Assembly (NCBI RefSeq): GCF_963676685.1
Contig: NC_092355.1
Location: 43,772,001-43,836,000, forward strand
Reading direction: 5' to 3'
DNA: 64,000 nt
Source of the DNA: Mytilus edulis
Lineage: Eukaryota
The notes under the pieces were generated by a model. That model searched no databases. It was not told the DNA's origin and worked only from the letters and a program-made list of their open reading frames with translations. This document shows, one piece after another, positions 1 to 64,000 of this stretch. Made by a program: the position numbers and the translations under genes. Within the stretch, counting starts at the first letter, position 1. The number at the start of each line of letters is the position of its first letter.

Positions 1-261
1 TTGGGAAAAACATTATAAAAGTACCAAATGTAAGTTAATTGTTAATTGTGAGATCGTCATAAATTTAACTGAAATAATTGATATTGCACGTAATAAAATA
101 ACTGCAAGTTATTCTCGCAGTAATGATTGTGGTGTCATTTTAATAAAAGGTGCGTCAGTTGTTTGTTTGTTTTTCGGGGGATGTTTTTTGGGCGTTTTAT
201 ATTCAAACCTCAAGTTAGAATGCAGTGACAGAACAGTGTGCACATGGATTCAAATATTTAC

Positions 262-3200
262 CAAGCTTGTGTGTCCAGACTGAGTTTTCATTTGTTTTAT
301 AATTCCCAGTCCAGTATGTTGATCCAGAAGAACTATAAATAGAATCTCTTGATTGATTACAATTCAATCCAGCATCACGTATTTCTTCAATAGTCGCCAG
401 TCTGCCACTTTCATTTTTGTTACAAAATTTCTGTGCGTCCAACCATGTATCTTGATGACAGTAATAATGTACAGAATTAACTGAAAAACAAATAAAACAT
501 ATTAAGGAATGATTGGACAAATAAGTGGGTTTTTTTTATGTATACCATGTAATATGTATCAATATTCATTAGTATTGTTAAACATTTAGACCCACATCGG
601 TTGTCTTTTGCTAGCTGGCTCTCCTTGATTTAAATTTAGGGAGGTCTGAGTCAAAGACTTGGTACTTGATGCTTCTCGCTTTATCATATGATATTTTCTG
701 AGTAAAAATAAACACTTGTTGAAACCTATGATGACTTTCCTGGTACAACGTGACATGTCTCCCTATTAACTTATTTTTTTAGTTCACATGTCAACATTCT
801 GCTCTATTTCATAGTCTCGTTCAATGTAGGGTTCATTAAGTTGTATGTCCTGAATATTTATGAAAATCTTTGCTGATTTTAAAGTGAATACAACTTATTG
901 CAGTTGTTTATTGTTAAACTTCACTTGAATTGAGAAAAACATATGGAGAAGATTCGCGAGATATCCACACACCAAATAAAAAAGGATAACAAACGGCGGC
1001 CAAAACTGAATACTTGTTAAAGGCGTACATGCCATATACAATTAGTATCAATTCTAAACTATCGTCAAAATCGTTTGTATAATATGTCATATAACTGTGA
1101 GAAAAGAAACAATTATATCATAGAACCGTTCTACGGTAAAGCTATTAGAATCTTTTCTGTAGATTAAATCTGACAGCGTTCTTCCATAGCAAAATTGTCA
1201 GGGTCCGTTTCAAAGTGTTAGTCGAACTTTTCTGACGGAGATCTTCTAGCATAATTTAAAAGCGATAAGAAGAGATATCTACTGTTTTTTCTTTAACACA
1301 AAAACCAGCAACTGGCATAATGTAGTGGGTTCATTTAAATCTGACATCATTTTGAAAAAATGTAAACAAGGTCGATTAGAAATCTAAGATGAAGCAACAA
1401 CATTACAGGGCAAGATAGACAGCATCAACCACTGTCAATATACCAGGTTAAGTACAGGAACAAATGTATTAAATCACGTAGCTTTTGTTTAAAAAAACAG
1501 AATTGCATATGCAATTCTTAAATGTTCGGCAATTTGCAAAAAACTGCAATACAAATTAAAATAAGAATACATTCAAATGCAATTAATTGTTATGTTCAAA
1601 TTGAGAAATGTATTCTATTAATGTATATTTGTATCACTTTCATCTAGAACTACGTTTTTCTTATTTCAAATTTAATAAATCAAGTTATAATTATAGACGT
1701 CACTGTGCAATGTATTTATTAAACATTTAAAATACGCATAAAAAAACTAAAAATCTTTATAAACGAGAAAAGAAATAGTCAAGTATATTAGTAAAATCAC
1801 ACAAAAAAACTGAACTCCGATGAAAATTCAAAACGGAAAGTCCCAAATCAAATTGCAAAATCAAAGGATAGAACACATTAAACGAATGGACAACAAATGT
1901 CATATTCCTGACTTGGTACAGGCATTTTAAAATGTAGACAAAGGTGGATTGAACCTGGTTTTGTACCGCTAAACTTCTCACTTTTATGACAGTCGCATTA
2001 AATTCAGTTATTTTAAAAACGATGCTTGAACAAAACAGATATAATCGGTAAAATAGTCAAAATATGGTTACAATAGTCAAGGATTTGTAGTAAAAATACA
2101 AATCCTTGCAATAGTCAAAATATGGTTACAATAGTCATCACTGTGTTACAATCCCAAGACAAATAAACATATACAAAAAACACAAAAAGCATCTATCAAA
2201 TTAAACAACGCATTTCTTCTTTCGCGTGTGGGGCGTTAGAAAATGCAAACGTCACAAAAAAGAAATTTTGTCGTTCAATGTCTATTCAAAACAATTATAA
2301 TTTCACACGGACAATGATGGTATGCACGGTTATAAAATCAAAAGTTATGTTAGAAATAATTACAGAAACAGACAGGGATTAAAAATTATCCAGCAGTTCT
2401 TTAGAACTTTTAAGAATCCATATAAATACTACTACGCGAATAGAATAAATTTGGCGATTGTCGTTCAAAGTATTATGAAATTTATAATAGAACAATATCA
2501 TAATGACATATAATAGAACAATAACATAATGCCGGGATCTTTGAAAGTACAGAGTCACGTTATAAGAAACAATAAACCACAAAAAGTCGCATATACAAAA
2601 CACACCAGCAAAAATGAAAGATACTACATACACATTGACGGGATGTATAAGTACCGAGCCACGTCAAATGGATGTCAAACAAAACAGTTCAAACAGTAAA
2701 AGTAAAATTAATAATTGAACAAAGACAAATAAAAGAACAATATAACACGTAGATAAGATTATAAACATTATAAATGAAATATGATAAGTAGAAAGTTATC
2801 GAGAAGGAGTAAAATATACCCAGAGGTACATACATGCATGTGACATAGCATAAGAAACAATACAGATAAAAAAAAGATGAAAACATAAAGACGTATAAAA
2901 ACAGTTAAGACCAAAACAAAGTTGGGTAATACGAACTCCAATCAAAACTAGAAGTGATCCGTAGTGCTCTGAAAGGATAAGCAGATCTTATTTCGTGTCA
3001 ATCATATTCACTTGTAGTGAACCATAGTAATGATGGGCTGATTGGCATGACTGTCGACATGACCTTTCTTGACTTCCAGTGACAAATAATCCATGGGTAC
3101 TCTGGAAGAGATCATCTTAATAAATCCAAGAGGTAAGTTCTCCAAAGTGGACCAGTTGAAGGATGTGAAGGTTAGGAAACTACTGTAATAAGGCAGAACG

Positions 3201-3699
3201 TTGGATAGGAAAGCAGTTTGAGTTGCAATAGACAATATCCAGGCAAGATGTTGCAAACAGTTATTAACGTGCAGAGAGCTGGACACTTTCCCAAGACGAT
3301 GGATAGTATTTAAAATCCCCCTTCCAACCGATTTTCTTGAGTATTGTTATTAAAATATCAAGCGCTCAGTAGATCAGACGCTTCTACTCAGCATGGATTT
3401 TGTTGCCGCCGTTACCCCATTCCATCCTTTATTTCAATCTCGTTGTGTATCCATTTCTTTTAAAGAGCGTGAATACTAAACAGATATTTCATTGTAGTCA
3501 AGTATATAACAGGTCGAATTTTAACTTTTTTCATTGTATATTATTATTGTAACTTTGTCAAAACATGTGTATATGCCTTATCAATAAAGTGTATGCATGT
3601 TTGCAGTTTTATTTACTTACCGCTTATTTTCTGCTTAACAAAAAGAGAGATGAGAAACAAATTTAAAACCGAAACCAATCTCACAATGTACATCTTCAT
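262..3699 (-). CDS. 5' part of C-type-lectin-like receptor paralog 2 (exons 3699-3621 and 480-262; continues beyond window start)
   Basis: Exon 3699-3621 encodes signal-like MKMYIVRLVSVLNLFLISLFVKQKIS followed by G|gtaagt. Exon 480-262 has a tttttcag acceptor and a G|gtaaat donor (phase 1-1) and encodes TWLDAQKFC..GRLATI..YWTG, paralogous to exon 29298-29107. Confidence 0.8.
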
Positions 3700-4815
3700 C
3701 GAGTATAATCTTCCCATTTACGAAAGTTAAGATTGTGTCCTATAAGTTCTTTACATAGTAAAAATATATCGGTATCAGTTTTATCTGCATATGGCGAGGG
3801 GTCATGTCAGAGTGGAAATACGAAACTAACGTAGTTATCTATAGCTTTGCAAATGTTTAGATACGTGTTCTTTTATTTAGTATTTTCCAATTATAATTGA
3901 CTTGTTTCCCTTAGTTCAGGTTTGTTGCCCGAATTTGTTTTCGATCTATGACTTTTGAACAGCGGTAAAATACTGTAACCTTTATTTACAATGCATTTAT
4001 GTTATATATATATTATATATATAGCTTACATACATCATAGACAATTTCCGGTTAGAAACGAAAAGTTTAGATATGGAGTAATGATTGGTCCTTTTTAAAC
4101 TACCACCTTATTTAGAAAAAAAAATAAAAAAATATTTAAAACGAACCACAATACCACAACTTCATTCAAGACAAAGGCATTTCTACCTCAGGAATATTTC
4201 CCAAGCCGCAACGTGTGTGTTTTTATTATATGTTTTTTCTGCTCTGAATCCATCTGATTAGTTAAACCCTTGTTAAATGATTTTTATAATTTTTTCTTAT
4301 ATTGTACTATTTTATCTAAGTCTAAAGTTAGAGGAAGGGTATTGTACCAGAATGCTCGTTTAGTCCAGCCACAATCTGTATATGCCTGCCCCAAGTCAGG
4401 ACCCTGTAACTCACTGGTTGTCGTTTATTACTGTATATTATGATTTCGTTCGTTCATTGTTTGTACATAAACCAGGCCATTACATTTTGAATCATTTTAA
4501 AGCTTACTAATACTATGCGGTATGGATTTCACTCATTGTTGAAGGTCGTACGCTAATCAATAGTTGTTAACTTCTATGTCATTTGGTATCTGTTGTAGAG
4601 TTGTTTCATTGGCAATTAGACCACATCTTCTAATTTTCTATACAGCCAGCAGATAAACAATTTGAGGGTAAGATTAGAAGTCTATGCATATTTATTTGTA
4701 TTTCAACCTTATTTCAGACAAATTTCCTACAGGCTACTTTTTATTGCTATACATTCTGAGTGCGTAATGATATCAGTGTGATAGTGTATTTTCTTAACAG
4801 CACTTCTGTTTTTGT

Positions 4816-5997
4816 TATTGGGTCTTTCCACTTTCCCGTGGAAAGACCTATTAGTTTTCTTCTGATTATTTTTCTTTTTTTTCCGCCTAATTTTTTTCCT
4901 TCGCTGTTTTTTGTTTTGTTTCACAAGATGTCGCTTAGATATTTGGAATATGATATCGAACAGTTTATACGCTTTTGAAACTGACCCTGCTTAACCAAGT
5001 ACTTTCCCATATAAGAGTTATCTCCCCGAACACTTTTTTTCTTGTGATCCCTAAGGCTTCGCAACCATATAAGAAACCGACAAATTTATTTTTCCAAATT
5101 GCTCGTTATATCCTCAGAATGTTATTTTTTATTTTGACCGAAGCCGTATGTAGATTCCATATGAGAGTTATTCCCCCTTTTGTATTTGATATAAGTGATA
5201 TGCATTTCTATCTTGAAAACCATAAGTAATAAAGGCCTAGAGTCTTTTGATTTGAGATCCTTGGTCCAAAAAAATGAAAATAAGGTCAAGGTCAAAGGTC
5301 AAGGTCATATTATAAATTTTGATTTTGGCTCAATTTCACTTATTTTCAAAAACCGTATAACATATTGACAAATTATTTTTACTAATTTGTTAGTTGTGAC
5401 ATCTTGTAACACTTAAATTTTAGTCGAAAGGGTACGAAGACATTTGGTGCCAGTTTTCCCCCTTTTACATCTAATATTAGTTGTATGGTAATGTAACTCA
5501 TCAACTATATCGAGTAGAGGCCTAGAGTGTTTTGTTTTGAGATCCATGGTTGATGACCTTGAAATTGAGCTCAAGGTCATATGTAAATTTAACGTTCTAG
5601 ATTTTGACCATTGCTTTTACCTCAAATGTATATATGATAAAGATATTGGACTTTTTAAATTAGGTTGCAAGCAATATGACCTTTACAAAAGCAAACCGGA
5701 AGTGACTATTCTTTTTACTAAATTAATGTAAAAGTATATAGAACCATATATTTTTGGAATCAATGTCAAGTAAACTATCAAACTAAACCTGAAGTAACAT
5801 CTTTTAAACCGGAAGTAAAAAAATATCTCCCTTAATTATACATTTTAGTATAGAAACCATACATCTTTTGAATCTGCTTTCAATAAGCTGTGATTGGACG
5901 CTGTCATTACATTTAAACCAAATTTTAATATTTTCATTTCAAAATAGATCCATACTGATGGAAAGACCTTCAATTGTTCTCTGAACAATTGGTTTTT
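4816..5997 (+). mobile_element. Helentron-associated non-autonomous element (HINE-like), copy A
   Basis: 5' GGTCTTTCC..GGAAAGACC inverted motif, internal TGACCTT/AAGGTCA repeats, 3' GGAAAGACC followed by hairpin CAATTGTTCTCTGAACAATTG and a T-run. An inverted copy lies at 18876-19812. Confidence 0.65.
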
Positions 5998-7339
5998 ATT
6001 TAGTTATTGTTTAAATTACTAGTATTTATAATAAAACAAAAATGGTAGCGTGTTTTTGTGAATATATGATTTATTTTGGCGTCATTACTTTAACATATAA
6101 CATGTATAAGAAATTCATTTGCAAGTTGTTGCAGGGGCAGTACATTTCTAGCATTTGATATTCATGAAATATTTGAAACCTAAAATGCTTGTTTACTATT
6201 TACGTAACCACCAACATTTTAAAATCAAATGTGGATAAAATAGTTTTGAAATTACCCCTTTTACACATTAGTTTCTTTAAAGGATCGATTATTGGATTTC
6301 AAAAATTGTAGTGTCACATTTAAATCATAAGATATGTTATCAAGGACAAAAATTTGAATCTGATCAAATAAACGTTACATGGTTTCTTAAAAATGTTAGT
6401 TTTAAACATTTTTGATAAAAATAATATTTTCATAATGATTGCAACGTGCAATGTAACAGATACCTCTATCAATTACTGAAACAAATTCAAATTTTTTTTC
6501 ACATTTATATCTTATATTTTCTATATCTTAACTTTTCCACGGTCTCTTTTTTAGATAGTGTATGCTTTTGCGACTTACTCTGATTAATGTAACATATTGT
6601 GGCTTGTTCTTCAAAAAAGTCTTGTATAGGCTTAAACTGTTCAATATAAATTAAGGGTGGTGTAAAATACTTCCGTGCTACCTTATCAAATAATTAAGCA
6701 ATATAACAACACATGTCTCTATTATCGTTTTAAACCTGAAAAGTATTAAAATCCTCAGCTTACAATTTAAATTTATTTTAAATTCTTTGCTTTGTCAACC
6801 GGTTTTACTGTTAATGTATACAGAGTATATTTTGTTTGAAATTTTCCTTTGAAAATGTATAGTATTTTGTACATGTTGTATGAGTAGTTTGCTTTTCTTT
6901 TATCGGTAAATATTGGTGAAATTCTAGATGCTTTTCTGCGAGTAAAGCTTAAATTCGATGTGATATAAATGATATAAAAAATGGAATTGCCAAAATTTTC
7001 TTTATTTGTTGTTACTTCTATTGGGTATGAACATGAGTAGCAAATTTCCTTCTTCATGATCCTCTTGCACTTTTGATTTTCAAAACTTTGAATGCTCATT
7101 GAGTTTATTTTTGTTGATACCATTATCTGGCTAAAATTTCTCTCAATAACGTTATAATATTTTTCAAAAGTACCAGGCTTATAATTTAATACACCTGACG
7201 CGCGTTATAAACTCGTGTTTATATAGAAACCGGATTCAAAAAATTAGGGACACAGCTGAAAATATTGATTAAGTTTTTGCAAGAAATGAAAAACAAGATT
7301 TTTATGTGCATGTTTTGTATTTTTAAATGTTGGATAATA

Positions 7340-8520
7340 ACAAAAAAAAGACAACCAGAGACTCTTTGGATTCCACACCAAATGTATGAGGAAAATATGT
7401 TAGATATATTGGCCAGCAAAGATATCTAATTAAGAGCTGTACAAAAGAACAGGACAAAAAGATTTATTGACCAACATAAAACAACGGAGATTCATATGGC
7501 TAAGACACACCTTTAGGAAAAGACCAGGATACCATCACAAAATAGCTCTGAAATGGACACCATCTGAAGGTAAAAGGTACAGAGGGAGACCAAAAGAAAC
7601 ATTGGTAACAAACAAATATTTTCTATGCTGTGATGTTATCCTTTTGTTTCAGAAAAAGGGAGAAGGTTTTGTACCATTAAAACGTGTAATCCCGCTGCAA
7701 ATGTTTGCACCTGTCCAAAGTCAGGAATTTGGTGTACATAAGTTGTCGTTTGTTTATGTAATTTATACGAGTTTCTCGGTTTTTTTTTTATAGATTATAC
7801 CGTTGGTTTTCGCGTTTGAACATTGAACGACAAAATATGTGACGTATATAATTTTATGACGTCAGACACGCGAATCAATGAATGTGTTGTAGATAGATAT
7901 TTTTGTGTTCTGTTAAATTGGACCTTTTAAAATTGTTACACAAAGATGACTGTTGTACCCATATTTTGACTATATTATTTATTATGTCTGTTTAGTTCAC
8001 TCATCATTGTAAATATAACGGAATTTGATGAAACTGTCAACAAAGTGAGAGGTTTAGCGCTATAAAACTAGGTTTAATCCACAGTTTTCTACATTTAAAA
8101 ATATAGTAATACGACAGATCTTGTCCATTCGTTTTTTGATATGTTTTGTCATTTGATTTTGCCATGTGATTATGGACTTTCAGATTGGATTTTCCTCAGA
8201 GTTCAGTATTTTTGTGATTTTACTTTTGAATAGTTTTACACTAGTAAGTTTGGAGCCCTTTATAGCTTGTTGTTCGGTGTGAGCCAAGGCTCCGTGTTGA
8301 AGGCAGTACCTTGACCTATAATGGTTTACTTTTATAAATTGTTATTTGGATGGTGAGTTGTCTCATTTGCACTCACATCACATCTTCTTATATCTATTGA
8401 GAAGGACAGTCTAATTTAGAGGCATTTGAAAGACGCGGAGTGAAATGTAGAAGATTGTAAAGGACAGACAACAGTGAAGAGACCTGGTAGCAGCCGCAGC
8501 CGGCATAAAGAGGATTAGTT
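7340..8520 (+). mobile_element. RTE-clade LINE 3' remnant interrupted by younger repeats (about 7600-8395)
   Basis: IKQRRFIWLRHTFRK..KIALKWTPSEGKRYRGRPKET matches the RTE C-terminal W.GH..R...AL.W.P.GKR.RGRPK.T pattern; degenerate continuation near 8400. Confidence 0.7.
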
Positions 8521-10123
8521 AGTTAGGTTTTGTATTTTGTTTCAAGTTATAAAAGTCTTTGCGATAAATTGCCAAATTTTGTATCATTGGATGCTATGTA
8601 TATATCCAAATGTGCATTTAAATCATTATTTGTATATACTTATATGCAAATAAATCATGCTTACAAGGGGTGATATTTACCCAATAATACCAGTCGAAAG
8701 GTACCAATTTCCATAGCCGTTAGTCGAGGGAAATTTGATGAGCTCGAAACCGGTATTTTTTAGCAAATACCCCTTGTAAGCATGATTTAATTGCTGAATT
8801 CTAATGGATGTTCTTTGTATCCATCTTGACATCAGGAAGTTAATTGTAATCGGGTATATATTGAGTTTTTTTTGTATTTGCTGCAGCTGTGCTATTTGCA
8901 CAGTCAAATTACATTGGCATTATAACCATTTCTGATCCTTTTAGATGTACAATCACTGACCGTATATATATCTCTCTGTTTATGTTAACCTTGTTCTCGT
9001 CTGACTTCTACACAGTGAGTCATTTTGCTAATCAGTTTGTTTTTAATTTGGACTTCTTTTGTGATATCTTTAACCTTGGGGAATCGAATACAAATGTTCT
9101 ATGATGTCGATTCATTTGTTTAATTCAGTTGCAAAATACTTGGAATTTGGATACTCATCACCATTGTCAATATTGTCTCCCGTTTATTTGTATTGTAGTC
9201 CTGTTATGTAAAGTTGTCATTTTAATGTTATATTTAACATTGCCATTAAAGCGGGAGGTTTGGCACGCCACAAAACCAGGTTCAACCGACCGTTTTTTAT
9301 TTCCTTAAAATGTCCTGTACTAAGTCAGGAAAATGGCCATTGTTATAATATACTTCGTTTCTGTGTGTGGTACATTGTTGTGTCGTAGTTCTCTTATATT
9401 TAATTTAATCAGGGATGTCAACGAGTCCTCAATTGATACACGATAATGTTTTCAAATAAGAACAAATTCGTGTCGACCCTCAGAAAATGATTAAATACAT
9501 CAATAAGTTCCCTTTATAAATACAACACAGTATGAAAGGTTTCAACAGAAAAAAAAATTGATGATGAACGATTAAATAAATTCATAAAACACATTCAAAG
9601 CTAACAAGTAGTTATTGTTGGCATTTGTTTTTGTCAGTAAAATCCATATGGGGAATCGAGCTTCGTTCTCATCCCTTATTGATTTTACTGGCCCCATGTA
9701 TATCGTATAAGGTCACCAGCACACTATGTAACTATTTTAAAATATTATCAGGCAATAATAATCATATAGTAACTTAATATGAATTTTCCTACCTCCACAT
9801 AACAAATCACAATAACAATTGCGAAATACCAAGAAATTCATTACTGAAAACTTATGAAAAAGTATCGACAAAACAAATAAGCAGTGTCAAACACAGTGAC
9901 ATCAAGTTAAAAGTTGTGTATCAATGTGATATCCGCGTGCTTAAAATAATTACACATACAGATTTTAATTAAGGTGGTTAGTTCAGATCTTGCTAATGAC
10001 AAGAAGACGCACCTTCACTCTTAGTTTCCAAATTCATCAATCAATCAACAAATGCAAGCCGACACTGACACCAATATTTCGTATATACAAAATTGTGTTT
10101 ATTGATAATATTACTTGAAATCT

Positions 10124-10598
10124 TTATATTCTATCATACACGTCTTCATTGTTTTGTCGACTATGTATCATATCAGTTGCTGTATTATAAGTTGGGTCAG
10201 ATTCACTTCGATCAGCTAAACTGCTATCGTACAAATTATTTTCCGTGTTATCTCTTAAAAATTGTGGTGTAATATTCAACATGTCATATTCGCTATCAAT
10301 GGCTTCGTGTGAAGCTATTTCGGAATCTAGAGCTCCTTGCAATGGGGATGTCATATTGTCTGTCATAACAACTGCATACACATCATTCAGGTTTTTTCTA
10401 CCATGTGAATTTACCATTGCAGTCTCCATTATTTTCTCTGCAAAAAATCTACCTGCATGTGCCCAATCTTCTTCGTATTGTATATTGGCTGTTTTATTAT
10501 TTGATGTTTTTTGCCTCTGCGTGTCCTCATCAATTGGAGAATTTTCCTTACTCATTTCATACGGTTCCATAGTTTGCCTCTTGGTTGCAGCTTTTCCT
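10124..10598 (-). CDS. Last exon of receptor: acidic cytoplasmic tail with 7 tyrosines
   Basis: Phase-2 acceptor (AG at 10600-10599) matches the TM exon donor. Motifs YEMS, YEED, YAVV, SEYDML, YDSS, YNTA, YDRI-stop. Confidence 0.85.
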
Positions 10599-13500
10599 CT
10601 TTTAATAGATAAAATGACACTTCATATAAAAGTTTGTTTCGAAACTACCAAAGGACACGCATCAACATTAACAAAAACAAAATATTTGTCATCAACGTAC
10701 TACACAGAAACCTAAGGATAACACAAACACAACCACAAACTGAGACACATAATCTAGATGGTAAGTAGTTCACATTACACTGGTAGTAGCAGTTATTTTG
10801 TTGAACAAAACAAGGAATAAGTCATACCGACGAAGAACAAAGAACGAAATTATTTCTATCCGAGGTCATAAGAACCAGAGATCATTTATTAGTAACAATG
10901 TTGGGACTGATAGAACTTGTGAAACACTTTTCTAAAATGTCCCGTCCTAAAGCTCAAAATGCTTTGCATTGTCTTAATTTAACAATAAGGACAAAAAGTT
11001 ATAAATCATCTCAATCAATTAAAAGGCGTTGGTGATGAACGGCGGCTTAACGTCCAGTGGCAAATTGCTATTCATATTCAGGACATGAATATGTTAATGT
11101 AACATTAGTATTAACTATGCGTTATGCTAGACCGATACAGTGAACAGGGTTTTTTAACGTGCTAGTTCACAAGCTTCCAGTCCACAGAAAGACCTTACGG
11201 ACATATTATGCTGACTCCGAGTCGACAAGTTACTCCTTAAAGCCTTGTGCTTAGCAGCAAATAACAATTTTAACATCTTTATTTGTGGTTTGATCCCTCA
11301 ATCGCCCGAACTTGAGACCAACACGCTACAACGAGAACATACTCAAATGACAAACACATTCGTTTCAAAAAAGAAACCACAAAACAAAATAGATTCTAAA
11401 AAAATCAACGTCTACCATCGGAACTATCACTTTTGCCAACAACATCGAATGGTTTATTCTTAATTCGATGGTGGCATGTGTTGACAGAAATACATTTGTG
11501 ACAAGCTATTTAACTTATCCCAACAAAATGACGCTTTTTAAACTGGAGATATGTAAAGCATACGAAAAGCATTTTTGACAAAAACATCAATAAAACAAAT
11601 AAATTAAAAAATTAAATTAACATGTATTATTATATTTACTTCAAAACTAAAAAGCGAACACATACCTTAATTTTATGATTACAACTAGAACAACTACACC
11701 AATAATTGATAAGGCGCCAATCACTCCTCCGACAATTAAACCTTAAAAGAAAAAAGTACATAAGGTACATGGTCATAAAAATGGCCTGAGTAATTTTATG
11801 AATATATTTCACAATTGTACATAAAGATCCTATTTTTGTAAATATAGCTTTCTCATTAGACATGAGGTAGAGTACATGATTACGTGTAATTTATTATCAC
11901 ATGACGATTATTAACGAAAATATTGCTATAGTGTTCTGTCATCTTCCATTTTCTAAAATTGATGTTGCAAATAAAGTATAGTCAAATCCGTTGCCAGCAA
12001 CAGTGACTTTAGTGTTGGTAAGTTGTCGGTCTGTAGAACTTAGCGTGAGACAAAAATCACTAAATTTTTTTCAAAACCATATAATTAGATCATCTGTTTC
12101 TGTTCAAATTTTAAATAACGGTAAATTATTTTGGAATCTATGCGTAAGTTATGTTAAAGTATCGGAAACAAAGTTAATATAATGAAAGAATGTTGAACAT
12201 TCCTATCATAAAATAATATTGTGAATTCGAATGCAGCTAAGAATGAAACAATTCAGTGATAAAAGACAATAGTTTTATATGTACATTGCATTGCGTGTTG
12301 GGTCTATTCACAGATATCACAATAACTTCAACAGTATAACACTTTTCCATTAAAATATGTTTACTTGAAATGAATGCTCGTACATATCCAGCTACAAACA
12401 CAGTACACATTTCAGAACCATTACTTTTCAAATTGAAAGTAGTTTTTTCTTGTTCAACTATTTTTACAAAAAGAAAACGTTATATAAATAAGGCCGTTAG
12501 TTATTCTCGTTTGAATTGTTTTACATTGTCATTTCGAGGCCTTTTATAGCTGACTATGGGGTATGGGCTGTGCTCATTGTTGAAGCCCATACAGTGACCT
12601 ATAGTTGTTAATTTCTGTGTTATTTTGGTCTCTTGTGGAGAGTTGTCTCGTATGTAATTCTCCTTATAAAATGTTTGATTTGGACCTCAAAAGTTTTCTA
12701 TTCGAGTGTCAAATAAAATTCTTGTAAACGAAACACAAATTATTATTTAAAAAAAGCAGTGTTATGATTGTCAATAAGACAACTGTCATACTAATGACTG
12801 CATTTAAGCAATTTAGATTCACTGGCCCATATATATAAACATGTGAATCAATTTGAAGTAAAAACTAACCTCGTCATTTAAGAAAAAACGTTAAACAAAA
12901 AAGCTCTTTACAGAACGCATCGGCGTTAAACATGTTCGAAAGTGTTCAACCATACCATATCTCAATCTAAGAAATTAGATGTTTGCTAGTAAGACAAAGG
13001 AATCATAACCCTTTTCAACTGTGATTCAGATTTTTAATAACGGTTTACAAAATCGTTTAGTAACATGTAAACTTGAAGAACAGATGACCCCAACTTTATC
13101 ATGACAATAGTTAACAAAGACATCATGTTTATAATTTAATACGCTAGACAGCACGTTTCGTCTAAATAAGATTCATCAGTGACAAAACATTTTTCCATCT
13201 ATAATTGAAGTCACAATACTCAGAGGAGTGCCATATTTATTTCATACTTGTTATCAGCATCACTCTGAAGGTGTTTGGAATATTTCCGTCTTAATATGGC
13301 AAATAACCATCAATCAATTAGGAAAATCATGATAACATTCACAAAACTTCCTGAATACTGTGTGAAATGGGTAATCTGAATATGACTCCTTTCACATGTC
13401 TTCTCTTCAAAACGTTTTCATTTCAATGATACATTTTTGACAAACTAACACGTGTTTCGTCATTTTTTTGCGATGATATAATATACTTTCTTTCTTATGA

Positions 13501-16500
13501 AAGCAAAAAGCTGCAGAAGTAAAGATTTCGTTTCAATAAAAGCAATCAGTTTTTAAAACTCTTATATATCAAAAAGTTTTAAAACTTGAGGTATATAAAA
13601 TATTCCTACTAAGAAGTATTTTACCAATATCTGAAGTTGCAGCGTCTTCGGGAACTTCTGTGCAGTTCCTATTTTCATTCAGCTTCACAACGATACTGGT
13701 TGCAGTTTGAAACATATTGGATGATTTCATAATTCTTGTTACCGACCTTGTACCTGATAACAAGGAACGTAAGCCTTATAATTATGTTCACTCTAATTAA
13801 GGAAAGACTGTAATATTTTTCTGTATTTGAAGAAATAACATTTGGTGCACACTGAATAACTTGCGTAGCGGGTTATTTAACAGTGTGCACCACATTTTTT
13901 ATGTTTATCGAATAGACAGAAAAAATATTACAGTCATTTCTTATAATTTAATTCTAAATTCCATTTTAAACCGTAGAAAACCATAAAAAAAACGTTGACG
14001 ACGTCGCGGTCACATGACTAAATTATGTCTATGGGCTCATAACAAAACAACGTCAGCCAATCAAAAGACGCGTTACATCCAAAATTAAATTATATGAAAA
14101 TGGATTGATAGTTGATATTTGCACATATTAGCTAGTCAATAGAAGAAAGGATATAAGGTAATGTATATTTCATAATTAAAACCATTCATAGAAGCGCTTG
14201 GGATGAATGTTTTTTTGGATACATTGGACAGTCTAGACCTTGACAAAGGAACGCACTCTTGTTAATTGTTAGTGACCACATATTGCACTTTAAGTGTCTT
14301 TTGGTTTTGGAATGTTAGTGTGTTGCTCTGGTAATGTCAAATATCCTTCAATTTTAGTACTAAATCTCAAACAAACTTTAAATTAATATCGTTATCAGCA
14401 GTATTACCGTTACACAGAACAAAACATTATAATAGTTTTAGTCTGGACATAACTACCAACCTGTAACTTTAAAAGCATTCGCTGTCTTTCCAGAAGAACC
14501 ATTTGCCTTGGTTAATTTAAAATAATTAGCAGCCGTATTGAATTGTGTATAACTCCTCTCTGTCGTCTCATTGTAGGATGATGCTGCTTGAAATATTGAT
14601 ACAAAAGGCTATATTCAAAACCATATTTTTTCATATACAAACAGTTCTACTGGTGGACTATCGTTCCCCGCGGGTATCATCAGCTCAGCTTAGTTAGTAC
14701 TTCAGTACTGACATGATTAAACAAACTAAACTAAAATTGACCGTTTATAAATTTCGTATCACCAGCCCAGTAGTCAGCACTTCTGTGTTGACTGGTGTTA
14801 TCATGTATATGTTCATAATAATAAATTAGCTGTTAACATTTTTTTTAATATTTGAAATACTAAGATTTTTATTCCTCAGGGATAGATTATCTTAGATGTA
14901 TTTGGCAAAACTTTTTGGAATTTTTAGTCCTCAATGCTCTTAAACTTCGTAATTTATTTGGCCTTTTAAAAAAAAATTTAATCGAGGGTCACTGATGAGC
15001 ACTTTGTAGACGAAACGCGCGTCTGGCGTGAGTGTATTTTTTGTCCTGGTATCTATGCTGAGTGTATTTTCTACCTATGTAATCTCTGGTGATTTTCAAG
15101 CTATGGAAGCCATTTGTAAACTTGTGAAACTTTTAATGAACATTGACTTGATGGTTGATTTTCAATGTCTTCAAATTTTTGTTACTAACGTATGTGTCTG
15201 TTATAAACATCACCTCTGTAGAGGAATCGATTTTTTTGACTGATTGTTGTATCAAATATAGTTAACTTCAGATTAGGTATATGGCTTAAAAGGCTATCGA
15301 ATTATTAATGACTGAATTGAGATGAGCGAATTTGACAAAATCGCAAATTTACTAAAAAAAATAATATCACACAAAAAAATTTATTATAAACAAAAGAAGA
15401 AATGCTTACCCAATGTACAAAAGAAACCATTTGTCCTAATTCTGCATGAATTATTCATTGAAACTGCAGAGACGCCTGTTTTGTCATAACAGCGGTATGA
15501 TGCACAATGTAATACAGTGTTTTCTTTATCAAAACCATCTAAATAAGCAAAATATACAAATGTATAATTAGCCAGAATACAGTTTAAAAAATAGTTCTCG
15601 TAATATCTTGATGTGTATCAAATACATTGACAATATTTGAAGGACGTGTTTACACTTTTTTGAGTCGTTTATTTTACAAATATTTTATTCTGAATAATCA
15701 TTATGTCTATTTTTATTGAAGTTAATTTCGACTAAGAGTTTGTCGAAGAATGCTTGTTATAAATTAAAAAAACAGTTTTTATCGTCTCATCTGAACACTT
15801 TTTTCGATAAATATTATATATAAATTAATTTACTGGGATTTTATCATTGCTTGTCAAATGTTTTCTTTCAATAAATTCAGATAAAATAAGACAGCCACCA
15901 GATAACACATATAACCAGAAGATATAAAGAGGTCAACATATAGTTACTGACAATCACTCACGAAAATCAACGCTTATCCATTGTATCTATATAACCTATA
16001 AGCTTTATAACTGTTGTTTACGCCACCGACGCCGGATAGTATACATAAGTTTCGCTAACTGCAACTTTCGTCGCAGGTGAGACACAAATCTGGATATCTT
16101 GATAGGGCTAAAAACGAACATTCGAAAGCGTACAATGAATAAATAACTAAAGAATTACCATGTAATACATCAGTGCGTAAAACAACTCTGTGCATTGGTA
16201 ACCAAACACCATTTCGGTCATGTGGCATTACTTTGCAGATTTCAGACAAATTTCCTGGGATATCATATTTGCAGTGTTCTTGACTCGAAATCCAGTTCGA
16301 AGTTCTATCAATGTCTAAAGTACAATTAATTAAATCTAAATGTTTGTGACTATACATTGCTTCGAGCTAGTTGGCGTTAGTCAGGATTTTTACAGCCCAG
16401 TAAGTCAATGTTCTCGGTAAATGCATGATGTTCGATAATTTGGTTAGAAGACTTACATAATAAACACATATTCTGATAATTATGAGAACAAATAAAAACA

Positions 16501-19500
16501 AAATAAAATAACAACTTTTGTATTATCGACAGGTTCATAAAGGATATGTGTTAAAAAAAAGTTTTTATTGTTTGTCTTTTGCTGTTTTATTTTTTGCTCA
16601 TGATTTCTCAACTTTGTCTCCTTTTATAGTGTATATCAAAAATTCGTTTAATACACATGATGTATGCATCACACCAGAACAATCTTATATTCGAATATTT
16701 ACCACAGAATGTTCTTCGCTCATCTTTACAAGCAGCTGTGTAAACCGTTGGTTTATGCTGACAATTAACGTAAACACAGTTTTCGGAGCCATTCAAAGTC
16801 TTATTCTGTGTAACTATAAGAAGTTGAACCATATATACACATTTTGATATTAAACCTGGTAACTATCAACACTAATATATTTTTTGTACGTCTGATGCGC
16901 TTTTCTAGATAAACCTTCATTATATGTACGCTCACAATCAAATATTTTAAAACATTTATAAGAACCGCACTTGTTACCGGGTTTGTAATAACATGAGCAA
17001 AACAATGGGTTCATAACTCTTCCGGAGCAGTTGAGATCTCCCTTTGTTTTTGCAGGGGGTCGTGTTGCTTAGTCTATAGTTTTCTATGTTGTGTATTGTG
17101 CACTATAATTTGTCTGTTTTTCTTTTCTTTTTTAGTCATAGCGTTGTCAGTTTATTTTCGATCTATGAGTTTCACTGTCCCTCTGTTATCTTTCGCCCCT
17201 CTTTTAGAGATCTTTAAAAGTATGTAAAGCTGTGGCGTACAAATTAAAACAAAACAAACATAGAATGTACTACTTGAAAAAGAACATAGTTATACTTCGT
17301 AGTGCATTTTTTTAATTTTAGACAATACATTCATATTTAAAAAATCGCACCGGCTCTATCTCAAACAGATTGTTACAGTGTAGTATACTAAATTATAAAA
17401 ATTTCTACCAGCTCGAACTAAAAAACTGTGTCCTTGGACCACTTCTGGAACTTGATTAACGAATACGTATGTATTAGTATAATGCTAACTTGTTCATTTG
17501 TTTGAATTGTTTAAGCTTTTGTTTTTTGTCATTTGATAACGGACTTTCCGTTTTGAATTTTCTTCGGAGTTTTTTGCTCTTTTACCATTTTTGCGGTTAT
17601 AGATAAGGGTTGAAAAATATTTATCATTTGCTATTCGATAATAGAAATATATGTGATGTTGCACTTTTTATTGCTTTGATGCATTATAAGATTCTTAGAG
17701 TTTCTCATTCTTAGAGTTTCTCTTGTCCAACTTTAGACTGATGTTCTAAAGAGCTCGAATTCAAATTAACATATGAAAATTAACTTTCTGTTATTTTTTG
17801 TTGGCTTGTCTTTTCCTCGTTATACTGTTGACTATGGTTATGTATATTTTTCTTCTACCTATTGATTCGATTTCCAACTTGAATCTCAACAATTATCCTT
17901 TGAGATGAGGAAAACTCTTTCAATCTTACCTAGGGGAGGCATTTAGAACTGTAATTTTTGTTTAAATATGTCAAATCGGTGAACAATTTTAAATTGAGTA
18001 CTCGTTGGATTTATTTGAAGTGTCTCGGTATTTCTACATTCCATCACAGTGGTGCTTGAATTATCTTTCATTTTTGCTGGTGTGTTTTGTATGTGCTACA
18101 TTTTGTGTTTCTTTGGTACATATGGCGTGGCTCTGTACTGTTAAATATCTTTGTTCTATTATAATGGCATAATATTATTGTTATATTATAATTTTGAAAA
18201 TACTTTGAACGATAAAATTATGTATATGTCTTCCTGTGTGACGTTTTCTTTTTGACATCAACACGTGACTATACACAAGAGTTGATGTGAACCTTGCAAT
18301 TCAGTCACATGACATCAAATGTTTTAATCATGTATGGGTTGATTTAAAATACAATTAAGCAATTAATGTTGTTGTGAAAGTTGATAGATCCCTTTTTTTT
18401 TCTTTGATAAGTATTTGTTTGTATTTGTTGACACGTGTTGACATAGTGGTGACTGCTTTATCACTATTTTGACAATTTTACCTATCATGTCTGTTTTTGT
18501 TCACACATCGTTGTAAATATAATGGAAATTAGCGCTATAAAAATCCGGTTCAATCCACCTTCTTTAATTTGAAAATGCCTGTACGAAGTCAGGAAAATGG
18601 CAGTTGTTGTCCATTCGTCTGATGTTATTTATAATTTTATTTTTCCATTTGATAGGGATACTGTTTTGAATTTTCCTCGGAGTTTAGGTTTTTTGTGATT
18701 TTACTTTTTATCGAGTGTTCTCGAGTACTAACTTGGGAATATATCTACAAAATGGAAATTAAAAAAAAAGTATTTTGTAGTGTGTAACCGCTTTTCGACT
18801 GGGACGATTAATTATACAACATAATTAACAACTCATTACCTACAAGTACTGAGTAAGTAAAAACAAAAACAATTAAAAACCAATTGTTCAGAGAACAATT
18901 GTAGGTCTTTCCACTAGTAAAGATCTATTTTGATATTGAAATATGAAAAATCAGTTTAAAATGTTAGTTCCTATGGCTTTATGATGTATTTATATGAATT
19001 TAAAGCAAAGGTCAAAATCTAGAACGTCATATTAACCTATGACCTTGACCTAAAATTTCAAGGTCTCAAACCAAGGACCTGAAATCAAAAGACCCTAGGT
19101 CTTTAATATGTTTGGTTAATGAGTACTATCACTTAACGCGTAATTCTAAATGAAAGATGGGCAAAAACTCCCATGTATTGTCTGCGCACCCTTTCAACCA
19201 AAATAAACAAGTAAGACCATGTCGCAACTAACAATTTATGAAAAATTATTTGTCGATATGTCATAAGGTATTTGAAAATAAGTGAAAATAAGCCAAAATC
19301 AAATTTTAGAATATGACCTTGACCTTTGACCTTGACCTTATTTTCATTTTTTTGGACCAAGGATCTCAAATCAAGAGACCCTAGGTCTCTATCACTTATG
19401 GTTTACCAGTTAGAAACACATATCACTTATATCAAATGCATAAGGGGAAATAACTTTCATATGGAGTCTCCAGATAGCTTCGGTCCAAATGAATATCCTA

Positions 19501-22500
19501 ATCCTGAAGAAGTAACGAGCAATTTGGTAAAATAAATTTGTCGTAATCTTTTACGGTTGCGAAGGAGTAGTGGCCACAAGAAAAACAGTGTTTGGGGAGA
19601 TAACTCTTACAACGTAAAGTATTTTGTTACGCAGTTGTAAATTTTAAAAGCGTATAAACTATACGACATCATATTCCAAATATCTAAGCGACATCTTTTG
19701 AAACATCAATACTACGCAAGAAAAAAATTTAGGCGGAAGAAAAAAAAAAAATAATAATAATAATCAGAACAAATACAATAGGTCTTTCCACGGAAAAGTG
19801 GAAAGACCTAATAATCTTATCAATATCATTAAATTTAGAAAACTGTTAATAAATAATCACAAAGAAAAAAAATATATCTTATTATAGTATTTGATAATCA
19901 TTAAGGAAACCCATTGAGATACTGTTAGTTTGTGTTCTTACTAGTGTGTCTTAAAGACATGTATTTTTCTCCTGTTTTCACTAATATATATATATCGGTT
20001 TTTTGCTTTGTACGATTTGGTAAACATTGCGAACAACAGGTGAAGCGGCACTAATTTGTGGTCCTAATCGGAATATCAGTTGCAGAAATAGTCTTATATA
20101 GATATAGGAAGATGTGGTGTGAGTACCAATGAGACAACTCTCCATCCAAATAACAATTTTAAAAAAGTAAACCATTATAGGTCAATGTACGGCCTTCAAC
20201 ACGGAGCCTTGGCTCACACCGAACAACAAGCTATAAAGGGCCCCAAAATTACTAGTGTAAAACCATTCAAACGGAAAAACCAACGGTCTAATCTATATAA
20301 AATTAAAAAAACGAGAAACGAGAAACACGTAAACAAACGACAACTACTGTACATCAGATTCCTGACTTCGGACAGGTGCAAACATTTGCAGCGGGATTTA
20401 ACGTTTTAATGGATCCAAACCTTCTCCCTTTTTCTGAAACAAAAGCATAACATCATAACATAGAAAAACACACGTTAAAATATCAATTGGCAGGCTCAAT
20501 CAAAAAACGTACACTAATACACTATAAACGAATAAATTTGATCTGCAGTATCTGAATTCAAATGCACAGTTAATATAATATTAGGGACAAACATTTAAGG
20601 CCAAAAAGCAAACAAACAAGTCCAAACAAAGCCATGGAAAGTCACTACTGCGAAATATTCAACCCTTCGAAAACATTCACTTTAGAAAAAAAAAACGGTT
20701 TTAAAAAAAAATACAGGAAAGAAGAATGAAACTTGTATATTCAAAATAATCAAAGCTGGTATATAGACAAGATATATGAATATAAAATAACAAAAAGCAT
20801 TATAAACAGTATCAACAGGTCAAATTGATAAGAAAATACGATTTGAGAGTACTTGCAGTTACTGACAGCTAGTTAAAAGCCAAAAACAATTTAAAAAAAA
20901 AATCATGCATCAGAGAATAAAATAAACTAGAACACATCCCAGGGATTTAGTATTTTAACGTCATGAACAGTCAGAGAAGACATGACTTGTGCACTCTTTG
21001 AGGGGTCCGTAGGTGGTCTGTTGCAAGGCAAAATTTCTGTTCCTATCCAATATACCCTCATTTTCCAGTGGCAGTTCAAATTCCCCCCATCCTCGATGGC
21101 CTCTATTACAACAACCTACCTATTTTTTTTTATTGTGAACTTGTTCTCGTCCTGAATATGCATGAAATATTTGCCACTGGACGTTAGGCAACCAACAATC
21201 AATCAATCAATCATGACTTGTGCAAAGCCAAAAATAAATGTATCGACAGGTAGTAGGATAGTAAGGAGCGACTTCTTGAGAAATAAAAATTAACGTGTCT
21301 GTGTCTCTATACATCCCGCCTCAAAAGAAGATACAATTTAGTTATGTTTTAATTTGCTAATGACAAAATCGATATTAGTGCCAATGTAAACTATATTCAA
21401 AGATCTAATTACAATATTGGTACGATAACCTTTACTTATAAGATTGTTAAAAGGTTCGATGAGTTTACACGGATCACAAAGTGATTTCCTCGCTTTAAGT
21501 ACAATATTACCATAAAATGTAGGATGTGAAATACCATTTTTAATAAGTCTTCTAAAGATATAGCCAAATTTACTAATCAAATCTTTGTATCTATGAAAGA
21601 ATTTAGTAAAAGTTTTAAGTAATTTCTGGTATCGAAATCCCTGACACAGTAATTTCCCAGTGATGCATTGATTCCGTTCGTTAAAATCTATGACATTCGA
21701 ACACACACGGGCAAACCGAACGAGTTTGGATATATAAACACCGCATGGTGGAGCCAAATGCACATTGCCGTCTTAAAAAGGGAAATTAACAACAGGAAAT
21801 GAAAAATCGTCTCATTTGTCGTAATTTTTAGTATGAAATTTCCCGTTTGAAATTGAAATGTCTAAATCTAGAAAAGGACAACTGCTGGTGTTTATATTAG
21901 ATTTAGTTAAAGTAAGTTCTTCTAGGTAAATTTCTGAAGTATATTAAGAGAACTCTGGATTATTCAACGAAAAAATAGCATCCAGATAAAGGTAGGTATT
22001 TTTGAATGTATCAACCAAATATAACAATGATGGGTCTTTACTGAATTTAGTCATTACTGGGATTCATAGCAATATAGAAATAAATCTGCTATTAAAGGGG
22101 CACAGTTGGAGCCCATAGGAATACTTACTACCTGATGATACACTTTATCGCCGAAACGTACATAAATGTTATCTAGCAGAAAATTTAGAGCTTCTATCAT
22201 ATCCTCACATTTCCAGTAAGTGTATCTAGCATACTTTCCTTTTTCGTTACAGAAAAAGGCTTTAAACGAGTTACAGCAAATAAAATTACAATGAGACCAT
22301 TTTATCAAATACAAAAACTTTTTCTTTATAAGTTTGTGTGGAAGTGTAGTGTACAGAGTAGAAAAATCATAACTGTCCACAGAATTGTAAGGACCATTGA
22401 AAGCATGCATTTTATCTAAAACCTCTAAAGAATTTTTAACACTCCAAAAATATATAATATTTTCATAAGCTTTATTACAAAAGTTAATAACCAGGTTTTT

Positions 22501-25500
22501 TTTTATAGTAGTAAAGGAGGTAGTTAGAATCACTGATAGATTAGTAGTAGAACACTTAATCGAAGTGGAGATTGTTATTAAACATAAGCATTCTTACAAA
22601 CATACCACTATATGCCCAATAACTGTTATTTGACACAATAGAGCTACGGCATTGGTTAATGGTAACTAGCTTTCTAAAACTTGGTTTATTACTTAATATG
22701 CACACACACCTGTCTTCCTGTATCAATTGAAAATGTAAGATATAATTATAAAACCATTTCTCAATTGTGTTATAAACTGCTAGTACATTATATGAAATTA
22801 CAAGTACGTGTATTTCTCACTCTTACCTTTAACGTTATATACTAATATTTGCTATTTGATAAATGACTTGCCGTTTTGAATTTTTCCTTGGTATTGCTTT
22901 CGGTTATATTGTTATATAACTTTTTATTAAACTTCATAAATTTGATATGGAAATAGAATTTGTCAGTTTAAATATATTAAGACTATCTTCTTTTTCTCCT
23001 CGTGTTCGATGTACATGTACTATACCTGACTGTCAACATCAATTGTTTACTATTTAACTTCATAAAGGATTTTCCACTTTTTTTTTTCTTAAGAAGCCCT
23101 GCACCAAGTCAGGAAAATGGACATTGTTATATAATAGTTCGTTTCTGTGTGTGTTACATTTTAATGTTGTGTTTCTGTTGTGTCGTAGTTCTCCTCTTAT
23201 ATTTGATGTGTTTCCCTCAGTTTTAGTTTTTAACCCGAATTTGTTATTTCTCAATCGATTTATGAATTTTGGACAGCAGTATACTATTGTTGCCTTTATT
23301 TACGACACTCAATTTGAAATAGTCAACAATTCCTACAGATTTTTTAAAGAACTCGATTAAAGTCCGAGTCAGCCTTTTCCCGCCATATTTTAAATCTCAA
23401 ATATCTCGAAAAGGAGGTCCATGACCTATCAATATTTTTAGCTAATCTTTATCCTTAATGGATGCTCTACCAGCTTATAGTATCAATTTTGAATTCTTAA
23501 TTTATTATTTTTCACCTTACCTCACCTAAGTACATCCTTAAAGGAATATGCGTTACATATTTTCGACCTACCGATTAAAATTCCATACGAAAATTTTCAA
23601 ATAAAAGGTGATGAAGTACAAAATTCTTTTTCTGCGGATTTGCATTTTTCTTTTTCTAAATTGTGATGTACTTTGGGGTGTTTTAAGTGGGGATCATGAC
23701 TTTCCCATTTTTTTTGTAACGCTCATCTGATGGTTATGGACATTAAATTGTTCCAACCTATTGCTTTAAATATCATCTAAATGGCATACCATACAGTTTT
23801 GATCACACAGTTATTGTTTGACAAAAGTTTGCATATAATCAATTTTTCACCTTCTCAGTTGACATGTTTAATAAAAGTTTTATGAATGGGTTGAATAATA
23901 GTCATTAACTTAACAATCTGTTTCTTTGTATTTTTCATCTTTAAACAAATATAGCTGTACGAGTATGTTCTACATTCATGTAATAATTCGTTGGCAACAA
24001 ATCATTTTAATAAATATTTCATAATTTTAGAAAAAAACGTTATGGTTAGCTGTAACAATAAATATATATGTAATTGATGCACATGTTTTGGTCACCGCTG
24101 ATTAATAAATATTATCAGCATGCATGGTTAAGCGAGATTTCATTTCAAAGAGGGATCTATGTTCTCTTTTTCAGGTTAATGATTAAATCAGTGTAGATTA
24201 AATGCATCTTTTCCGAATATGTCACAGTTCGTCATTGCGAAAATTTACATAAGCGACGTCATTTACTTCCCTATCATGTATCATATATCCTTAACTACGA
24301 AATCATTAATTGTGCTGTTTCATTTTTAAACTGCATTAGTTACGATTTGTTTTGCTTAATCATTTATGAAAGTGAAATAGTGAAATAACAATTGTCATTT
24401 AGCAGCCAGATTCAATTTTAACAAATAAGCTCGGAAAATCGCTGATGAATTATACACTTGCAAGTTAATAATTCGACTTCATTTTATCCGTGTTCGTGAG
24501 ATCTTTAATGTAGCTCCTTAATTAGAGATGGGTTACGCATGTACTAGTTGTTTTTTGCTGTTGAAAGGAAAACAATGACAACATTGACAATTTGTCAATG
24601 TGTGTATCATTGTCATGTTGCATACTAGAAGGTTTTCTTTCTGTATCATATTGTAACATCGGACTCCGACTTCTTTTTAACATGTTGAAGGGCGCCTCAT
24701 TTATGAACCTCTCCTAAGTCAGTGGCGTCGGGCCTTTATGAGTTTTGTATATGTCCTAGATTTAAGTTTATTTGTATCTTTCGGAGTTTTGTGTTTCGTC
24801 CATTTTCGCCGAACTAGTACACATTATTGTTTAGAGGCCTCTTTAAGCTGGCCTCCAGGTGCGGGATTTTCACAGTGTGTTGAAGAATCATTTATTGCCT
24901 CTGGTGTTTTCTGCTCTTTGGTCAGATTGTTGTACTTTAACATGTTTTAAAGTGGATAAATAATCATTGGTTGTATAAAAAAAAATCTTGACTGCAGGTG
25001 ATTCTAGACTTGTAATTATTTTAACAGAATACTGTAAATTTTCATCAACATTAAATTATGTGTATAACTTACTATATGTCCTAATATTTCAACGTCAATA
25101 TGTTGCATTCTACAGATTTCTAAGCATTTTGATACTGTCGGTACCACTGAAATATGTGGCTCTCCTAATAGTTCAATGCAACCTATTATAATAGAAAATT
25201 CAATTAAAGAGATAGAGCCTAGATGGTCGATTGGTCTAGCGCGTGGGTCATAGTGCAAGCCGATTTAGTGCCAGTAATATCTCAGTAGCAATAGTTCGAG
25301 TCCCGGCAAAGAAATAACCAAATCGTGTTTTCGCAAATTTACAGATCGAACATTGTTGGGCTGATAATTATATCTTAGATTAGTACCGTTGTGCAAATCT
25401 TTAGACTTACATATATATATAAAACGTCTGTATAGTAGTCAACGATTTTCCCCACGAGGGCGCTGGATCGTTACGAGTAACGATACATGTACACAATAAA

Positions 25501-25876
25501 TAAATTATATAAACGCCTAAAAAAGTGTACACAACAACTCCAAATACAAAAAAAGGTAACTATAAATGTAATTATTTATAAATATTTCGGATAACAGATA
25601 TCCTTCGTCAGTCAGATTCTGATGTGAAATGAATCATCTTTGAGTCTCGTTAGATTAAACTTTTACTAAATCTTGAATTTTATACAATAAAAAAAGTCAA
25701 ACCGAACATCAGTAAAGACGCTTGCACCATTCTAAAAAAATGTTAACATGACATAGGTTATATGGTTTATTACAACAGAGAGCTCATATATATGCTTTAA
25801 ATACAAATAATAATGTGCGATGTGAACTAGCACAATTCTAAAACTGTATCGGGAACGACAATTATGATGATATAAC

Positions 25877-25911
<35 letters not shown>

Positions 25912-28900
25912 AAAAAGTAAATTAAGTCCGTATGCTGGTAGCATATAAGAATATATATATATACAACAAATACGGCAACCCGAGTACAGACAAACGCCGT
26001 TGAGCGAACATTTAGACATTTGTGCGGGAGGAAAATTCAAATGTTTCCCATTCTTCAAATGTACGGAACCAACAGAAGAATACCGTAAAGAACTAGAAAA
26101 AAAAACTCATAAAGTGTTTGACGCAAAGCTTGATGCTTAATAGTTACATGAACAATAACGTTGCGTCATAATACTAATTTGTTAAGAGCAATGACGTTAC
26201 CTCATAATACTAATGTGTTCCCCATAACGACGTTCATAGATATGGTAGTCCCAAGATGGACGAAAGCGCTAGGTAATGCTGCTTTTTAAACTCTTTTTTG
26301 TGTTTTTAGTTTTTAATATATAATTCCTTGTACACCGCTTGAATCAGAAATCAGATTCTTTCATATATAATTACCTTAGCCGTATTTGGCACAACTTTTT
26401 GGAATTTTGGGTCCTCAATGCTCTTCAACTTTGTATTTGTTTGGCTTTTTAACTATTTGGATCTGAGCGTCACTGATGAGTCTTATGTGGACGAAACGCG
26501 CGTCTGGCGTATAAAATTATAATCCTGGTACTTTTGATAACTATTTAACAAATTACAGATGTAACCCAATCTTTTGCAACATCAAACACATAAGTTCATG
26601 CAGCATTTTCGGGACATTCATAAAACTATCAAATGTTGCAACGAAAAGTAATAGGAAGTAGACGTTGGAAAGTATTTGGATAAAGTTAAATCCATAAAGA
26701 TTAGTACTAACCAATAAGGAATAGTTAAAGAAATTCAGAAGAAATGGACAACTCATATAAGAAAAGTCAAAAGGAAAGTGGCACAAAATTGCACGTGTGA
26801 CAGAAAAGGCATATGGAACCCTCTCTAAAAAGATATCTCGTCGATGGGGGTAAGATGGTAGGGATTATTTGGAACACCATTAACGATTTATCGTTTATAA
26901 TTAACTTTCTTCACAATCTTTAACTATATAAATCTCAAAAAAATTCATTCGTAAAAAAACAATTAACCGGGGCTATGTTATACTTCATATGGTTCATATT
27001 CAGATCATATATCTTTTTTCTCAAGTCGTGATATGTACGTAAAGTTTACCACTGGAGATAATCATCAGTTAATCAATGGCATCAAATACTCTTATTTTGA
27101 ATGGTTGTTTTTTTCAAATATCTAATTTAGATCTATTGATCATCTTTTTTCAATAGAAACATTTGGTAATCCATTGGATACTAGCTATGAGGTGTGAGGA
27201 ATTGTTTTTACAAAAACAACCAGAGATACACACAAAGTCATCACCTATATATAAGTGTCAATGTAGTTTCTTTCTATATCGTCATTCTTCTCATGCTTTT
27301 GGTTGATTTAAAAGATTGTCTTGGTGTATTTACTAAATGATTAACCAGCCATTTCAAAACCATTACCGAAAAGGACTAGTACTACAACGCTAGAAATATA
27401 TATATGCATTAATAGTAATCAGTTGCTTCCTTTTATCCATTTATGACCTATTTGTTTCTTCTTTTATTGTATATCACATTCATTTTGCAATCTGGATCAG
27501 TTTCCTTGAACCATTATATTTTATTTACAAATCAATCGATTTAAAATTTCTGGTAGGTCTTGTTGTCTTTAAATTCCATTTTTAATATTCTTATAGTTGT
27601 TATTCAAATTAATACTTACAGTTCTGCCTTTTTAAATTCTAAGTTTTACCAATAAAATTTATAAACCCGTTTCTAGACAAAATCAGTTTTGCAGTAACAT
27701 TTATATGGGACCTTATAATGATAGATTAATCCTTCAAATTGGTAAATTCTTTGAACCCACGTATAGAAATTTGCATTTTTTAAGTGTCAGTAAGATAGTC
27801 ATCCATGAATTAGAATCCAAACAGGTCACAATGTACTACCCACAAAAAGCGACGAAAAATACGAAGGTACTAACATTTTTCTATACTAATTGTTAAATCT
27901 GGTATAAAATAATCTTGTTCGAGTTACTGCACCCTTATTTTGATTACAGACATATTCCTTCCCCTAATGATTCTATTATCTCTTGCATTATCGTTTCGTG
28001 GAGCTATTTCAAATTAAATACATCTAAATGGGCTGTTTAACAATGTTCCTGTAATGGTATCGATACATCTAAACTGATGTTTTTTCACTCTAAAGCTCCT
28101 CTTGTTCTCAAATTTGGTCTGTTGTTTACTTTGTTTCTGTTTTGTTGTTTGGTTAAAAACTAGTGTCAAGAGCCAAGGTCGAATGAGATATCCACTGTCC
28201 TAGCTTACAAAGCCACTTATCTCCCGTCTTCAATTTTTTGTACATAGTCTTTAATTGAGTCATGTGTTTTACCAGCCCACTTTTGCAATTTAATGTAAAA
28301 ACTTTAAATTTGAGAGAATCTTGTATTAATATTATAATGGGCGAATGGTATTTTTACTGGTTACGTTTAACATGTTTTAGTTTTTGGGTTTTGAAACACA
28401 CATAAGCACTGTCTAAGCACCAATGACATTTGGAAAATTTGCGATTTCATAAAAGCTTTGCATTGCATAATGAAGAGACGCTTGGTGTGTGGGCCTCGAA
28501 ATATATCAATTGCAGCTAGTCATCAAACATTGTGTGACGTTACGTTACGTTACGTGTAATGAAAGGACTTGCTCTTGATAAACTACAGAATTCTGCATTA
28601 ATCAGTCGAATGCTCCCAGTAGCATGAAACGAATTGCAAAAGGCCACAATTATTTGTAATGAGACAAAAATGGCATCGGATCTTTTATTCGGCCTAGAGA
28701 GTCTTTTTTGAAACTTTATACACAGTTCTATAATCATTAGTCTAGAAAGTCGACATCTGCGAATAATATCTACATCGACCAGATTGGCTCTGTGCTTTAA
28801 CACCCTGTTTCGGCGAATACGATGTGCGCGTCGTCTCAATTGAACATACACAGCTGATATATTTCTTGTTTTTATTTCGGCTTAGGACATCGTAACTTCT

Positions 28901-30064
28901 AGGAATATCCTATATGTAAAACCATCAAAAGACACTTATGAATATATTCTTACTTTAGAACCAAATTTAGGCACTTCTTATCTTAGGAGACTTTCGTTAA
29001 CCCAATGTGTATCATAGGATAGCCGAGGATATAGACCTTTGAGTTGAATATAAAAATAATCTCTGTTACGTTATAAAATTCAATGCTTGGTTTAAAAAAA
29101 ACTTACCAATCTTTGATATCCAATGAGAAATTGTGCTATACTCTCCAGTCCAAAATGTTGCTCCTTGTTTAGTACCTGTCACTTGAGTACAGTTTATAAC
29201 GTTGTTTTTGTTGGATGTTAGCCAACCTCTTAAATTGTTACAAGTACGTTGTGCCTCAAACCATGTTTTTTCTTGTTCGAAATATTTAACATGAGATGCT
29301 TGAATAAAAATGAATAAACAATATTTTATAGATAATGTGTTTATTGAATATATATTTTTTTCTAATATGTAACTTGCAACAAATAACTGAATTATTGTTA
29401 GTAGATTATTTTATGTCATAAATGTGATTAGTCGTACTTCCGGTTTATTTGCATCTATTGCAAGGATTGTTATACAAATAGTTATGCTGTTGCTTCGATT
29501 GCAAAACGAAGAAGATTAATTTACAATTGTATATATTAAGCACTTTTAGCATAACACAATAAAAAGGTTAAACACGAGTGTTCCATTGACAACACACAAA
29601 TTAGACAAAAACAACAATTCAAAAGTAAAGACTTACAAACACAGATGTACAGCAAAGAGGTCAAAATCAAATATAATTATTTAGTGTAGGAAAATTTGAT
29701 ATAATCTATATTGACAAAGGACAACAGTTCTAGTAGTTTATTTAAAAGAGGTGGCAAATACAGGGGAAAGTAAAGGCATGTCTAGCCGCTTCGAATACAG
29801 CATTTCAAGAATGATTACATTCTAAAAAAAGTTAAGAAAAAAAATATATATGATAATTTTACAATTAAAATATCAGAGTGTCAAATAAAAATTGGTTTTG
29901 TTGATACTAACTAGCATGACTATGGTTTTATTTTTAATGATTCTGTAATTTTCCCAAAACTATATACCATTTGACAATCATAACACTTTTATTTACTTAC
30001 CGGTTTTTACGAAGACACCGATGAGACACACATTAATAGACAAAACAAATATAAATTTCCCCAT
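10124..30064 (-). CDS. Type I membrane receptor: signal peptide, CTL-like/WSC-like Cys-rich ectodomain, Ser/Thr stalk, TM, Tyr-motif cytoplasmic tail (about 566 aa)
   Basis: Eleven GT-AG exons with compatible phases: 30064-30001, 29298-29107, 25182-25073, 22717-22606, 16813-16703, 16335-16159, 15538-15410, 14586-14461, 13753-13625, 11741-11666, 10598-10124 (1701 nt, divisible by 3). Signal MGKFIFVLSINVCLIGVFV; KTWFEAQRTC..FWTG; GCIE..C..C..CVC; TM GLIVGGVIGALSIIGVVVLVVII. Confidence 0.85.
11666..11741 (-). CDS. Transmembrane exon of receptor
   Basis: cttttaag acceptor, GLIVGGVIGALSIIGVVVLVVIIKL, AG|gtatgt donor. Confidence 0.85.
13141..13183 (-). ncRNA. Degenerate type I hammerhead ribozyme (retrozyme-family copy)
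   Basis: Reverse complement reads gtca CTGATGA atcttatttagac GAAA cgtgctg TC tagcgt; stems partly mutated. Confidence 0.55.
13795..13950. repeat. About 150-bp imperfect palindrome (foldback repeat)
   Basis: gactgtaatattttt..ggtgcacactg..cagtgtgcacc..aaaaatattacagtc. Confidence 0.6.
14647..15070 (+). mobile_element. Retrozyme-like repeat with type I hammerhead at about 14986-15029
   Basis: gggtca CTGATGA gcactttgtagac GAAA cgcgcg TC tggcgt, with the same flanks (gtcctcaatgctct upstream, cctggta downstream) as the copy at 26467. Confidence 0.7.
18876..19812 (-). mobile_element. HINE-like element, copy B (inverted relative to 4816-5997)
   Basis: aaccaattgttcagagaacaattgtaggtctttcc and ggtctttccacggaaaagtggaaagacc ends, plus shared internal sequence with copy A. 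Confidence 0.65.
20105..20470 (+). repeat. Representative of an abundant dispersed repeat family (other copies at about 4400-4630, 8230-8390, 12490-12650, 36970-37085, 59770-59970)
   Basis: Shared agatgtgg..aatgagacaactctcca..ctataggtca..gtacggccttcaac..gctataaa.ggcccc core. Confidence 0.7.
20994..21211 (+). mobile_element. 5'-truncated SINE/LINE-type insertion with (AATC)n tail and 13-bp TSD
   Basis: CATGACTTGTGCA at 20981-20993 and 21212-21224; tail ..ccactggacgttaggcaaccaacaatcaatcaatcaatc. Confidence 0.75.
21338..22560 (-). mobile_element. Penelope-like retroelement RT, probably Naiad-type (C-terminal RT), 5'-truncated and pseudogenised
   Basis: YDFSTLYTTLPH, FLLDNIYVRFG..IPMGSNCAPLIADLFLYCYE, GVYISKLVRFARVCS..KLL.QGFRY. 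The ORF ends after the thumb with no C-terminal GIY-YIG; stops and frameshifts lie between the two ORF pieces. Confidence 0.85.
25213..25400 (+). mobile_element. tRNA-like (Pol III A/B box) repeat, homolog of 53361-53520
   Basis: gagcctagaTGGTCGATTGGtctagc..aGTTCGAGTCCcggc..gcaaatttacagatcgaacattgttggg, followed by (TA)n. Confidence 0.65.
25580..25618 (-). ncRNA. Possible PLE-type minimal hammerhead (degenerate)
   Basis: Reverse complement CTGACGA a GGATA tctgt TATCC GAAA ta TT; stem II is perfect, stem I is poor. Confidence 0.4.
25964..26140 (+). mobile_element. 3' tip of a PLE GIY-YIG endonuclease
   Basis: QQIRQPEYRQTPLSEHLDICAGGKFKCFPFFKC..YRKELEK..AKLDA-stop, starting right after (TA)n. 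Confidence 0.6.
26467..26510 (+). ncRNA. Minimal type I hammerhead ribozyme (retrozyme repeat)
   Basis: Stem I gcgtca/tggcgt; core CTGATGA at 26473; stem II gtc..gac; GAAA; palindromic CGCGCG; GTC cleavage triplet ending at 26504. Confidence 0.85.
28430..28851 (-). mobile_element. PIF/Harbinger (HARBI1-like) transposase remnant
   Basis: RRNRVLKHR..RCRLSRLMIIELC..LSRPNKRSDAI.VSLQIIVA..FHATGS resembles the HARBI1-type N-terminal/HTH region; degenerate downstream. Confidence 0.65.
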
Positions 30065-30637
30065 AGTTGTAGAAATTCTATCCACCTAATAGAGCGACTG
30101 TAAACAAACTGTTATCAAATGTTTTACCACGATATCTACAGGTATCAAGGGATCAATTCAGAGATAAATATTATGTAATGATATCGTGTCTTTTAAATTT
30201 CTTATATCCTTTTTTCAAAGAGATCAAGAAATTAAAAGGAAGAGGGTATTATAAGGGACAACAACACGTCGATTTACTTCTTTATCTTCTTTACATTTGA
30301 GGCAAAATAACTCTGCCAAAAAACAAACATTTTGAAATGACTTCTTGATATGTTTGTGTTTACGAAGACGTTGAACTCTTAGTAAAAATCGATAACGAAA
30401 TCTATTTTGTAAATCAGTTCAACAAATCATTTACTATCATCTATCAATGTTTGTAGTTTATCATATGAACAAGGAAGTCTTGCTTATCTACAATAAAATG
30501 TTAAAATTTGTAAATATTGTAGAAGATATAACTTGAACTAATGTGTACGAAAAAGAGACCAACCTTTAGGAAATCTTGGTCCTCACCGCTCTTGAACTTC
30601 GTACTTTATTTGGCCTTTTTAACTTTGTTTTATTCGA

Positions 30638-30680
30638 GCGTCACAGATGAGTCTTTTGTAGACGAAACGTGTCTATCGCA
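30638..30680 (+). ncRNA. Inactivated hammerhead copy
   Basis: gcgtca CAGATGA gtcttttgtagac GAAA cgtg TC; the core CTGA is mutated to CAGA. Confidence 0.55.
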
Positions 30681-32419
30681 AATACATAATTTCAATCCTG
30701 GTATCTATGATGAGTTCATTTGCATAAAAAAAACAAAGCAAGATAGTATTATAACGGGGGAAATAGTCTAGTAAAAACATTTCCTATTATTTGTTCCAAT
30801 ATATTTTTGTTGGTGAAGAGTCAAACGAGAATCGGATGACTCTGAGGTATGCCTATAACGTGAAATATTCAAATGGTATAAATTTTAATGCACCAGGACG
30901 CATTTCGACATACGGTGATGCGAGACGTCAAAATATTTGAATTCCAAAATTTAAGTCAAATGTGTGAATCAAATCACAAAGACCTAAAGTAAGTCAAATC
31001 TGGATAAGAAATCAGATCATTGCACGATGTAGATATATTCCTTAAATTTTAAATAATTTCAAATTAGTATGGATCCTTAACCAAAATGTGTACTAGTTAA
31101 ATGACAATAGACACTAAACTCCAAAACATATAAATGAACTATAATTAAAAATCATTCAAGGCTAAAAGCCAGATCTTCTGACTTGGGCCAGGGGCAAAAA
31201 TTCGGTGGTGTTAAACATGTTTTGTGAGTTCTCAATCCGCCACCTATTCCTCTAGCCAATGTAGAATAAACAAAAAATAGTATACACACTCTTTATTTAC
31301 GAAAGAACAAATCAGTTTTAATTTAAAAGCAACCCATCTAGTAGCCTTGCTTTTAGTATATATGAAAATTATCCACGTCAAACACTGTCTTTACAATATA
31401 TATCAGCTTCTGAGAACTAATGCATTAAAAAAAAGCAATTGGATGCCATATGTGAGTTAAGACAACTATTCATATCTAAAGTCTGTTTTATAAAACACCA
31501 TGTAGTATCAAATGCCAATTGACTGATTATCAATAATGTTTCCTTTCTATTGTTACTGAAATATATCAACTTTGAACACTATGAACGATTTAAAAAGCTT
31601 GCATAAACCCTTAATTCTTTTTCATTAGTCATATATTCTGTATAAACCTACACAGTCTAATAAGTCAACTCTTTAATGAGGATTCAAATATTGCAATAAA
31701 TTTTATAACTTTTCAGAAGTGTTAAGAATGAAGTATCGGTAATTCATATTAATATGTGTTTTTTGTCAGATATATTTCTTTTTATTTGGATTTGATTTAT
31801 TGACATGTACAATAGAGACAAACATTACACTTACCCCGGCATATTATATTTCTCGCATTTTGACTGGATAACGCACATCGTTAAAAAAAACCATAACCCG
31901 GGTGTTGTTAACCCGTATTCGCAGGCGTTACTACTAATTACCACTGGAAACTTTATTCGCGTGTTCCTTTATGTTCTATATTTGTTCAAATCATATTGTT
32001 CTATAAAGTATAATGCTTACATAGTTTCCTCATATTAAAATGTATCAATAAAGGTTTCATCTAGAATTACATTAAAAAAACATAACATTTTTGTTTCTTT
32101 TCTTCATATTTGTTTAAAATTAAATACGTTTATCAGTTTGTCTTTTTCATTTTAGCCATGGCGTTTTCAGTTTATTTTCGATTTATGAGTTTGACTGTCC
32201 CTTTGGTATCATTCGTCCCTCTTTTAAGTGTTTGATATTTGTATAATGTTCGTAGCTGTGTATACTTCCTTAAACATTTTGGTACACTGCAATACAATTT
32301 GATGTGAATGATGTAAATTGTAATAAAATAATGTTAGAGGAAATATGATTAAATTAAAAATAATAACCCAATCTTGAATTAAAACATTTAAACAAACAAA
32401 AGTAGTTTGAAATCTTGAG

Positions 32420-32720
32420 ATCTCATGAAACATGTTTAACTCCGCCGCAATTTTGCGTCTGTCCAAAGTCAGGAGCCTCTGGTCTTTGTTAGTCTTGTAT
32501 GATTTTTAATTTTCGTTTCTTGTATATAATTCGGAGTTTGATATGACGTCCATTATCAGTTAACTAGTATACATATTTGTTAAGGGCTCAGACGAAGGAT
32601 TCCTCCGGGTGTGGGAATTTCTCGCTACATTGAAGACCCATTGGTGGCCTTCAGTGGTTGTCTCCTCTATGGTCGGGTTGTTATCGCTTTGACCCATTCC
32701 CCATTTCCATTCTCAATTGT
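32420..32720 (+). repeat. Representative of a second dispersed repeat family (other copies at about 24720-24940, 31120-31270, 43680-43790, 45090-45160, 50400-50500)
   Basis: Shared gggaatttctcgctacattgaagacc..ggtcgggttgtt..cattccccatttccattctcaatt. Confidence 0.7.
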
Positions 32721-33304
32721 TAGAATATTCAATAATTGAGGTTCGCATTTTGCCAATCCAAATTATAACTTATACTATCTCAACATGCTCAATTTGCTGA
32801 TGAATTAAGATAAAGACCGAAAATGTCGTAAATATGTGTTAGTAATGGACCCAAAAAGAATTGAAAAACATAAATACTTTAAAAGTGCGATGAAGTAGTG
32901 GATATATCTTCCATTTCAAAGGACATTTATAAAGCTCAGCTCTATTGAAAGTATTTTATTTTCGAACTATTTTAATGAATATTTAGATATGGTTACTTTT
33001 TCCAAATAATGCAACATGATGACCTTGGTAATAACTGAAACCAACACTGTAAGAAGAATCATGCCTAAACATTAATGGCTTTTAATAAAATTGAATAGCT
33101 TTAATTAATCTTGAATATCTTAAATTAGTATTGAACTGCTTTAATTGATCTTTAAGTGATGTGGATCTGCAACGATTGTAGTCAAAAATAAACATGTTAA
33201 ATATTACATCATTTCATTAGAATGATGTTCTCAATTAATCATTTCTTTTAAGTAAGATAAGTCCTCAATAAATAATGATCTCTGAACCATATGCACATGA
33301 ATTA

Positions 33305-33512
33305 CTGTAAATTCGGAAATTATTTCGTGCTTTTATTTTTTGCAATTTTGTCATTTTATACTTCAATGCGATTTTAATTTTTACGATTTGGAGAAAAATC
33401 CCGTTTAATTTAATATAAAATATTTCAAAATGCGAGTTTAAATTATTGCGTTTACAACTCTGTCGCTTTTTTAGCAATAATAAAAACCTCACAATAGTTT
33501 CTGAATTTACAG
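33305..33512. mobile_element. Tc1/mariner-type MITE with TA TSD, about 20 bp past the SAM-gene stop codon
   Basis: TA|CTGTAAATTC..GAATTTACAG|TA. Confidence 0.7.
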
Positions 33513-33532
33513 TAGTTTGTTTGAATGTTGCT

Positions 33533-34173
33533 TTATTTGGGAATGTGACCAGATCTAACATATTTCATAAGTCTGACCGCTTCAACATGCATGAAATTGA
33601 AATCCTTTCTCAAAATTTCTTCATTCAATTCCTGTAGAACAGCACTGTCGACTAGTTGGTCTGCGAATTCCTTACAATATTTTGACAGGTGAAGTTTTTT
33701 AAGAATACCAAGTGTCTCCTGGACAGATTTCCCATCGACAACAGACTTGGATGATCCAGCTGACGAGCTACTTGTGGATGAGCAATAATCACTGTCAGAC
33801 GCACATGTTTCTCTGATATACATATAATTGTCAGATGATTCTAAATTCACACTTTCGTCTGCATGCATCACACGATAGTTCTGATCCTCTACAACTACAC
33901 TTAATGAATCATACGGCCGCGCTGGTAATGGGGGTCTTTTTTCTGCGGAATATATTGGAGGTCTAGATGGTAACCACTCAGGATCTGGTTCGGGTAAGAC
34001 TTCATAAATGTCGTCTTGTTCATCCCTTACACTTTTACATTTTTGTCTAGGAATTAGCTTTGGTGGTACATCATTGTAGTCATTGCCATGAATGTAATCA
34101 CTTGGAAGTAAATCTGGAGGTACAGCATTTCCTGTTCCCGTAGTTTTCGCACCTCTTTCAAATTTGGTAAGTT
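33533..34173 (-). CDS. Last exon: Pro-rich/Tyr motifs and C-terminal SAM domain
   Basis: PKLIPR, RPPLPARP, DDIYEVL, NYRVM, DNYMYI; SVQETLGILKKLHLSKYCKEFADQLVDSAVLQELNEEILRKDFNFMHVEAVRLMKY is a SAM-type pattern. Confidence 0.85.
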
Positions 34174-37100
34174 CTGCAAAAAAAATGTGTTTTTTTTTCT
34201 TCTTTTTAAATGTAATCTTTAACACACAATTCACTTGTTGTATCATGAATTCATATATACTTGACAGTTTGAACATTTATGGTGTATTACCAATTTTCAA
34301 GGGCAACTAATACATGTAGAAAGTTGAAGAATTGAAAAATCTCCTTTAGTACTTTCGTGATAGTATTTTTTTTTTTTGTGTCGTTCTGAAAATATCAGTC
34401 ATTTCGAACTTCAAGCAGACATTATTTCAGAATATAGCGAAGAAATTATATATAATAGCTTGTATGTTTTTATTCTTTTATGTGAATGTATATACATGTA
34501 TTTTTTAAAATGCCGCCGTACATGCTCGTGCCTCTCTATTTCAGAATCCGTGTCATTGGTGTCATTTGTTACATATCTTTCTTGTTTTGAGTCTTGAAGT
34601 TCTTGTGAAGCCAAGAATTGTTGGCTGGTCTTTGATAGTCCTGCATAATGTATTCAATAATTTAGAGCTTACAAACTATAGCGATACCTATCCATTGTTG
34701 GTAAACCGAATTTTGACATCCATATATCTGTTTGTTGGGTTGGGTTGATACCTCATTGTTCTAAATCTTGCAACCCTTTTTTTTATTAATTTTGCATGAT
34801 ACCAAATAAATTTATTAATTAAACATTTTATGATATCGAAATCCATAACTGTAGATAAATATCGTTCCTACTAAGTATATTAAACCAATCTAATACATGT
34901 TTACCTGGACTACCTTCGTTATCCTGAAATTTGATATTCTTCTGTACAAAAAGCTCCATTGATCTCAGCTTAGCCTGGAACATTTCCTGAGATTTATGTG
35001 TATATCCAGTAATAATAGATACCGATATATCTGGACATAGAGCCACCAGTGCTGATACCGGTGATATTACACCTGTAATGGAAAAAGATCTAATATAAGT
35101 AATTTAAATACCTGCAATGGAAAACGTGCTGATATATGTGATTTTACACCTGCAAAGGAAAAAAGTACTGATATAACTGACACTACAAATGAAATGAAAA
35201 ATGTGTAAGTTTAATAAGTTTTTTTTTAAATTAGTGTTATTTTCACATGTGTGATGAATAAAGGCAACAGCAGTATACCGCTGTTCGAAATTCATAAATG
35301 GATTGAGAAAAACACGAATCCGGGTTACAAACTAAAACTGAGGGAAACGCATCAAATATAAGAGGAGAACTACGAAACAACGGAAACACAACATTACACG
35401 GTAACACACACACAGAAACGAACTATAATATAACAATGGTCATTTTCCTGACTTGGTACAGGACATTTTAAGAAAACAAATGGTGGGTTGAACCTGTTAT
35501 TGTGGAATGCCAAACCGCCCGCTTTAATCAAATCAAATATTTTATTGTCGTAGAAACTTTACAGTTTGTGACCAACATATATTAACGCAATAAACATATA
35601 TACATACATATCAAACATACACAATAAAAACAACATCAAAATTTATAACAACAAACAAGCTGTTAAGAGTCCCCTGACATCAGTTTTAATGAATTTTTCA
35701 AGAAGGATCCTAACTTGTGTGTTTGTAAAGGAGTTGATGGATTTAATAGCAATGTTAGATATAACATTAAAATGACAACATTACATTTTTATATTTATTT
35801 ACTTTACTGAGCTGGTTGAAGATACGCGCAAAGATATCAATTGTAATTTTGATGGCATATGTGACTAAGTGATTTTTTAATTTTGTCGAGTCTGCGACGA
35901 AAGTCGTAAAAAAGTGAAATGGCGAAACTATATTCCGTCGGTTTCAGTGTCGGTGTCAGCATATGAGTTCATTCTGTTGAAAAATGTAAGCCATTAACAA
36001 GTTTGTCAAACCTTCATGGAGTTTCATGAAACTTTTACATTGTCCCGTATCTTACGGCTAAATGGGATATTTGTAGTTCATAGTATTGCTACGATACAGT
36101 CAAACAGTAATAACTTGAAAAAATTATCAATTTCAAGTTGTTTTACGAACATTGGACTGATGTTTCTTTATTATCAACAAAAACGTAACAATCCCGCAAA
36201 AATAAACAGGTCATAAAAATAGGACTCTATTTTTAGGTTGGATTATTTATTATACCCCCGCTTTGAAAAAAGGGGGGTATACTATTTAACCTCTGTCTGT
36301 CCTTCCGTCAGTCCGTCAGTCCATCAGTCCATCAGTCCGTCAGTCCGTCAGTCTGTCAGTCAGTCCGTCCGTCCCATGAATATTTTTCGTTACATTTTTC
36401 TCAGGAACTACACTACCAGGATTTCTGAAATTTGGTTTCAGGCTTGATATAAGTCAGCTATACTGTGTGATGCGTTTTCAGATTCATCACTCGACAACTT
36501 CCTGTTTACCAGACACTTGTATCATGTTTACACCTGATAGCCAAGTTGAAAATTTTTCGTCACATTTTTCTCAGGAACTGCACTACCAGGATTTCTGATA
36601 TTTGGTTTCAGACTTGATATAAGCTAGCTATACCGTGTGATGCGTTTTCAGATTCATCAATCAACAACTTCCTGTTTACCGAACACTACTATCATTTTAC
36701 ACATGATGGCCAAGTTGAAAATTTTTGTCGCATTTTTCTCAGGAACTACAATGCCAGGATTTCTGAAATTTGGTTTCAGGGTTTATATAAGTCAGCTATA
36801 CTGTGTGATGCCTTTTCAGATTCATCACTCGGCAACTTCCTGTTTACCGAACACTTACATATTTTTACCCTATTAACATTATCCACTTGCGGCGGGGGTA
36901 TCATCAGTGAGCAGTAGCTAACAGTTACACCTGTTGAATTTATTTACTTGTCGATCAATATAAGTAAAAAAATAGATGTGGTATGACAGACAATAAGACA
37001 ATACTTTGCAAGAGACCAACTGACACAGAAATTAGCAAATATAGGTCCCCGTACGGCCTACTACAATGAGCAAAGCCGATATCGCATGTATACTTTTAAC

Positions 37101-40100
37101 AATGTTAAATGAATATTATTTATGAAATCATCCCTTCTTAAATTTTACGGACGCCAGCACGAGTTGGTTGACCGTTATGGGATAACCGTTTCACAGATAA
37201 TATCGGATATGTTTTTTACGGCGTTACTACAAACCCCTTCCATTTCATTATATGACTTACCGAATTAGACTTTTTACCGGATTTGTAACAACATCAGCAG
37301 CACGCCGGGTGCCACATGTGGAGCAGAATCTGCTTACCCTTCCGAAACATCTGAGATTACCCCAGTTCTTGGTGGGGTTCGTGTTGCTTATTCTTTAGTT
37401 TTATAAGTCGTGTCATGTGTACTATTGTTTGTCTGTTTGTCTTTTTCATTTTTAGCCATGGCGTTGAAAGTTTATTTTTATTTATGAGTTTGACTGTCCC
37501 TCTATTATCTTTCGTCCCTCTTTTATGGTTTCTGAAACTTAACACAATGGAATAATAGGACTGTTACTAAATAAAAATTAAAAATCAATTACGAGAACGT
37601 TAAAGTTTCAAGAAATATATGAGCTAACATGCCTCCCCAAAAATATGATTACAGTTAGTAAAGAGATTAGTACGAAAATACTGCCTACCTTCTATTTTTA
37701 TATATACCAAGTCGACGAAAAGCCAAAAAATATATTACAAAGAGCCATAAAAAGCAATATAATTAAAGTAAAATACACAGGTCGTGCACAAATATTAAGA
37801 TTGTTGCTATCATTGCATATCTTATGTGTGCCAATAACAGTTATGACCAAATAATAACTTCGAATGAATGGTTGTTGCTGCTATAAATTCCCCTTTTCGT
37901 ATGCGTTTTTGTACATTGCAAAAATGCATGATTCAATAATGGTTTCTGCTACTTGTTGCATTCGCAAGTCAGAACTATCTTTGTGAACGGTGTTTCGATT
38001 TTTCAACCAATAAATTTAATCTTAGCTTTAAAGTAAGCAATGTTTAAGAAGTTAATAATTACCATCTTCTAAGCAGTTCCCTTGTATGTTATCTTCTACG
38101 TAAGTCTTCATGATTAGTATATTGACTCCTTTAATACTTTCCAGAGTAGATCTTAGTTCTATGTTGTAGCTTGCGTATCTTACTTGGACTGGCAAATTAT
38201 TTTCTGCTAATATTTCTTCCATAAGTTGGGGGTTTCCCACTAAGAAGACATATTTAATTTATTAAATTTTGTTTAAAGGAATAGCCCATGTATTTCATTT
38301 TTTCCAAACTATCAGAAAAGTCTTAAGTGTTCACCTTAGTTTTACGTGTTTTATAAAATGATGACATTCAGCTGGATTGTTTTAGAAACCAAATATGGAT
38401 GTTTTGTGCTTTTTATGTTTAAACTGTACTTTCACTAAAAGAATGTGAAGTTGAAAAATCTTAAGATTATTCCAAATAGTTTCCACTAATATACATACTG
38501 TCTTCAATCAGTAACTCAGCTATTGTTGTTTGTGATATTGGTGTTGATAGAACATATTTTATTATTCTGTAATTCTCTCGCGATTCAGGGTTATCTCGAG
38601 TGGCTATATCAGAACAGTTATGTATTGCTCAATCGGCGTGATGACATATTAACATTTACTTTTATTGTATTGTTTAGTTTTATTGCCATCTCATTGAATT
38701 CTTTGAATTCTGCGATTACTGATTTTACTTTAATGCATTTGTTTATGGTGTCAGAGAAGATACTGCATTCTGGTAATTCTTGCAGTATTCATTGGTGATG
38801 TAATGCAGTTACACGCTCCACCACCATTGAATAATTTTCTTTTTACAGACAATGGAAAACTACCTTTCTTCGAACTTTTCACAACAGAGAACTTATATTT
38901 TCCATCAACAGGTATACTGAGGAACTCGTCTCTTTGATTTCCATCATCCGTTGATAGTCTGGCTAGAGCTCTAAGCTGCTGGCATGTTCGATGGAGACGA
39001 ATTATCTAAAGAAAAAAATCATTTAAATTGTATCAATTTAAAGGATCTATTCCAATGATCAAAGGATTCCACCTTGTTATAACATTGTGTGTAGTTTATT
39101 TTATTTTATTTTGTTTCGTTTTTTGTATGTGTTTGGGTAAATGTCTTTGTAATACGTTTTCGTTGGTTTTATTTTGAATTACATTTACTTTATTAACTTC
39201 TGTTTCCAAGTTCTACTTATTGTTTAAATGTTTTAATCGACATATTTCTCTTCCTACTGTCATGAACATTTGGATATTGTTCTATTAAAATTTGCTGTTA
39301 CAAAGTTTTTTAGATTATCAAACTTAGGGAATATCTCCCTAATGCACAGCTCTGATTCCTTCCCTTCTCTTGCTAAACTTCTTTTTTTTTTCTAAGGTTT
39401 CGGTTTTCAAAAGTTTAGCCCTGAGCATCACTGGAGAAGCATTTTTTGTCGACATGTGCATTGTTGCAGTAAAAGGGGTACTTTTAATTTTGTAACTACA
39501 AATTAGTGTAAAGAGTTCATAAAAACTTGTATTCATTGTACAATTTACTGTCTATCGAAACTGATATAACTTAAACAAAATGTCGACAGATAGAATCACT
39601 TTTATATAAATATCAATGGAAAATTTTAGTTAGGTTTACAATCGTTAAACCCGTTTCATCTATAAAAAAAAAGAAGATGAAAACAACACGTTATACACAT
39701 TGCATGCATTCAAACTTGGTTTTTTTTCTCTCCATTATTTACTTTCATCAGGAGCACTCAAAGCCAAATATTTAAAAGCCAGTTATAAGATTCAATGGTA
39801 CTTGTGGTACATCAGAAGGCATAGTCTGTTATATCATATTTGTTGAAGCTTGAAGACAAATCTATTTAATTAAGTGATGCTGTTAATCGTTTTCATCTAA
39901 TGTTTCTTGTAACAGTTATCATTTTGATGCCATGTGGTGTAAATATAAATGAGATGTTGGGTATGCGTCAAAGAGACGGCAATCCAACGACAAAATAACC
40001 AAAATTTCTCAGAATCTTACAGTATTGTTATATAGATCTAACTGTTTGTAAAAGGGAAGAGATGAAATTCCAAGGACAATAAATATTGAAGGCAAATAAA

Positions 40101-43100
40101 ACGCAACATTATGTAGCGTATGATTAATTAGAAACAATATTTACAAGCACCAAAGCACTAAAGTAAAACATCATGTATGGTTTATAAATCTTAAACAACA
40201 AGCGTAAATTTCCATTAAGTTAATAGAGATTTAAAGCTTATTAGTATGCAACTAAACCTCTTACGGGAGGAATTGTACTTGATTTTCATATGATGAAGAC
40301 ATAATCTTTCTATCAGTTGAATTGGGGTCTGGAGCTGCTAGCAGTCCTTTATTAAAGAGGGTACAGATAATAGAGGGACAGTCAAACTCATATATCGCAA
40401 ATCAACTGACGGATGTTAATGTGTGTATCATTGTCATTTTGCTTAGTTGTTTTGTTCTTTTTATGTTATCTATTCTGACATTGGACCGGATTTCTTTTCA
40501 ACAGAGTGTTACTGTGTGTATTGCTATGTTTTTCTTTATTCTATATTGGCTAGAGGTATAGGGCGTGAGTTAGATTGGACTACCTATTTCAATTTGTCTT
40601 TAAATATAGAATGAAGTTTTTACAGCCCGATAATTATATTAACTTACGGAAAACGTTCGACAATATATGAAAACTAAATAAATCAAAACAACTTTTTTGA
40701 TTATATGCGAAATACAACATTAAAATGTTTACTTACTAATACTTATGGTCAAACATTAAGATACGGTATATGCCCTTTATATAGTCTAAGTTTTACCTGA
40801 TCTTTAGCATAATCGTCATACTTTGTCTCCCCATTGAATCCCTTTGTCAAGATCACTAGAAGTGGTAGGTTGCCCTTGTACCTTCTGTGGAATTCGGGTA
40901 ATGATAATTGTTTTTCTTTAGAATACTCATACGCACAAGGCTTTGACGCAGTAGCTTAAAAAAATGAAAAATCCATATGAAGCAATCGGAAATTAAGACT
41001 GAAAAAAGATATTTGTTCTGAAATATTTTTTATCAACAGATTCTGACAAATTTCGCGCATCTATGATATTATAAGTCGAAAGTCATACAAAATCAATGCT
41101 CGAAGTTCAAAATTTGATTTAAAACATGTAAAACACAGGTTGATCTTTAACGTTAAAGATGAGTTAATAACAGACCAAATACCATTGTTGCTAATCTGAA
41201 AGCCCGTAGCATGTCCTGGCCATTCCAAATAGTTTTGGGATATTCATCATGGGAATATTTTATTACGTACGTTAACGTTGTTAATCTATTTGCAAAAAAA
41301 AAAAATTCTTCTCCCTTTATTTATCAAATAAGCAATTGGCACTTCCTTCATCTAATGTTATCATGTAAACGGTTAAATAGAAGTTAACTTGTAAACAGGC
41401 GCTTATATCCCAAACGTCCGTTCCAGTCAATACTTGGATATAATACAATAAAACAGCCTGTCCTCAAGATCTAAAAGACAGTATGACTGTTACAGCTTAT
41501 TCTCCGATTGGGACAGTCTGTCACTACTAGACAGTGCAGCCTGGTACAACTTGTCCTTCGAGTGTAACAGTCTGTTACTACCAGACATTGCGGACTGGTA
41601 CAACTTTTACTCAGAGTGGGACACCCTGTCACTGCCAGACAGTGCGGTATGGTACAGCCTGTCCTCCCAGTGGGACAGTCTGCTATGTCAATCCTGATCA
41701 ACTTGTACGTTCACTTTGTAGCCAGTACAAAGTGTCCTCTCTATATTAAAGCGCTTCTAGCACTTAATATATCCGACGTACGCTCTGTTGCTTGATGACA
41801 GCTCATCGACAGCCAACTGACAGCCTTGAATGCCGTTTTTCGTTCTCTCATATACCCGTGGTCGATTTCATTATTCCCTTGATAGGGGTTTTCTCTAAAT
41901 GTTCCCGATACCGAACACAAGAAATCCCTCTCGAAAACCCCCATACCCTTGGACTCAACCACCGCCTTTCCCGCCAAACGTCTAAATCAAATCAACGCTT
42001 CTTCCTGCGTGAATTATGTATTGCTACAACAAGATTCTTCTTGTTTGAAACCATAAAGACCAATAATCATTTCAGTAGCTAGGTCAATAAAAGAATGTGT
42101 TGTATTTTTGCAAAACTAAACAACAAATTTAATAACCCATATATTACATTCAAACACAAAAAACTAAAAGTTTTACAAAATGTTTAAAAAAATTTAAAAG
42201 TTCTGAAATAATTCTTATTAAATTAGAACTTAAATTTGAAACTGGATATTTTATATAAGAAAACAATTATTTTCATGAAGTGTGAATGAGGACGTATAAT
42301 GCTTTAACACTGACCTGGTGGATAATTTACCAGCATAATTGCAAACGATATCACAAAGAAAAGTGTGTCTTATCTATGTATAAAAAGTTTAGATTACTAA
42401 AACAAAGCTTGGTTATAAACATGGTGTCCACAAATGTGCATAATGTAATTGTATTCTGCCTACAAAGAATTATTGGAGAAAGCAATAATTTTTTTTTCTT
42501 CTGAAAGACTTATTCTTAATGGTAATCTTTGATAATGTATCAACTGTATATTGCCAAGCTTTGTATTATTAATCCAAACTTTGACGCTTAGTACAGCGTG
42601 TTAGTGAATTGCTCTTCTTAATTGTTATTCAATTATATATGACTTAAATTTCGAAATAAACACACTACCTGGACATGGCATGAACACTTGTATAAATGAA
42701 CCTTGTTTTCTGGCTAGCCGAACCTCCCGGTTATATAGCAATGTTAAAAACACATACATTGGCTTCTCGTGCGTCTTTAAAGTTTTCTTATTTTTTAATT
42801 ACATATTTGAATTTGTTTTATAAAATTAATTTATATTAACCATAGAATGTAATTCATGATGATTTCTAGAAGTTCTTATTTACAAATATAGCAATCTACG
42901 AAATTAAAACGCATATATAATATAAGATAAAAACATGATAAAACGTCGATTTATAACAGCTATGTTTTTGATATATAAATTAAAACTAAACGTACCAAGA
43001 TCAATTCCAGGTTCAACAATGGCATCTGTTTCGTGTTTTTCAGTTAAATGCTTTCCATTAACTATCGTTACAATTGTTTCAATAAATTGATTCATTCCTT

Positions 43101-46100
43101 CTTGAAAATTTTCCTCAGAGGTCATTGTTTCTTTTTTCAACCGAAAATAAACAGCCAATGCGTGGTGATCCAGGTGTTGTTCTTCTTCGCACATATCATT
43201 TTCAGAATCACTGTCTGTTGCAATGTCACATAATTCATCTGAAAACAGAGCCCGTGCTAGTATTGATTTTTGTCTCATCCTAAGTATCAATCTGCCGACA
43301 ATTTAATTTGAAAAAAAAAATCATTTGAAGATAACCATGATGACGTTGATAGTGTTAGGCTTTTCAAAAAATTTTCAAAGATTTAAATTCTCTTCATATT
43401 TGTACTTGTTTGGCTTCATAACTTTTTTGATCTGAGCGTCACTGACGAGTCTTATGAAGACGAAACGCGCGTCTGGCGTATTAAATTATAATCCTGGTAC
43501 CTTTGATAACTTATTAAATAGAGATGTTTTCAAACGTAGATACATGTACTCAAATAACAACATAATCTAATAGTGAATTGTAGTTTACTGATGTTAATAT
43601 CTCGTAAGTTGATTGGAAAGATAACAATCAGGGTAACAAAAGAAGACATAGGGGAATAAACACGTAACGTGTCAACCGGGTGCGGGAATTTCTCGCTACA
43701 TTGAAGACCTGTTGGTGACCCTCTGCTGTTGTTTTTTATTTGGTCGGGTTGTTGTCTCTTTGACACATTCCCCATTTCCATTCTCAATTTTATTGTTTCT
43801 GTTAGATAAGGATACAAAGAGACAAATGACAAGATTATTAATAGCTTATTTTATTTTTGCAACATTGATTGGTCGTAATTCTTACCATTTGGTTGTGTTA
43901 TTATAACGTGGATGCTTTCATCGGGACCAAAGTCTATAAGCTCTGCAATTCGATCCATAAACGTGCCTATCTCTATTAAAAAGGACGAATCATTTTCCAA
44001 CAATGACTTTTTGACTTCGACGTATAAAAGTAAACTTCCCTCTGTTGCTCTATCAAAAACAAATTTAAGTTGACCCTTGTTTATTTCGTCTTTGAAATCG
44101 TTCAGTAGTTTTGCTTTCTCTACAGCAACTTGATCTAGAATCTCGGGAAAGATTAAAACAAATGGACTAGTATCGCCATCATCTAGGATAACAAATATAT
44201 AAAACAACGTATTCATTAAAAATATATTTTATACTGATATATACATTCAATACAGTGTATCGATGAAAATTATAATCTTTTTCAAGGCAAAAATCATTAT
44301 CGTTAGTTAGACATACAAGTACTGCTTCTTTTTGTATGATATTGTAATTCTAACGCCTATAACATGTATGACGAAACATTTATTTAAATAAAAAAATAAC
44401 AATTTGCATTGAAAGCATATAAAACAATATAACAGTATAATTTGCAATATAAAATTGCGATATAATTTTCCCTGATGCATGGTTTTAGTTGACATTTAGA
44501 TCTTAAAGAACGACTCTTTTCCAGGGAATTATAATTTTAAACACTCAATTTAAACATACCAATATTCTCCATTTGAATGCGATAATACGAAAAAATTTCA
44601 GCTGCTAGTATTTGGCTAATAACAATCTAGACAAATATCAATAATAATTATGCAGCAAAGCTTATGGGGCTATGTAGCTATTTGTTTGTTTGATTGGCTA
44701 ATCATTTATCTACTAGTATATTATGGTATCATATGAACTTTGTATACTCACTAGTTAATGATATTTGCTGTTTTATGTATGCTGTCAGTCCCTTTTTATA
44801 ATATACTGTTACCTTTTTATCGTGCTGGTGAACTAGAAAAGTTGTACCTGGTAAAAGGATCATATTGTTACATGGTATACGTTTACTTAAGTATAATACT
44901 TTGTGCACTTCATTAATAGGGTGTGCTCCTTACACAAGTACTGCTCTTATTCAGCTAAGAGACAGCTGGAATCGAGGTTATGGGATACGTGTATGACATG
45001 AAAAACTTTCCCAGTCATAGCACCCGATCTCGTTTCTAAGAAATTCAGGCGATTACACGGTATTTCAGGTTTCTTTTCTGTCCACAATGTAAAATTGAGA
45101 ATTGAAATGGGGAATGTGTCAAAGAGACAACAACCCGACCATAGAGCAGACAACAGCATGTATCTTCTGAATGAATTTATACATCATTAAAATACTGTTA
45201 ACTCGAATCCAAATGTCTTTCGCATTGTTTTTGTTTTAATGAGTGTTCGGTTATTTTGATTTTCCCATTTGATTAGGGCCTTTCCTTTTTAAATTTTCAG
45301 CTCAGTATTTCTGTGATTTTTTGTACAGCACATGCCACTAGATTTATTGTTAAAAATTGTTTTAACCAAGTATAATAGTTAAAATCGAGAATTCACCACA
45401 TATTTTCAAAACTAAAAAAAAAAACAATCTATACGTGAACGGAATAAAACCTGTATTTCGTCTTTGATCTTAAATCCATAATTGAATGTTGATGACTTGA
45501 ACGGGAATATAATATTACTTTTATAAAATGATAAAGAGGGAAAAAAGGGGATTTCCGAAATATATTGGTCGAAACATAAAAAAACAGAAAACGCCATGGC
45601 AAATATAACTGGAATGTTCAATATGAACAGAGAAACAATTCCAACAAACACTTCGAAGAAAATAATGATTGAGTAATACAAAAAAGATTTTATTTCATCA
45701 AATATTACCTTCTTGGTTTTCTACAACCGATTTAGCCTCTAATGCTTCTCTAGTCCTGTTTTCGTCAATGGTGCAAGTTCGGAAATTCTCTATTTTCTTT
45801 TCGAATGACGATTCTAGAGTCTTATTTAAGTATTGATCAATTCGTTTTGCAACTTCAGTAAATTCTTTAAAGAAATCAGACATTATTGTTTCGGTTATAT
45901 TGATAGATAATCCATGTAAATATCTATTCCTGGCTCTACGAATTCTTTCAACATCATCACCAATCTCAACCTCTGTGGGGGTAGGGTTTGAACCCCAATT
46001 TCTTGTTGGTTTCGTAACAAATGTGTTCCTAAAATGCTTTACAATTATATATGCTAGTGAAACATCCAACACTTTGAAACCTTTGTCTGGGTCTGCTAAT

Positions 46101-46291
46101 TTGTTAACGACTTGCCATTCCTCTGGGGATAGTTTTTTATTAAAGTCCTTTGTTTGAACAATTCTGTCGTACAATGATTTGGGAGGCATCTGTGCATGTG
46201 CAATGATATCTTGAAGCATCTCTGACAGTATATCAGCCAACACTATACTTATTCGACCATGTCGTGCTTGTTCCGGTGTCGCAGTAGCCAT
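33533..46291 (-). CDS. HEPN(DZIP3-type)-2x unnamed module-CABIT-Pro/Tyr-rich-SAM protein (about 802 aa), GAREM/THEMIS-like adaptor with N-terminal HEPN
   Basis: Eight phase-compatible GT-AG coding exons: 46291-45709, 44182-43886, 43238-42996, 40954-40797, 39005-38864, 38239-38063, 35072-34905, 34173-33533 (2409 nt, 803 codons, no internal stop). A 5' UTR acceptor lies at 46342-46341. Confidence 0.72.
34905..40954 (-). CDS. CABIT-domain exons (40954-40797, 39005-38864, 38239-38063, 35072-34905)
   Basis: LSLPEFHRRYKGNLPLLVILTKGF..DQ|IIRLHR..FLSIPVDGKYKF..LMEEILAENNLPVQVRY: two LP-x-V subrepeats and SIP..YKF, as in CABIT domains. Confidence 0.75.
36250..36935 (+). mobile_element. HINE/DINE-1-like element with GTCC/GTCA microsatellite and about three 169-bp internal tandem repeats
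   Basis: 5' TATACCCCCGC..GGGGGGTATA, microsatellite 36295-36375, repeat anchor tcaggaact at 36401/36571/36739, 3' GCGGGGGTAT plus short hairpin. Confidence 0.8.
37138..37525 (+). mobile_element. 3' end of a Naiad-like PLE (RT C-terminus and 3' UTR)
   Basis: LKFYGRQHELVDRYGITVSQIISDM followed by a UTR also seen at about 16970-17205 and 32130-32225. Confidence 0.55.
41510..41683. repeat. 54-bp tandem repeat (about 3.2 units)
   Basis: Units start at 41510, 41564, 41618 and 41672 (gggacagtctgtcactaccagacagtgc..ggtacaac..agt). Confidence 0.8.
43436..43479 (+). ncRNA. Minimal type I hammerhead ribozyme (retrozyme repeat)
   Basis: gcgtca CTGACGA gtctt atg aagac GAAA cgcgcg TC tggcgt; all core bases and stems intact. 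Confidence 0.85.
45709..46291 (-). CDS. DZIP3-type HEPN domain exon
   Basis: LDVSLAYIIVKH..PTRNWGSNP..IGDDVERIRRARNRYLHG is the HEPN_DZIP3-like pattern with Rx4H (RNRYLH). Confidence 0.85.
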
Positions 46292-49200
46292 TTATAACCG
46301 CAATCGCTTTATTTTCTAAATTCTGCCGAATCTAGACCAGCTGAAATTTAAAAAAGGACAAAATTACAATATAAATCAAAAGTATCTCTATTTCCGTGAA
46401 CCCCGTTTGCATGGCATCCTCAAGATAATATCTTAATGACCCTTAATGTCTTCTATGATATAACATATTTAAGATTTGTTTCTGAGTTTACAAGTACAGA
46501 TATATACAGTAAAGTGAAAAGGAACAATAGAAATATAACACCCATTAATAAGATTCCTTTAATATAAATAAACTTATTAAAACAGCAGTATAACCAAATA
46601 AATCCATCGCAAAAATATAGATTTAAACATGACTCTAACTCAAAGGAAATACCATTACTAACACCTAGAATGTGGGGAACCCCAACCTTGAATACTAAAT
46701 ACTGAGTGACAAACGGATACTGTGCGTGAAAACAGTGTACGACTGAACATCTCCTTTGGCTTAATTTTACTAATTATTATCGAAATGGACGTTGGAACAA
46801 TTTGAAATAATAGTGTACAAAACTTAAATTTAGAAGTAAAAAAAATGTTATTAAGCAATGATAAAAATACGGATAATCTAGATTAAACTTAGAAAAGTTT
46901 GTCATTTGCCATTATGTTTATGAATATATATTTACTCACCAGTCATATTATTGTTGATCATAAAAACAGACACCGAAACAAAAAACAAAACAAAGCAAAT
47001 CTCATGTATTTCATATTCATGAATTGTTTAATTTCTCAACACAAACTTATTAAAACAATACACTTATCTATATTCGATGTGTAAATTAAATATATTAGAT
47101 TAGTTTAAACTGACTAATCAGTCACCCACTTTGTTATCTATATTGCAGGTTCATGTATTTATTTTAGATATCAAAACATAAACAGTTAACAGTGATTGCT
47201 AGAATAAAGACGATTAGAAGGTTTTTATCTTAGTGGTTTTTTTCTTATGTACATGTATTTATTTTTTAACGTAAAGATGTACTGCATTAGATATTGAATG
47301 CAAAGTACACGTAATATTATAAATAAGAGGCAATTTCTTGTATTTACCGTCTAAAGGACAGCTCAGATTTAAACATAAAAGCCCCACGAGTTGATACACG
47401 AACTCTTGTTGATGTGCTATAAGACCGAAAATATATGAGAGACATGGTACCTTGGTTTCATAATAACTTTTGAATTTTTCAATGGAGAATAATGAATGAC
47501 CTGTGACAAATAATGCACAAGCAGCCAATTCAACCAGTTTGCATTTCAACAAGACAAAGGTCCCAATTTAAGCATATTATAAACATAATACAAAATTAAA
47601 ACAACACGTTTAAAAATTTGCATGCGTCCGAAACGCTTTTCTGTATTTAGCTCTTTAAAGTAATTCTAATTTTTTTTTTTTTATATTTTCTCTAATGCGG
47701 CGTTCACATATTGCCGATTATTGCTCACGTGTGATGACAGACAGCGATAAGACACAAAAAGTGGTTACATTCGTGAATTATCTGAATAGTTTTATCATTG
47801 TCTGCACGCAGTCGTTTAACATGTTTATGTTCGTAACAGATTCTTACGGATCGGAAATTGTCCGGAGAGGTCGGCCAGGCACACCGACAGTAAGGTGCAT
47901 CCCGTAACATTCTGGGAAACTCTGCCAATTTTGTTTAGTCGGATTACAATCATGACTATGCCGTGACAGATTCTGCATCATCGGATCAAAATTGTAACCA
48001 TGTTCTGTGTTTCCTGGACGATGCCATTAGTGTTTTTCTGACGATTGAGTCAAGTTTGCATCTAGATCTTGTCGAATGCGAACTGGCGTTCAGAAATATT
48101 CTCGTTATTAATACCAAATTCGACAATTATACCCACGTCAGAGTCCTGAAAATTACAGAACACAATACTTTCAGACAAAACCGTTTGTAATGCAGTTCAT
48201 AGGACCATAATAGGAAATTGCGTTCAGACATTACCTGATCATCCCGAAAATACCGACAGTTTTCTAACGGATATCTTCCGTCAGCGTCTGTTCACTGTCA
48301 GATAGAATGAGGACGCTGTCGGAAAAGATTCGGTCGTTTACCATGCGAACGATAGAAATCGGATAAGAATCGGATTCAGAGTGGGATTATCAGGACAAAT
48401 TCGATATGAAACGAGGAGATATCCACGCTTCCTGGACAATATCTAATTGTTGTTGTGATTAAAAAAATAAAAATTTTAATTTTAATTTTAATTTAGAAAT
48501 AACTCTTTTTGGTCATGCTCTATGCTCATGGGTATGCATTATAGTTGTCGATATTTTACACTTAGTGCTTGAATGACATGAACAAATGTGTGGCTGTTTT
48601 CGTTTCCTCCCCTAAGAGTCTGTTCGTTACATTTTCATACTCAATAAGTTTTAAAAAAAACAAAAAAAAACCACTAAAAGCAATGTAAATATATGTTGTT
48701 TGGTAAACAATATATAACAACAGTTTACGTAAGCTGCTAAAATCTATATTTTTTATTTGGGACAACAATGAACATAACTAGAATATAAAAAGTAAGTGTG
48801 TGCACATGTGTCAAGCATATGTTACACCGATTAGAACATGGCTTTGTTTAAAAAACACAACAAGGACGTCATATTAGAGTCTGTTCTTTAACGCTTTATT
48901 TAAATCATTTTAAACGTGTTATTATTCAAATACAAATATTCAAATAAATGTGATTGGTCCATTGTAATTTTTTCTCTTGGATTAAACTTGTATATTTATG
49001 TTACGTTTACACTCAATTTGAATTATTCGATTCGCATTCAATTTAACTGATTCGAACAAGTTTAAGTCGCATTCAAAACGTTTTACGTCCAAACGTACAT
49101 TCAAATTCACTTTACTGTCCGAACGATGTTAACTTTTATTTCGTACAAAATGTATTAGCAAAGATGCTTTTCTAATGCGAATTGGATAGTGCGATTTAGC

Positions 49201-50569
49201 CAATTCGAATCAATTCGAATTAAAACGAAAGATCAGTGTGTGACCGCGATCAGCGAAATCGGTTCTCACTAGATATGAACTAAATTCGAACTAAATGTAC
49301 GTGTGAAAGAGGCAATATTTCTATTCCGTTAGGTTTGGATTTTCCCTTCTCTATTTCAATCTTTAGTAGATGTGGAACTTGATTAGTATCAAAATATAAG
49401 TCTTTGGTTAGTACTGCACGGGTATCTCTTATTTGTTATTACGGGAGGGGTTCTATAATCATACATATAAGTCTGATACTTGTATAGTACATATATGTAT
49501 CGAGGTGCTAACAGTAACTTGTGAGTACAACACGTTGTGTATAGTATAATATTTGCATTACATTATTTTGATCGAGTATACATGTAGAATAGCTAGAGAT
49601 GTGTTTGTTTAGAGATTTTTGTATTGGTTTTATTATCTTTATAAAAAAATCGCATCGTTTAGGAATTAATAATTTACTGTGTGCAAACCAAGCCTACCTT
49701 TTGACTTGACTCTTATCTAGCCATGTAGATATATTAGAAATGTTTTTACGTGGTACCCAAAACCTTGACTAATATTTATTGGGCTCGTTTGATTTTCAGG
49801 AAAAAATGACAAAATATTGACTCTGACCCTTTGACAAAAGTATAAAAATTTCAAAAATTTGAACAAACCACTTTGTCAGAAAAATTTTATTGGTTATATA
49901 GCAGTTTGACAAGCATTTATTTTGATCATTGAGAAGCTTAATATTTCCTTAGCAATACAACGTGATGAAAACGTTTATAGCAGATTTTTACAGAGTTATC
50001 TCCCTGTAATGTTAGGAACCACCTTAATTCGGACGAATTCGTGAGGGAGAATAAGAAGACTATTATTGTGTGCCCGCTAACATGTTTTACACCGCCACAT
50101 TCCTTTTATGCCAGTTCAAATAGATTTGAAGTTAGTGACCAGTTCATTTTTCGTTATGCAATAGTCCATATCCAACCGGCTGCTAACAGTTGAATCGATA
50201 TTCAATTTTTCTTAGTTGAAAATAATGAATATCTAAATATTCGATTTAAAACTTGACAGTCATAATTAAAAAGAGTAAAAAAATGAAAGGAAATCGTTTT
50301 ACGACTCATTCAAACTGTCGCAAATTATCGTTGTTTTCTGTTACCTGTCTTATCATCGGACTCGGACTTCTTCTAATCTGCTGAAACTCAACGTGCATTG
50401 CTATGTCTTTGTTTATCAACCCATCGATGGCCTTGTGCTGTTTTCTTGACTTTGGTCGTGTTTTTGTCTCTTTGACATATTTCCCTTTTCAATTCTCTAT
50501 TTCATTTATAATTAAAGCAATTCAGTTTCATGCGTATATATTTAAAGATCCACCGTCTTATATATATAT

Positions 50570-53133
50570 TTACGGCTTCTCCAACTTTTACTCTCCTTTT
50601 CTATCTATTCATATAAACAAATCAACTCTGGAATAAATGAAATGCTTTCTAAACCACCAATGTCCATTACTAACGGAGACATGGATTTAATCAAGAAAAG
50701 ATTATCCGATATTGAAAGAATAGAAAGTCAAAATTACAAAAACAAGCAACAAAAGAAATTTACCAGAGATGGTCTTAAACAGCAATTTTCAAATTTTGAT
50801 ATAAATAATATTTTAAAAGAGAGTGATTTAAAACAACCAAGAAAAAGACGTTTTAAAAAACGGACACACCCCGCGGATAATAATTTAGTTGTTAATCTGT
50901 CGTCAACAGAATTAACCAATTCAGAAGAAAAATTATTAAGTAGAGGTCTACACTTCTGTCCTATACCAGCAAACATTAACAACCTACAATTGGAGACAGA
51001 TGTGGATCAATTTGCAAGACGTCTTCGCCTAAAAGAACACTTTAATAGGCAACACAAAAAAAACTTACAAGAAGCCGGAATGAATGATTTGGAATATGAG
51101 AGTGATAAAGAGGACAAGTGCATCCAAAGATTTAAAAAGAAAAGCGAATGGAATCCACCAAGGAGTAAGAACGACAATTTAGAATCCTTTATATCATCTA
51201 TTAAAACTGAAGTAAAATCATCAGTCAGTGGCAAACGTTTACGGAATCTCTCTGAACAAGAAAGCCAAGCCATTAATAATTTAAAAAGCCGTGATGATAT
51301 TGTTATTAAACAAGCAGACAAAGGAAGTGCAGTTGTAGTGATCAACAAAACCGACTACATTGAAGAAGGGAATCGTCAGCTGGCAAATACAAAATTTTAC
51401 AAACATTTAGAAAGTGATCCTACAAAAGAAATAAGTAAACAAATTAATGAGGTCCTTTCAGATATGAACAGCAAAAAACACATAGATGACGACACGTACG
51501 ACTATCTACGTACTGATGAAACCTGCACAGCCGGTCGATTTTACTTGCTCCCAAAACTTCATAAAGAAAGGATTCCGGGAAGACCGATAGTATCTGCAAA
51601 TGGCCATCCAACCGAAAAAAATATCTGAATTCGTGGATTACCATCTTAGACCACATGTTAGAACAATGCCATCTTACATTCAAGATACAACAGATTATTT
51701 GAAGAAAATGGATTCATTAAATCCCTTACCAAACAATTTTGGTATCGATGGATGTGTCTTCTTTATACACAAATATTCCCAAAAATGAAGGAATAGTCGC
51801 TTGTGAACAAGTATGGAACAATCGTAAGGATAAACATCCCCCAACAGACTGTCTGGTTCAGTTGCTGCGACTAGTGCTGGAAAACAACAATTTTGTAATC
51901 AACGACCAGCACTACTTGCAGGTTGACAGTACCAGTATGGGAACCAAAATGGCACCTTCTTTTGCCAACTGTTTCATGGGGAGTCTCGAAGAACGCATCT
52001 TTTCGAATGTACCATACAAACCCTTGTCTTGGCTTCGTTATATTGATGACATCGACATCAAATGGAACGAAACTGCAGAACGTCTGCAAGAATTTCTCGA
52101 TTTCTGTAACAACTTTCATCAATCGATAAAGTTCACATCTGAAGTTTCAAATGAGAAAATTGCGTTTCTCGACACCACCATAACTTTAGAAAACGGAGTC
52201 ATGACAACCGACCTTCACACCAAAAAAACTGATAAACACCAATTTCTCTCTCCAAAGAGTTGCCACCCGAAACACTGCTCCCGGAGCATTCCGTACAGCC
52301 AAGCCATCAGGTTAAAACGGATTTGTTCATCGGAATCAAAATTAAACCATCGTTTGGGGCAACTCAGACAGCAACTTAAATCAAGAGGTTATAAGAACAA
52401 AAATATTTCAGAAGCTTTCGGTAAAGCAAAAGAAAAAGACCGAACAAACCTACTTGAGTACAAAGAAAAGACGGCCCAGACAAATAAAATCCCGTTTGTT
52501 GTTAGCTTTCATCCTGACCTGACAAATCTTTCATCAATTGTCCACAAACACTGGCGTCTTATTGAAAATGACCCTTCCTTAAAAGAGATTTTTCCATCAC
52601 CTCCCGTTATGGCTTACCGCAGACCCAAAAACCTCAAAGATATTCTAGTAACATCCAAAGTATCTAAACAGGAGATATCTACAATCGGAGGTTATACACC
52701 ATGCGGAAGGGGCAATTGTAAGTGCTGCAGAGTCGCCACTATCGAAACCCAATTCGTCAGCGCAGTCACAAAGAAAAAATACAACATATTCATAACATCA
52801 AATTGCAAAACGCAAAATTGCATTTATGTTCTAACGTGTGGAACTTGCAAAATACAATATGTTGGTGAAACAGAAACACCATTTAACATCCGACTAAATA
52901 ACCATCGGTCATTTTATACAAAAGAAAGGAACTGCCCAATTACAAGACACCTTTTAAGAGCAGGACATGATTTTGAAAACGTCACATTTCAAATCATTGA
53001 GAAAAATCAAAATTGGGATACACAAGGAAGACAAAAAAGAGAGAGATTTTGGATGCACCAGTTACGAACTCTTGAACCTGATGGACTCAATGAGAGAGAC
53101 GAAAAAAGATTTAAAAACAAATCAAAACCATAA
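50570..53133 (+). mobile_element. Penelope-like retroelement (Neptune-type): RT, Cys-rich linker and C-terminal GIY-YIG; frameshifted near 51620 and 51738
   Basis: KQADKGSAVVV, PGRPIVS, VSMDVSSLYTNIP, MGTKMAPSFAN, RYIDDI, SCHPKH..IPYSQAIRLKRICS, CGRGNCKCC, CIYVLTCGTCKIQYVGET, ERFW..L.TLEPDGLN; bounded by (TA)n at about 50559 and 53620-53765. Confidence 0.93.
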
Positions 53134-53307
53134 TTATCTTGAAATCATACAAATTAATTTATAGAAATTCATACAATTAATCGAACATCTATAAATGTGT
53201 TAAACTTTTATTCCAAGTTCATGTAGTTGTAGCTACAAACATATTAGCTGATCTGTAACAATAACATCTTCATGCCTTATATATCATGTACTGTAATACG
53301 CCGCTAG

Positions 53308-53358
53308 ATTAAAACTGACGAGGAAAGGTAACACACGGCCAGCGAAAGCTCTTTTATT
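53308..53358 (+). ncRNA. Minimal hammerhead-like motif in the PLE 3' region
   Basis: attaaaa CTGACGA g..ggt/gcc..c GAAA gc TC ttttatt: stem I aaaa/tttt, palindromic AGCT in place of helix III, irregular stem II. Confidence 0.6.
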
Positions 53359-53360
53359 GA

Positions 53361-53520
53361 GAGCCCAGGTGGTCGTGTGGTATAGCGGGACGGCTGCAGT
53401 GCAGGCGATTTGGTGTCACGATATCACAGTAGCATGGGTTCGAATCCCGGCGAGGGAAGAACCAAAAATTTGCGAAAGCAAATTTACAGATCTAACATTG
53501 TTGGGTTGATGTTTAGACGA
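53361..53520 (+). mobile_element. tRNA-like module (A box TGGTCGTGTGG, B box GGTTCGAATCC at 53437-53447)
   Basis: Pol III boxes with Leu/Ser-tRNA-like long spacing but no clean cloverleaf; second copy at 25213. Confidence 0.65.
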
Positions 53521-54978
53521 GTTGTATATACATTATGTACAAAGCCATGTATCACCATCATTGATGGCGATCCGATGGATACATCTGTTGTAGAGTTGTC
53601 ACTGACTCAGACGTACTTATATATATATATGTATACATATAAACAAGTCTAAATTGAAAACTACGTTCAAACCTATGATTGCGTTGGATAAAAACCGCAA
53701 TTTTTATACGTGTTACAAATTTCGTTGTAGAAGGGTCTAAATACATATATATATATATATATATATTTCTAAAAATCTAGAAAAGGGCTACTCCCTTGAA
53801 AAAAAATATTCAATCAAAATACAAATAAATGTTAACGGGAATGTTTTCATAGTACACGGATATCCAACTCGCTATTTCATTTCCTATTTACCGTAGACAA
53901 TGAAATTGGGGGTCAAAACTATGTTGGCATTAAGATTAGAAGGATCAACTCATAGGGAACATGTGTACTAGGTTTCAAATTAATCGGATTTCAACTTCAT
54001 CAACACTACCTTGACCAAAACCTAATAAAAAAAATAATCTGAAGCGTGACAGCCGGAAGAACGAACAGACGTCAAAAAAGATGGAAGAAAGACGGACGAA
54101 AAAATGAACGGACGGAGGAACGTATACACAGACCGAAAAACAAATATGATAAACATGAAATGTAAGCATTAATTTAAAAGTTCTTAAAAACTATGATTGG
54201 TGAGGTAGACCTCTCAAAAATAGAAGTTCCAACAATTATTACGCCTTACTTGTTTAAAATCCGAAGAAAAAAATGATCCGCTTTCAACCGCTTCAGAAAT
54301 CTTTTCGGTTTGAACATGTTGAAATTAAAGATTATTCAGTTCAAGAATTTTCATCGTTTTGAATGGCTGTAACATCAAATTCGTTGTCCAGTATCTCGAA
54401 TTGTTCTAAAATTGCATACCATGTAAAATATTACCACCAACTTTGCCACACACTATCATCTTAGAATCAGCAAAGAAAATAAACGCTTGTGGTTCTAACC
54501 AATTCATAAAATTTCAAAACTATTTTTTTTTAATCAAATACGCTGATCCTCATAACAGAGGATGTGATGTTTTCGAAAATATATGTTCTAAAACCCAATG
54601 TTTTCCTTGAGGTATTTGAATTTTATCATCGAAACACCAACAATGTTTACAGACTGTTTTTTTTATGTTTTTTGTTTTGTTTATAGCAGACCGTACTGAT
54701 ACCAGTAGTTTGAAATATTTGAAAATTGAATTAAAAAAAAAAAACTTCCTTTTAAATATGGTCCTAACTCTTGGTATACAGTATTAAATCTGACAGAATC
54801 ATTTGTGTCATTGACCCACATTTTAGTTTTTAATTCATACGTGTAGCCTTTGATTAACTTTCCGGGAAGTAATACCTAAATAAATAATAATGACAATGGT
54901 TTTGCAGGATATTGTTTGACCTTCAGTTTTTCAATATTTACAAAAAAAATATAATCATATATGATGGTGTTCAATAAC

Positions 54979-55822
54979 ATGAAAACCTTCTGCGTGTTGT
55001 TTTACCTTATATTTCAGGGTAAGTTTTTTGTAATTGTTCTAAACAAAAATTGTAACATAATATCAAAGGAGGGCGACTTGAAATCTTAAATCAGCTTTAA
55101 ATTGCCTTTTCCGTTATCAAATAATTAAGTTGTTCGGAAAAAATGAAATGAATGTTGCTTGGTGTTGTCAATGTTGACTTATGATTTTTGACATCTTCAT
55201 TTAGTATTTTTTGCCTCTTCTAGTGCCTCCACTGTTTTCGACGAGGACAATACTTGTTTCCCTTGACCATTCGTTCGTCTTTTCGTCCATAGTTTCGTCC
55301 GTCCTAGTTTCGTTTCCGCACTCCAACTTCAGTTTGCCTTATACAATTATGAGTATTTGTGTCCTTAGACACATTTTCCTTTTATTTAAAGGTAGTGACT
55401 GTAATTTAAAAAAACATCATACATAAAAGAGCATAACTGTTTTTATTTAATCTGTTGTTTTACAGTCATTATTCAAGCAGTCCAAGTTAGTCTAAAAGGA
55501 CCACAGTATGCGAGAAGGAATGCTGCTTTTAAAGTAATTTGTTCTTCAGACAAAATACCGATTGGCTTAACTGCTGATTTTCTCATAAATGAAAAAACAC
55601 ACACAAATTTACGAAGAGGTGATGATGGGTGTTACTCCGCACTATTAAAAACAAGATGTCCGTCGGATTCTTCAGTATGTTCCTGCAGTAAAAATGGAAC
55701 TGTATATGGATTAGTCATACAAGCATCGGAACCAACAAATACTATGACTATAATGTGTTCAATGAAATTTAAAAATGGAAGAGAGTTTTCTAAAAATGAC
55801 ATCTTGATCGTTAAGGTTCATG
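54979..55822 (+). CDS. Secreted or surface protein: signal peptide exon (54979-55018) and Cys-rich Ig-like exon (55466-55822); further exons not found
   Basis: MKTFCVLFYLIFQ G|gtaagt; ttttacag acceptor, 357-nt open phase 1-1 exon VSLKGPQYA..FKVICSS..CSCS..TIMCSMKF..LIVKVH G|gtgagt. Absent from the ORF track. Confidence 0.75.
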
Positions 55823-57374
55823 GTGAGTATCCATTGTATTTTGATGAAATGACAACAACACAACATGGTGTGATATGCATGTAAGTTGTGCACTTGTAGG
55901 ACCAGTAAGTACGGTGGTTATTGTCTTAAAAAATCTTGTTAGCAAACAAGCTCCTGCATTTTTTTAAAGAGCCTTTAATTACATGAACCATTAGAAAGCT
56001 TTTTCCAAACGGAAACTACTATAGAGTAAAACGTTTTAAATGATGTTTTTGGAAATCATAAATCAGGATCGACAAAGGCCAAAATGTTGATGTGTCAGTT
56101 TTTAATACTTCTTTAAAACTCTACGTAGGTTATTTGGTTATTGCTTTTTCATTAACGTAACTATACTCATTTTCCTTTTTCGTTAAAAAATAGAAATAAA
56201 TTACTTTAGCTCTTTTTCTAACCGGCTGTATAACCTAGTTAAAGTGGGCTATGTTGGATGTAAATGTAAGCAGTCTTGCTCATTTAAATTGTAGATATTA
56301 AGTCAGATTCCTCGTGTAAGGATAATGTCCTTTTTTCTGTGCATTTAAACCTTTGTTGCATTTTAATCTTTCCGTGTGCCATCCAGAGGTGAATCTAGAT
56401 GGGCCCAGGGAGGCCTTTTTTTCTGGAAAAAAAATTTTGTCGATTATATAGTGAAACACTAAAGCATGAATGGGGCGGTCCAGCACTAAGGCAGTTAGTG
56501 GGCCCCCACTTTCGAAAATTTCTGGATCCACCAATGCGGCATCAGTTGTATTTTAGAAGGCAACATTTAAAAAAAATCGCTAGTTTTATTTTAAACGACC
56601 TCTATTAGTTTTAACAAATATTGAAGTAGTTTATTACTGAAGTCATAAAAAATCGCTCTTTACTCGCTCTTAATTTTTTTAGAATACAATCCCAGCTAGT
56701 GTTCAGCCCGAATTACCGTAAAGATTTAGGTTAAATCATAAATTCCCGGTATGATAATATAAAATCTATCTACAGTATTTATTGTTAACATGATATGTCG
56801 TTAAAATAATGCATGAAAAATTTGAGCCTGGACGTAATGTTTATTTCGTGTGTCTTGAGTGTTGTTCAGATCCTCAGTTTATGATTTGAAGAGCTTTTAA
56901 AATATTATTTTAATCATATAACTGTTGACAAAGGGGAAGTAAATTCTGCTGAAAGCCCGCAGTGCAATATCCGGATTAATATAAAAAGGCATCATCGGAG
57001 CTCGAGTTCATAAGTACACAATAATTTACATTGTAAAGGATTGATTCAACTTAACTAGAATTATTTGTATGTTCGCTTTAAATGAGCATCAAATACTTGC
57101 AACTGGACAATAAGCAATTTTAGTCAAAAGTTAGTTCATGTGCTACAGATTAAATTTGCAATTATGCTAATCATTATCAACTGACATGGAACAAACAAAT
57201 GCAAATAAACGAATTGACGTTATTGATTCACTTAGCACATGCATTTAAGGTAGTTCATAAGTATATATTTTTTTAGACAGATTTTTTTTTTATAATTTGC
57301 CAAAATGAAGATTTTACTATACTCTTTTCAAAAATTTAATAAAAGGCATGGGTCACCGTGCTATTTTTCAAGCT

Positions 57375-60300
57375 CACTGGGGTAAAGCTGATGACCGTAA
57401 CTGCATTCACGGTCATCCCAAGATGTCGGATGAAAATTTAGGTCAGAATTTGTATTGTCTGTTTAAGTGTTTCTAAAGCATTTTTTTTTACAAAACATAC
57501 CTTGGTACGATGTAAATTTGTAAAAGAATCACACGGAATCAACAAATTTCTACCAAGAAAAGTGTATGAAACAGGAAATTGGATTTGAAAAAATCGCTAA
57601 GATGACCGTAAATCATAATCGAGATGACCGTAACAGGATCAGCGATTCATAACAAGGGTGACCGTAATTGGCTAAAAGATGACCGTAATTTGTGAAGATG
57701 ACCGTAACTTTTAAACTTTTAAGGATGACCGTCAATTCTAAGAAATATTCATATTTGTATTCATAACTGTTTGTTGAGTTTGTCTCAATAGGGGCTCGTT
57801 TAGCGGTTATAAAATATAAATATGTTTTATCAATTTCTTTTCAACTATTTGCCGTATTTAGAATTTATGACAATGATAGTAAATTGCATATTTCTCGTAA
57901 ATAATTAAATATTTATTGATAACAACGTTAAAATTTGAATACACATCTTTTTTTTTTGTATTGTTTCAATCAGGGTCCCAAAGCGGGCATTTACAATTAT
58001 CAATAATGAAAGTATATATGCAACAAACATTGTACATTATATAACGTGACAGATATTATAATAGACGAATGAAAATAGTATTAATAACAAAAATACATTA
58101 AAAGTTCCTTTTCCCCCTTCCTTCCTTATTATCATTATTATTTCTATGTCCAGCAATGCACCAAAAAAAAAAAATACATTAAAAGTAAAGTTTGAACAAA
58201 CTTAAATTATTATTTATAAAGATGGAAATTTGTTTATCGGTAGGAGACACCAAGGGACGGTGCTGTAGGATATGCTGTTGATTGCGATAGGCAATAACAG
58301 CAATCCTCCCCGTGTCAGAAGCAGATGAACAAAATAAATAGAGAAACTGAATCCTGTCACTTAACAAATATTTTTTTTAAATAACAACAATAGCTAATTT
58401 TGCGAAACATGGAATATAAATCTGCTATTTGCAGTGTTTAACCAGGAATATACACAACTCTTTTCATACAGTTCAGTTTTCACAAGACAGCAGCCTTAGC
58501 AAATTCTCTTGGGGAATTTAAGTTAATGAAATTGGAACATGATTCAGATGTGATATAAACGGTGTCTGTCTTCGTTATATTTTGTGCAATAAAAGAGAAA
58601 ATGAACTTCATTTTCAATATTACCAGAATTACATTGCTGACATAGTCTAACTTAAAGGTTTGGAGGAGTACCCTGGTATCGTTCTATTTCAATCTGCAAA
58701 TGGTCAGATGACATCCTCAATTTCGTTAATGATCTCCTACGCTAAAATTTTGTTATGATATTTATATAGATACTTTTCGAAATCATAATTATCCTTAACT
58801 TTCACATAAGTGCGGAGCTCTCCTGATTTCTTGGTCAGTTGATCCTTCCAAAATTTTTATGAACGTCTCTTTCAATATTTTCCTGATGGTATTATTTGAA
58901 ATATTTTTCCCATCATTTAGGTTTGCAAAACCAGGAAAGAGTTTTTAAAATGTGATGGAGAAAGCCATACTTTGACGATTTATACTTAGAACATAGATAT
59001 TTGAATGCTGGTAATAAAGGAAATTATTCTAAATTTTCTAGTCTAAGCCAATAATTCAAAATAGACCTCACTAATTAAAAGTACAGTCAAAACCGACCAA
59101 GTTTCAGATAAGGCTGCACAAATTGTGTTTTTATTTGAAGAATGAATTTACAAAATTTACTGTGTAGCTTTTCACAAGTTAAATTTGAATTAATTTTATC
59201 CATGCAAATTAGTTGGTTTTCATATCTAAATTATTCCATGTAGAAGAATAAGCTTAATAGCATGATCAAAAACATGCATAAAGTACTAGTTTTAAGGATT
59301 TAGAGATGATATGCCTATTAATATTTATGGTCTAGAGATTTTTCCAAATAGTTGGGAAGGTCATTGATGAAAATCTTGAACAGGTTAGGACTAATGTTAT
59401 CTCCTTGTATAACTCCAAACTGTGTAGGTAAGAATATAATACAAATTGACAGCGATACGACGAAAAGTTGAAGAAAACAAACATTGACTAAACATAAGAT
59501 TATCCAGCGAAATCAGATAAAAATCTCAATATCTGCCTTGAAATATACAAACAGTCCCTTGACAATACCGGATCCGATGGAACTGAAAAATTTATCCTGC
59601 ATTCAGTTGATTTAACTGAGATTAAACATTCCGACATTTAGTAACAAATGAAAAGCTATATGTTCAGTAAATATTCCATTAGATAAGGATTTCAATACGG
59701 AATTGAAGTCTTTGTATCGCCCTATCTCTTTTAGGTTTGCTTCAATATTTGGCAATAGTTCATAAATATAAAAAAAATATGGTATAATTGCCAATTAGAC
59801 AACTTTTCAAAAGACAACTCTCCACTGGAGAACAAAATGACACAGACATCAACAACTATAGGTCACCGGACGGTCTTCAACAATGAGCAAAGTACATACC
59901 GCATAGTCAGTATAAAAGGCCCCCTAAATAACAATGTAAAATAAATTCAAACGAGAAAACTAACGACCTAATAAAGTTCATTTTTAATTTCGTTGGACAC
60001 CCTTCTTGGACATAATCGCCACTGACTTTAAAATTGGAGGAACATCTTTTGAATGCTGTAGTTAGTTCTTCTAAATTTGTAATTTTGTTTTCACTTGTAT
60101 AATTTAGATTTTTTACATTACTATATACATTGTACATCGGATAGAATTAGAAATGTAAAAATTGTTGAACAATCCAACCCCCTTGTATATATAAAAGGTG
60201 CCCTCCCATAATATATATACAACACTATCGTGCAAAGCAGGTGCAACATATATACACCTGTTTCCTTGAGTTATACTACAGACAGGTTAAAATGTTTACA

Positions 60301-60820
60301 TTGTAAGCACATTGTCTACAATATAGCTCATGTTTAAAGCTAGCAAGATTCCTCTTTCATTCGGATACGATTTAATACAGTTGGTGAACTATGTATTTGA
60401 AGCAAGTCTTATATTCTTCTACCTATAGGATAATGCAGTCTTATAAATACGTTTTATACCAACACAATCAATTATTTGATACAAAAAAGGTAATACAAAT
60501 ACGGATATTTGTTAGAATCGATGGTGATCATTTATAAATTACGGTCATCCTTTACAAATTACGGTCATCTTTTTATCAATCACGGTCATCCTTGTTTTAT
60601 GTTACGGTCATCTTGAAAATATTTTACTGACGATTTACGGTCATCTTAGCGATTTTTTCAAATCCAATTTCCTGTTTCATACACATTTCTGGGTAGTAAT
60701 ATGTGATTTCCGTGTGATTCTTTTATGCATTTACATCGTACCAATGTATGCTTTGTAAAGAAAATCCGACATCTTGGGATGACCGTTAATGCAGTTACGG
60801 TCATCAGCTTTACCCCAGTG
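57375..60820. mobile_element. Non-autonomous DNA transposon with CACTGGG..CCCAGTG ends, about 300-bp TIRs and 5-bp TSD AAGCT (Transib/RAG-like geometry)
   Basis: AAGCT at 57370-57374 and 60821-60825; long TIRs carrying many GATGACCGTAA motifs. Confidence 0.85.
58440..59440 (-). mobile_element. L2/CR1-like LINE remnant nested in the CAC-ended element
   Basis: GVIQGDNISPNLFKIFINDLP (about 59350-59420), CEKLHSKFCKFIL, LQIEIERY..RLCQQCNSGNIENEVHFLFYC (about 58585-58700). Confidence 0.75.
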
Positions 60821-61803
60821 AAGCTATGAGTCGTTGAAAATTGCCAAAATCTGGTTAGTTTGTTCATGAAAATACACATAAGTGTGTATAAAAAAAATCC
60901 TAAAAGTATGAGATAGAATTTTGAAATAAATTGTGAGAAGATAGGTTTTCTAATATGTTTTAAAGGGGCACTAGCTGCCAAAATCATGTTTACCGATTTG
61001 ACTCAAATTCTCATATTTTATTTATAACAATGTAAAAACATGTTTCTAAACTATCAAAAGTATAAAATAATCAATTTACAGGACATGGTCTCAATAAGAT
61101 GTAGCTATGTTTTGTGTGAATTTTAGCTAAGACGACATTTAATTTACTATCGAGTTGACCGTTTATGACCATATAAGCGATTTAAACACAAACATAGATA
61201 TAAACATGATAAATAGATTAAGAAACTCGTGCACTTGGATTTTTAAAGGTCTGTTAATTTTGTATTATAGATTAAAAATTTATCGTCGTTTTTACCTATA
61301 TGTAAGAATGATGTTTTGTGGATCGAATCGGTAAATCAAATTAGTTACCTTTGTGTCACTTTCAATGTTGACATTCTTATCCTTTAAATATCCGTACACG
61401 GACAATGCATGCGTTATTCTATCTCTTTCTACTGGGTTAAATTGGAGTTCACATGAATACGGATTTAATGAGGTCGACTTATTCACTTGCAAGTGAATAA
61501 TTCATAATCAATGTTGATTAGCTTAATTTGACAAAATTGAACCATTTTAGCTGATAAAAGCAAATTATTATTTCACTATTTCACTTTTATTAATGATTGA
61601 ACAAAAAAAAATCATTCTTAAGATTTTTTAACAAAAAAAATCATTCTTTAGATTTTTTTATACATCTCGTAGCTAGTGCCCCTTAAAGAAAATAAAAAGA
61701 AAACATGGTCTCACCGAACTTGTTTTCTTGCTACAAGTAAAAATTAAAAATTGACATAAGACATAAGACATAAGACATTTTATTTCACTAAAGCCCCCAC
61801 ATG

Positions 61804-62100
61804 CACTGGTGGTAAGCGGATGGTCGTAACTAAAAGTTACGACCATCCGGAGATGGGAGACAACTCTAGGCATAAGTTTTTCTTTTCCGATTTTTGTGCA
61901 CTAAAAGGTTCATTTGAACCAAACCGCTTGTCTCGTACATACTATTCGACAGTCCGGTGATATTAAAACCAAATTTGATGCATTAAAACATTCCAATTTT
62001 CGTAAAATAGTCATTCAAAAATTCAAGCATGATGGTCGTAACTAAAAAAACAAAATATTGAGGATGGTCGTAACTTAAATTTGTGATGGTCGTAACTCTG
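61804..62100. mobile_element. Left end of a second, related CACTGG-ended element
   Basis: CACTGGTGGTAAGCG GATGGTCGTAAC taaaa GTTACGACCATC, with GATGGTCGTAACT repeats at about 62031, 62063 and 62085; other end not seen. Confidence 0.6.
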
Positions 62101-63472
62101 TTTTAAATAAGACCGAATAAGGCAAGTCAAGAGTTTTAAACGTGTCTTTTATTATATGCATACTAGTATTTCATATGATGTACTTCTGAAGATTTTTTTT
62201 TTCATTTTTTACATACAATGTAAAATAAAGCAATTTCAATGCGTGTAACACTTATCAATTCAGAAATTTTAAAAGTTTTCAAATATTAGTTTTGGGGAAT
62301 TTTGATTGAAGTTCGATTTAAAATTCCAAATTTTTCAAATGTAACCGAACCAGTTAAGAGTTCTAAACCTGTCTTCTGTTATATGAATATATCATATATC
62401 ATATTATATATTTGTGAAGTTGTTTTCACCAAATAATAAAAACTAGATGGAGAGAGGGATACCTGTAAAGAAGAAAATTGGAACGAATCGAACGAAACAA
62501 TACAAAATGAAATGAACAGTCATATATTCTTAAAATATAATGTATAAAATTAATAAAGAGGCAAATAGTTGAATTAATGTAAGCGGTTAAATTCATTAAC
62601 AATGTAAATTTCTCAAAAGTGGAGAAATCATTTTAAAACAAGAAACACAGCTCTGGTTATGATCATTCTTTGTTAGAAATTAAAAGCACAAAATGTATCA
62701 AATTCATGTAATTGTTTTAATTACAAAATAAATGAGTTTAAGAAACAAATTAACAAATTGGACATCACATGAAATAGCAGTATCCTATTTTTTTTTTCGA
62801 TTGGAATTCGCATCTATTGCAAACATAAACTTTTTGAGGATGTACTTACTAGTTGATTTTTTTAAATCTTCAATTGAAGAATGATACATTAAGTCGAAAG
62901 AGTATTAATAAGGAGTCAAAATTAGCTTAACATATTGATAGGTTATGAAGGTCGTTATCGAGACTAGAGCATACCCGCGAATTCGCAGGTCCGTACCTGA
63001 GTTTTAAAAAGAACATACGCTTTATTTTTAGCCTGGATGCTTAGACGTCATATTGTTGTTTGGTGAAATCAAGCTAATAATCAGGTGCACAGTAATGCCC
63101 AATGACGAAGTCCATGAGTAGCTTGTAGCCATTCATACAATGTAAACATATAACTTACACATGATTTTCAACCTGCATACCGGAATTTGTATGTAATAAT
63201 TGCCGCAGTACATTTAGTTTGACCTAAGTTTTTGTAACATTATCCTGGCTACAAACAAGTATTTTATTTTACTCTTAAATTCAGTGCATGTAGCAGTGTA
63301 AAATATATATCAACAATTTTCCTACTTTCGAAGTTAACACAATGATCATTGCGACACCATGGATTCAGTTTTCATTCCGTACCAATACTTAGAACTAATA
63401 TCAATACTATACAGCAATATATAATCGTTATGTAATCGATAAAAAATAACGACAACACGTAATAAAATCCTG

Positions 63473-63601
63473 GGTTGAGTTCAATATCGTAGCGGCTACG
63501 TAGCTGCTATCAATATCTATGTAACAACTAGTCTATAGCTGCATGTCCAATCGTCAAGATCTACGTAGCACTACGTAGCAGCTACGATATTGAACTCAAC
63601 C
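63473..63601. mobile_element. PIF/Harbinger-type MITE with CTG TSD
   Basis: CTG|GGTTGAGTTCAATATCGTAGC..GCTACGATATTGAACTCAACC|CTG. Confidence 0.75.
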
Positions 63602-64000
63602 CTGACTCAGAAGTGCATTTGTGGATTCTATTTCCTCATGAACGACCAAAAGACGAATATTTGAAGGCCAATAGTTTATAAGACAATAACAATTTAAAAA
63701 AAGTCAAGGAGTAAACAAAGACTCAAAAACTCTAAGACATAAGAGCTGCAATAAATGATTTAAAGATGATTGTTCAGACTGTACGTTTAATAATTTCATC
63801 TGCCGACATGATTGCAGATAAAAAAAAGTCGTAAATAAAATATACTAAAAACAAATATAAGGGAATACACGTGCATTTAATAATTTAATGCCTTAACGTA
63901 CAGTAAAAAATATATCAATTCTCAACCCTAACATACTTTTTGGCTTAATGCGAGTTGATTAAATTGATGCACTTAATAAATTTGTAAAATCAAAGTTACA

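What the first reader, a model, noticed from the sequence alone, without database searches (positions are those of the whole stretch)
262..55822. Candidate receptor-adaptor-effector immune cluster
Seen: the HEPN-CABIT-SAM gene ends about 3.5 kb upstream of, and on the same strand as, at least two tandem lectin-like genes, one with a complete TM and Tyr-rich tail. An Ig-like surface or secreted gene lies head-to-head on the other side. Inference: the lectin-like sensors (pTyr tails) and the CABIT adaptor could form one co-inherited pathway via Grb2/SHP-type bridges. Adjacency alone is weak evidence in eukaryotes.
Basis: inference. Interest (0 to 1): 0.7.

Follow-up and report, generated by a model that had tools for sequence, protein, structure and literature searches.

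The report
Mussel RNase-adaptor fusion gene beside receptors
This mussel gene is a spliced, intact fusion of a predicted RNA-cutting module, likely taken from an NLR-like immune gene, with an inverted copy of a nearby signalling-adaptor gene; the receptor genes beside it are real, but they are probably neighbours by accident of where the copy landed and not a shared pathway.

Summary
The genes are real; the "cluster" is probably incidental. The window is Mytilus DNA.

Gene A (9 exons, 834 aa, intact) is HEPN, two linker domains, CABIT, a proline-rich region and SAM. An RNA contig spans its HEPN-to-CABIT junction. Receptor genes B and C (signal peptide, C-type-lectin-like ectodomain, TM, Tyr tail) lie 3.5 kb downstream. 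An Ig receptor gene, F, lies 8.7 kb upstream, head-to-head.

A is a chimera. Its CABIT-SAM half is an inverted ~10 kb duplicate of gene D, 215 kb away (89% identical). It is spliced through D's old first-exon acceptor and has lost the ATG. A STAND relic in intron 4 matches an M. coruscus HEPN-STAND-ankyrin protein with a 91% identical HEPN.

The duplicate ends 1.2 kb from B, which explains the adjacency. M. coruscus keeps the linkage, but 0 of 6 other CABIT-SAM loci have such a receptor beside them, 0 of 3 other receptor loci have CABIT-SAM, and the B and C tails lack YxN.

HEPN+CABIT was in 0 of 150 top representatives and 0 papers. The likely function is a clustering-activated RNase on a GAREM-like scaffold (untested).

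The parts
45709..46291 (-). Gene A exon 1: DZIP3-type HEPN domain with an intact R-N-x3-H motif
   Evidence: Pfam 27.1 bits; motif also in P0001 and P0003; RNA contigs in X1 and X2
44752..44847 (-). Gene A exon 2 (32 codons, phase 1-1)
   Evidence: Splice model; shared with P0002 and P0003
43886..44182 (-). Gene A exon 3: linker domain 1, TRADD-N-like by recalled pattern, unconfirmed
   Evidence: TRADD-like_N in only 1 of 15 relatives at E 0.06
42996..43238 (-). Gene A exon 4: linker domain 2, last exon of the HEPN module
   Evidence: spliced to exon 5 in an X1 contig
42284..42373 (-). Relic of a STAND-ankyrin coding exon inside intron 4 (30 codons, 73% to P0003 residues 695-724)
   Evidence: 47.4 bits against a maximum of 24.3 in 100 shuffles; aligns with the same region of two other STAND-ankyrin proteins
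31268..41196 (-). Inverted duplicate of the CABIT-SAM gene D region (G000:C12 about 43.574-43.593 Mb)
   Evidence: Collinear inverted DNA matches, introns and flanks 64-81%, last exon about 90%
40797..40954 (-). Gene A exon 5: fusion exon, D's first coding exon entered through its 5' leader acceptor, start ATG lost
   Evidence: D: acceptor, 5-nt leader, ATG ATG; RNA contig with 0 mismatches here
38864..39005 (-). Gene A exon 6 (CABIT)
38063..38239 (-). Gene A exon 7 (CABIT)
34905..35072 (-). Gene A exon 8 (CABIT end)
33533..34173 (-). Gene A exon 9: proline/tyrosine-rich linker with a PxxPxR SH3 ligand, then a GAREM-type SAM and stop
30001..30064 (-). Gene B exon 1: predicted signal peptide
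   Evidence: hydrophobic core, canonical donor; start not confirmed by RNA
10124..30064 (-). Gene B: 11 exons, 559 aa; lectin-like and WSC-like Cys-rich ectodomain, Ser/Thr stalk, TM (exon 11741-11666), 157-aa tail with 7 Tyr (exon 10598-10124)
   Evidence: 73% to M. galloprovincialis P0005; spliced contigs
3621..3693 (-). Gene C exon 1: predicted signal peptide
   Evidence: 58% to the P0158 N-terminus
262..480 (-). Gene C exon 2: N-terminal half of a lectin-like domain; five more exons lie left of the window
50546..53130 (+). Penelope-type retroelement (RT plus GIY-YIG, frame interrupted near 51625-51721) between A and F
54961..55018 (+). Gene F exon 1: predicted signal peptide
55466..55822 (+). 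Gene F exon 2: Cys-rich first domain of a dispersed family (26 matches in G000); Ig, TM and tail exons follow beyond the window

Best explanation
Gene A is an intact, spliced chimera that joins a HEPN module, likely from a HEPN-STAND-ankyrin (NLR-like) gene, to an inverted copy of the nearby GAREM-like CABIT-SAM gene D; it likely works as an RNase switched on by clustering on signalling complexes, and the flanking receptor genes are probably incidental neighbours. Origin (sequence shown, order of events inferred): a ~10 kb copy of D landed, inverted, inside the STAND exon of a HEPN-STAND-ankyrin gene next to receptor B. D's first coding exon has a 5-nt leader after its acceptor, so a phase-1 intron from exon 4 joins it in frame. 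The old ATG was then lost in this genome, so the CABIT-SAM half can no longer start at its original codon. Function (inferred): the PxxPxR ligand and CABIT would bind an SH3 adaptor of the Grb2 type, SAM would self-associate, and this would bring two HEPN domains together in place of STAND oligomerisation (HEPN RNases act as dimers: recalled). The result would be RNA cleavage as an immune or death output. Any tyrosine-kinase-coupled receptor could be upstream; nothing singles out B, C or F.
For: Intact 834-aa frame. An X1 contig of 772 nt covers exons 3-4-5-6 at the predicted boundaries with 2 mismatches. Duplicate collinear with D from 41196 to 31268; A versus D 89% protein identity, dN/dS 0.27 over 427 codons. 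Leader and ATG comparison. STAND relic. The same module is 91% (HEPN) and 83% (linkers) identical to STAND-ankyrin P0003, and a more distant copy heads a sacsin-domain protein (P0032). The chimera also exists in M. coruscus (P0001, 82%). Of 150 top representatives, 77 carry HEPN, 68 CABIT, 0 both. PxxPxR in 44 of 55 family linkers against 4.0 in shuffles, maximum 9. Best PDB sequence match of the family SAM is 2dkz, LOC64762 (E 8e-13; recalled as GAREM1). No receptor at 6 other CABIT-SAM loci, no CABIT-SAM at 3 other receptor loci. A copy landing within 250 kb of D would fall within 5 kb of B/C about 11% of the time.
Against: No RNase activity or binding was tested. The dN/dS pools both lineages and the tree puts most amino-acid change on A (branch 0.092 versus 0.0045 for D, fork unresolved), so constraint on A is weaker than 0.27 suggests. 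A has lost the THEMIS-type PxRPxK motif that D and P0001 keep, though only 2 of 55 family members have it. RNA for exons 7-9 in X2 comes from D (21 of 23 listed differences equal D's base), so A's own 3' half is not shown transcribed. No close HEPN-STAND-ankyrin donor was seen in G000 (next HEPN 46-48%). Without assuming local duplication, the chance of such adjacency on this chromosome is only about 1.7%. M. coruscus P0002 shows a second partial copy beside a third receptor paralog.
Confidence: 0.6

Rival explanations
1. One reading: A, B/C and F form a co-inherited receptor-adaptor-effector unit; phosphorylated receptor tails recruit A through SH2/SH3 bridges.
For: Linkage kept in M. coruscus. 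A second M. coruscus model (P0002) joins a partial A to another receptor paralog. A and B were both present in X1 and X2 and near-absent in X21 and X24. B has an ITIM-like SxYxxL and conserved NxxY/DPxY tyrosines. About 1.7% by chromosome-wide random placement.
Against: The pairing is not repeated: 0 of 6 and 0 of 3 loci. No YxN in B, C, P0005, P0006 or P0002 tails. The duplication breakpoint accounts for the spacing. P0002's HEPN is 99.5% identical to P0001's and may be the allelic haplotype. The four RNA runs were chosen for A and differ in organism label.
Confidence: 0.15
2. A is a guard or decoy: it sits in tyrosine-phosphorylation complexes like its parent D and fires the RNase when a pathogen tampers with them (integrated-decoy logic, recalled from plant NLRs).
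For: The CABIT-SAM part replaces the STAND-ankyrin sensor of an NLR-like gene. It evolves faster than D. D is still expressed.
Against: No pathogen data. Faster change fits relaxed constraint equally well. The STAND switch itself is gone.
Confidence: 0.12
3. A is a by-product of module shuffling, transcribed weakly and slowly decaying, or acting only as a redundant adaptor with a passive HEPN.
For: Low contig depth (about 3-10). Near-zero reads in two raw RNA runs. P0002 looks degenerate. Such shuffling is common in bivalves (PMC8195603, passages).
Against: Frame, eight splice junctions and the catalytic motif are intact in two species whose copies differ at 18% of residues, while the duplicated introns have drifted to 64-81%. 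dN/dS 0.27.
Confidence: 0.13

Closest known systems
Bivalve DZIP3/hRUL138-like HEPN proteins and HEPN-NACHT/STAND NLR-like genes (PMC9646362, passages seen; PMC8195603, passages seen)
   Same: N-terminal DZIP3-type HEPN with Rx4H, here R-N-x3-H; a mobile module on varied bodies (STAND-ankyrin, AIG1, sacsin); a large family (127 HEPN matches in G000).
   Different: No NTPase and no repeat sensor; the body is CABIT-proline-rich-SAM, a partner not named in the passages read and absent from 150 top representatives.
GAREM1/2 (single CABIT, Grb2-associated; PMC13381594 and bioRxiv 2024.10.01.616165, passages seen; the proline-rich plus SAM layout is recalled)
   Same: Single CABIT, proline-rich SH3 ligand, C-terminal SAM whose best PDB sequence match is 2dkz.
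   Different: A carries a 406-aa HEPN module in front and belongs to a mollusc expansion (61 CABIT+SAM among 150 representatives); orthology to GAREM was not tested.
THEMIS (tandem CABIT plus PxRPxK binding Grb2 C-SH3; PMC13381594, passages seen)
   Same: CABIT fold (Atlas TM 0.64); PxRPxK present in D and P0001.
   Different: One CABIT only, a SAM present, and PxRPxK lost in A.
Type I C-type-lectin-like receptors with Tyr-motif tails (for B and C)
   Same: Signal peptide, Cys-rich lectin-like ectodomain, stalk, TM, Tyr tail; UniRef names P0005 'C-type lectin domain-containing'.
   Different: No Pfam lectin hit, no EPN/QPD/WND; a WSC-like segment appears to interrupt the first lectin-like domain in B (inferred from Cys spacing); ligand unknown.

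Membership tests
DZIP3-like HEPN RNase domain | PF18738 match at the curated cut-off | tested here: met
   27.1 bits against 27; 13 of 15 module relatives match
DZIP3-like HEPN RNase domain | Rx4-6H catalytic motif | tested here: met
   RNRYLH in A, P0001, P0003; R121, N122, H126 at least 90% conserved in 33 sequences
DZIP3-like HEPN RNase domain | RNase activity as a dimer | not testable with these tools
   Needs an assay
HEPN-STAND/NACHT NLR-like receptor | P-loop STAND NTPase and repeat sensor in the protein | tested here: not met
   Only a 30-codon intronic relic; no NTPase or ankyrin hit in P0001
CABIT family | PF12736 match or CABIT fold | tested here: met
   Pfam misses P0001, but Atlas features 0.90 and TM 0.64 to THEMIS and relatives pass the cut-off; PDB fold searches listed only SAM matches for a paralog model
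GAREM-like adaptor | Single CABIT, SH3-ligand region, C-terminal SAM | tested here: met
GAREM-like adaptor | Binds Grb2 and SHP phosphatases | not testable with these tools
   Motif only
THEMIS | Tandem CABIT domains and PxRPxK | tested here: not met
   One CABIT; PxRPxK absent in A
TRADD-N domain (exons 3-4) | PF20694 or fold match | tested here: inconclusive
   1 of 15 at E 0.06; none for the exons or in PDB
C-type lectin receptor (B, C) | CTLD profile or fold | tested here: inconclusive
   No Pfam hit; Atlas neighbours 0.88-0.77; model failed
C-type lectin receptor (B, C) | Ca2+/sugar motifs EPN or QPD plus WND | tested here: not met
Ig-superfamily surface receptor (F) | Signal peptide, Ig domains, TM | tested here: met
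   exons joined by inference, no RNA laid
Functional gene cluster (co-inherited pathway) | Linkage kept across species | tested here: met
   M. coruscus only; nothing outside Mytilus examined
Functional gene cluster (co-inherited pathway) | Pairing recurs at independent loci | tested here: not met
   0 of 6 and 0 of 3 loci in G000; P0002 ambiguous
Functional gene cluster (co-inherited pathway) | Co-expression and joint presence/absence | tested here: inconclusive
   Four runs only, chosen for A; presence/absence not tested

The most novel reading that the evidence does not exclude
Mussels have built a phosphotyrosine-signalling-gated RNase: an NLR effector module grafted onto a GAREM-like scaffold, activated by SAM clustering on the tails of the neighbouring lectin-like receptors and kept linked to them as one immune haplotype. 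It would be a surface-receptor-to-RNase pathway born by a single local duplication.
Probability: 0.12. Interest if true: 0.8.

Novelty: new variant of a known kind. Interest (0 to 1): 0.45.

Why it matters
It is an unusually legible case of how bivalve immune proteins gain new architectures: the parent gene, the breakpoints, the relic of the displaced STAND exon and the co-opted splice acceptor are all still visible, and the junction is transcribed. It links a predicted anti-invader RNase to a CABIT scaffold, a domain studied mainly in T-cell signalling, and gives a simple test of whether DZIP3-type HEPN domains are switched on by clustering. The cluster idea itself adds little unless binding or co-inheritance is shown.

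Tried and rejected
Pfam for lectin domains in B, C and relatives: none. AlphaFold2 of P0005 on 3 sequences: pLDDT 30, not searched further. PDB profile search for B: only weak intimin (E 0.014) and TM matches. Foldseek and VIA searches of the paralog E model (pLDDT 82) listed SAM domains and no THEMIS chain, which is inconclusive for CABIT. HEPN homodimer prediction: score 0.01, no answer, not used either way. Trees of the HEPN module (9 rows) and CABIT-SAM (8 rows) left the key forks open, so they do not date the fusion. A P0002-type receptor was not seen in G000, but only 48 of 383 candidates were scored. Whether G000 holds a close STAND-ankyrin donor body was left open beyond and the fetched stretches. 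Not examined: the 8 Pfam CABIT matches on C1 and a weak receptor hit on C14. Read-through from A into B, as in the P0002 model, is rejected as the normal product: A has a stop, B has its own signal exon, and no A-to-B joint was among those listed (15 shown, 62 more not shown). Literature searches; 'HEPN' with 'CABIT' gave 0 papers. Subscription papers and supplements (for example the architecture tables of PMC8195603 and PMC9646362) were not read and could list this architecture. Earlier-findings look-ups by place, sequence and HEPN+CABIT words returned nothing.
Full report
SETTING. The window is G000:C12:43,772,001-43,836,000, AT-rich animal DNA. Its closest proteins are from Mytilus. I call the genes A (HEPN-CABIT-SAM), B and C (lectin-like receptors), D and E (nearby CABIT-SAM paralogs) and F (Ig receptor).

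GENE A IS REAL. Nine exons from 46291 to 33533 give one 834-aa frame with GT-AG introns, 82% identical to M. coruscus P0001. Exon 1 is a DZIP3-type HEPN domain (27.1 bits, cut-off 27) with RNRYLH. Exons 3-4 are two unnamed linker domains; a TRADD-N likeness is recalled and unconfirmed. Pfam does not detect CABIT in P0001, but the Atlas does, by features and by predicted structure, and relatives pass the Pfam cut-off. The family SAM best matches PDB 2dkz, LOC64762, which I recall as GAREM1. PxxPxR occurs in 44 of 55 family linkers against 4.0 in 500 shuffles, and A keeps it.

RNA. In run X1 a 772-nt contig covers exons 3, 4, 5 and 6 at the predicted boundaries with 2 mismatches, so the fusion junction is spliced; exon 1 is covered in X1 and X2. 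The contig over exons 7-9 in X2 is D's (21 of 23 listed differences). Two raw RNA runs of another organism label (6% and 18% of reads read) showed almost no exon coverage.

THE NEIGHBOURS ARE REAL. B has 11 exons, 559 aa, with a signal peptide, a Cys-rich ectodomain, a stalk, a TM and a 157-aa tail with 7 tyrosines. It starts 3,469 bp after A's stop and is spliced in X1 and X2. C (389 aa in the model built) lacks B's four middle exons and ends outside the window; its expression was not tested. 'Lectin-like' is a resemblance only. F starts 8,670 bp from A's ATG on the other strand, behind a Penelope-type element, and continues beyond the window with Ig, TM and probable Tyr-tail exons. Its first domain has 26 matches over many chromosomes.

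A IS A CHIMERA. Gene D lies about 215 kb away on the opposite strand, is intact (427 aa), has no HEPN, and is 89% identical to A's second half. DNA matches to D's region run collinearly and inverted from window 41196 to 31268, with introns and flanks at 64-81%. D's first coding exon is acceptor, 5-nt leader, ATG ATG. A uses the same acceptor after a phase-1 intron and has lost the ATG; P0001 keeps one Met there. About 1.1 kb beyond the duplicate's edge, in intron 4, a 30-codon stretch is 73% identical to the STAND region of P0003 (47.4 bits, maximum 24.3 in 100 shuffles) and aligns with that region in two other STAND-ankyrin proteins. P0003 is HEPN-linkers-nSTAND3-ankyrin with the module 91% and 83% identical to A's. 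The simplest history, which is inferred, is insertion of a copy of D into a HEPN-STAND-ankyrin gene beside B, before the split from M. coruscus; the trees do not resolve the order. No close second HEPN copy was found in G000 (next 46-48%; 150 of 246 candidates scored). A versus D gives dS 0.22, dN 0.059; most amino-acid change appears to lie on A.

IS THE ARCHITECTURE NEW? Among the 150 best of 646 representatives, 77 have HEPN, 68 CABIT and none both; 32 of the HEPN hits are under 260 aa, probably single exons that cannot show fusions. The search for longer homologs found it only in M. coruscus. No paper in the library holds both words. HEPN modules on varied bodies in bivalves are known (PMC8195603 and PMC9646362, passages), so this is a new variant of a known kind. 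Earlier AI notes on HEPN-STAND-ankyrin genes in this genome and on CABIT-SAM genes elsewhere agree but are not evidence.

IS IT A CLUSTER? For: P0001 (CAC5385892) and the C-like tail P0006 (CAC5385890) share a contig length and are two accessions apart. M. galloprovincialis P0007 runs from B into the next receptor, so the tandem is kept there. P0002 joins a partial A to a third receptor paralog, 29% identical to B. Random placement of 7 CABIT-SAM loci on C12 gives 1.7% for such closeness. A and B were present or near-absent together in 4 of 4 runs.

Against: the duplicate ends 1.2 kb from B's ATG, and a copy landing within 250 kb of D would be that close 11% of the time (rough and after the fact). 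Profile searches found no receptor of this family, no F-type exon and no HEPN module in five other CABIT-SAM neighbourhoods (60-90 kb each), and the nearest receptor to D/E is 159 kb away; three other receptor loci (50-100 kb each) held no CABIT-SAM. P0002 may be an allele of P0001 (HEPN 99.5%). B and C tails have no YxN; B has one SxYxxL, and both keep NxxY and DPxY tyrosines. THEMIS binds Grb2 through PxRPxK and both CABITs (PMC13381594, passages); A has one CABIT and lacks that motif. An isolated CABIT2 does not bind SHP1 (bioRxiv 2024.10.01.616165, passages). Presence/absence variation is widespread in mussels and enriched in young immune families (PMC10514466, passages) but was not tested here.

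MECHANISM. Shown: the gene structures, the duplication, the relic, the spliced junction and the motifs. Inferred: recruitment through an SH3 adaptor, SAM-driven clustering, HEPN dimerisation, RNA cleavage and an immune role. I put the chimeric origin at about 0.85, an incidental neighbourhood at about 0.75 and the clustering-activated RNase at about 0.45.

VERDICT. Observation confirmed; pathway reading only partly supported; the finding of value is the chimera. Interest 0.45; new variant of a known kind.

Noticed in passing
window 50546-53130 (+): Penelope-type retroelement with RT and GIY-YIG domains, frame interrupted near 51625-51721.
   Followed up: partly
window 21341-22593 (-): Decayed retroelement-like coding pieces inside an intron of gene B; no clear Pfam hit; family recalled from the sequence.
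   Followed up: no
window 262-3693 and G000:C12:43764892-43772000: Gene C lacks the four middle exons of B, which would leave one lectin-like domain made of the two outer halves; M. galloprovincialis P0159, with a C-like signal peptide, has all of them. One stalk exon has a damaged acceptor, with an in-frame alternative acceptor.
   Followed up: partly
G000:C4:13.96-14.03 Mb (L109, L110): Closest in-genome relatives of the HEPN module (46-48%); the 14.02 Mb copy matches P0032, where the linkers head a sacsin domain, a third partner for the module.
   Followed up: partly
G000:C12, 9.6-77.3 Mb: All matches to this CABIT-SAM subfamily fell on C12, in seven loci, several as tandem arrays; a separate set of 8 Pfam CABIT matches lies on C1.
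   Followed up: partly
window 10124-10598; L052, L065: The receptor family shares a tail block NxY(D/N)xS...DPTYNT and most members end in YDx(V/I/L); it is repeated twice in the C12:48.19 Mb member. Possible PTB or Nck-type sites (recalled).
   Followed up: partly
window 36377-36855 and 41485-41682: Tandem repeats of 170 bp (2.8 copies) and 54 bp (3.7 copies) in introns of A; the first belongs to a highly transcribed repeat.
   Followed up: no
G000:C12:43525045-43546482 (-): Exons that look like replication factor C subunit 1 (recalled from the sequence), a housekeeping landmark about 30 kb from gene D, useful for synteny.
   Followed up: no
G000:C12:43947425-43947829 (L050): A second member of the gene F first-domain family about 120 kb from F, on the opposite strand.
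   Followed up: no

What the first reader, a model, noticed from the sequence alone, without database searches (positions are those of the whole stretch)
33533..46291. Putative HEPN ribonuclease fused to a GAREM/THEMIS-like CABIT-PRD-SAM signalling adaptor
Seen in the sequence: eight exons splice in frame into one ORF of about 802 aa, with a DZIP3-type HEPN retaining RNRYLH, then CABIT, SH3-ligand motifs (PPLPAR = PxxPxR; PKLIPR = PxxxPR), Tyr motifs (YEVL, YRVM, YMYI) and SAM. Established: CABIT + Pro-rich + SAM is the GAREM architecture (Grb2/SHP2-linked adaptor), and HEPN RNases (RNase L/Ire1 KEN, Cas13, Csm6) form a composite active site from two HEPN units. Inference: SAM oligomerisation or recruitment to phosphotyrosine receptors could dimerise and switch on the HEPN, giving a receptor-triggered, RNase L-like effector in a mollusc. 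I know of no described HEPN-CABIT fusion, but could not search for one.
Basis: partly seen in the sequence, partly recalled or inferred. Interest (0 to 1): 0.9.

Follow-up and report, generated by a model that had tools for sequence, protein, structure and literature searches.

The report
Mussel HEPN fused to GAREM-like adaptor
This blue-mussel gene really does join a predicted RNA-cutting HEPN domain to a GAREM-like signalling adaptor ending in a SAM domain; the combination is undescribed in the literature, but it belongs to a known, very shuffle-prone family of bivalve immune-type HEPN proteins.

Summary
On the minus strand, eight canonical GT/AG exons (46291-33533) read in frame into 802 codons, and a ninth, optional 96-nt cassette exon lies at 44847-44752. 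The genome is Mytilus edulis.

- **Gene models.** M. coruscus CAC5385892.1 (800 aa) and M. galloprovincialis XP_076082924.1 (836 aa) are colinear with all exons.
- **Evidence for fusion.** Five HEPN-less paralogues on the same chromosome carry their own ATG in the exon-4 equivalent. Here that ATG is gone, yet exons 4-8 are under purifying selection (dN/dS 0.24). So this half most likely needs the upstream exons to be translated.
- **Domains.** HEPN_DZIP3 is supported, with an intact Rx4H motif (RNRYLH). SAM is supported, and its nearest solved relative is the GAREM1 SAM. CABIT is only partly supported: there is no Pfam hit, and profile-profile and language-model evidence covers the first ~100 residues. 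Exons 2-3 encode ferredoxin-like, probably TRADD-N-like modules typical of bivalve HEPN proteins.
- **Not tested.** No RNA data could be reached, and the proposed RNase-switch mechanism remains inference.

This is a new architecture within a known class.

The parts
45709..46291 (-). Exon 1: start codon and the DZIP3/hRUL138-type HEPN domain (194 codons plus 1 nt). The Rx4H motif RNRYLH lies at 45931-45914 (R121, N122, H126).
   Evidence: Pfam PF18738 at 27.1 bits, E 4e-6. phmmer finds 432 relatives, and 50 of the 52 long ones carry HEPN_DZIP3 with E down to 1e-43. In a 73-sequence alignment, R121 is kept in 67, N122 in 66 and H126 in 63. Identity to the Mytilus coruscus and M. galloprovincialis fused proteins is 92-93%.
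44752..44847 (-). Optional cassette exon E1b: 96 nt, phase 1 to 1, 32 codons. Acceptor ttttaccag, donor GTGAGT.
   Evidence: It is present in M. galloprovincialis RefSeq XP_076082924.1 (P0174 residues ~196-228), with 29 of 32 residues identical to the window reading. It is absent from the M. coruscus model.
43886..44182 (-). Exon 2: one complete ferredoxin-like (beta-alpha-beta-beta-alpha-beta) module, probably TRADD-N-like. 297 nt, phase 1 to 1.
   Evidence: The AlphaFold2 model has pLDDT 93.9 and pTM 0.85. PDB searches give only generic ferredoxin-like matches. The same module follows HEPN in 34 family proteins. ESM Atlas places it near TRADD-like_N clusters and near a mollusc cluster in which 56% of members carry HEPN_DZIP3 and 26% TRADD-like_N. 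Pfam TRADD-like_N itself does not hit it.
42996..43238 (-). Exon 3: an acidic stretch followed by a half-copy of the exon-2 module. 243 nt, phase 1 to 1. Its donor at 42996 joins to exon 4.
   Evidence: The exon-2 family HMM hits it at E 0.0015, and its own family HMM at E 2.8e-12. It is 100% identical to P0167 residues 15-94, which continue directly into exon 4.
40797..40954 (-). Exon 4: the start of the GAREM-like adaptor half. It is the ancestral first coding exon, but its ATG has been lost here. An in-frame TAA lies directly upstream of the acceptor, and exons 4-5 contain no Met.
   Evidence: All five HEPN-less paralogues carry an ATG 6-8 codons before the conserved Y-x-Y motif. Paralogue A reads CTACCATGATGTCA where the window reads CTACTGCGTCA.
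38864..39005 (-). Exon 5: the CABIT-like domain, part 2.
   Evidence: It is conserved and colinear in five paralogous loci. BLASTP to a Pfam-CABIT ORF of the same genome (L014) gives E 6.7e-4.
38063..38239 (-). Exon 6: the CABIT-like domain, part 3.
   Evidence: 97% identical to paralogue A and conserved in four of the five paralogous loci (A, B, C, D). 100% identical to P0167.
34905..35072 (-). Exon 7: the end of the N-terminal domain of the adaptor half. The database models use the donor at 34905; a second in-phase donor lies at 34914.
   Evidence: Conserved in paralogues A, B and C. P0167 and P0173 carry the extra GSP that the 34905 donor produces.
33533..34173 (-). Exon 8: the Pro/Tyr-rich linker (PKLIPR, YEVL, PPLPAR, YRVM, YMYI) and the C-terminal SAM domain (about 33724-33536), followed by the TAA stop at 33535-33533.
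   Evidence: Pfam SAM_1 scores 18.7 bits here and 25-31 bits in paralogues, above the cut-off. The best PDB relative is 2DKZ (LOC64762, which I take to be GAREM1), at E 0.0019 for the exon alone and 1.6e-4 with the family profile. The P-x-L-P motif and the Tyr of DDIYE are invariant or nearly so across the family.

Best explanation
This is one real Mytilus edulis gene, made by fusing two older genes.

The upstream part is exons 1-3, plus an optional cassette exon. It is the standard bivalve cassette: a DZIP3-type HEPN domain followed by one and a half ferredoxin-like (TRADD-N-like) modules. Each of exons E1b, 2 and 3 lies on a symmetric phase-1 exon.

The downstream part is exons 4-8. It is a member of a small Mytilus family of ~420-aa adaptor proteins. 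Each has a divergent CABIT-like N-domain, a Pro/Tyr-rich linker and a C-terminal GAREM-type SAM. The other family members start at their own ATG in the exon-4 equivalent.

Shown here:
- The exon-3 donor and the old 5'-UTR acceptor of exon 4 are both in phase 1, and annotated proteins join them.
- The fusion predates the split of M. coruscus from the M. edulis group.
- In the window the ancestral ATG has decayed while the coding sequence stays constrained. The adaptor half therefore most likely depends on the upstream exons for its start codon.

Inferred:
- The HEPN is a metal-independent RNase, or at least an RNA-binding effector, with an intact Rx4H site.
- The TRADD-N-like modules couple it to the adaptor half.
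- The adaptor half takes the protein into SH3/SH2 (Grb2/SHP-type) signalling complexes, and SAM self-association raises the local HEPN concentration. Two HEPN domains could then form a composite site, as in RNase L or Ire1.

The most likely role is innate immune or stress signalling, as proposed for other bivalve HEPN expansions.
For: Gene model:
- Canonical splice sites and compatible phases throughout.
- RefSeq XP_071141972.1, on this chromosome, is 100% identical to E3-E8 and joins GIDL to ATASKP at 42996/40954.
- CAC5385892.1 (800 aa, M. coruscus) and XP_076082924.1 (836 aa, M. galloprovincialis) are colinear with E1-E8.

Fusion rather than two genes:
- Paralogues A, B, C, D and F have E4-E8 equivalents in the same order (the E6 equivalent was not recovered in F, nor the E7 equivalent in D and F). 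None has a HEPN, E2 or E3 exon within the 3-20 kb of upstream sequence examined.
- Each paralogue has its own ATG in the exon-4 equivalent. The window has none, and a TAA sits directly before the acceptor.
- dN/dS between the window and paralogue A is 0.24 at dS 0.23 (p 1.6e-12). A rough estimate for the window branch alone is about 0.43 (p 7e-4).
- Colinear homology with paralogue A stops about 240 bp upstream of exon 4.
- In the tree, the fused copies form a clade (support 81/81) next to the HEPN-less form.

Domains:
- HEPN.
- The E2 module.
- CABIT-like domain.
- SAM.

Literature context:
- DZIP3-type HEPN is expanded in bivalves as an N-terminal effector, with Rx4H the commonest motif (PMC9646362).
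- Known fusion partners are listed in PMC3710099.
- HEPN together with TRADD-N occurs in lineage-specific expansions in bivalves and cnidarians (PMC8195603).
Against:
- The RefSeq model for this very locus starts at an ATG at 43278, inside 'intron 2', and omits the HEPN exons. A HEPN-less product may therefore be the main or only product here.
- The full-length models in the other two species could be predictor merges of adjacent, phase-compatible genes. The M. coruscus copy keeps a Met at exon 4.
- Several stand-alone family proteins end 20-40 residues after an E3-like module, and reading through the E3 donor here gives a stop after 30 codons.
- Pfam does not detect CABIT, and the AlphaFold model of the adaptor half failed (pLDDT 34).
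- The HEPN Pfam score sits exactly at the cut-off.
- To my knowledge, RNase activity has never been shown for a DZIP3-type HEPN.
- The fused copies evolve 3-4 times faster than the HEPN-less form.
Confidence: 0.6

Rival explanations
1. There are two transcription units in M. edulis. A HEPN plus TRADD-N-like gene (E1-E3) either ends just after exon 3 or is decaying. A separate adaptor transcript starts inside intron 2 and yields the 522-aa RefSeq protein: half a module, the CABIT-like domain and SAM, with no HEPN. On this reading the HEPN-adaptor protein is at best a minor read-through isoform.
For: - XP_071141972.1 starts at the ATG at 43278 and lacks E1-E2.
- Family proteins P0020, P0036, P0132 and P0035 end 19-38 residues after an E3-like module. 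Read-through of the E3 donor reaches a stop after 30 codons.
- No database protein of 287-913 aa from this assembly contains E1 joined to E8.
Against: - Even this model joins the HEPN-cassette exon 3 to exon 4, so the two units are not independent.
- A start at the first ATG of the open frame that contains exon 3 is the usual sign of a 5'-truncated prediction.
- E1 is an intact ORF, 92-93% identical to the fused proteins of two other species, with the catalytic motif unchanged.
- The E2-like module directly follows HEPN in 34 relatives, and CAG2253977.1 joins E2-E3-E4.
Confidence: 0.2
2. The fusion protein is real, but the HEPN is a non-catalytic RNA-binding or protein-binding module and the adaptor half is not a CABIT protein. 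The product would then be a scaffold of a fast-evolving, lineage-specific family, with no RNase-L-like switch.
For: - Pfam CABIT is not met, and the profile-profile match covers only ~100 residues.
- The HEPN score is at threshold.
- PMC3710099 notes that some animal HEPN domains are likely non-catalytic binders.
- The homodimer prediction gave no support either way (not evidence).
Against: - The Rx4H residues, and the invariant R116 upstream of them, are all kept in three species.
- The top ESM-Atlas named clusters are all CABIT, at 0.90 with 188 shared features.
- The SAM is closest to the GAREM1 SAM.
Confidence: 0.15
3. The adaptor half in the window is a start-less pseudogene that happens to lie in frame behind a HEPN gene.
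For: The ancestral ATG is lost, and amino-acid change is faster than in the HEPN-less paralogue.
Against: - 419 codons carry no stop or frameshift at dS 0.23.
- dN/dS is 0.24 overall and about 0.43 on the window branch, both significantly below 1.
- The same Met loss is seen in a second fused copy, which RefSeq annotates as an 836-aa protein.
Confidence: 0.05

Closest known systems
[quoted passage not shown]
   Same: Both have an N-terminal HEPN with an Rx4H motif and Asn after the Arg. Both belong to a large lineage-specific expansion, with at least 127 exon-level copies in this genome. Both are fused to varied C-terminal domains and are proposed to be immune effectors.
   Different: Published partners are NACHT, Death, CARD, LRR, TPR, Ank, RING and Zn-ribbon. 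Among 52 long relatives I also found nSTAND3, Ig, AIG1, IIGP and the RIG-I C-terminal domain. None had a CABIT-like domain or SAM, and no top-150 relative contains an E4-E8-like part.
HEPN plus TRADD-N lineage-specific expansions of bivalves and cnidarians (Kaur et al. 2021, PMC8195603)
   Same: Both have an effector (HEPN RNase) followed by small alpha/beta adaptor modules as a constant cassette, joined to variable partners. Both evolve fast and differ between close species.
   Different: The TRADD-N identity of exons 2-3 is only a lead: ESM features score 0.86, the fold is ferredoxin-like, and there is no Pfam hit. There is no Death or DED domain here, and the partner is a signalling adaptor rather than a sensor repeat or NTPase.
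GAREM1/GAREM2 (single-CABIT, Grb2-binding adaptors with a C-terminal SAM)
   Same: The order of parts is the same: an N-terminal beta-rich domain, a disordered Pro/Tyr-rich region with PxxP motifs, and a SAM at the extreme C-terminus. The GAREM1 SAM (2DKZ) is the nearest solved relative.
   Different: The N-domain is not recognised by Pfam CABIT. Binding to Grb2 or SHP2 is untested. The mussel has better CABIT matches elsewhere, on chromosome 1, so this is a divergent side branch and not the GAREM orthologue. GAREM has no HEPN or TRADD-N-like part.
RNase L / Ire1 (KEN-type HEPN RNases switched on by dimerisation)
   Same: Both place a HEPN domain in one polypeptide with a signal-receiving part. 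A composite active site formed by two HEPN units is the established rule for this superfamily.
   Different: They belong to different HEPN families. There is no kinase or pseudokinase, no ankyrin or 2-5A sensor here. Dimerisation and RNase activity are untested.
SARM1 (a SAM-oligomerised enzymatic effector)
   Same: A SAM domain could assemble an effector domain into an oligomer. The SARM1 SAMs are the next-best solved relatives of this SAM.
   Different: SARM1 has tandem SAMs that form an octamer and a TIR NADase effector. Here there is a single SAM and a HEPN.

Membership tests
HEPN_DZIP3 (PF18738) | A profile match at or above Pfam's gathering score | tested here: met
   Exon 1 scores 27.1 bits against a cut-off of 27, E 4e-6, which is borderline. 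The orthologous full-length proteins score 18-22 bits. Membership is secured transitively: phmmer relatives of exon 1 score up to E 1e-43 on PF18738.
HEPN_DZIP3 (PF18738) | The Rx4-6H catalytic motif, usually with Asn after the Arg | tested here: met
   R121-N122-R-Y-L-H126 at 45931-45914. These columns are R in 67 of 73, N in 66 of 73 and H in 63 of 73 relatives. The motif is identical in the M. coruscus and M. galloprovincialis proteins.
HEPN_DZIP3 (PF18738) | RNase activity or RNA binding | not testable with these tools
The homodimer prediction returned 'no answer'.
CABIT (PF12736) | A Pfam profile match | tested here: not met
   No hit on single exons. The own-genome scan with PF12736 finds 10 loci, all on chromosome 1 and none in the window. 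Full-length paralogues show SAM only; the best CABIT value is E 0.08, 12.8 bits, in P0169.
CABIT (PF12736) | Profile-profile or other remote homology to bona fide CABIT domains | tested here: inconclusive
   hhalign of the family N-domain against Pfam-positive mussel CABIT ORFs gives 76.8% probability and E 2e-5, covering residues 13-111 only. The global mode adds nothing. Exon 5 against a CABIT ORF gives E 6.7e-4. In ESM Atlas, 24 of 30 named hits are CABIT clusters, at 0.90 with 188 shared features.
CABIT (PF12736) | The fold (two beta-sheets with an inserted SH3-like part) and the buried conserved Cys (PMC13381594) | tested here: inconclusive
   AlphaFold2 on a 12-sequence alignment failed, with mean pLDDT 34. 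A nearly invariant Cys (C59 in P0153 numbering) exists, but its equivalence to Themis Cys152 is not shown. The family profile does not hit Themis chains in the PDB.
SAM (PF00536/PF07647) | A profile match | tested here: met
   The window exon 8 scores 18.7 bits, below the cut-off of 23. The aligned paralogues score 25-31 bits, above the cut-off. The family profile against the PDB finds the GAREM1 SAM at E 1.6e-4, then the SARM1 SAMs.
GAREM-type adaptor | The order CABIT, Pro-rich region, C-terminal SAM, with Grb2/SHP2 binding through PxxP and phosphotyrosine | tested here: inconclusive
   The order of parts and conserved PxxP and Tyr motifs are present. The CABIT identity is only partial, and binding cannot be tested here.
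TRADD-N / TRADD-like_N (PF20694, PF13820) for exons 2-3 | A profile match | tested here: not met
   No Pfam hit on exons 2 or 3. The own-genome PF20694 scan does not hit the window. There is only E 0.061 in relative P0132, over its E2-like module.
TRADD-N / TRADD-like_N (PF20694, PF13820) for exons 2-3 | An alpha/beta ferredoxin- or ACT-like fold and a position next to an effector domain | tested here: inconclusive
   The confident model (pLDDT 93.9) has beta-alpha-beta-beta-alpha-beta topology. PDB searches give only generic ferredoxin-like matches, at Z 6.7 or less and Foldseek E 9e-3 or more. ESM Atlas gives TRADD-like_N clusters at 0.86 and a mollusc HEPN_DZIP3 plus TRADD-like_N cluster by structure.

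The most novel reading that the evidence does not exclude
The protein is a working, signal-gated RNase. The GAREM-like half docks on Grb2/SHP-type partners downstream of tyrosine-kinase-linked receptors, and its SAM polymerises. The TRADD-N-like modules transmit this, so that two HEPN domains pair and cleave RNA. That would be an RNase-L-like effector arm wired directly to phosphotyrosine signalling in an invertebrate. It would also hint that CABIT adaptors had an ancestral link to immune effectors.
Probability: 0.15. Interest if true: 0.8.

Novelty: new variant of a known kind. Interest (0 to 1): 0.45.

Why it matters
It adds a signalling adaptor of the Themis/GAREM type to the known fusion partners of the bivalve DZIP3-type HEPN effector. 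Until now those partners were mainly sensors, NTPases and death-fold domains. If the HEPN is active, the protein would link phosphotyrosine/Grb2-type signalling directly to RNA cleavage, which can be tested with simple constructs.

It is also a clean, datable example of gene fusion by exon shuffling on phase-1 exons. HEPN-less sister genes survive nearby, and the ancestral start codon is still present in one species but decayed in another.

The practical weight is modest. HEPN_DZIP3 is very promiscuous in bivalves, the CABIT call is not secure, and no function has been shown.

Tried and rejected
- **RNA evidence.** No transcript test of any junction was possible.
- **Joined model.** All searches were exon by exon, by reference, or used database proteins that turned out to be colinear (P0167, P0173, P0174).
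- **Pfam on single exons.** This gave no CABIT hit and no TRADD-N hit.
- **Own-genome family scans.** PF12736 and PF20694 did not hit the window.
- **Structure of the adaptor half.** AlphaFold2 of the HEPN-less paralogue P0153 with 12 sequences failed (pLDDT 34), so no fold search of the CABIT-like domain was made.
- **HEPN homodimer.** Complex prediction returned 'no answer' at score 0.01. This is no evidence either way.
- **Fold searches of the exon-2 model.** Both returned only generic ferredoxin-like folds. They neither confirm nor exclude TRADD-N.
- **Global hhalign.** It did not extend the CABIT match beyond ~100 residues.
- **Considered and rejected.** A start-less pseudogene, because of the dN/dS result. 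An unrelated plus-strand gene in the span, because only short chance ORFs and intronic tandem repeats are there.

Full report
**What is in the sequence.**

The gene lies on the minus strand. I read the exons directly from open frames, GT/AG sites and phases:

| Exon | Coordinates | Notes |
|---|---|---|
| E1 | 46291-45709 | ATG preceded by an in-frame TAA |
| E2 | 44182-43886 | |
| E3 | 43238-42996 | |
| E4 | 40954-40797 | |
| E5 | 39005-38864 | |
| E6 | 38239-38063 | |
| E7 | 35072-34905 | |
| E8 | 34173-33536 | TAA at 33535-33533 |

No exon piece contains a stop, and the split codons are all sense codons. RNRYLH, PPLPAR, PKLIPR, YEVL, YRVM and YMYI are present. I worked exon by exon, or with database proteins that proved colinear.

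**Which genome, and what others have annotated.**

The assembly is 1.37 Gb with 14 large contigs. An NCBI protein, XP_071141972.1 (P0167, 'uncharacterized protein [Mytilus edulis]', 522 aa), lies on a contig of exactly the length of the window's contig, 82,303,794 bp. It is 100% identical to E3, E4, E5, E6, E7 and E8 in that order.

That protein starts at an ATG at 43278, inside 'intron 2', and so lacks E1 and E2. Three other proteins are relevant:

- CAC5385892.1 from M. coruscus (P0173, 800 aa) is colinear with all eight exons. Identities are E1 92%, E2 84%, E3 87%, E4 75%, E5 83%, E6 93%, E7 87% and E8 79%.
- RefSeq XP_076082924.1 from M. galloprovincialis (P0174, 836 aa) is also colinear, with E1 at 93%. 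It carries 32 extra codons between E1 and E2.
- CAG2253977.1 from an older M. edulis assembly (P0166, 535 aa) joins part of E2 to E3 and on to E4-E8.

The extra segment in P0174 is intact in the window as a 96-nt phase 1-1 exon at 44847-44752, with a good acceptor and a GTGAGT donor.

So the architecture has been predicted independently in three species. I could not see the evidence behind those models.

**Is it one gene or two?**

Exons 4-8 have five paralogous loci on the same chromosome:

- A at 43.574-43.589 Mb, 76-97% identical.
- B at 43.599-43.605 Mb.
- C and D in tandem at 70.97-70.99 Mb.
- F at 23.45 Mb.

All five keep the exon equivalents that were found in the same order; the E6 equivalent was not recovered in F, nor the E7 equivalent in D and F. 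HMMs built from the HEPN and E2/E3 families find nothing within the 3-20 kb of upstream sequence examined at any of them.

In all five paralogues the exon-4 equivalent carries its own ATG, 6-8 codons before a conserved Y-x-Y motif. Paralogue A reads ...cag|CTACCATGATGTCA, and the matching RefSeq protein (P0175, 427 aa, four transcript accessions) starts MMSRPS. In the window the same acceptor is followed by CTACTGCGTCA. The ATG is gone, a TAA lies just before the acceptor, and neither exon 4 nor exon 5 has a Met.

Yet exons 4-8 show no stop or frameshift. Against paralogue A they give dS 0.23, dN 0.055 and dN/dS 0.24 (p 1.6e-12). Assigning 80% of the non-synonymous changes and half of the synonymous changes to the window branch still gives about 0.43 (p 7e-4). 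This allocation is an assumption: polarised replacements were 29 on the window branch, 12 on P0153, and 16 unpolarised.

A constrained coding sequence without its own start most likely needs an upstream coding exon. The only one supported is E3, which is in the right phase.

Other observations fit this reading:

- Colinear DNA homology with paralogue A ends about 240 bp upstream of exon 4.
- The second fused copy (P0166/P0174) has also lost the Met (ATLSRP), while the M. coruscus copy keeps it (ATMSRPS).
- In a maximum-likelihood tree of the shared part, the four copies with upstream HEPN-cassette exons or a missing Met cluster together (81/81) beside the HEPN-less form. They sit inside a 99/99 clade and have 3-4 times longer branches.

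The simplest history is a single fusion before the M. coruscus / M. edulis-group split, followed by decay of the now redundant ATG.

What remains open is whether E1-E2 are spliced to E3 in M. edulis. The evidence in favour:

- E2-like modules directly follow HEPN in 34 relatives.
- CAG2253977.1 joins E2-E3-E4.
- E1 is intact and is, with E6, the most conserved exon between species.

The evidence against:

- RefSeq's own model for this locus lacks E1 and E2.
- Some relatives end shortly after an E3-like module.

**The domains.**

*HEPN.*
- Exon 1 hits PF18738 exactly at the gathering score (27.1 bits).
- It has 432 relatives at E ≤ 0.001 in a 1.8-billion-protein library. Of 52 long ones, 50 carry HEPN_DZIP3, with E down to 1e-43.
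- R121, N122 and H126 (Rx4H) are the family's conserved residues.
- The genome holds at least 127 such exons.

This matches published descriptions: lineage-specific expansions in oysters, an N-terminal position, and Rx4H as the commonest motif (PMC3710099; PMC9646362).

*Exons 2-3.*
- Exon 2 folds confidently (pLDDT 93.9) into a beta-alpha-beta-beta-alpha-beta domain.
- Exon 3 is an acidic stretch followed by a half-copy of that module.
- PDB searches give only generic ferredoxin-like matches, and Pfam TRADD-like_N does not hit.
- ESM-Atlas features and structure point to TRADD-like_N clusters, and to a 242-member mollusc cluster in which HEPN_DZIP3 and TRADD-like_N co-occur. One relative gives a weak TRADD-like_N hit over this module.
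- HEPN with TRADD-N is a described theme in bivalve and cnidarian expansions (PMC8195603).

I call these modules 'probably TRADD-N-like'.

*CABIT.* This is the weak point.
- Pfam finds no CABIT in the exons, in an own-genome scan (10 hits, all on chromosome 1), or in full-length paralogues. The best value is E 0.08.
- Remote evidence exists but covers only the first ~100 residues. hhalign against the mussel's Pfam-positive CABIT ORFs gives 77% probability and E 2e-5. Exon 5 against one such ORF gives E 6.7e-4. The nearest ESM-Atlas named clusters are uniformly CABIT at 0.90.
- The AlphaFold model of the adaptor half failed, so the fold could not be compared with the new Themis CABIT structures (PMC13381594).

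*SAM.*
- The window exon is below Pfam's cut-off, but aligned paralogues are above it.
- The nearest solved chain is 2DKZ, 'LOC64762'. From my own knowledge this is GAREM1/FAM59A. It scores E 0.0019 for the exon alone and 1.6e-4 with the family profile, followed by the SARM1 SAMs.
- The Pro-rich P-x-L-P motif and the Tyr of DDIYE are invariant or nearly so across the family.

**How it probably works.**

Shown:
- A fused reading frame under constraint.
- An intact HEPN catalytic motif.
- A conserved module cassette.
- A GAREM-like layout of the C-terminal half.

Inferred from established knowledge of HEPN RNases (composite sites formed by two HEPN units in RNase L, Ire1 and Cas13) and of GAREM/Themis adaptors (Grb2 and SHP binding):
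- The adaptor half localises the protein to SH3/SH2 signalling complexes.
- SAM self-association concentrates it.
- Two HEPN domains pair and act on RNA.

None of this was tested. The dimer prediction gave no verdict.

**Novelty.**

No paper in the searchable library mentions HEPN together with CABIT. Published partner lists for this HEPN family do not include CABIT or SAM. None of the 150 best HEPN relatives has an E4-E8-like part.

The fused proteins are, however, already in public databases as uncharacterized entries. The HEPN family is also notoriously promiscuous: 77 Pfam families occur among 52 relatives. I therefore rate this a new variant of a known kind, of moderate interest.

Noticed in passing
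window 44752-44847 (-): An intact 96-nt phase 1-1 cassette exon lies between E1 and E2. Including it would give an 834-aa isoform.
   Followed up: partly
window 40954-40958 (-), compared with G000:C12:43574461 (paralogue A): The ancestral start codon of the adaptor gene has been lost in the window: ATGATG in paralogue A against ACTGCG here. It is also lost in the second fused copy, but retained in M. coruscus. This looks like start-codon decay after gene fusion.
   Followed up: yes
G000:C12 43.574-43.606 Mb, 70.97-70.99 Mb, 23.45-23.46 Mb: Five HEPN-less paralogues of exons 4-8 lie on the same chromosome. Two are 170-220 kb from the window and two are in tandem. Relatives in Pinctada and Tegillarca suggest the family is older than Mytilus.
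   Followed up: partly
whole genome G000: There are at least 127 exon-level copies of the DZIP3-type HEPN domain, with dense clusters on C13 (about 4.8-12.7 Mb and 18.3-18.4 Mb) and C12 (65-82 Mb). The nearest paralogues of exon 1 are on C4 at 13.96 and 14.03 Mb, at only 46-48% identity.
   Followed up: no
P0166 / P0174 compared with the window: A second fused copy is 77-93% identical, depending on the exon. It is seen in an older M. edulis assembly and in M. galloprovincialis, but it has no counterpart in this assembly: exon 1 has only one hit above 50% identity. This is either presence/absence variation or a very divergent allele.
   Followed up: partly
window 35048-35180: A 39-bp tandem repeat (3.4 copies) runs into the exon-7 acceptor and repeats acceptor-like 'ccattgcag|gt' units upstream of the one in use.
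   Followed up: no
window 36304-36855 and 41485-41682: Two intronic tandem arrays: an 8-bp array followed by a 170-bp x 2.8 array, and a 54-bp x 3.7 array. Both give spurious repetitive ORFs on both strands.
   Followed up: no
window 42904-42995 (-): If the exon-3 donor is not used, the frame runs 30 more codons to a TAA. That would give a ~405-aa HEPN-plus-modules protein, similar in length to stand-alone relatives such as P0020 (407 aa).
   Followed up: partly

Follow-up and report, generated by a model that had tools for sequence, protein, structure and literature searches.

What is the stretch at 53308-53520, in which a hammerhead-like motif runs straight into a tRNA-like module behind the open reading frame of a PLE? 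It lies in the window, the 64,000-nt stretch of a Mytilus edulis contig analysed here, in a genome of 1.37 Gb. The original prediction saw in it both the 3′ end of a Neptune PLE and a PLE-dependent SINE/retrozyme hybrid that targets (TA)n. The hybrid is supported and the PLE end is not: the unit to which the stretch belongs is separate from the pLTR of the adjacent PLE, has (TA)n as its insertion target and two fixed internal stop points for its copies, and gives rise to plentiful RNA of the hammerhead strand that runs from unit to unit. In our judgement, the stretch is probably a copy of a 441-nt non-coding non-LTR retrozyme, likely furnished with a Pol III promoter and likely mobilised by Neptune-type PLEs.

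The RT/GIY-YIG open reading frame that had been reported upstream of the module is present at 50569-53133 (plus strand, as are all features below unless stated otherwise). It is 5′-truncated, has a frameshift near 51620 and encodes an RT (RVT_1, PF00078, E 6.5e-8), a CX4CX2C linker (CGRGNCKCC) and, C-terminally, a GIY-YIG domain (PF01541, E 6.5e-6). Neptune elements have an RT, a CX2-5CxxC linker and a GIY-YIG at the C terminus, with a linker layout that the available text of PMC8557442 gives as common to Nematis. Domain layout and linker, both of them shared with Nematis, thus suggest that the PLE is Neptune-type. A genome search with its last 394 nt yielded 29 other loci, which were compared by counting flags for native UTR, hammerhead and unit only: 27 run into a native UTR, 23 match the pattern of that UTR's own minimal hammerhead, and none is joined to the unit at 53244. 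The native UTR also lies upstream as a pLTR in six of 12 long copies, and the longer copies, which reach ~300 nt further 5′ than the window copy, bear this native pLTR. The module is therefore neither the 3′ end of this PLE nor an integral pLTR of its copies. Its position directly after the ORF and in the same orientation is what speaks for a native pLTR at the window locus; the counts, and the different hammerhead of the native pLTR, refute this for the adjacent PLE family, and we give the idea practically no weight. Another, unsampled PLE family may carry the 441-nt unit as its pLTR. The best same-strand match between the unit and the PLE UTR covers only 26 nt (E 0.098) and gives no support for descent of the unit from this UTR. 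Copies of this PLE family are 95-99% identical and include many inverted 5′-truncated pairs; one copy (L317, G000:C2:43923000-43930000) retains an uninterrupted stop-to-stop frame of 980 codons.

The window locus is a chimera in which the 441-nt tandem unit is fused to the PLE. In the sequence, the composite insertion opens with (TA)n at 50559-50569 and continues through the ORF into the first 112 nt of the PLE 3′ UTR (53134-53245), which breaks off ~140 nt short of the minimal hammerhead that belongs to the PLE. The junction with the unit (53244-53245) has TT microhomology and lacks (TA)n; 384 nt of the retrozyme-like unit follow (53244-53627), and (TA)n at 53618-53641 forms the right edge. 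The fusion probably arose by a template switch. The alternative is a history of two events, namely insertion of the unit into a PLE copy that was already there and loss, by deletion, of what remained of the PLE 3′ UTR. The break does fall at an AT-rich point (CATATTT), and units are often found next to the ends of PLEs, both in one TA tract (L038, L041, L056, L059 and L324). Nevertheless, we consider two events rather improbable, given that the junction has no (TA)n, that the remainder of the UTR is absent from the window, that both halves are equally young (99% to their nearest relatives), and that a reciprocal join exists. In that join (L314), the unit is fused to the 5′ part of the PLE at a non-canonical point; two further loci show direct joins without a TA run, one of unit and PLE with ACATT microhomology (L033) and one of the unit with a related PLE with TATAT microhomology (L018). 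These direct joins bear out the predicted association of the copies with PLEs. Immediately beyond the chimera, in the same TA site, lies a 3′ fragment, on the minus strand, of a second tandem family that bears hammerheads (53644-53740; unit ~570 nt by eye), followed by (TA)n at 53738-53768. This family (L267-L277) has its own type I hammerhead-like motif, and its copies end TTTAGACT..TATA in TA tracts, like those of the PLE and of the 441-nt unit.

The unit itself belongs to a family of more than 5,000 copies, which is present in assemblies under three organism labels. The 441-nt spacing was seen among 123 matches from the best 40 of 638 candidates, in arrays of up to ~20 units. It is non-coding, with a GC content of 0.40 and a longest ATG ORF of 62 aa in an eight-unit array. 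Insertions end on the right at one of two places, each followed by (TA)n: the main one, site A (~53530; 53512-53530, TTTAGAC..TTGTATA), or site B (~53627; 53607-53627, TCAGAC..TTATA), which is the end used by the window copy. Genome-wide, the exact site-A motif is followed by TA in 2,502 cases and continues into the unit in 2,788, that is, 47% of exact matches stop in TA. The expected association with (TA)n is thereby borne out in mapped copies as fixed 3′ ends that abut TA. The PLE, too, ends at two sites ~100 nt apart, TTAGACATT and then TA, and sites A and B resemble these two ends. Within arrays, private variants are shared: the median difference is 3 of 268 columns for adjacent units and 8 for units of different loci. 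Nearest-neighbour distances were left aside in this comparison, as the loci overlap.

The hammerhead of the unit is a minimal type I motif (53310-53356) found with a relaxed descriptor, which matches four loci in the window, this one and three canonical ones, and none in 200 dinucleotide shuffles. In helix I, TAAAA (53310-53314) pairs with TTTTA (53352-53356); the core CTGACGA (53315-53321, with A9 at 53321) is followed by a helix II closed by a G-C pair (53322/53343), then by GAAA (53344-53347) and C17 (53351), and a palindromic AGCT takes the place of helix III. Rfam (E ≤ 1 for the whole window, E ≤ 10 locally) makes no hammerhead call at 53310-53356 and calls only the three canonical ones elsewhere in the window; local matches to mir-6715 and Plastid-psbl-rps4 (E 2.6) were dismissed as chance. 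The predicted cut, after C53351, does lie just upstream of the tRNA-like module as originally described, with the tRNA-like +1 (G53363) 12 nt after it. The 3′ strand of helix I is at the same time part of a T-run (53352-53358) that is a candidate Pol III terminator; it reads TTTTATT here and most often T7 in copies in which A9 is replaced by U (U9). The three canonical type I hammerheads (14986-15029, 26467-26510 and 43436-43479, all on the plus strand; Rfam RF00163, two of them above the gathering score) are probably copies of the published mussel-type retrozyme.

Directly downstream of the T-run lies the tRNA-derived head (53359-53457). Pattern matching places A boxes at 53370-53380 and 53378-53388 and a B box at 53437-53447, 19-96 nt downstream of the predicted cut; the combined A-plus-B pattern has one match in the window and none in 100 shuffles. 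Among nine tRNA sequences of six isotypes, the head aligns best with the genome's tRNA-Ser(GCT) (z 8.9) and tRNA-Leu(AAG) (z 4.8). ARAGORN, run on the window and on 30 loci, and Rfam do not call it as a tRNA, and there is no full cloverleaf. Judged by these motifs, the head is likely a tRNA-derived Pol III promoter. A dispersed, conventional tRNA-headed SINE (L121-L150) has a head that resembles the head of the old subfamily of the unit, and is a possible source of the unit's promoter; its body looks V/Meta-domain-like.

The old subfamily is represented in the window by a solo copy at 25214-25365, which matches 53360-53510 (74%, E 1.5e-19). In agreement with the original prediction, it begins at the tRNA-like head, lacks the upstream hammerhead and is followed ~45 nt on by (TA)n and then by PLE debris in inverted orientation, which includes a minimal hammerhead of the PLE type at ~25580-25615. 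A separate ribozyme-free SINE family was entertained for this copy and ruled out: 24 of its 29 best relatives carry both halves of the hammerhead core upstream (10 of the 24 stem from a single copy that lacks helix II and has been duplicated), and by sequence these relatives are an older subfamily of the 441-nt unit. One relative (L062) starts cleanly at the head. The helix-II-deleted old unit has multiplied as part of a 1.3-kb repeat, found on contigs C12 and C6 (L065-L068, L071, L076-L079 and L082). The debris after the solo copy includes, at ~25411-25640 on the minus strand, the 3′ end of another PLE-like element, with the minimal hammerhead CTGACGA..GAAATATT and the end CAGACGTTTTATA in the TA tract.

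Where, then, do insertions begin? Left ends were sampled from the first 100 site-A matches, all on contig C1; exclusion of 16 close neighbours and the last four left 80, of which 79 were mapped. Thirty-four begin downstream of the cut and 45 run across it, 22 of all 79 extending beyond one unit (>441 nt). These 5′ ends show a significant cluster at the tRNA head: 10 of the 79 fall within 53355-53366, where the rate in the flanks predicts 1.9 (Poisson p 3e-5, or 0.002 after correction for the scan). Microhomology of 1 nt with TA flanks could account for part of this cluster. Nine of the 10 lie at 53358 or later, and none has the U-run with which a ribozyme product would open; these head-starting copies are thus better explained by a Pol III start than by cleavage. 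The short copies that start at the head are SINE-like; those that cross the cut or exceed one unit are retrozyme-like. In its tandem arrays and fixed internal ends, the family departs from tRNA-derived SINEs, whose monomers lie dispersed and are copied starting at the 3′ end of their RNA.

The unit is predicted to be highly self-paired, with a circular MFE of -129.5 against -104.0 ± 5.1 in 40 shuffles (z -5.0). The fold includes an 18-pair clamp helix between 53290-53308, the 3′ end of the monomer RNA, and 53381-53400, which overlaps the second A box; these arms are the two ends of a monomer that is cut at the hammerhead or begun at the head. In 21 copies, old as well as young, pairing is present in 92% of the clamp's cells, while slid controls for the whole structure give 33-46%; the structure was derived from those very sequences. 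Five of the 18 pairs are changed on both sides, among them A-U/G-C and G-C/U-G swaps between subfamilies, a covariation that amounts to few events between two subfamilies. This supports, but does not prove, that the monomer ends pair in this helix.

None of the indexed datasets that contain the unit is recorded as RNA, and we have used four raw-read runs (X21-X24), chosen by species label, to probe expression; they come from animals other than that of the assembly and represent at most four samples from two studies. In X21-X23, the strandedness of which is deduced from read behaviour, the unit makes up 0.054-0.074% of reads, ~95% of them on the presumed hammerhead strand; in X24, it accounts for 0.004%, on both strands. 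Sense depth over the unit is ~770-2,600, against mostly 5-35 over the PLE ORF. Among the sense reads listed at site A, 877, 1,004 and 654 join the next unit and 46, 83 and 60 are TA loose ends, so that loose ends amount to about 4-7% of sense reads, compared with 47% in the genome. Of the aligned reads, a fraction of 0.09-0.10 in X21-X23, and of 0.58 in X24, passes into unlike sequence. Few loose ends and a low share of unlike sequence argue that the RNA is not passive read-through of average copies. Being short, the unit-to-unit reads fit circles and multimers alike.

After a plateau of ~150 nt, about one read long, sense depth halves at the cut site and T-run (in X21, from ~1,850 to 970), a pattern to be expected were this the end of many molecules; no drop follows the unit's other T4, and no pile-up of read starts or read ends passes the threshold anywhere on the unit. 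The dip could also reflect library bias at a structured, GC-rich spot. Some 950 sense reads in X21 span the cut site, mostly with the T7 run. A T7 run is expected to stop Pol III, and these reads therefore call for another polymerase or for a ligation step.

That the depth of reads across the T7 run is still half of its maximum is one reason to consider a promoter-less retrozyme or satellite, in which the tRNA-like piece is the passively captured head of a SINE, serving only as a helix partner, and all of the RNA is Pol II read-through of a few arrays. Long arrays exist, one haplotype (1,143 exact genomic copies) accounts for most sense reads, the A-box region doubles as an arm of the clamp helix, and a conventional SINE with a similar head is present in the same genome. 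Against this, 5′ ends cluster at the head, one A box and one B box have been retained in both old and young subfamilies, and the sense reads are heterogeneous and not from a single locus. Weighing these points, we regard the promoter-less alternative as unlikely and prefer the retrozyme with a probable promoter of its own.

How much of the ribozyme is still at work in this retrozyme? A9 belongs to the consensus hammerhead core (PMC3088659), yet 2,673 of 4,236 exact genomic cores (63%) have U in its place, and the consensus core is found in 1,563. In RNA, U9 is present in 85-89% of sense reads and in 52-69% of antisense reads, with A9 in 31-48% of the latter. U9 cores carry a T-run of at least 7 in 22 of 33 cases, against four of 13 for A9 cores. 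Helix I is mispaired beside the core in older copies (pair 35-84 is held in five of 20). The computed stability of helix II is +1.3 kcal/mol in the window copy, that is, unstable, and -2.1 kcal/mol in the commonest U9 haplotype, which retains C17 and a perfect helix I. In the available literature, the minimal hammerheads of PLEs are poor at cleavage and need to dimerise for it (PMC4209133), only one of nine predicted dimers of frog retrozymes cleaved in vitro (bioRxiv 10.64898/2026.07.22.740005), and a search of the accessible text for the A9U variant found no measurement of activity. Judged by sequence, the unit's hammerhead appears minimal and partly decayed, and cleavage is doubtful for most copies through the change of A9 to U. 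Without helix III, it would cut only as a dimer, and in U9 copies probably weakly or not at all.

These observations raise the alternative that the hammerhead is a decaying relic: the Pol III start and the T-run terminator would define the monomer ends, the clamp would hold them, and a host ligase would join them, no self-cleavage being involved. The dominance of U9 in the genome and in sense RNA, its association with long T-runs, the head-starting insertions that lack a U-run and the proximity of start, terminator and cut site, all within 12 nt, favour it. Against it, a 5′-triphosphate RNA end would need processing prior to ligation, and the commonest U9 haplotype, with its better helix II, its C17 and its perfect helix I, looks as if still under selection. 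The RNA junction, moreover, shows the T7 mode of the genome, and so looks inherited and not remade. We treat the relic as possible, if on the doubtful side. A related and equally tentative thought is that the retrozyme is switching its mode of replication: a captured tRNA promoter and a lengthening T-run would define the ends at the old cut site, the covarying helix would bring them together, and the dominant subfamily would circle with a crippled ribozyme. If true, this would be a living intermediate on the way from hammerhead retrozymes to circular Penelope passengers that lack a ribozyme and are driven by Pol III, and both states could be assayed in a single genome.

The retrozyme that we favour would work through two pools of RNA, linear monomers and joined RNA. 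Linear monomers would start by Pol III at the head (53359-53362) and end at the T-run or at the cut site; priming by the PLE enzyme inside them, at site A or B, would give short, ribozyme-less, SINE-like copies such as that at 25214. Joined RNA, be it circles or uncut multimers, would be copied round the junction into tandem arrays with the hammerhead. At the window locus, copying would have begun at site B and covered 384 nt, head and hammerhead included, before the enzyme changed template at TT to the mRNA of the PLE and went on for another ~2.7 kb. Internal priming at two sites has a precedent in the PLE PAc, for which, in the available text, mutation of the hammerhead did not stop insertion in vitro (PMC11167929). 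The helper may also be another TA-targeting PLE clade.

Among known systems, the family is closest in kind to animal non-LTR retrozymes, which, as far as the available texts go (PMC7229834; PMC7761336; bioRxiv 10.64898/2026.07.22.740005), are tandem units of 150-450 bp with a type I hammerhead motif per unit, and share with ours a GC content below 50%, the lack of a long ORF, strong self-pairing, abundant RNA and a proposed dependence on PLEs. Such retrozymes occur as dimers to multimers, and their RNA is present as abundant circular and linear monomers. This dependence has been argued from co-occurrence and pLTR similarity (bioRxiv 10.64898/2026.07.22.740005), and retrozymes show, in the accessible part of a 2020 review, no motif that names their helper (PMC7761336). 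Judged by unit size, our family, at 441 nt, differs from the retrozyme families of Mytilus galloprovincialis (350-390 bp; PMC7229834, available text). Its hammerhead is of the PLE-type minimal kind, without helix III and mostly U9; it has internal tRNA-derived A and B boxes, whereas retrozymes seem promoter-less in the text at hand (PMC7761336); and it has SINE-like copies that start from the head, as well as direct chimeras with a named PLE.

A tRNA-derived Pol III promoter and a hammerhead are combined in a short tandem retroposon also by schistosome Sm-alpha/Sj-alpha (PMC6765202, PMC2770079, both in their available portions). The Sm-alpha promoter stands upstream of a canonical hammerhead, and cleavage leaves it at the monomer's 3′ end (PMC6765202); in the 441-nt unit, the promoter directly follows the cut, an arrangement that leads to a tRNA-headed monomer and to promoter-bearing short copies. 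The head of Sm-alpha is Gln-derived and ours is Ser/Leu-like, a comparison of arrangement and not of homology. With the minimal hammerheads of PLE pLTRs, as given in the accessible text of PMC4209133, the unit's motif shares the lack of helix III, the palindromic 15.2-16.2, the short helix I and G10.1-C11.1, and, like them, it would work as a dimer with low activity; unlike them, its helix II is interrupted and not long, and the motif does not lie in a pLTR. The PLE's own hammerhead fits this published type better than does that of the unit. Targeting of (TA)n, inverted 5′-truncated copies and two fixed 3′ end points are likewise features of Neptune PLEs and PAc in the available text (PMC8557442, PMC11167929). 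PAc is a Poseidon element with adjacent priming sites (PMC11167929), unlike the PLE and the unit, in both of which the ends are ~100 nt apart.

Literature searches, judged for the most part by their listings, showed no description of the 441-nt family or of a tRNA-headed PLE-dependent retrozyme in molluscs; the available text of PMC4758252 does not mention Mytilus. The family offers a candidate internal promoter for animal retrozymes and so bears on how these are transcribed and which enzyme copies them. It also has two defined, presumed priming sites that resemble the ends of the PLE, and chimeras both ways, which suggest that a single reaction copies the RNA of PLE and unit. With A9 and U9 subfamilies occurring naturally side by side, and RNA in abundance, the need for the hammerhead becomes directly testable.

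Several other features of the window and genome deserve mention. On the minus strand, an open frame at 45698-46291 with a DZIP3-like HEPN match (PF18738, E 4.1e-6) is probably an exon, and 33533-34276 has a weak SAM match. Tandem repeats are found at 36377-36855 (170 bp, 2.8 copies) and 41485-41682 (54 bp, 3.7 copies). Elsewhere, tRNA genes form long tandem arrays (L091-L120 and L151), of Gly-CCC/Thr-CGT, of Lys-TTT/Met and of Leu-AAG with an intron-bearing Met call.
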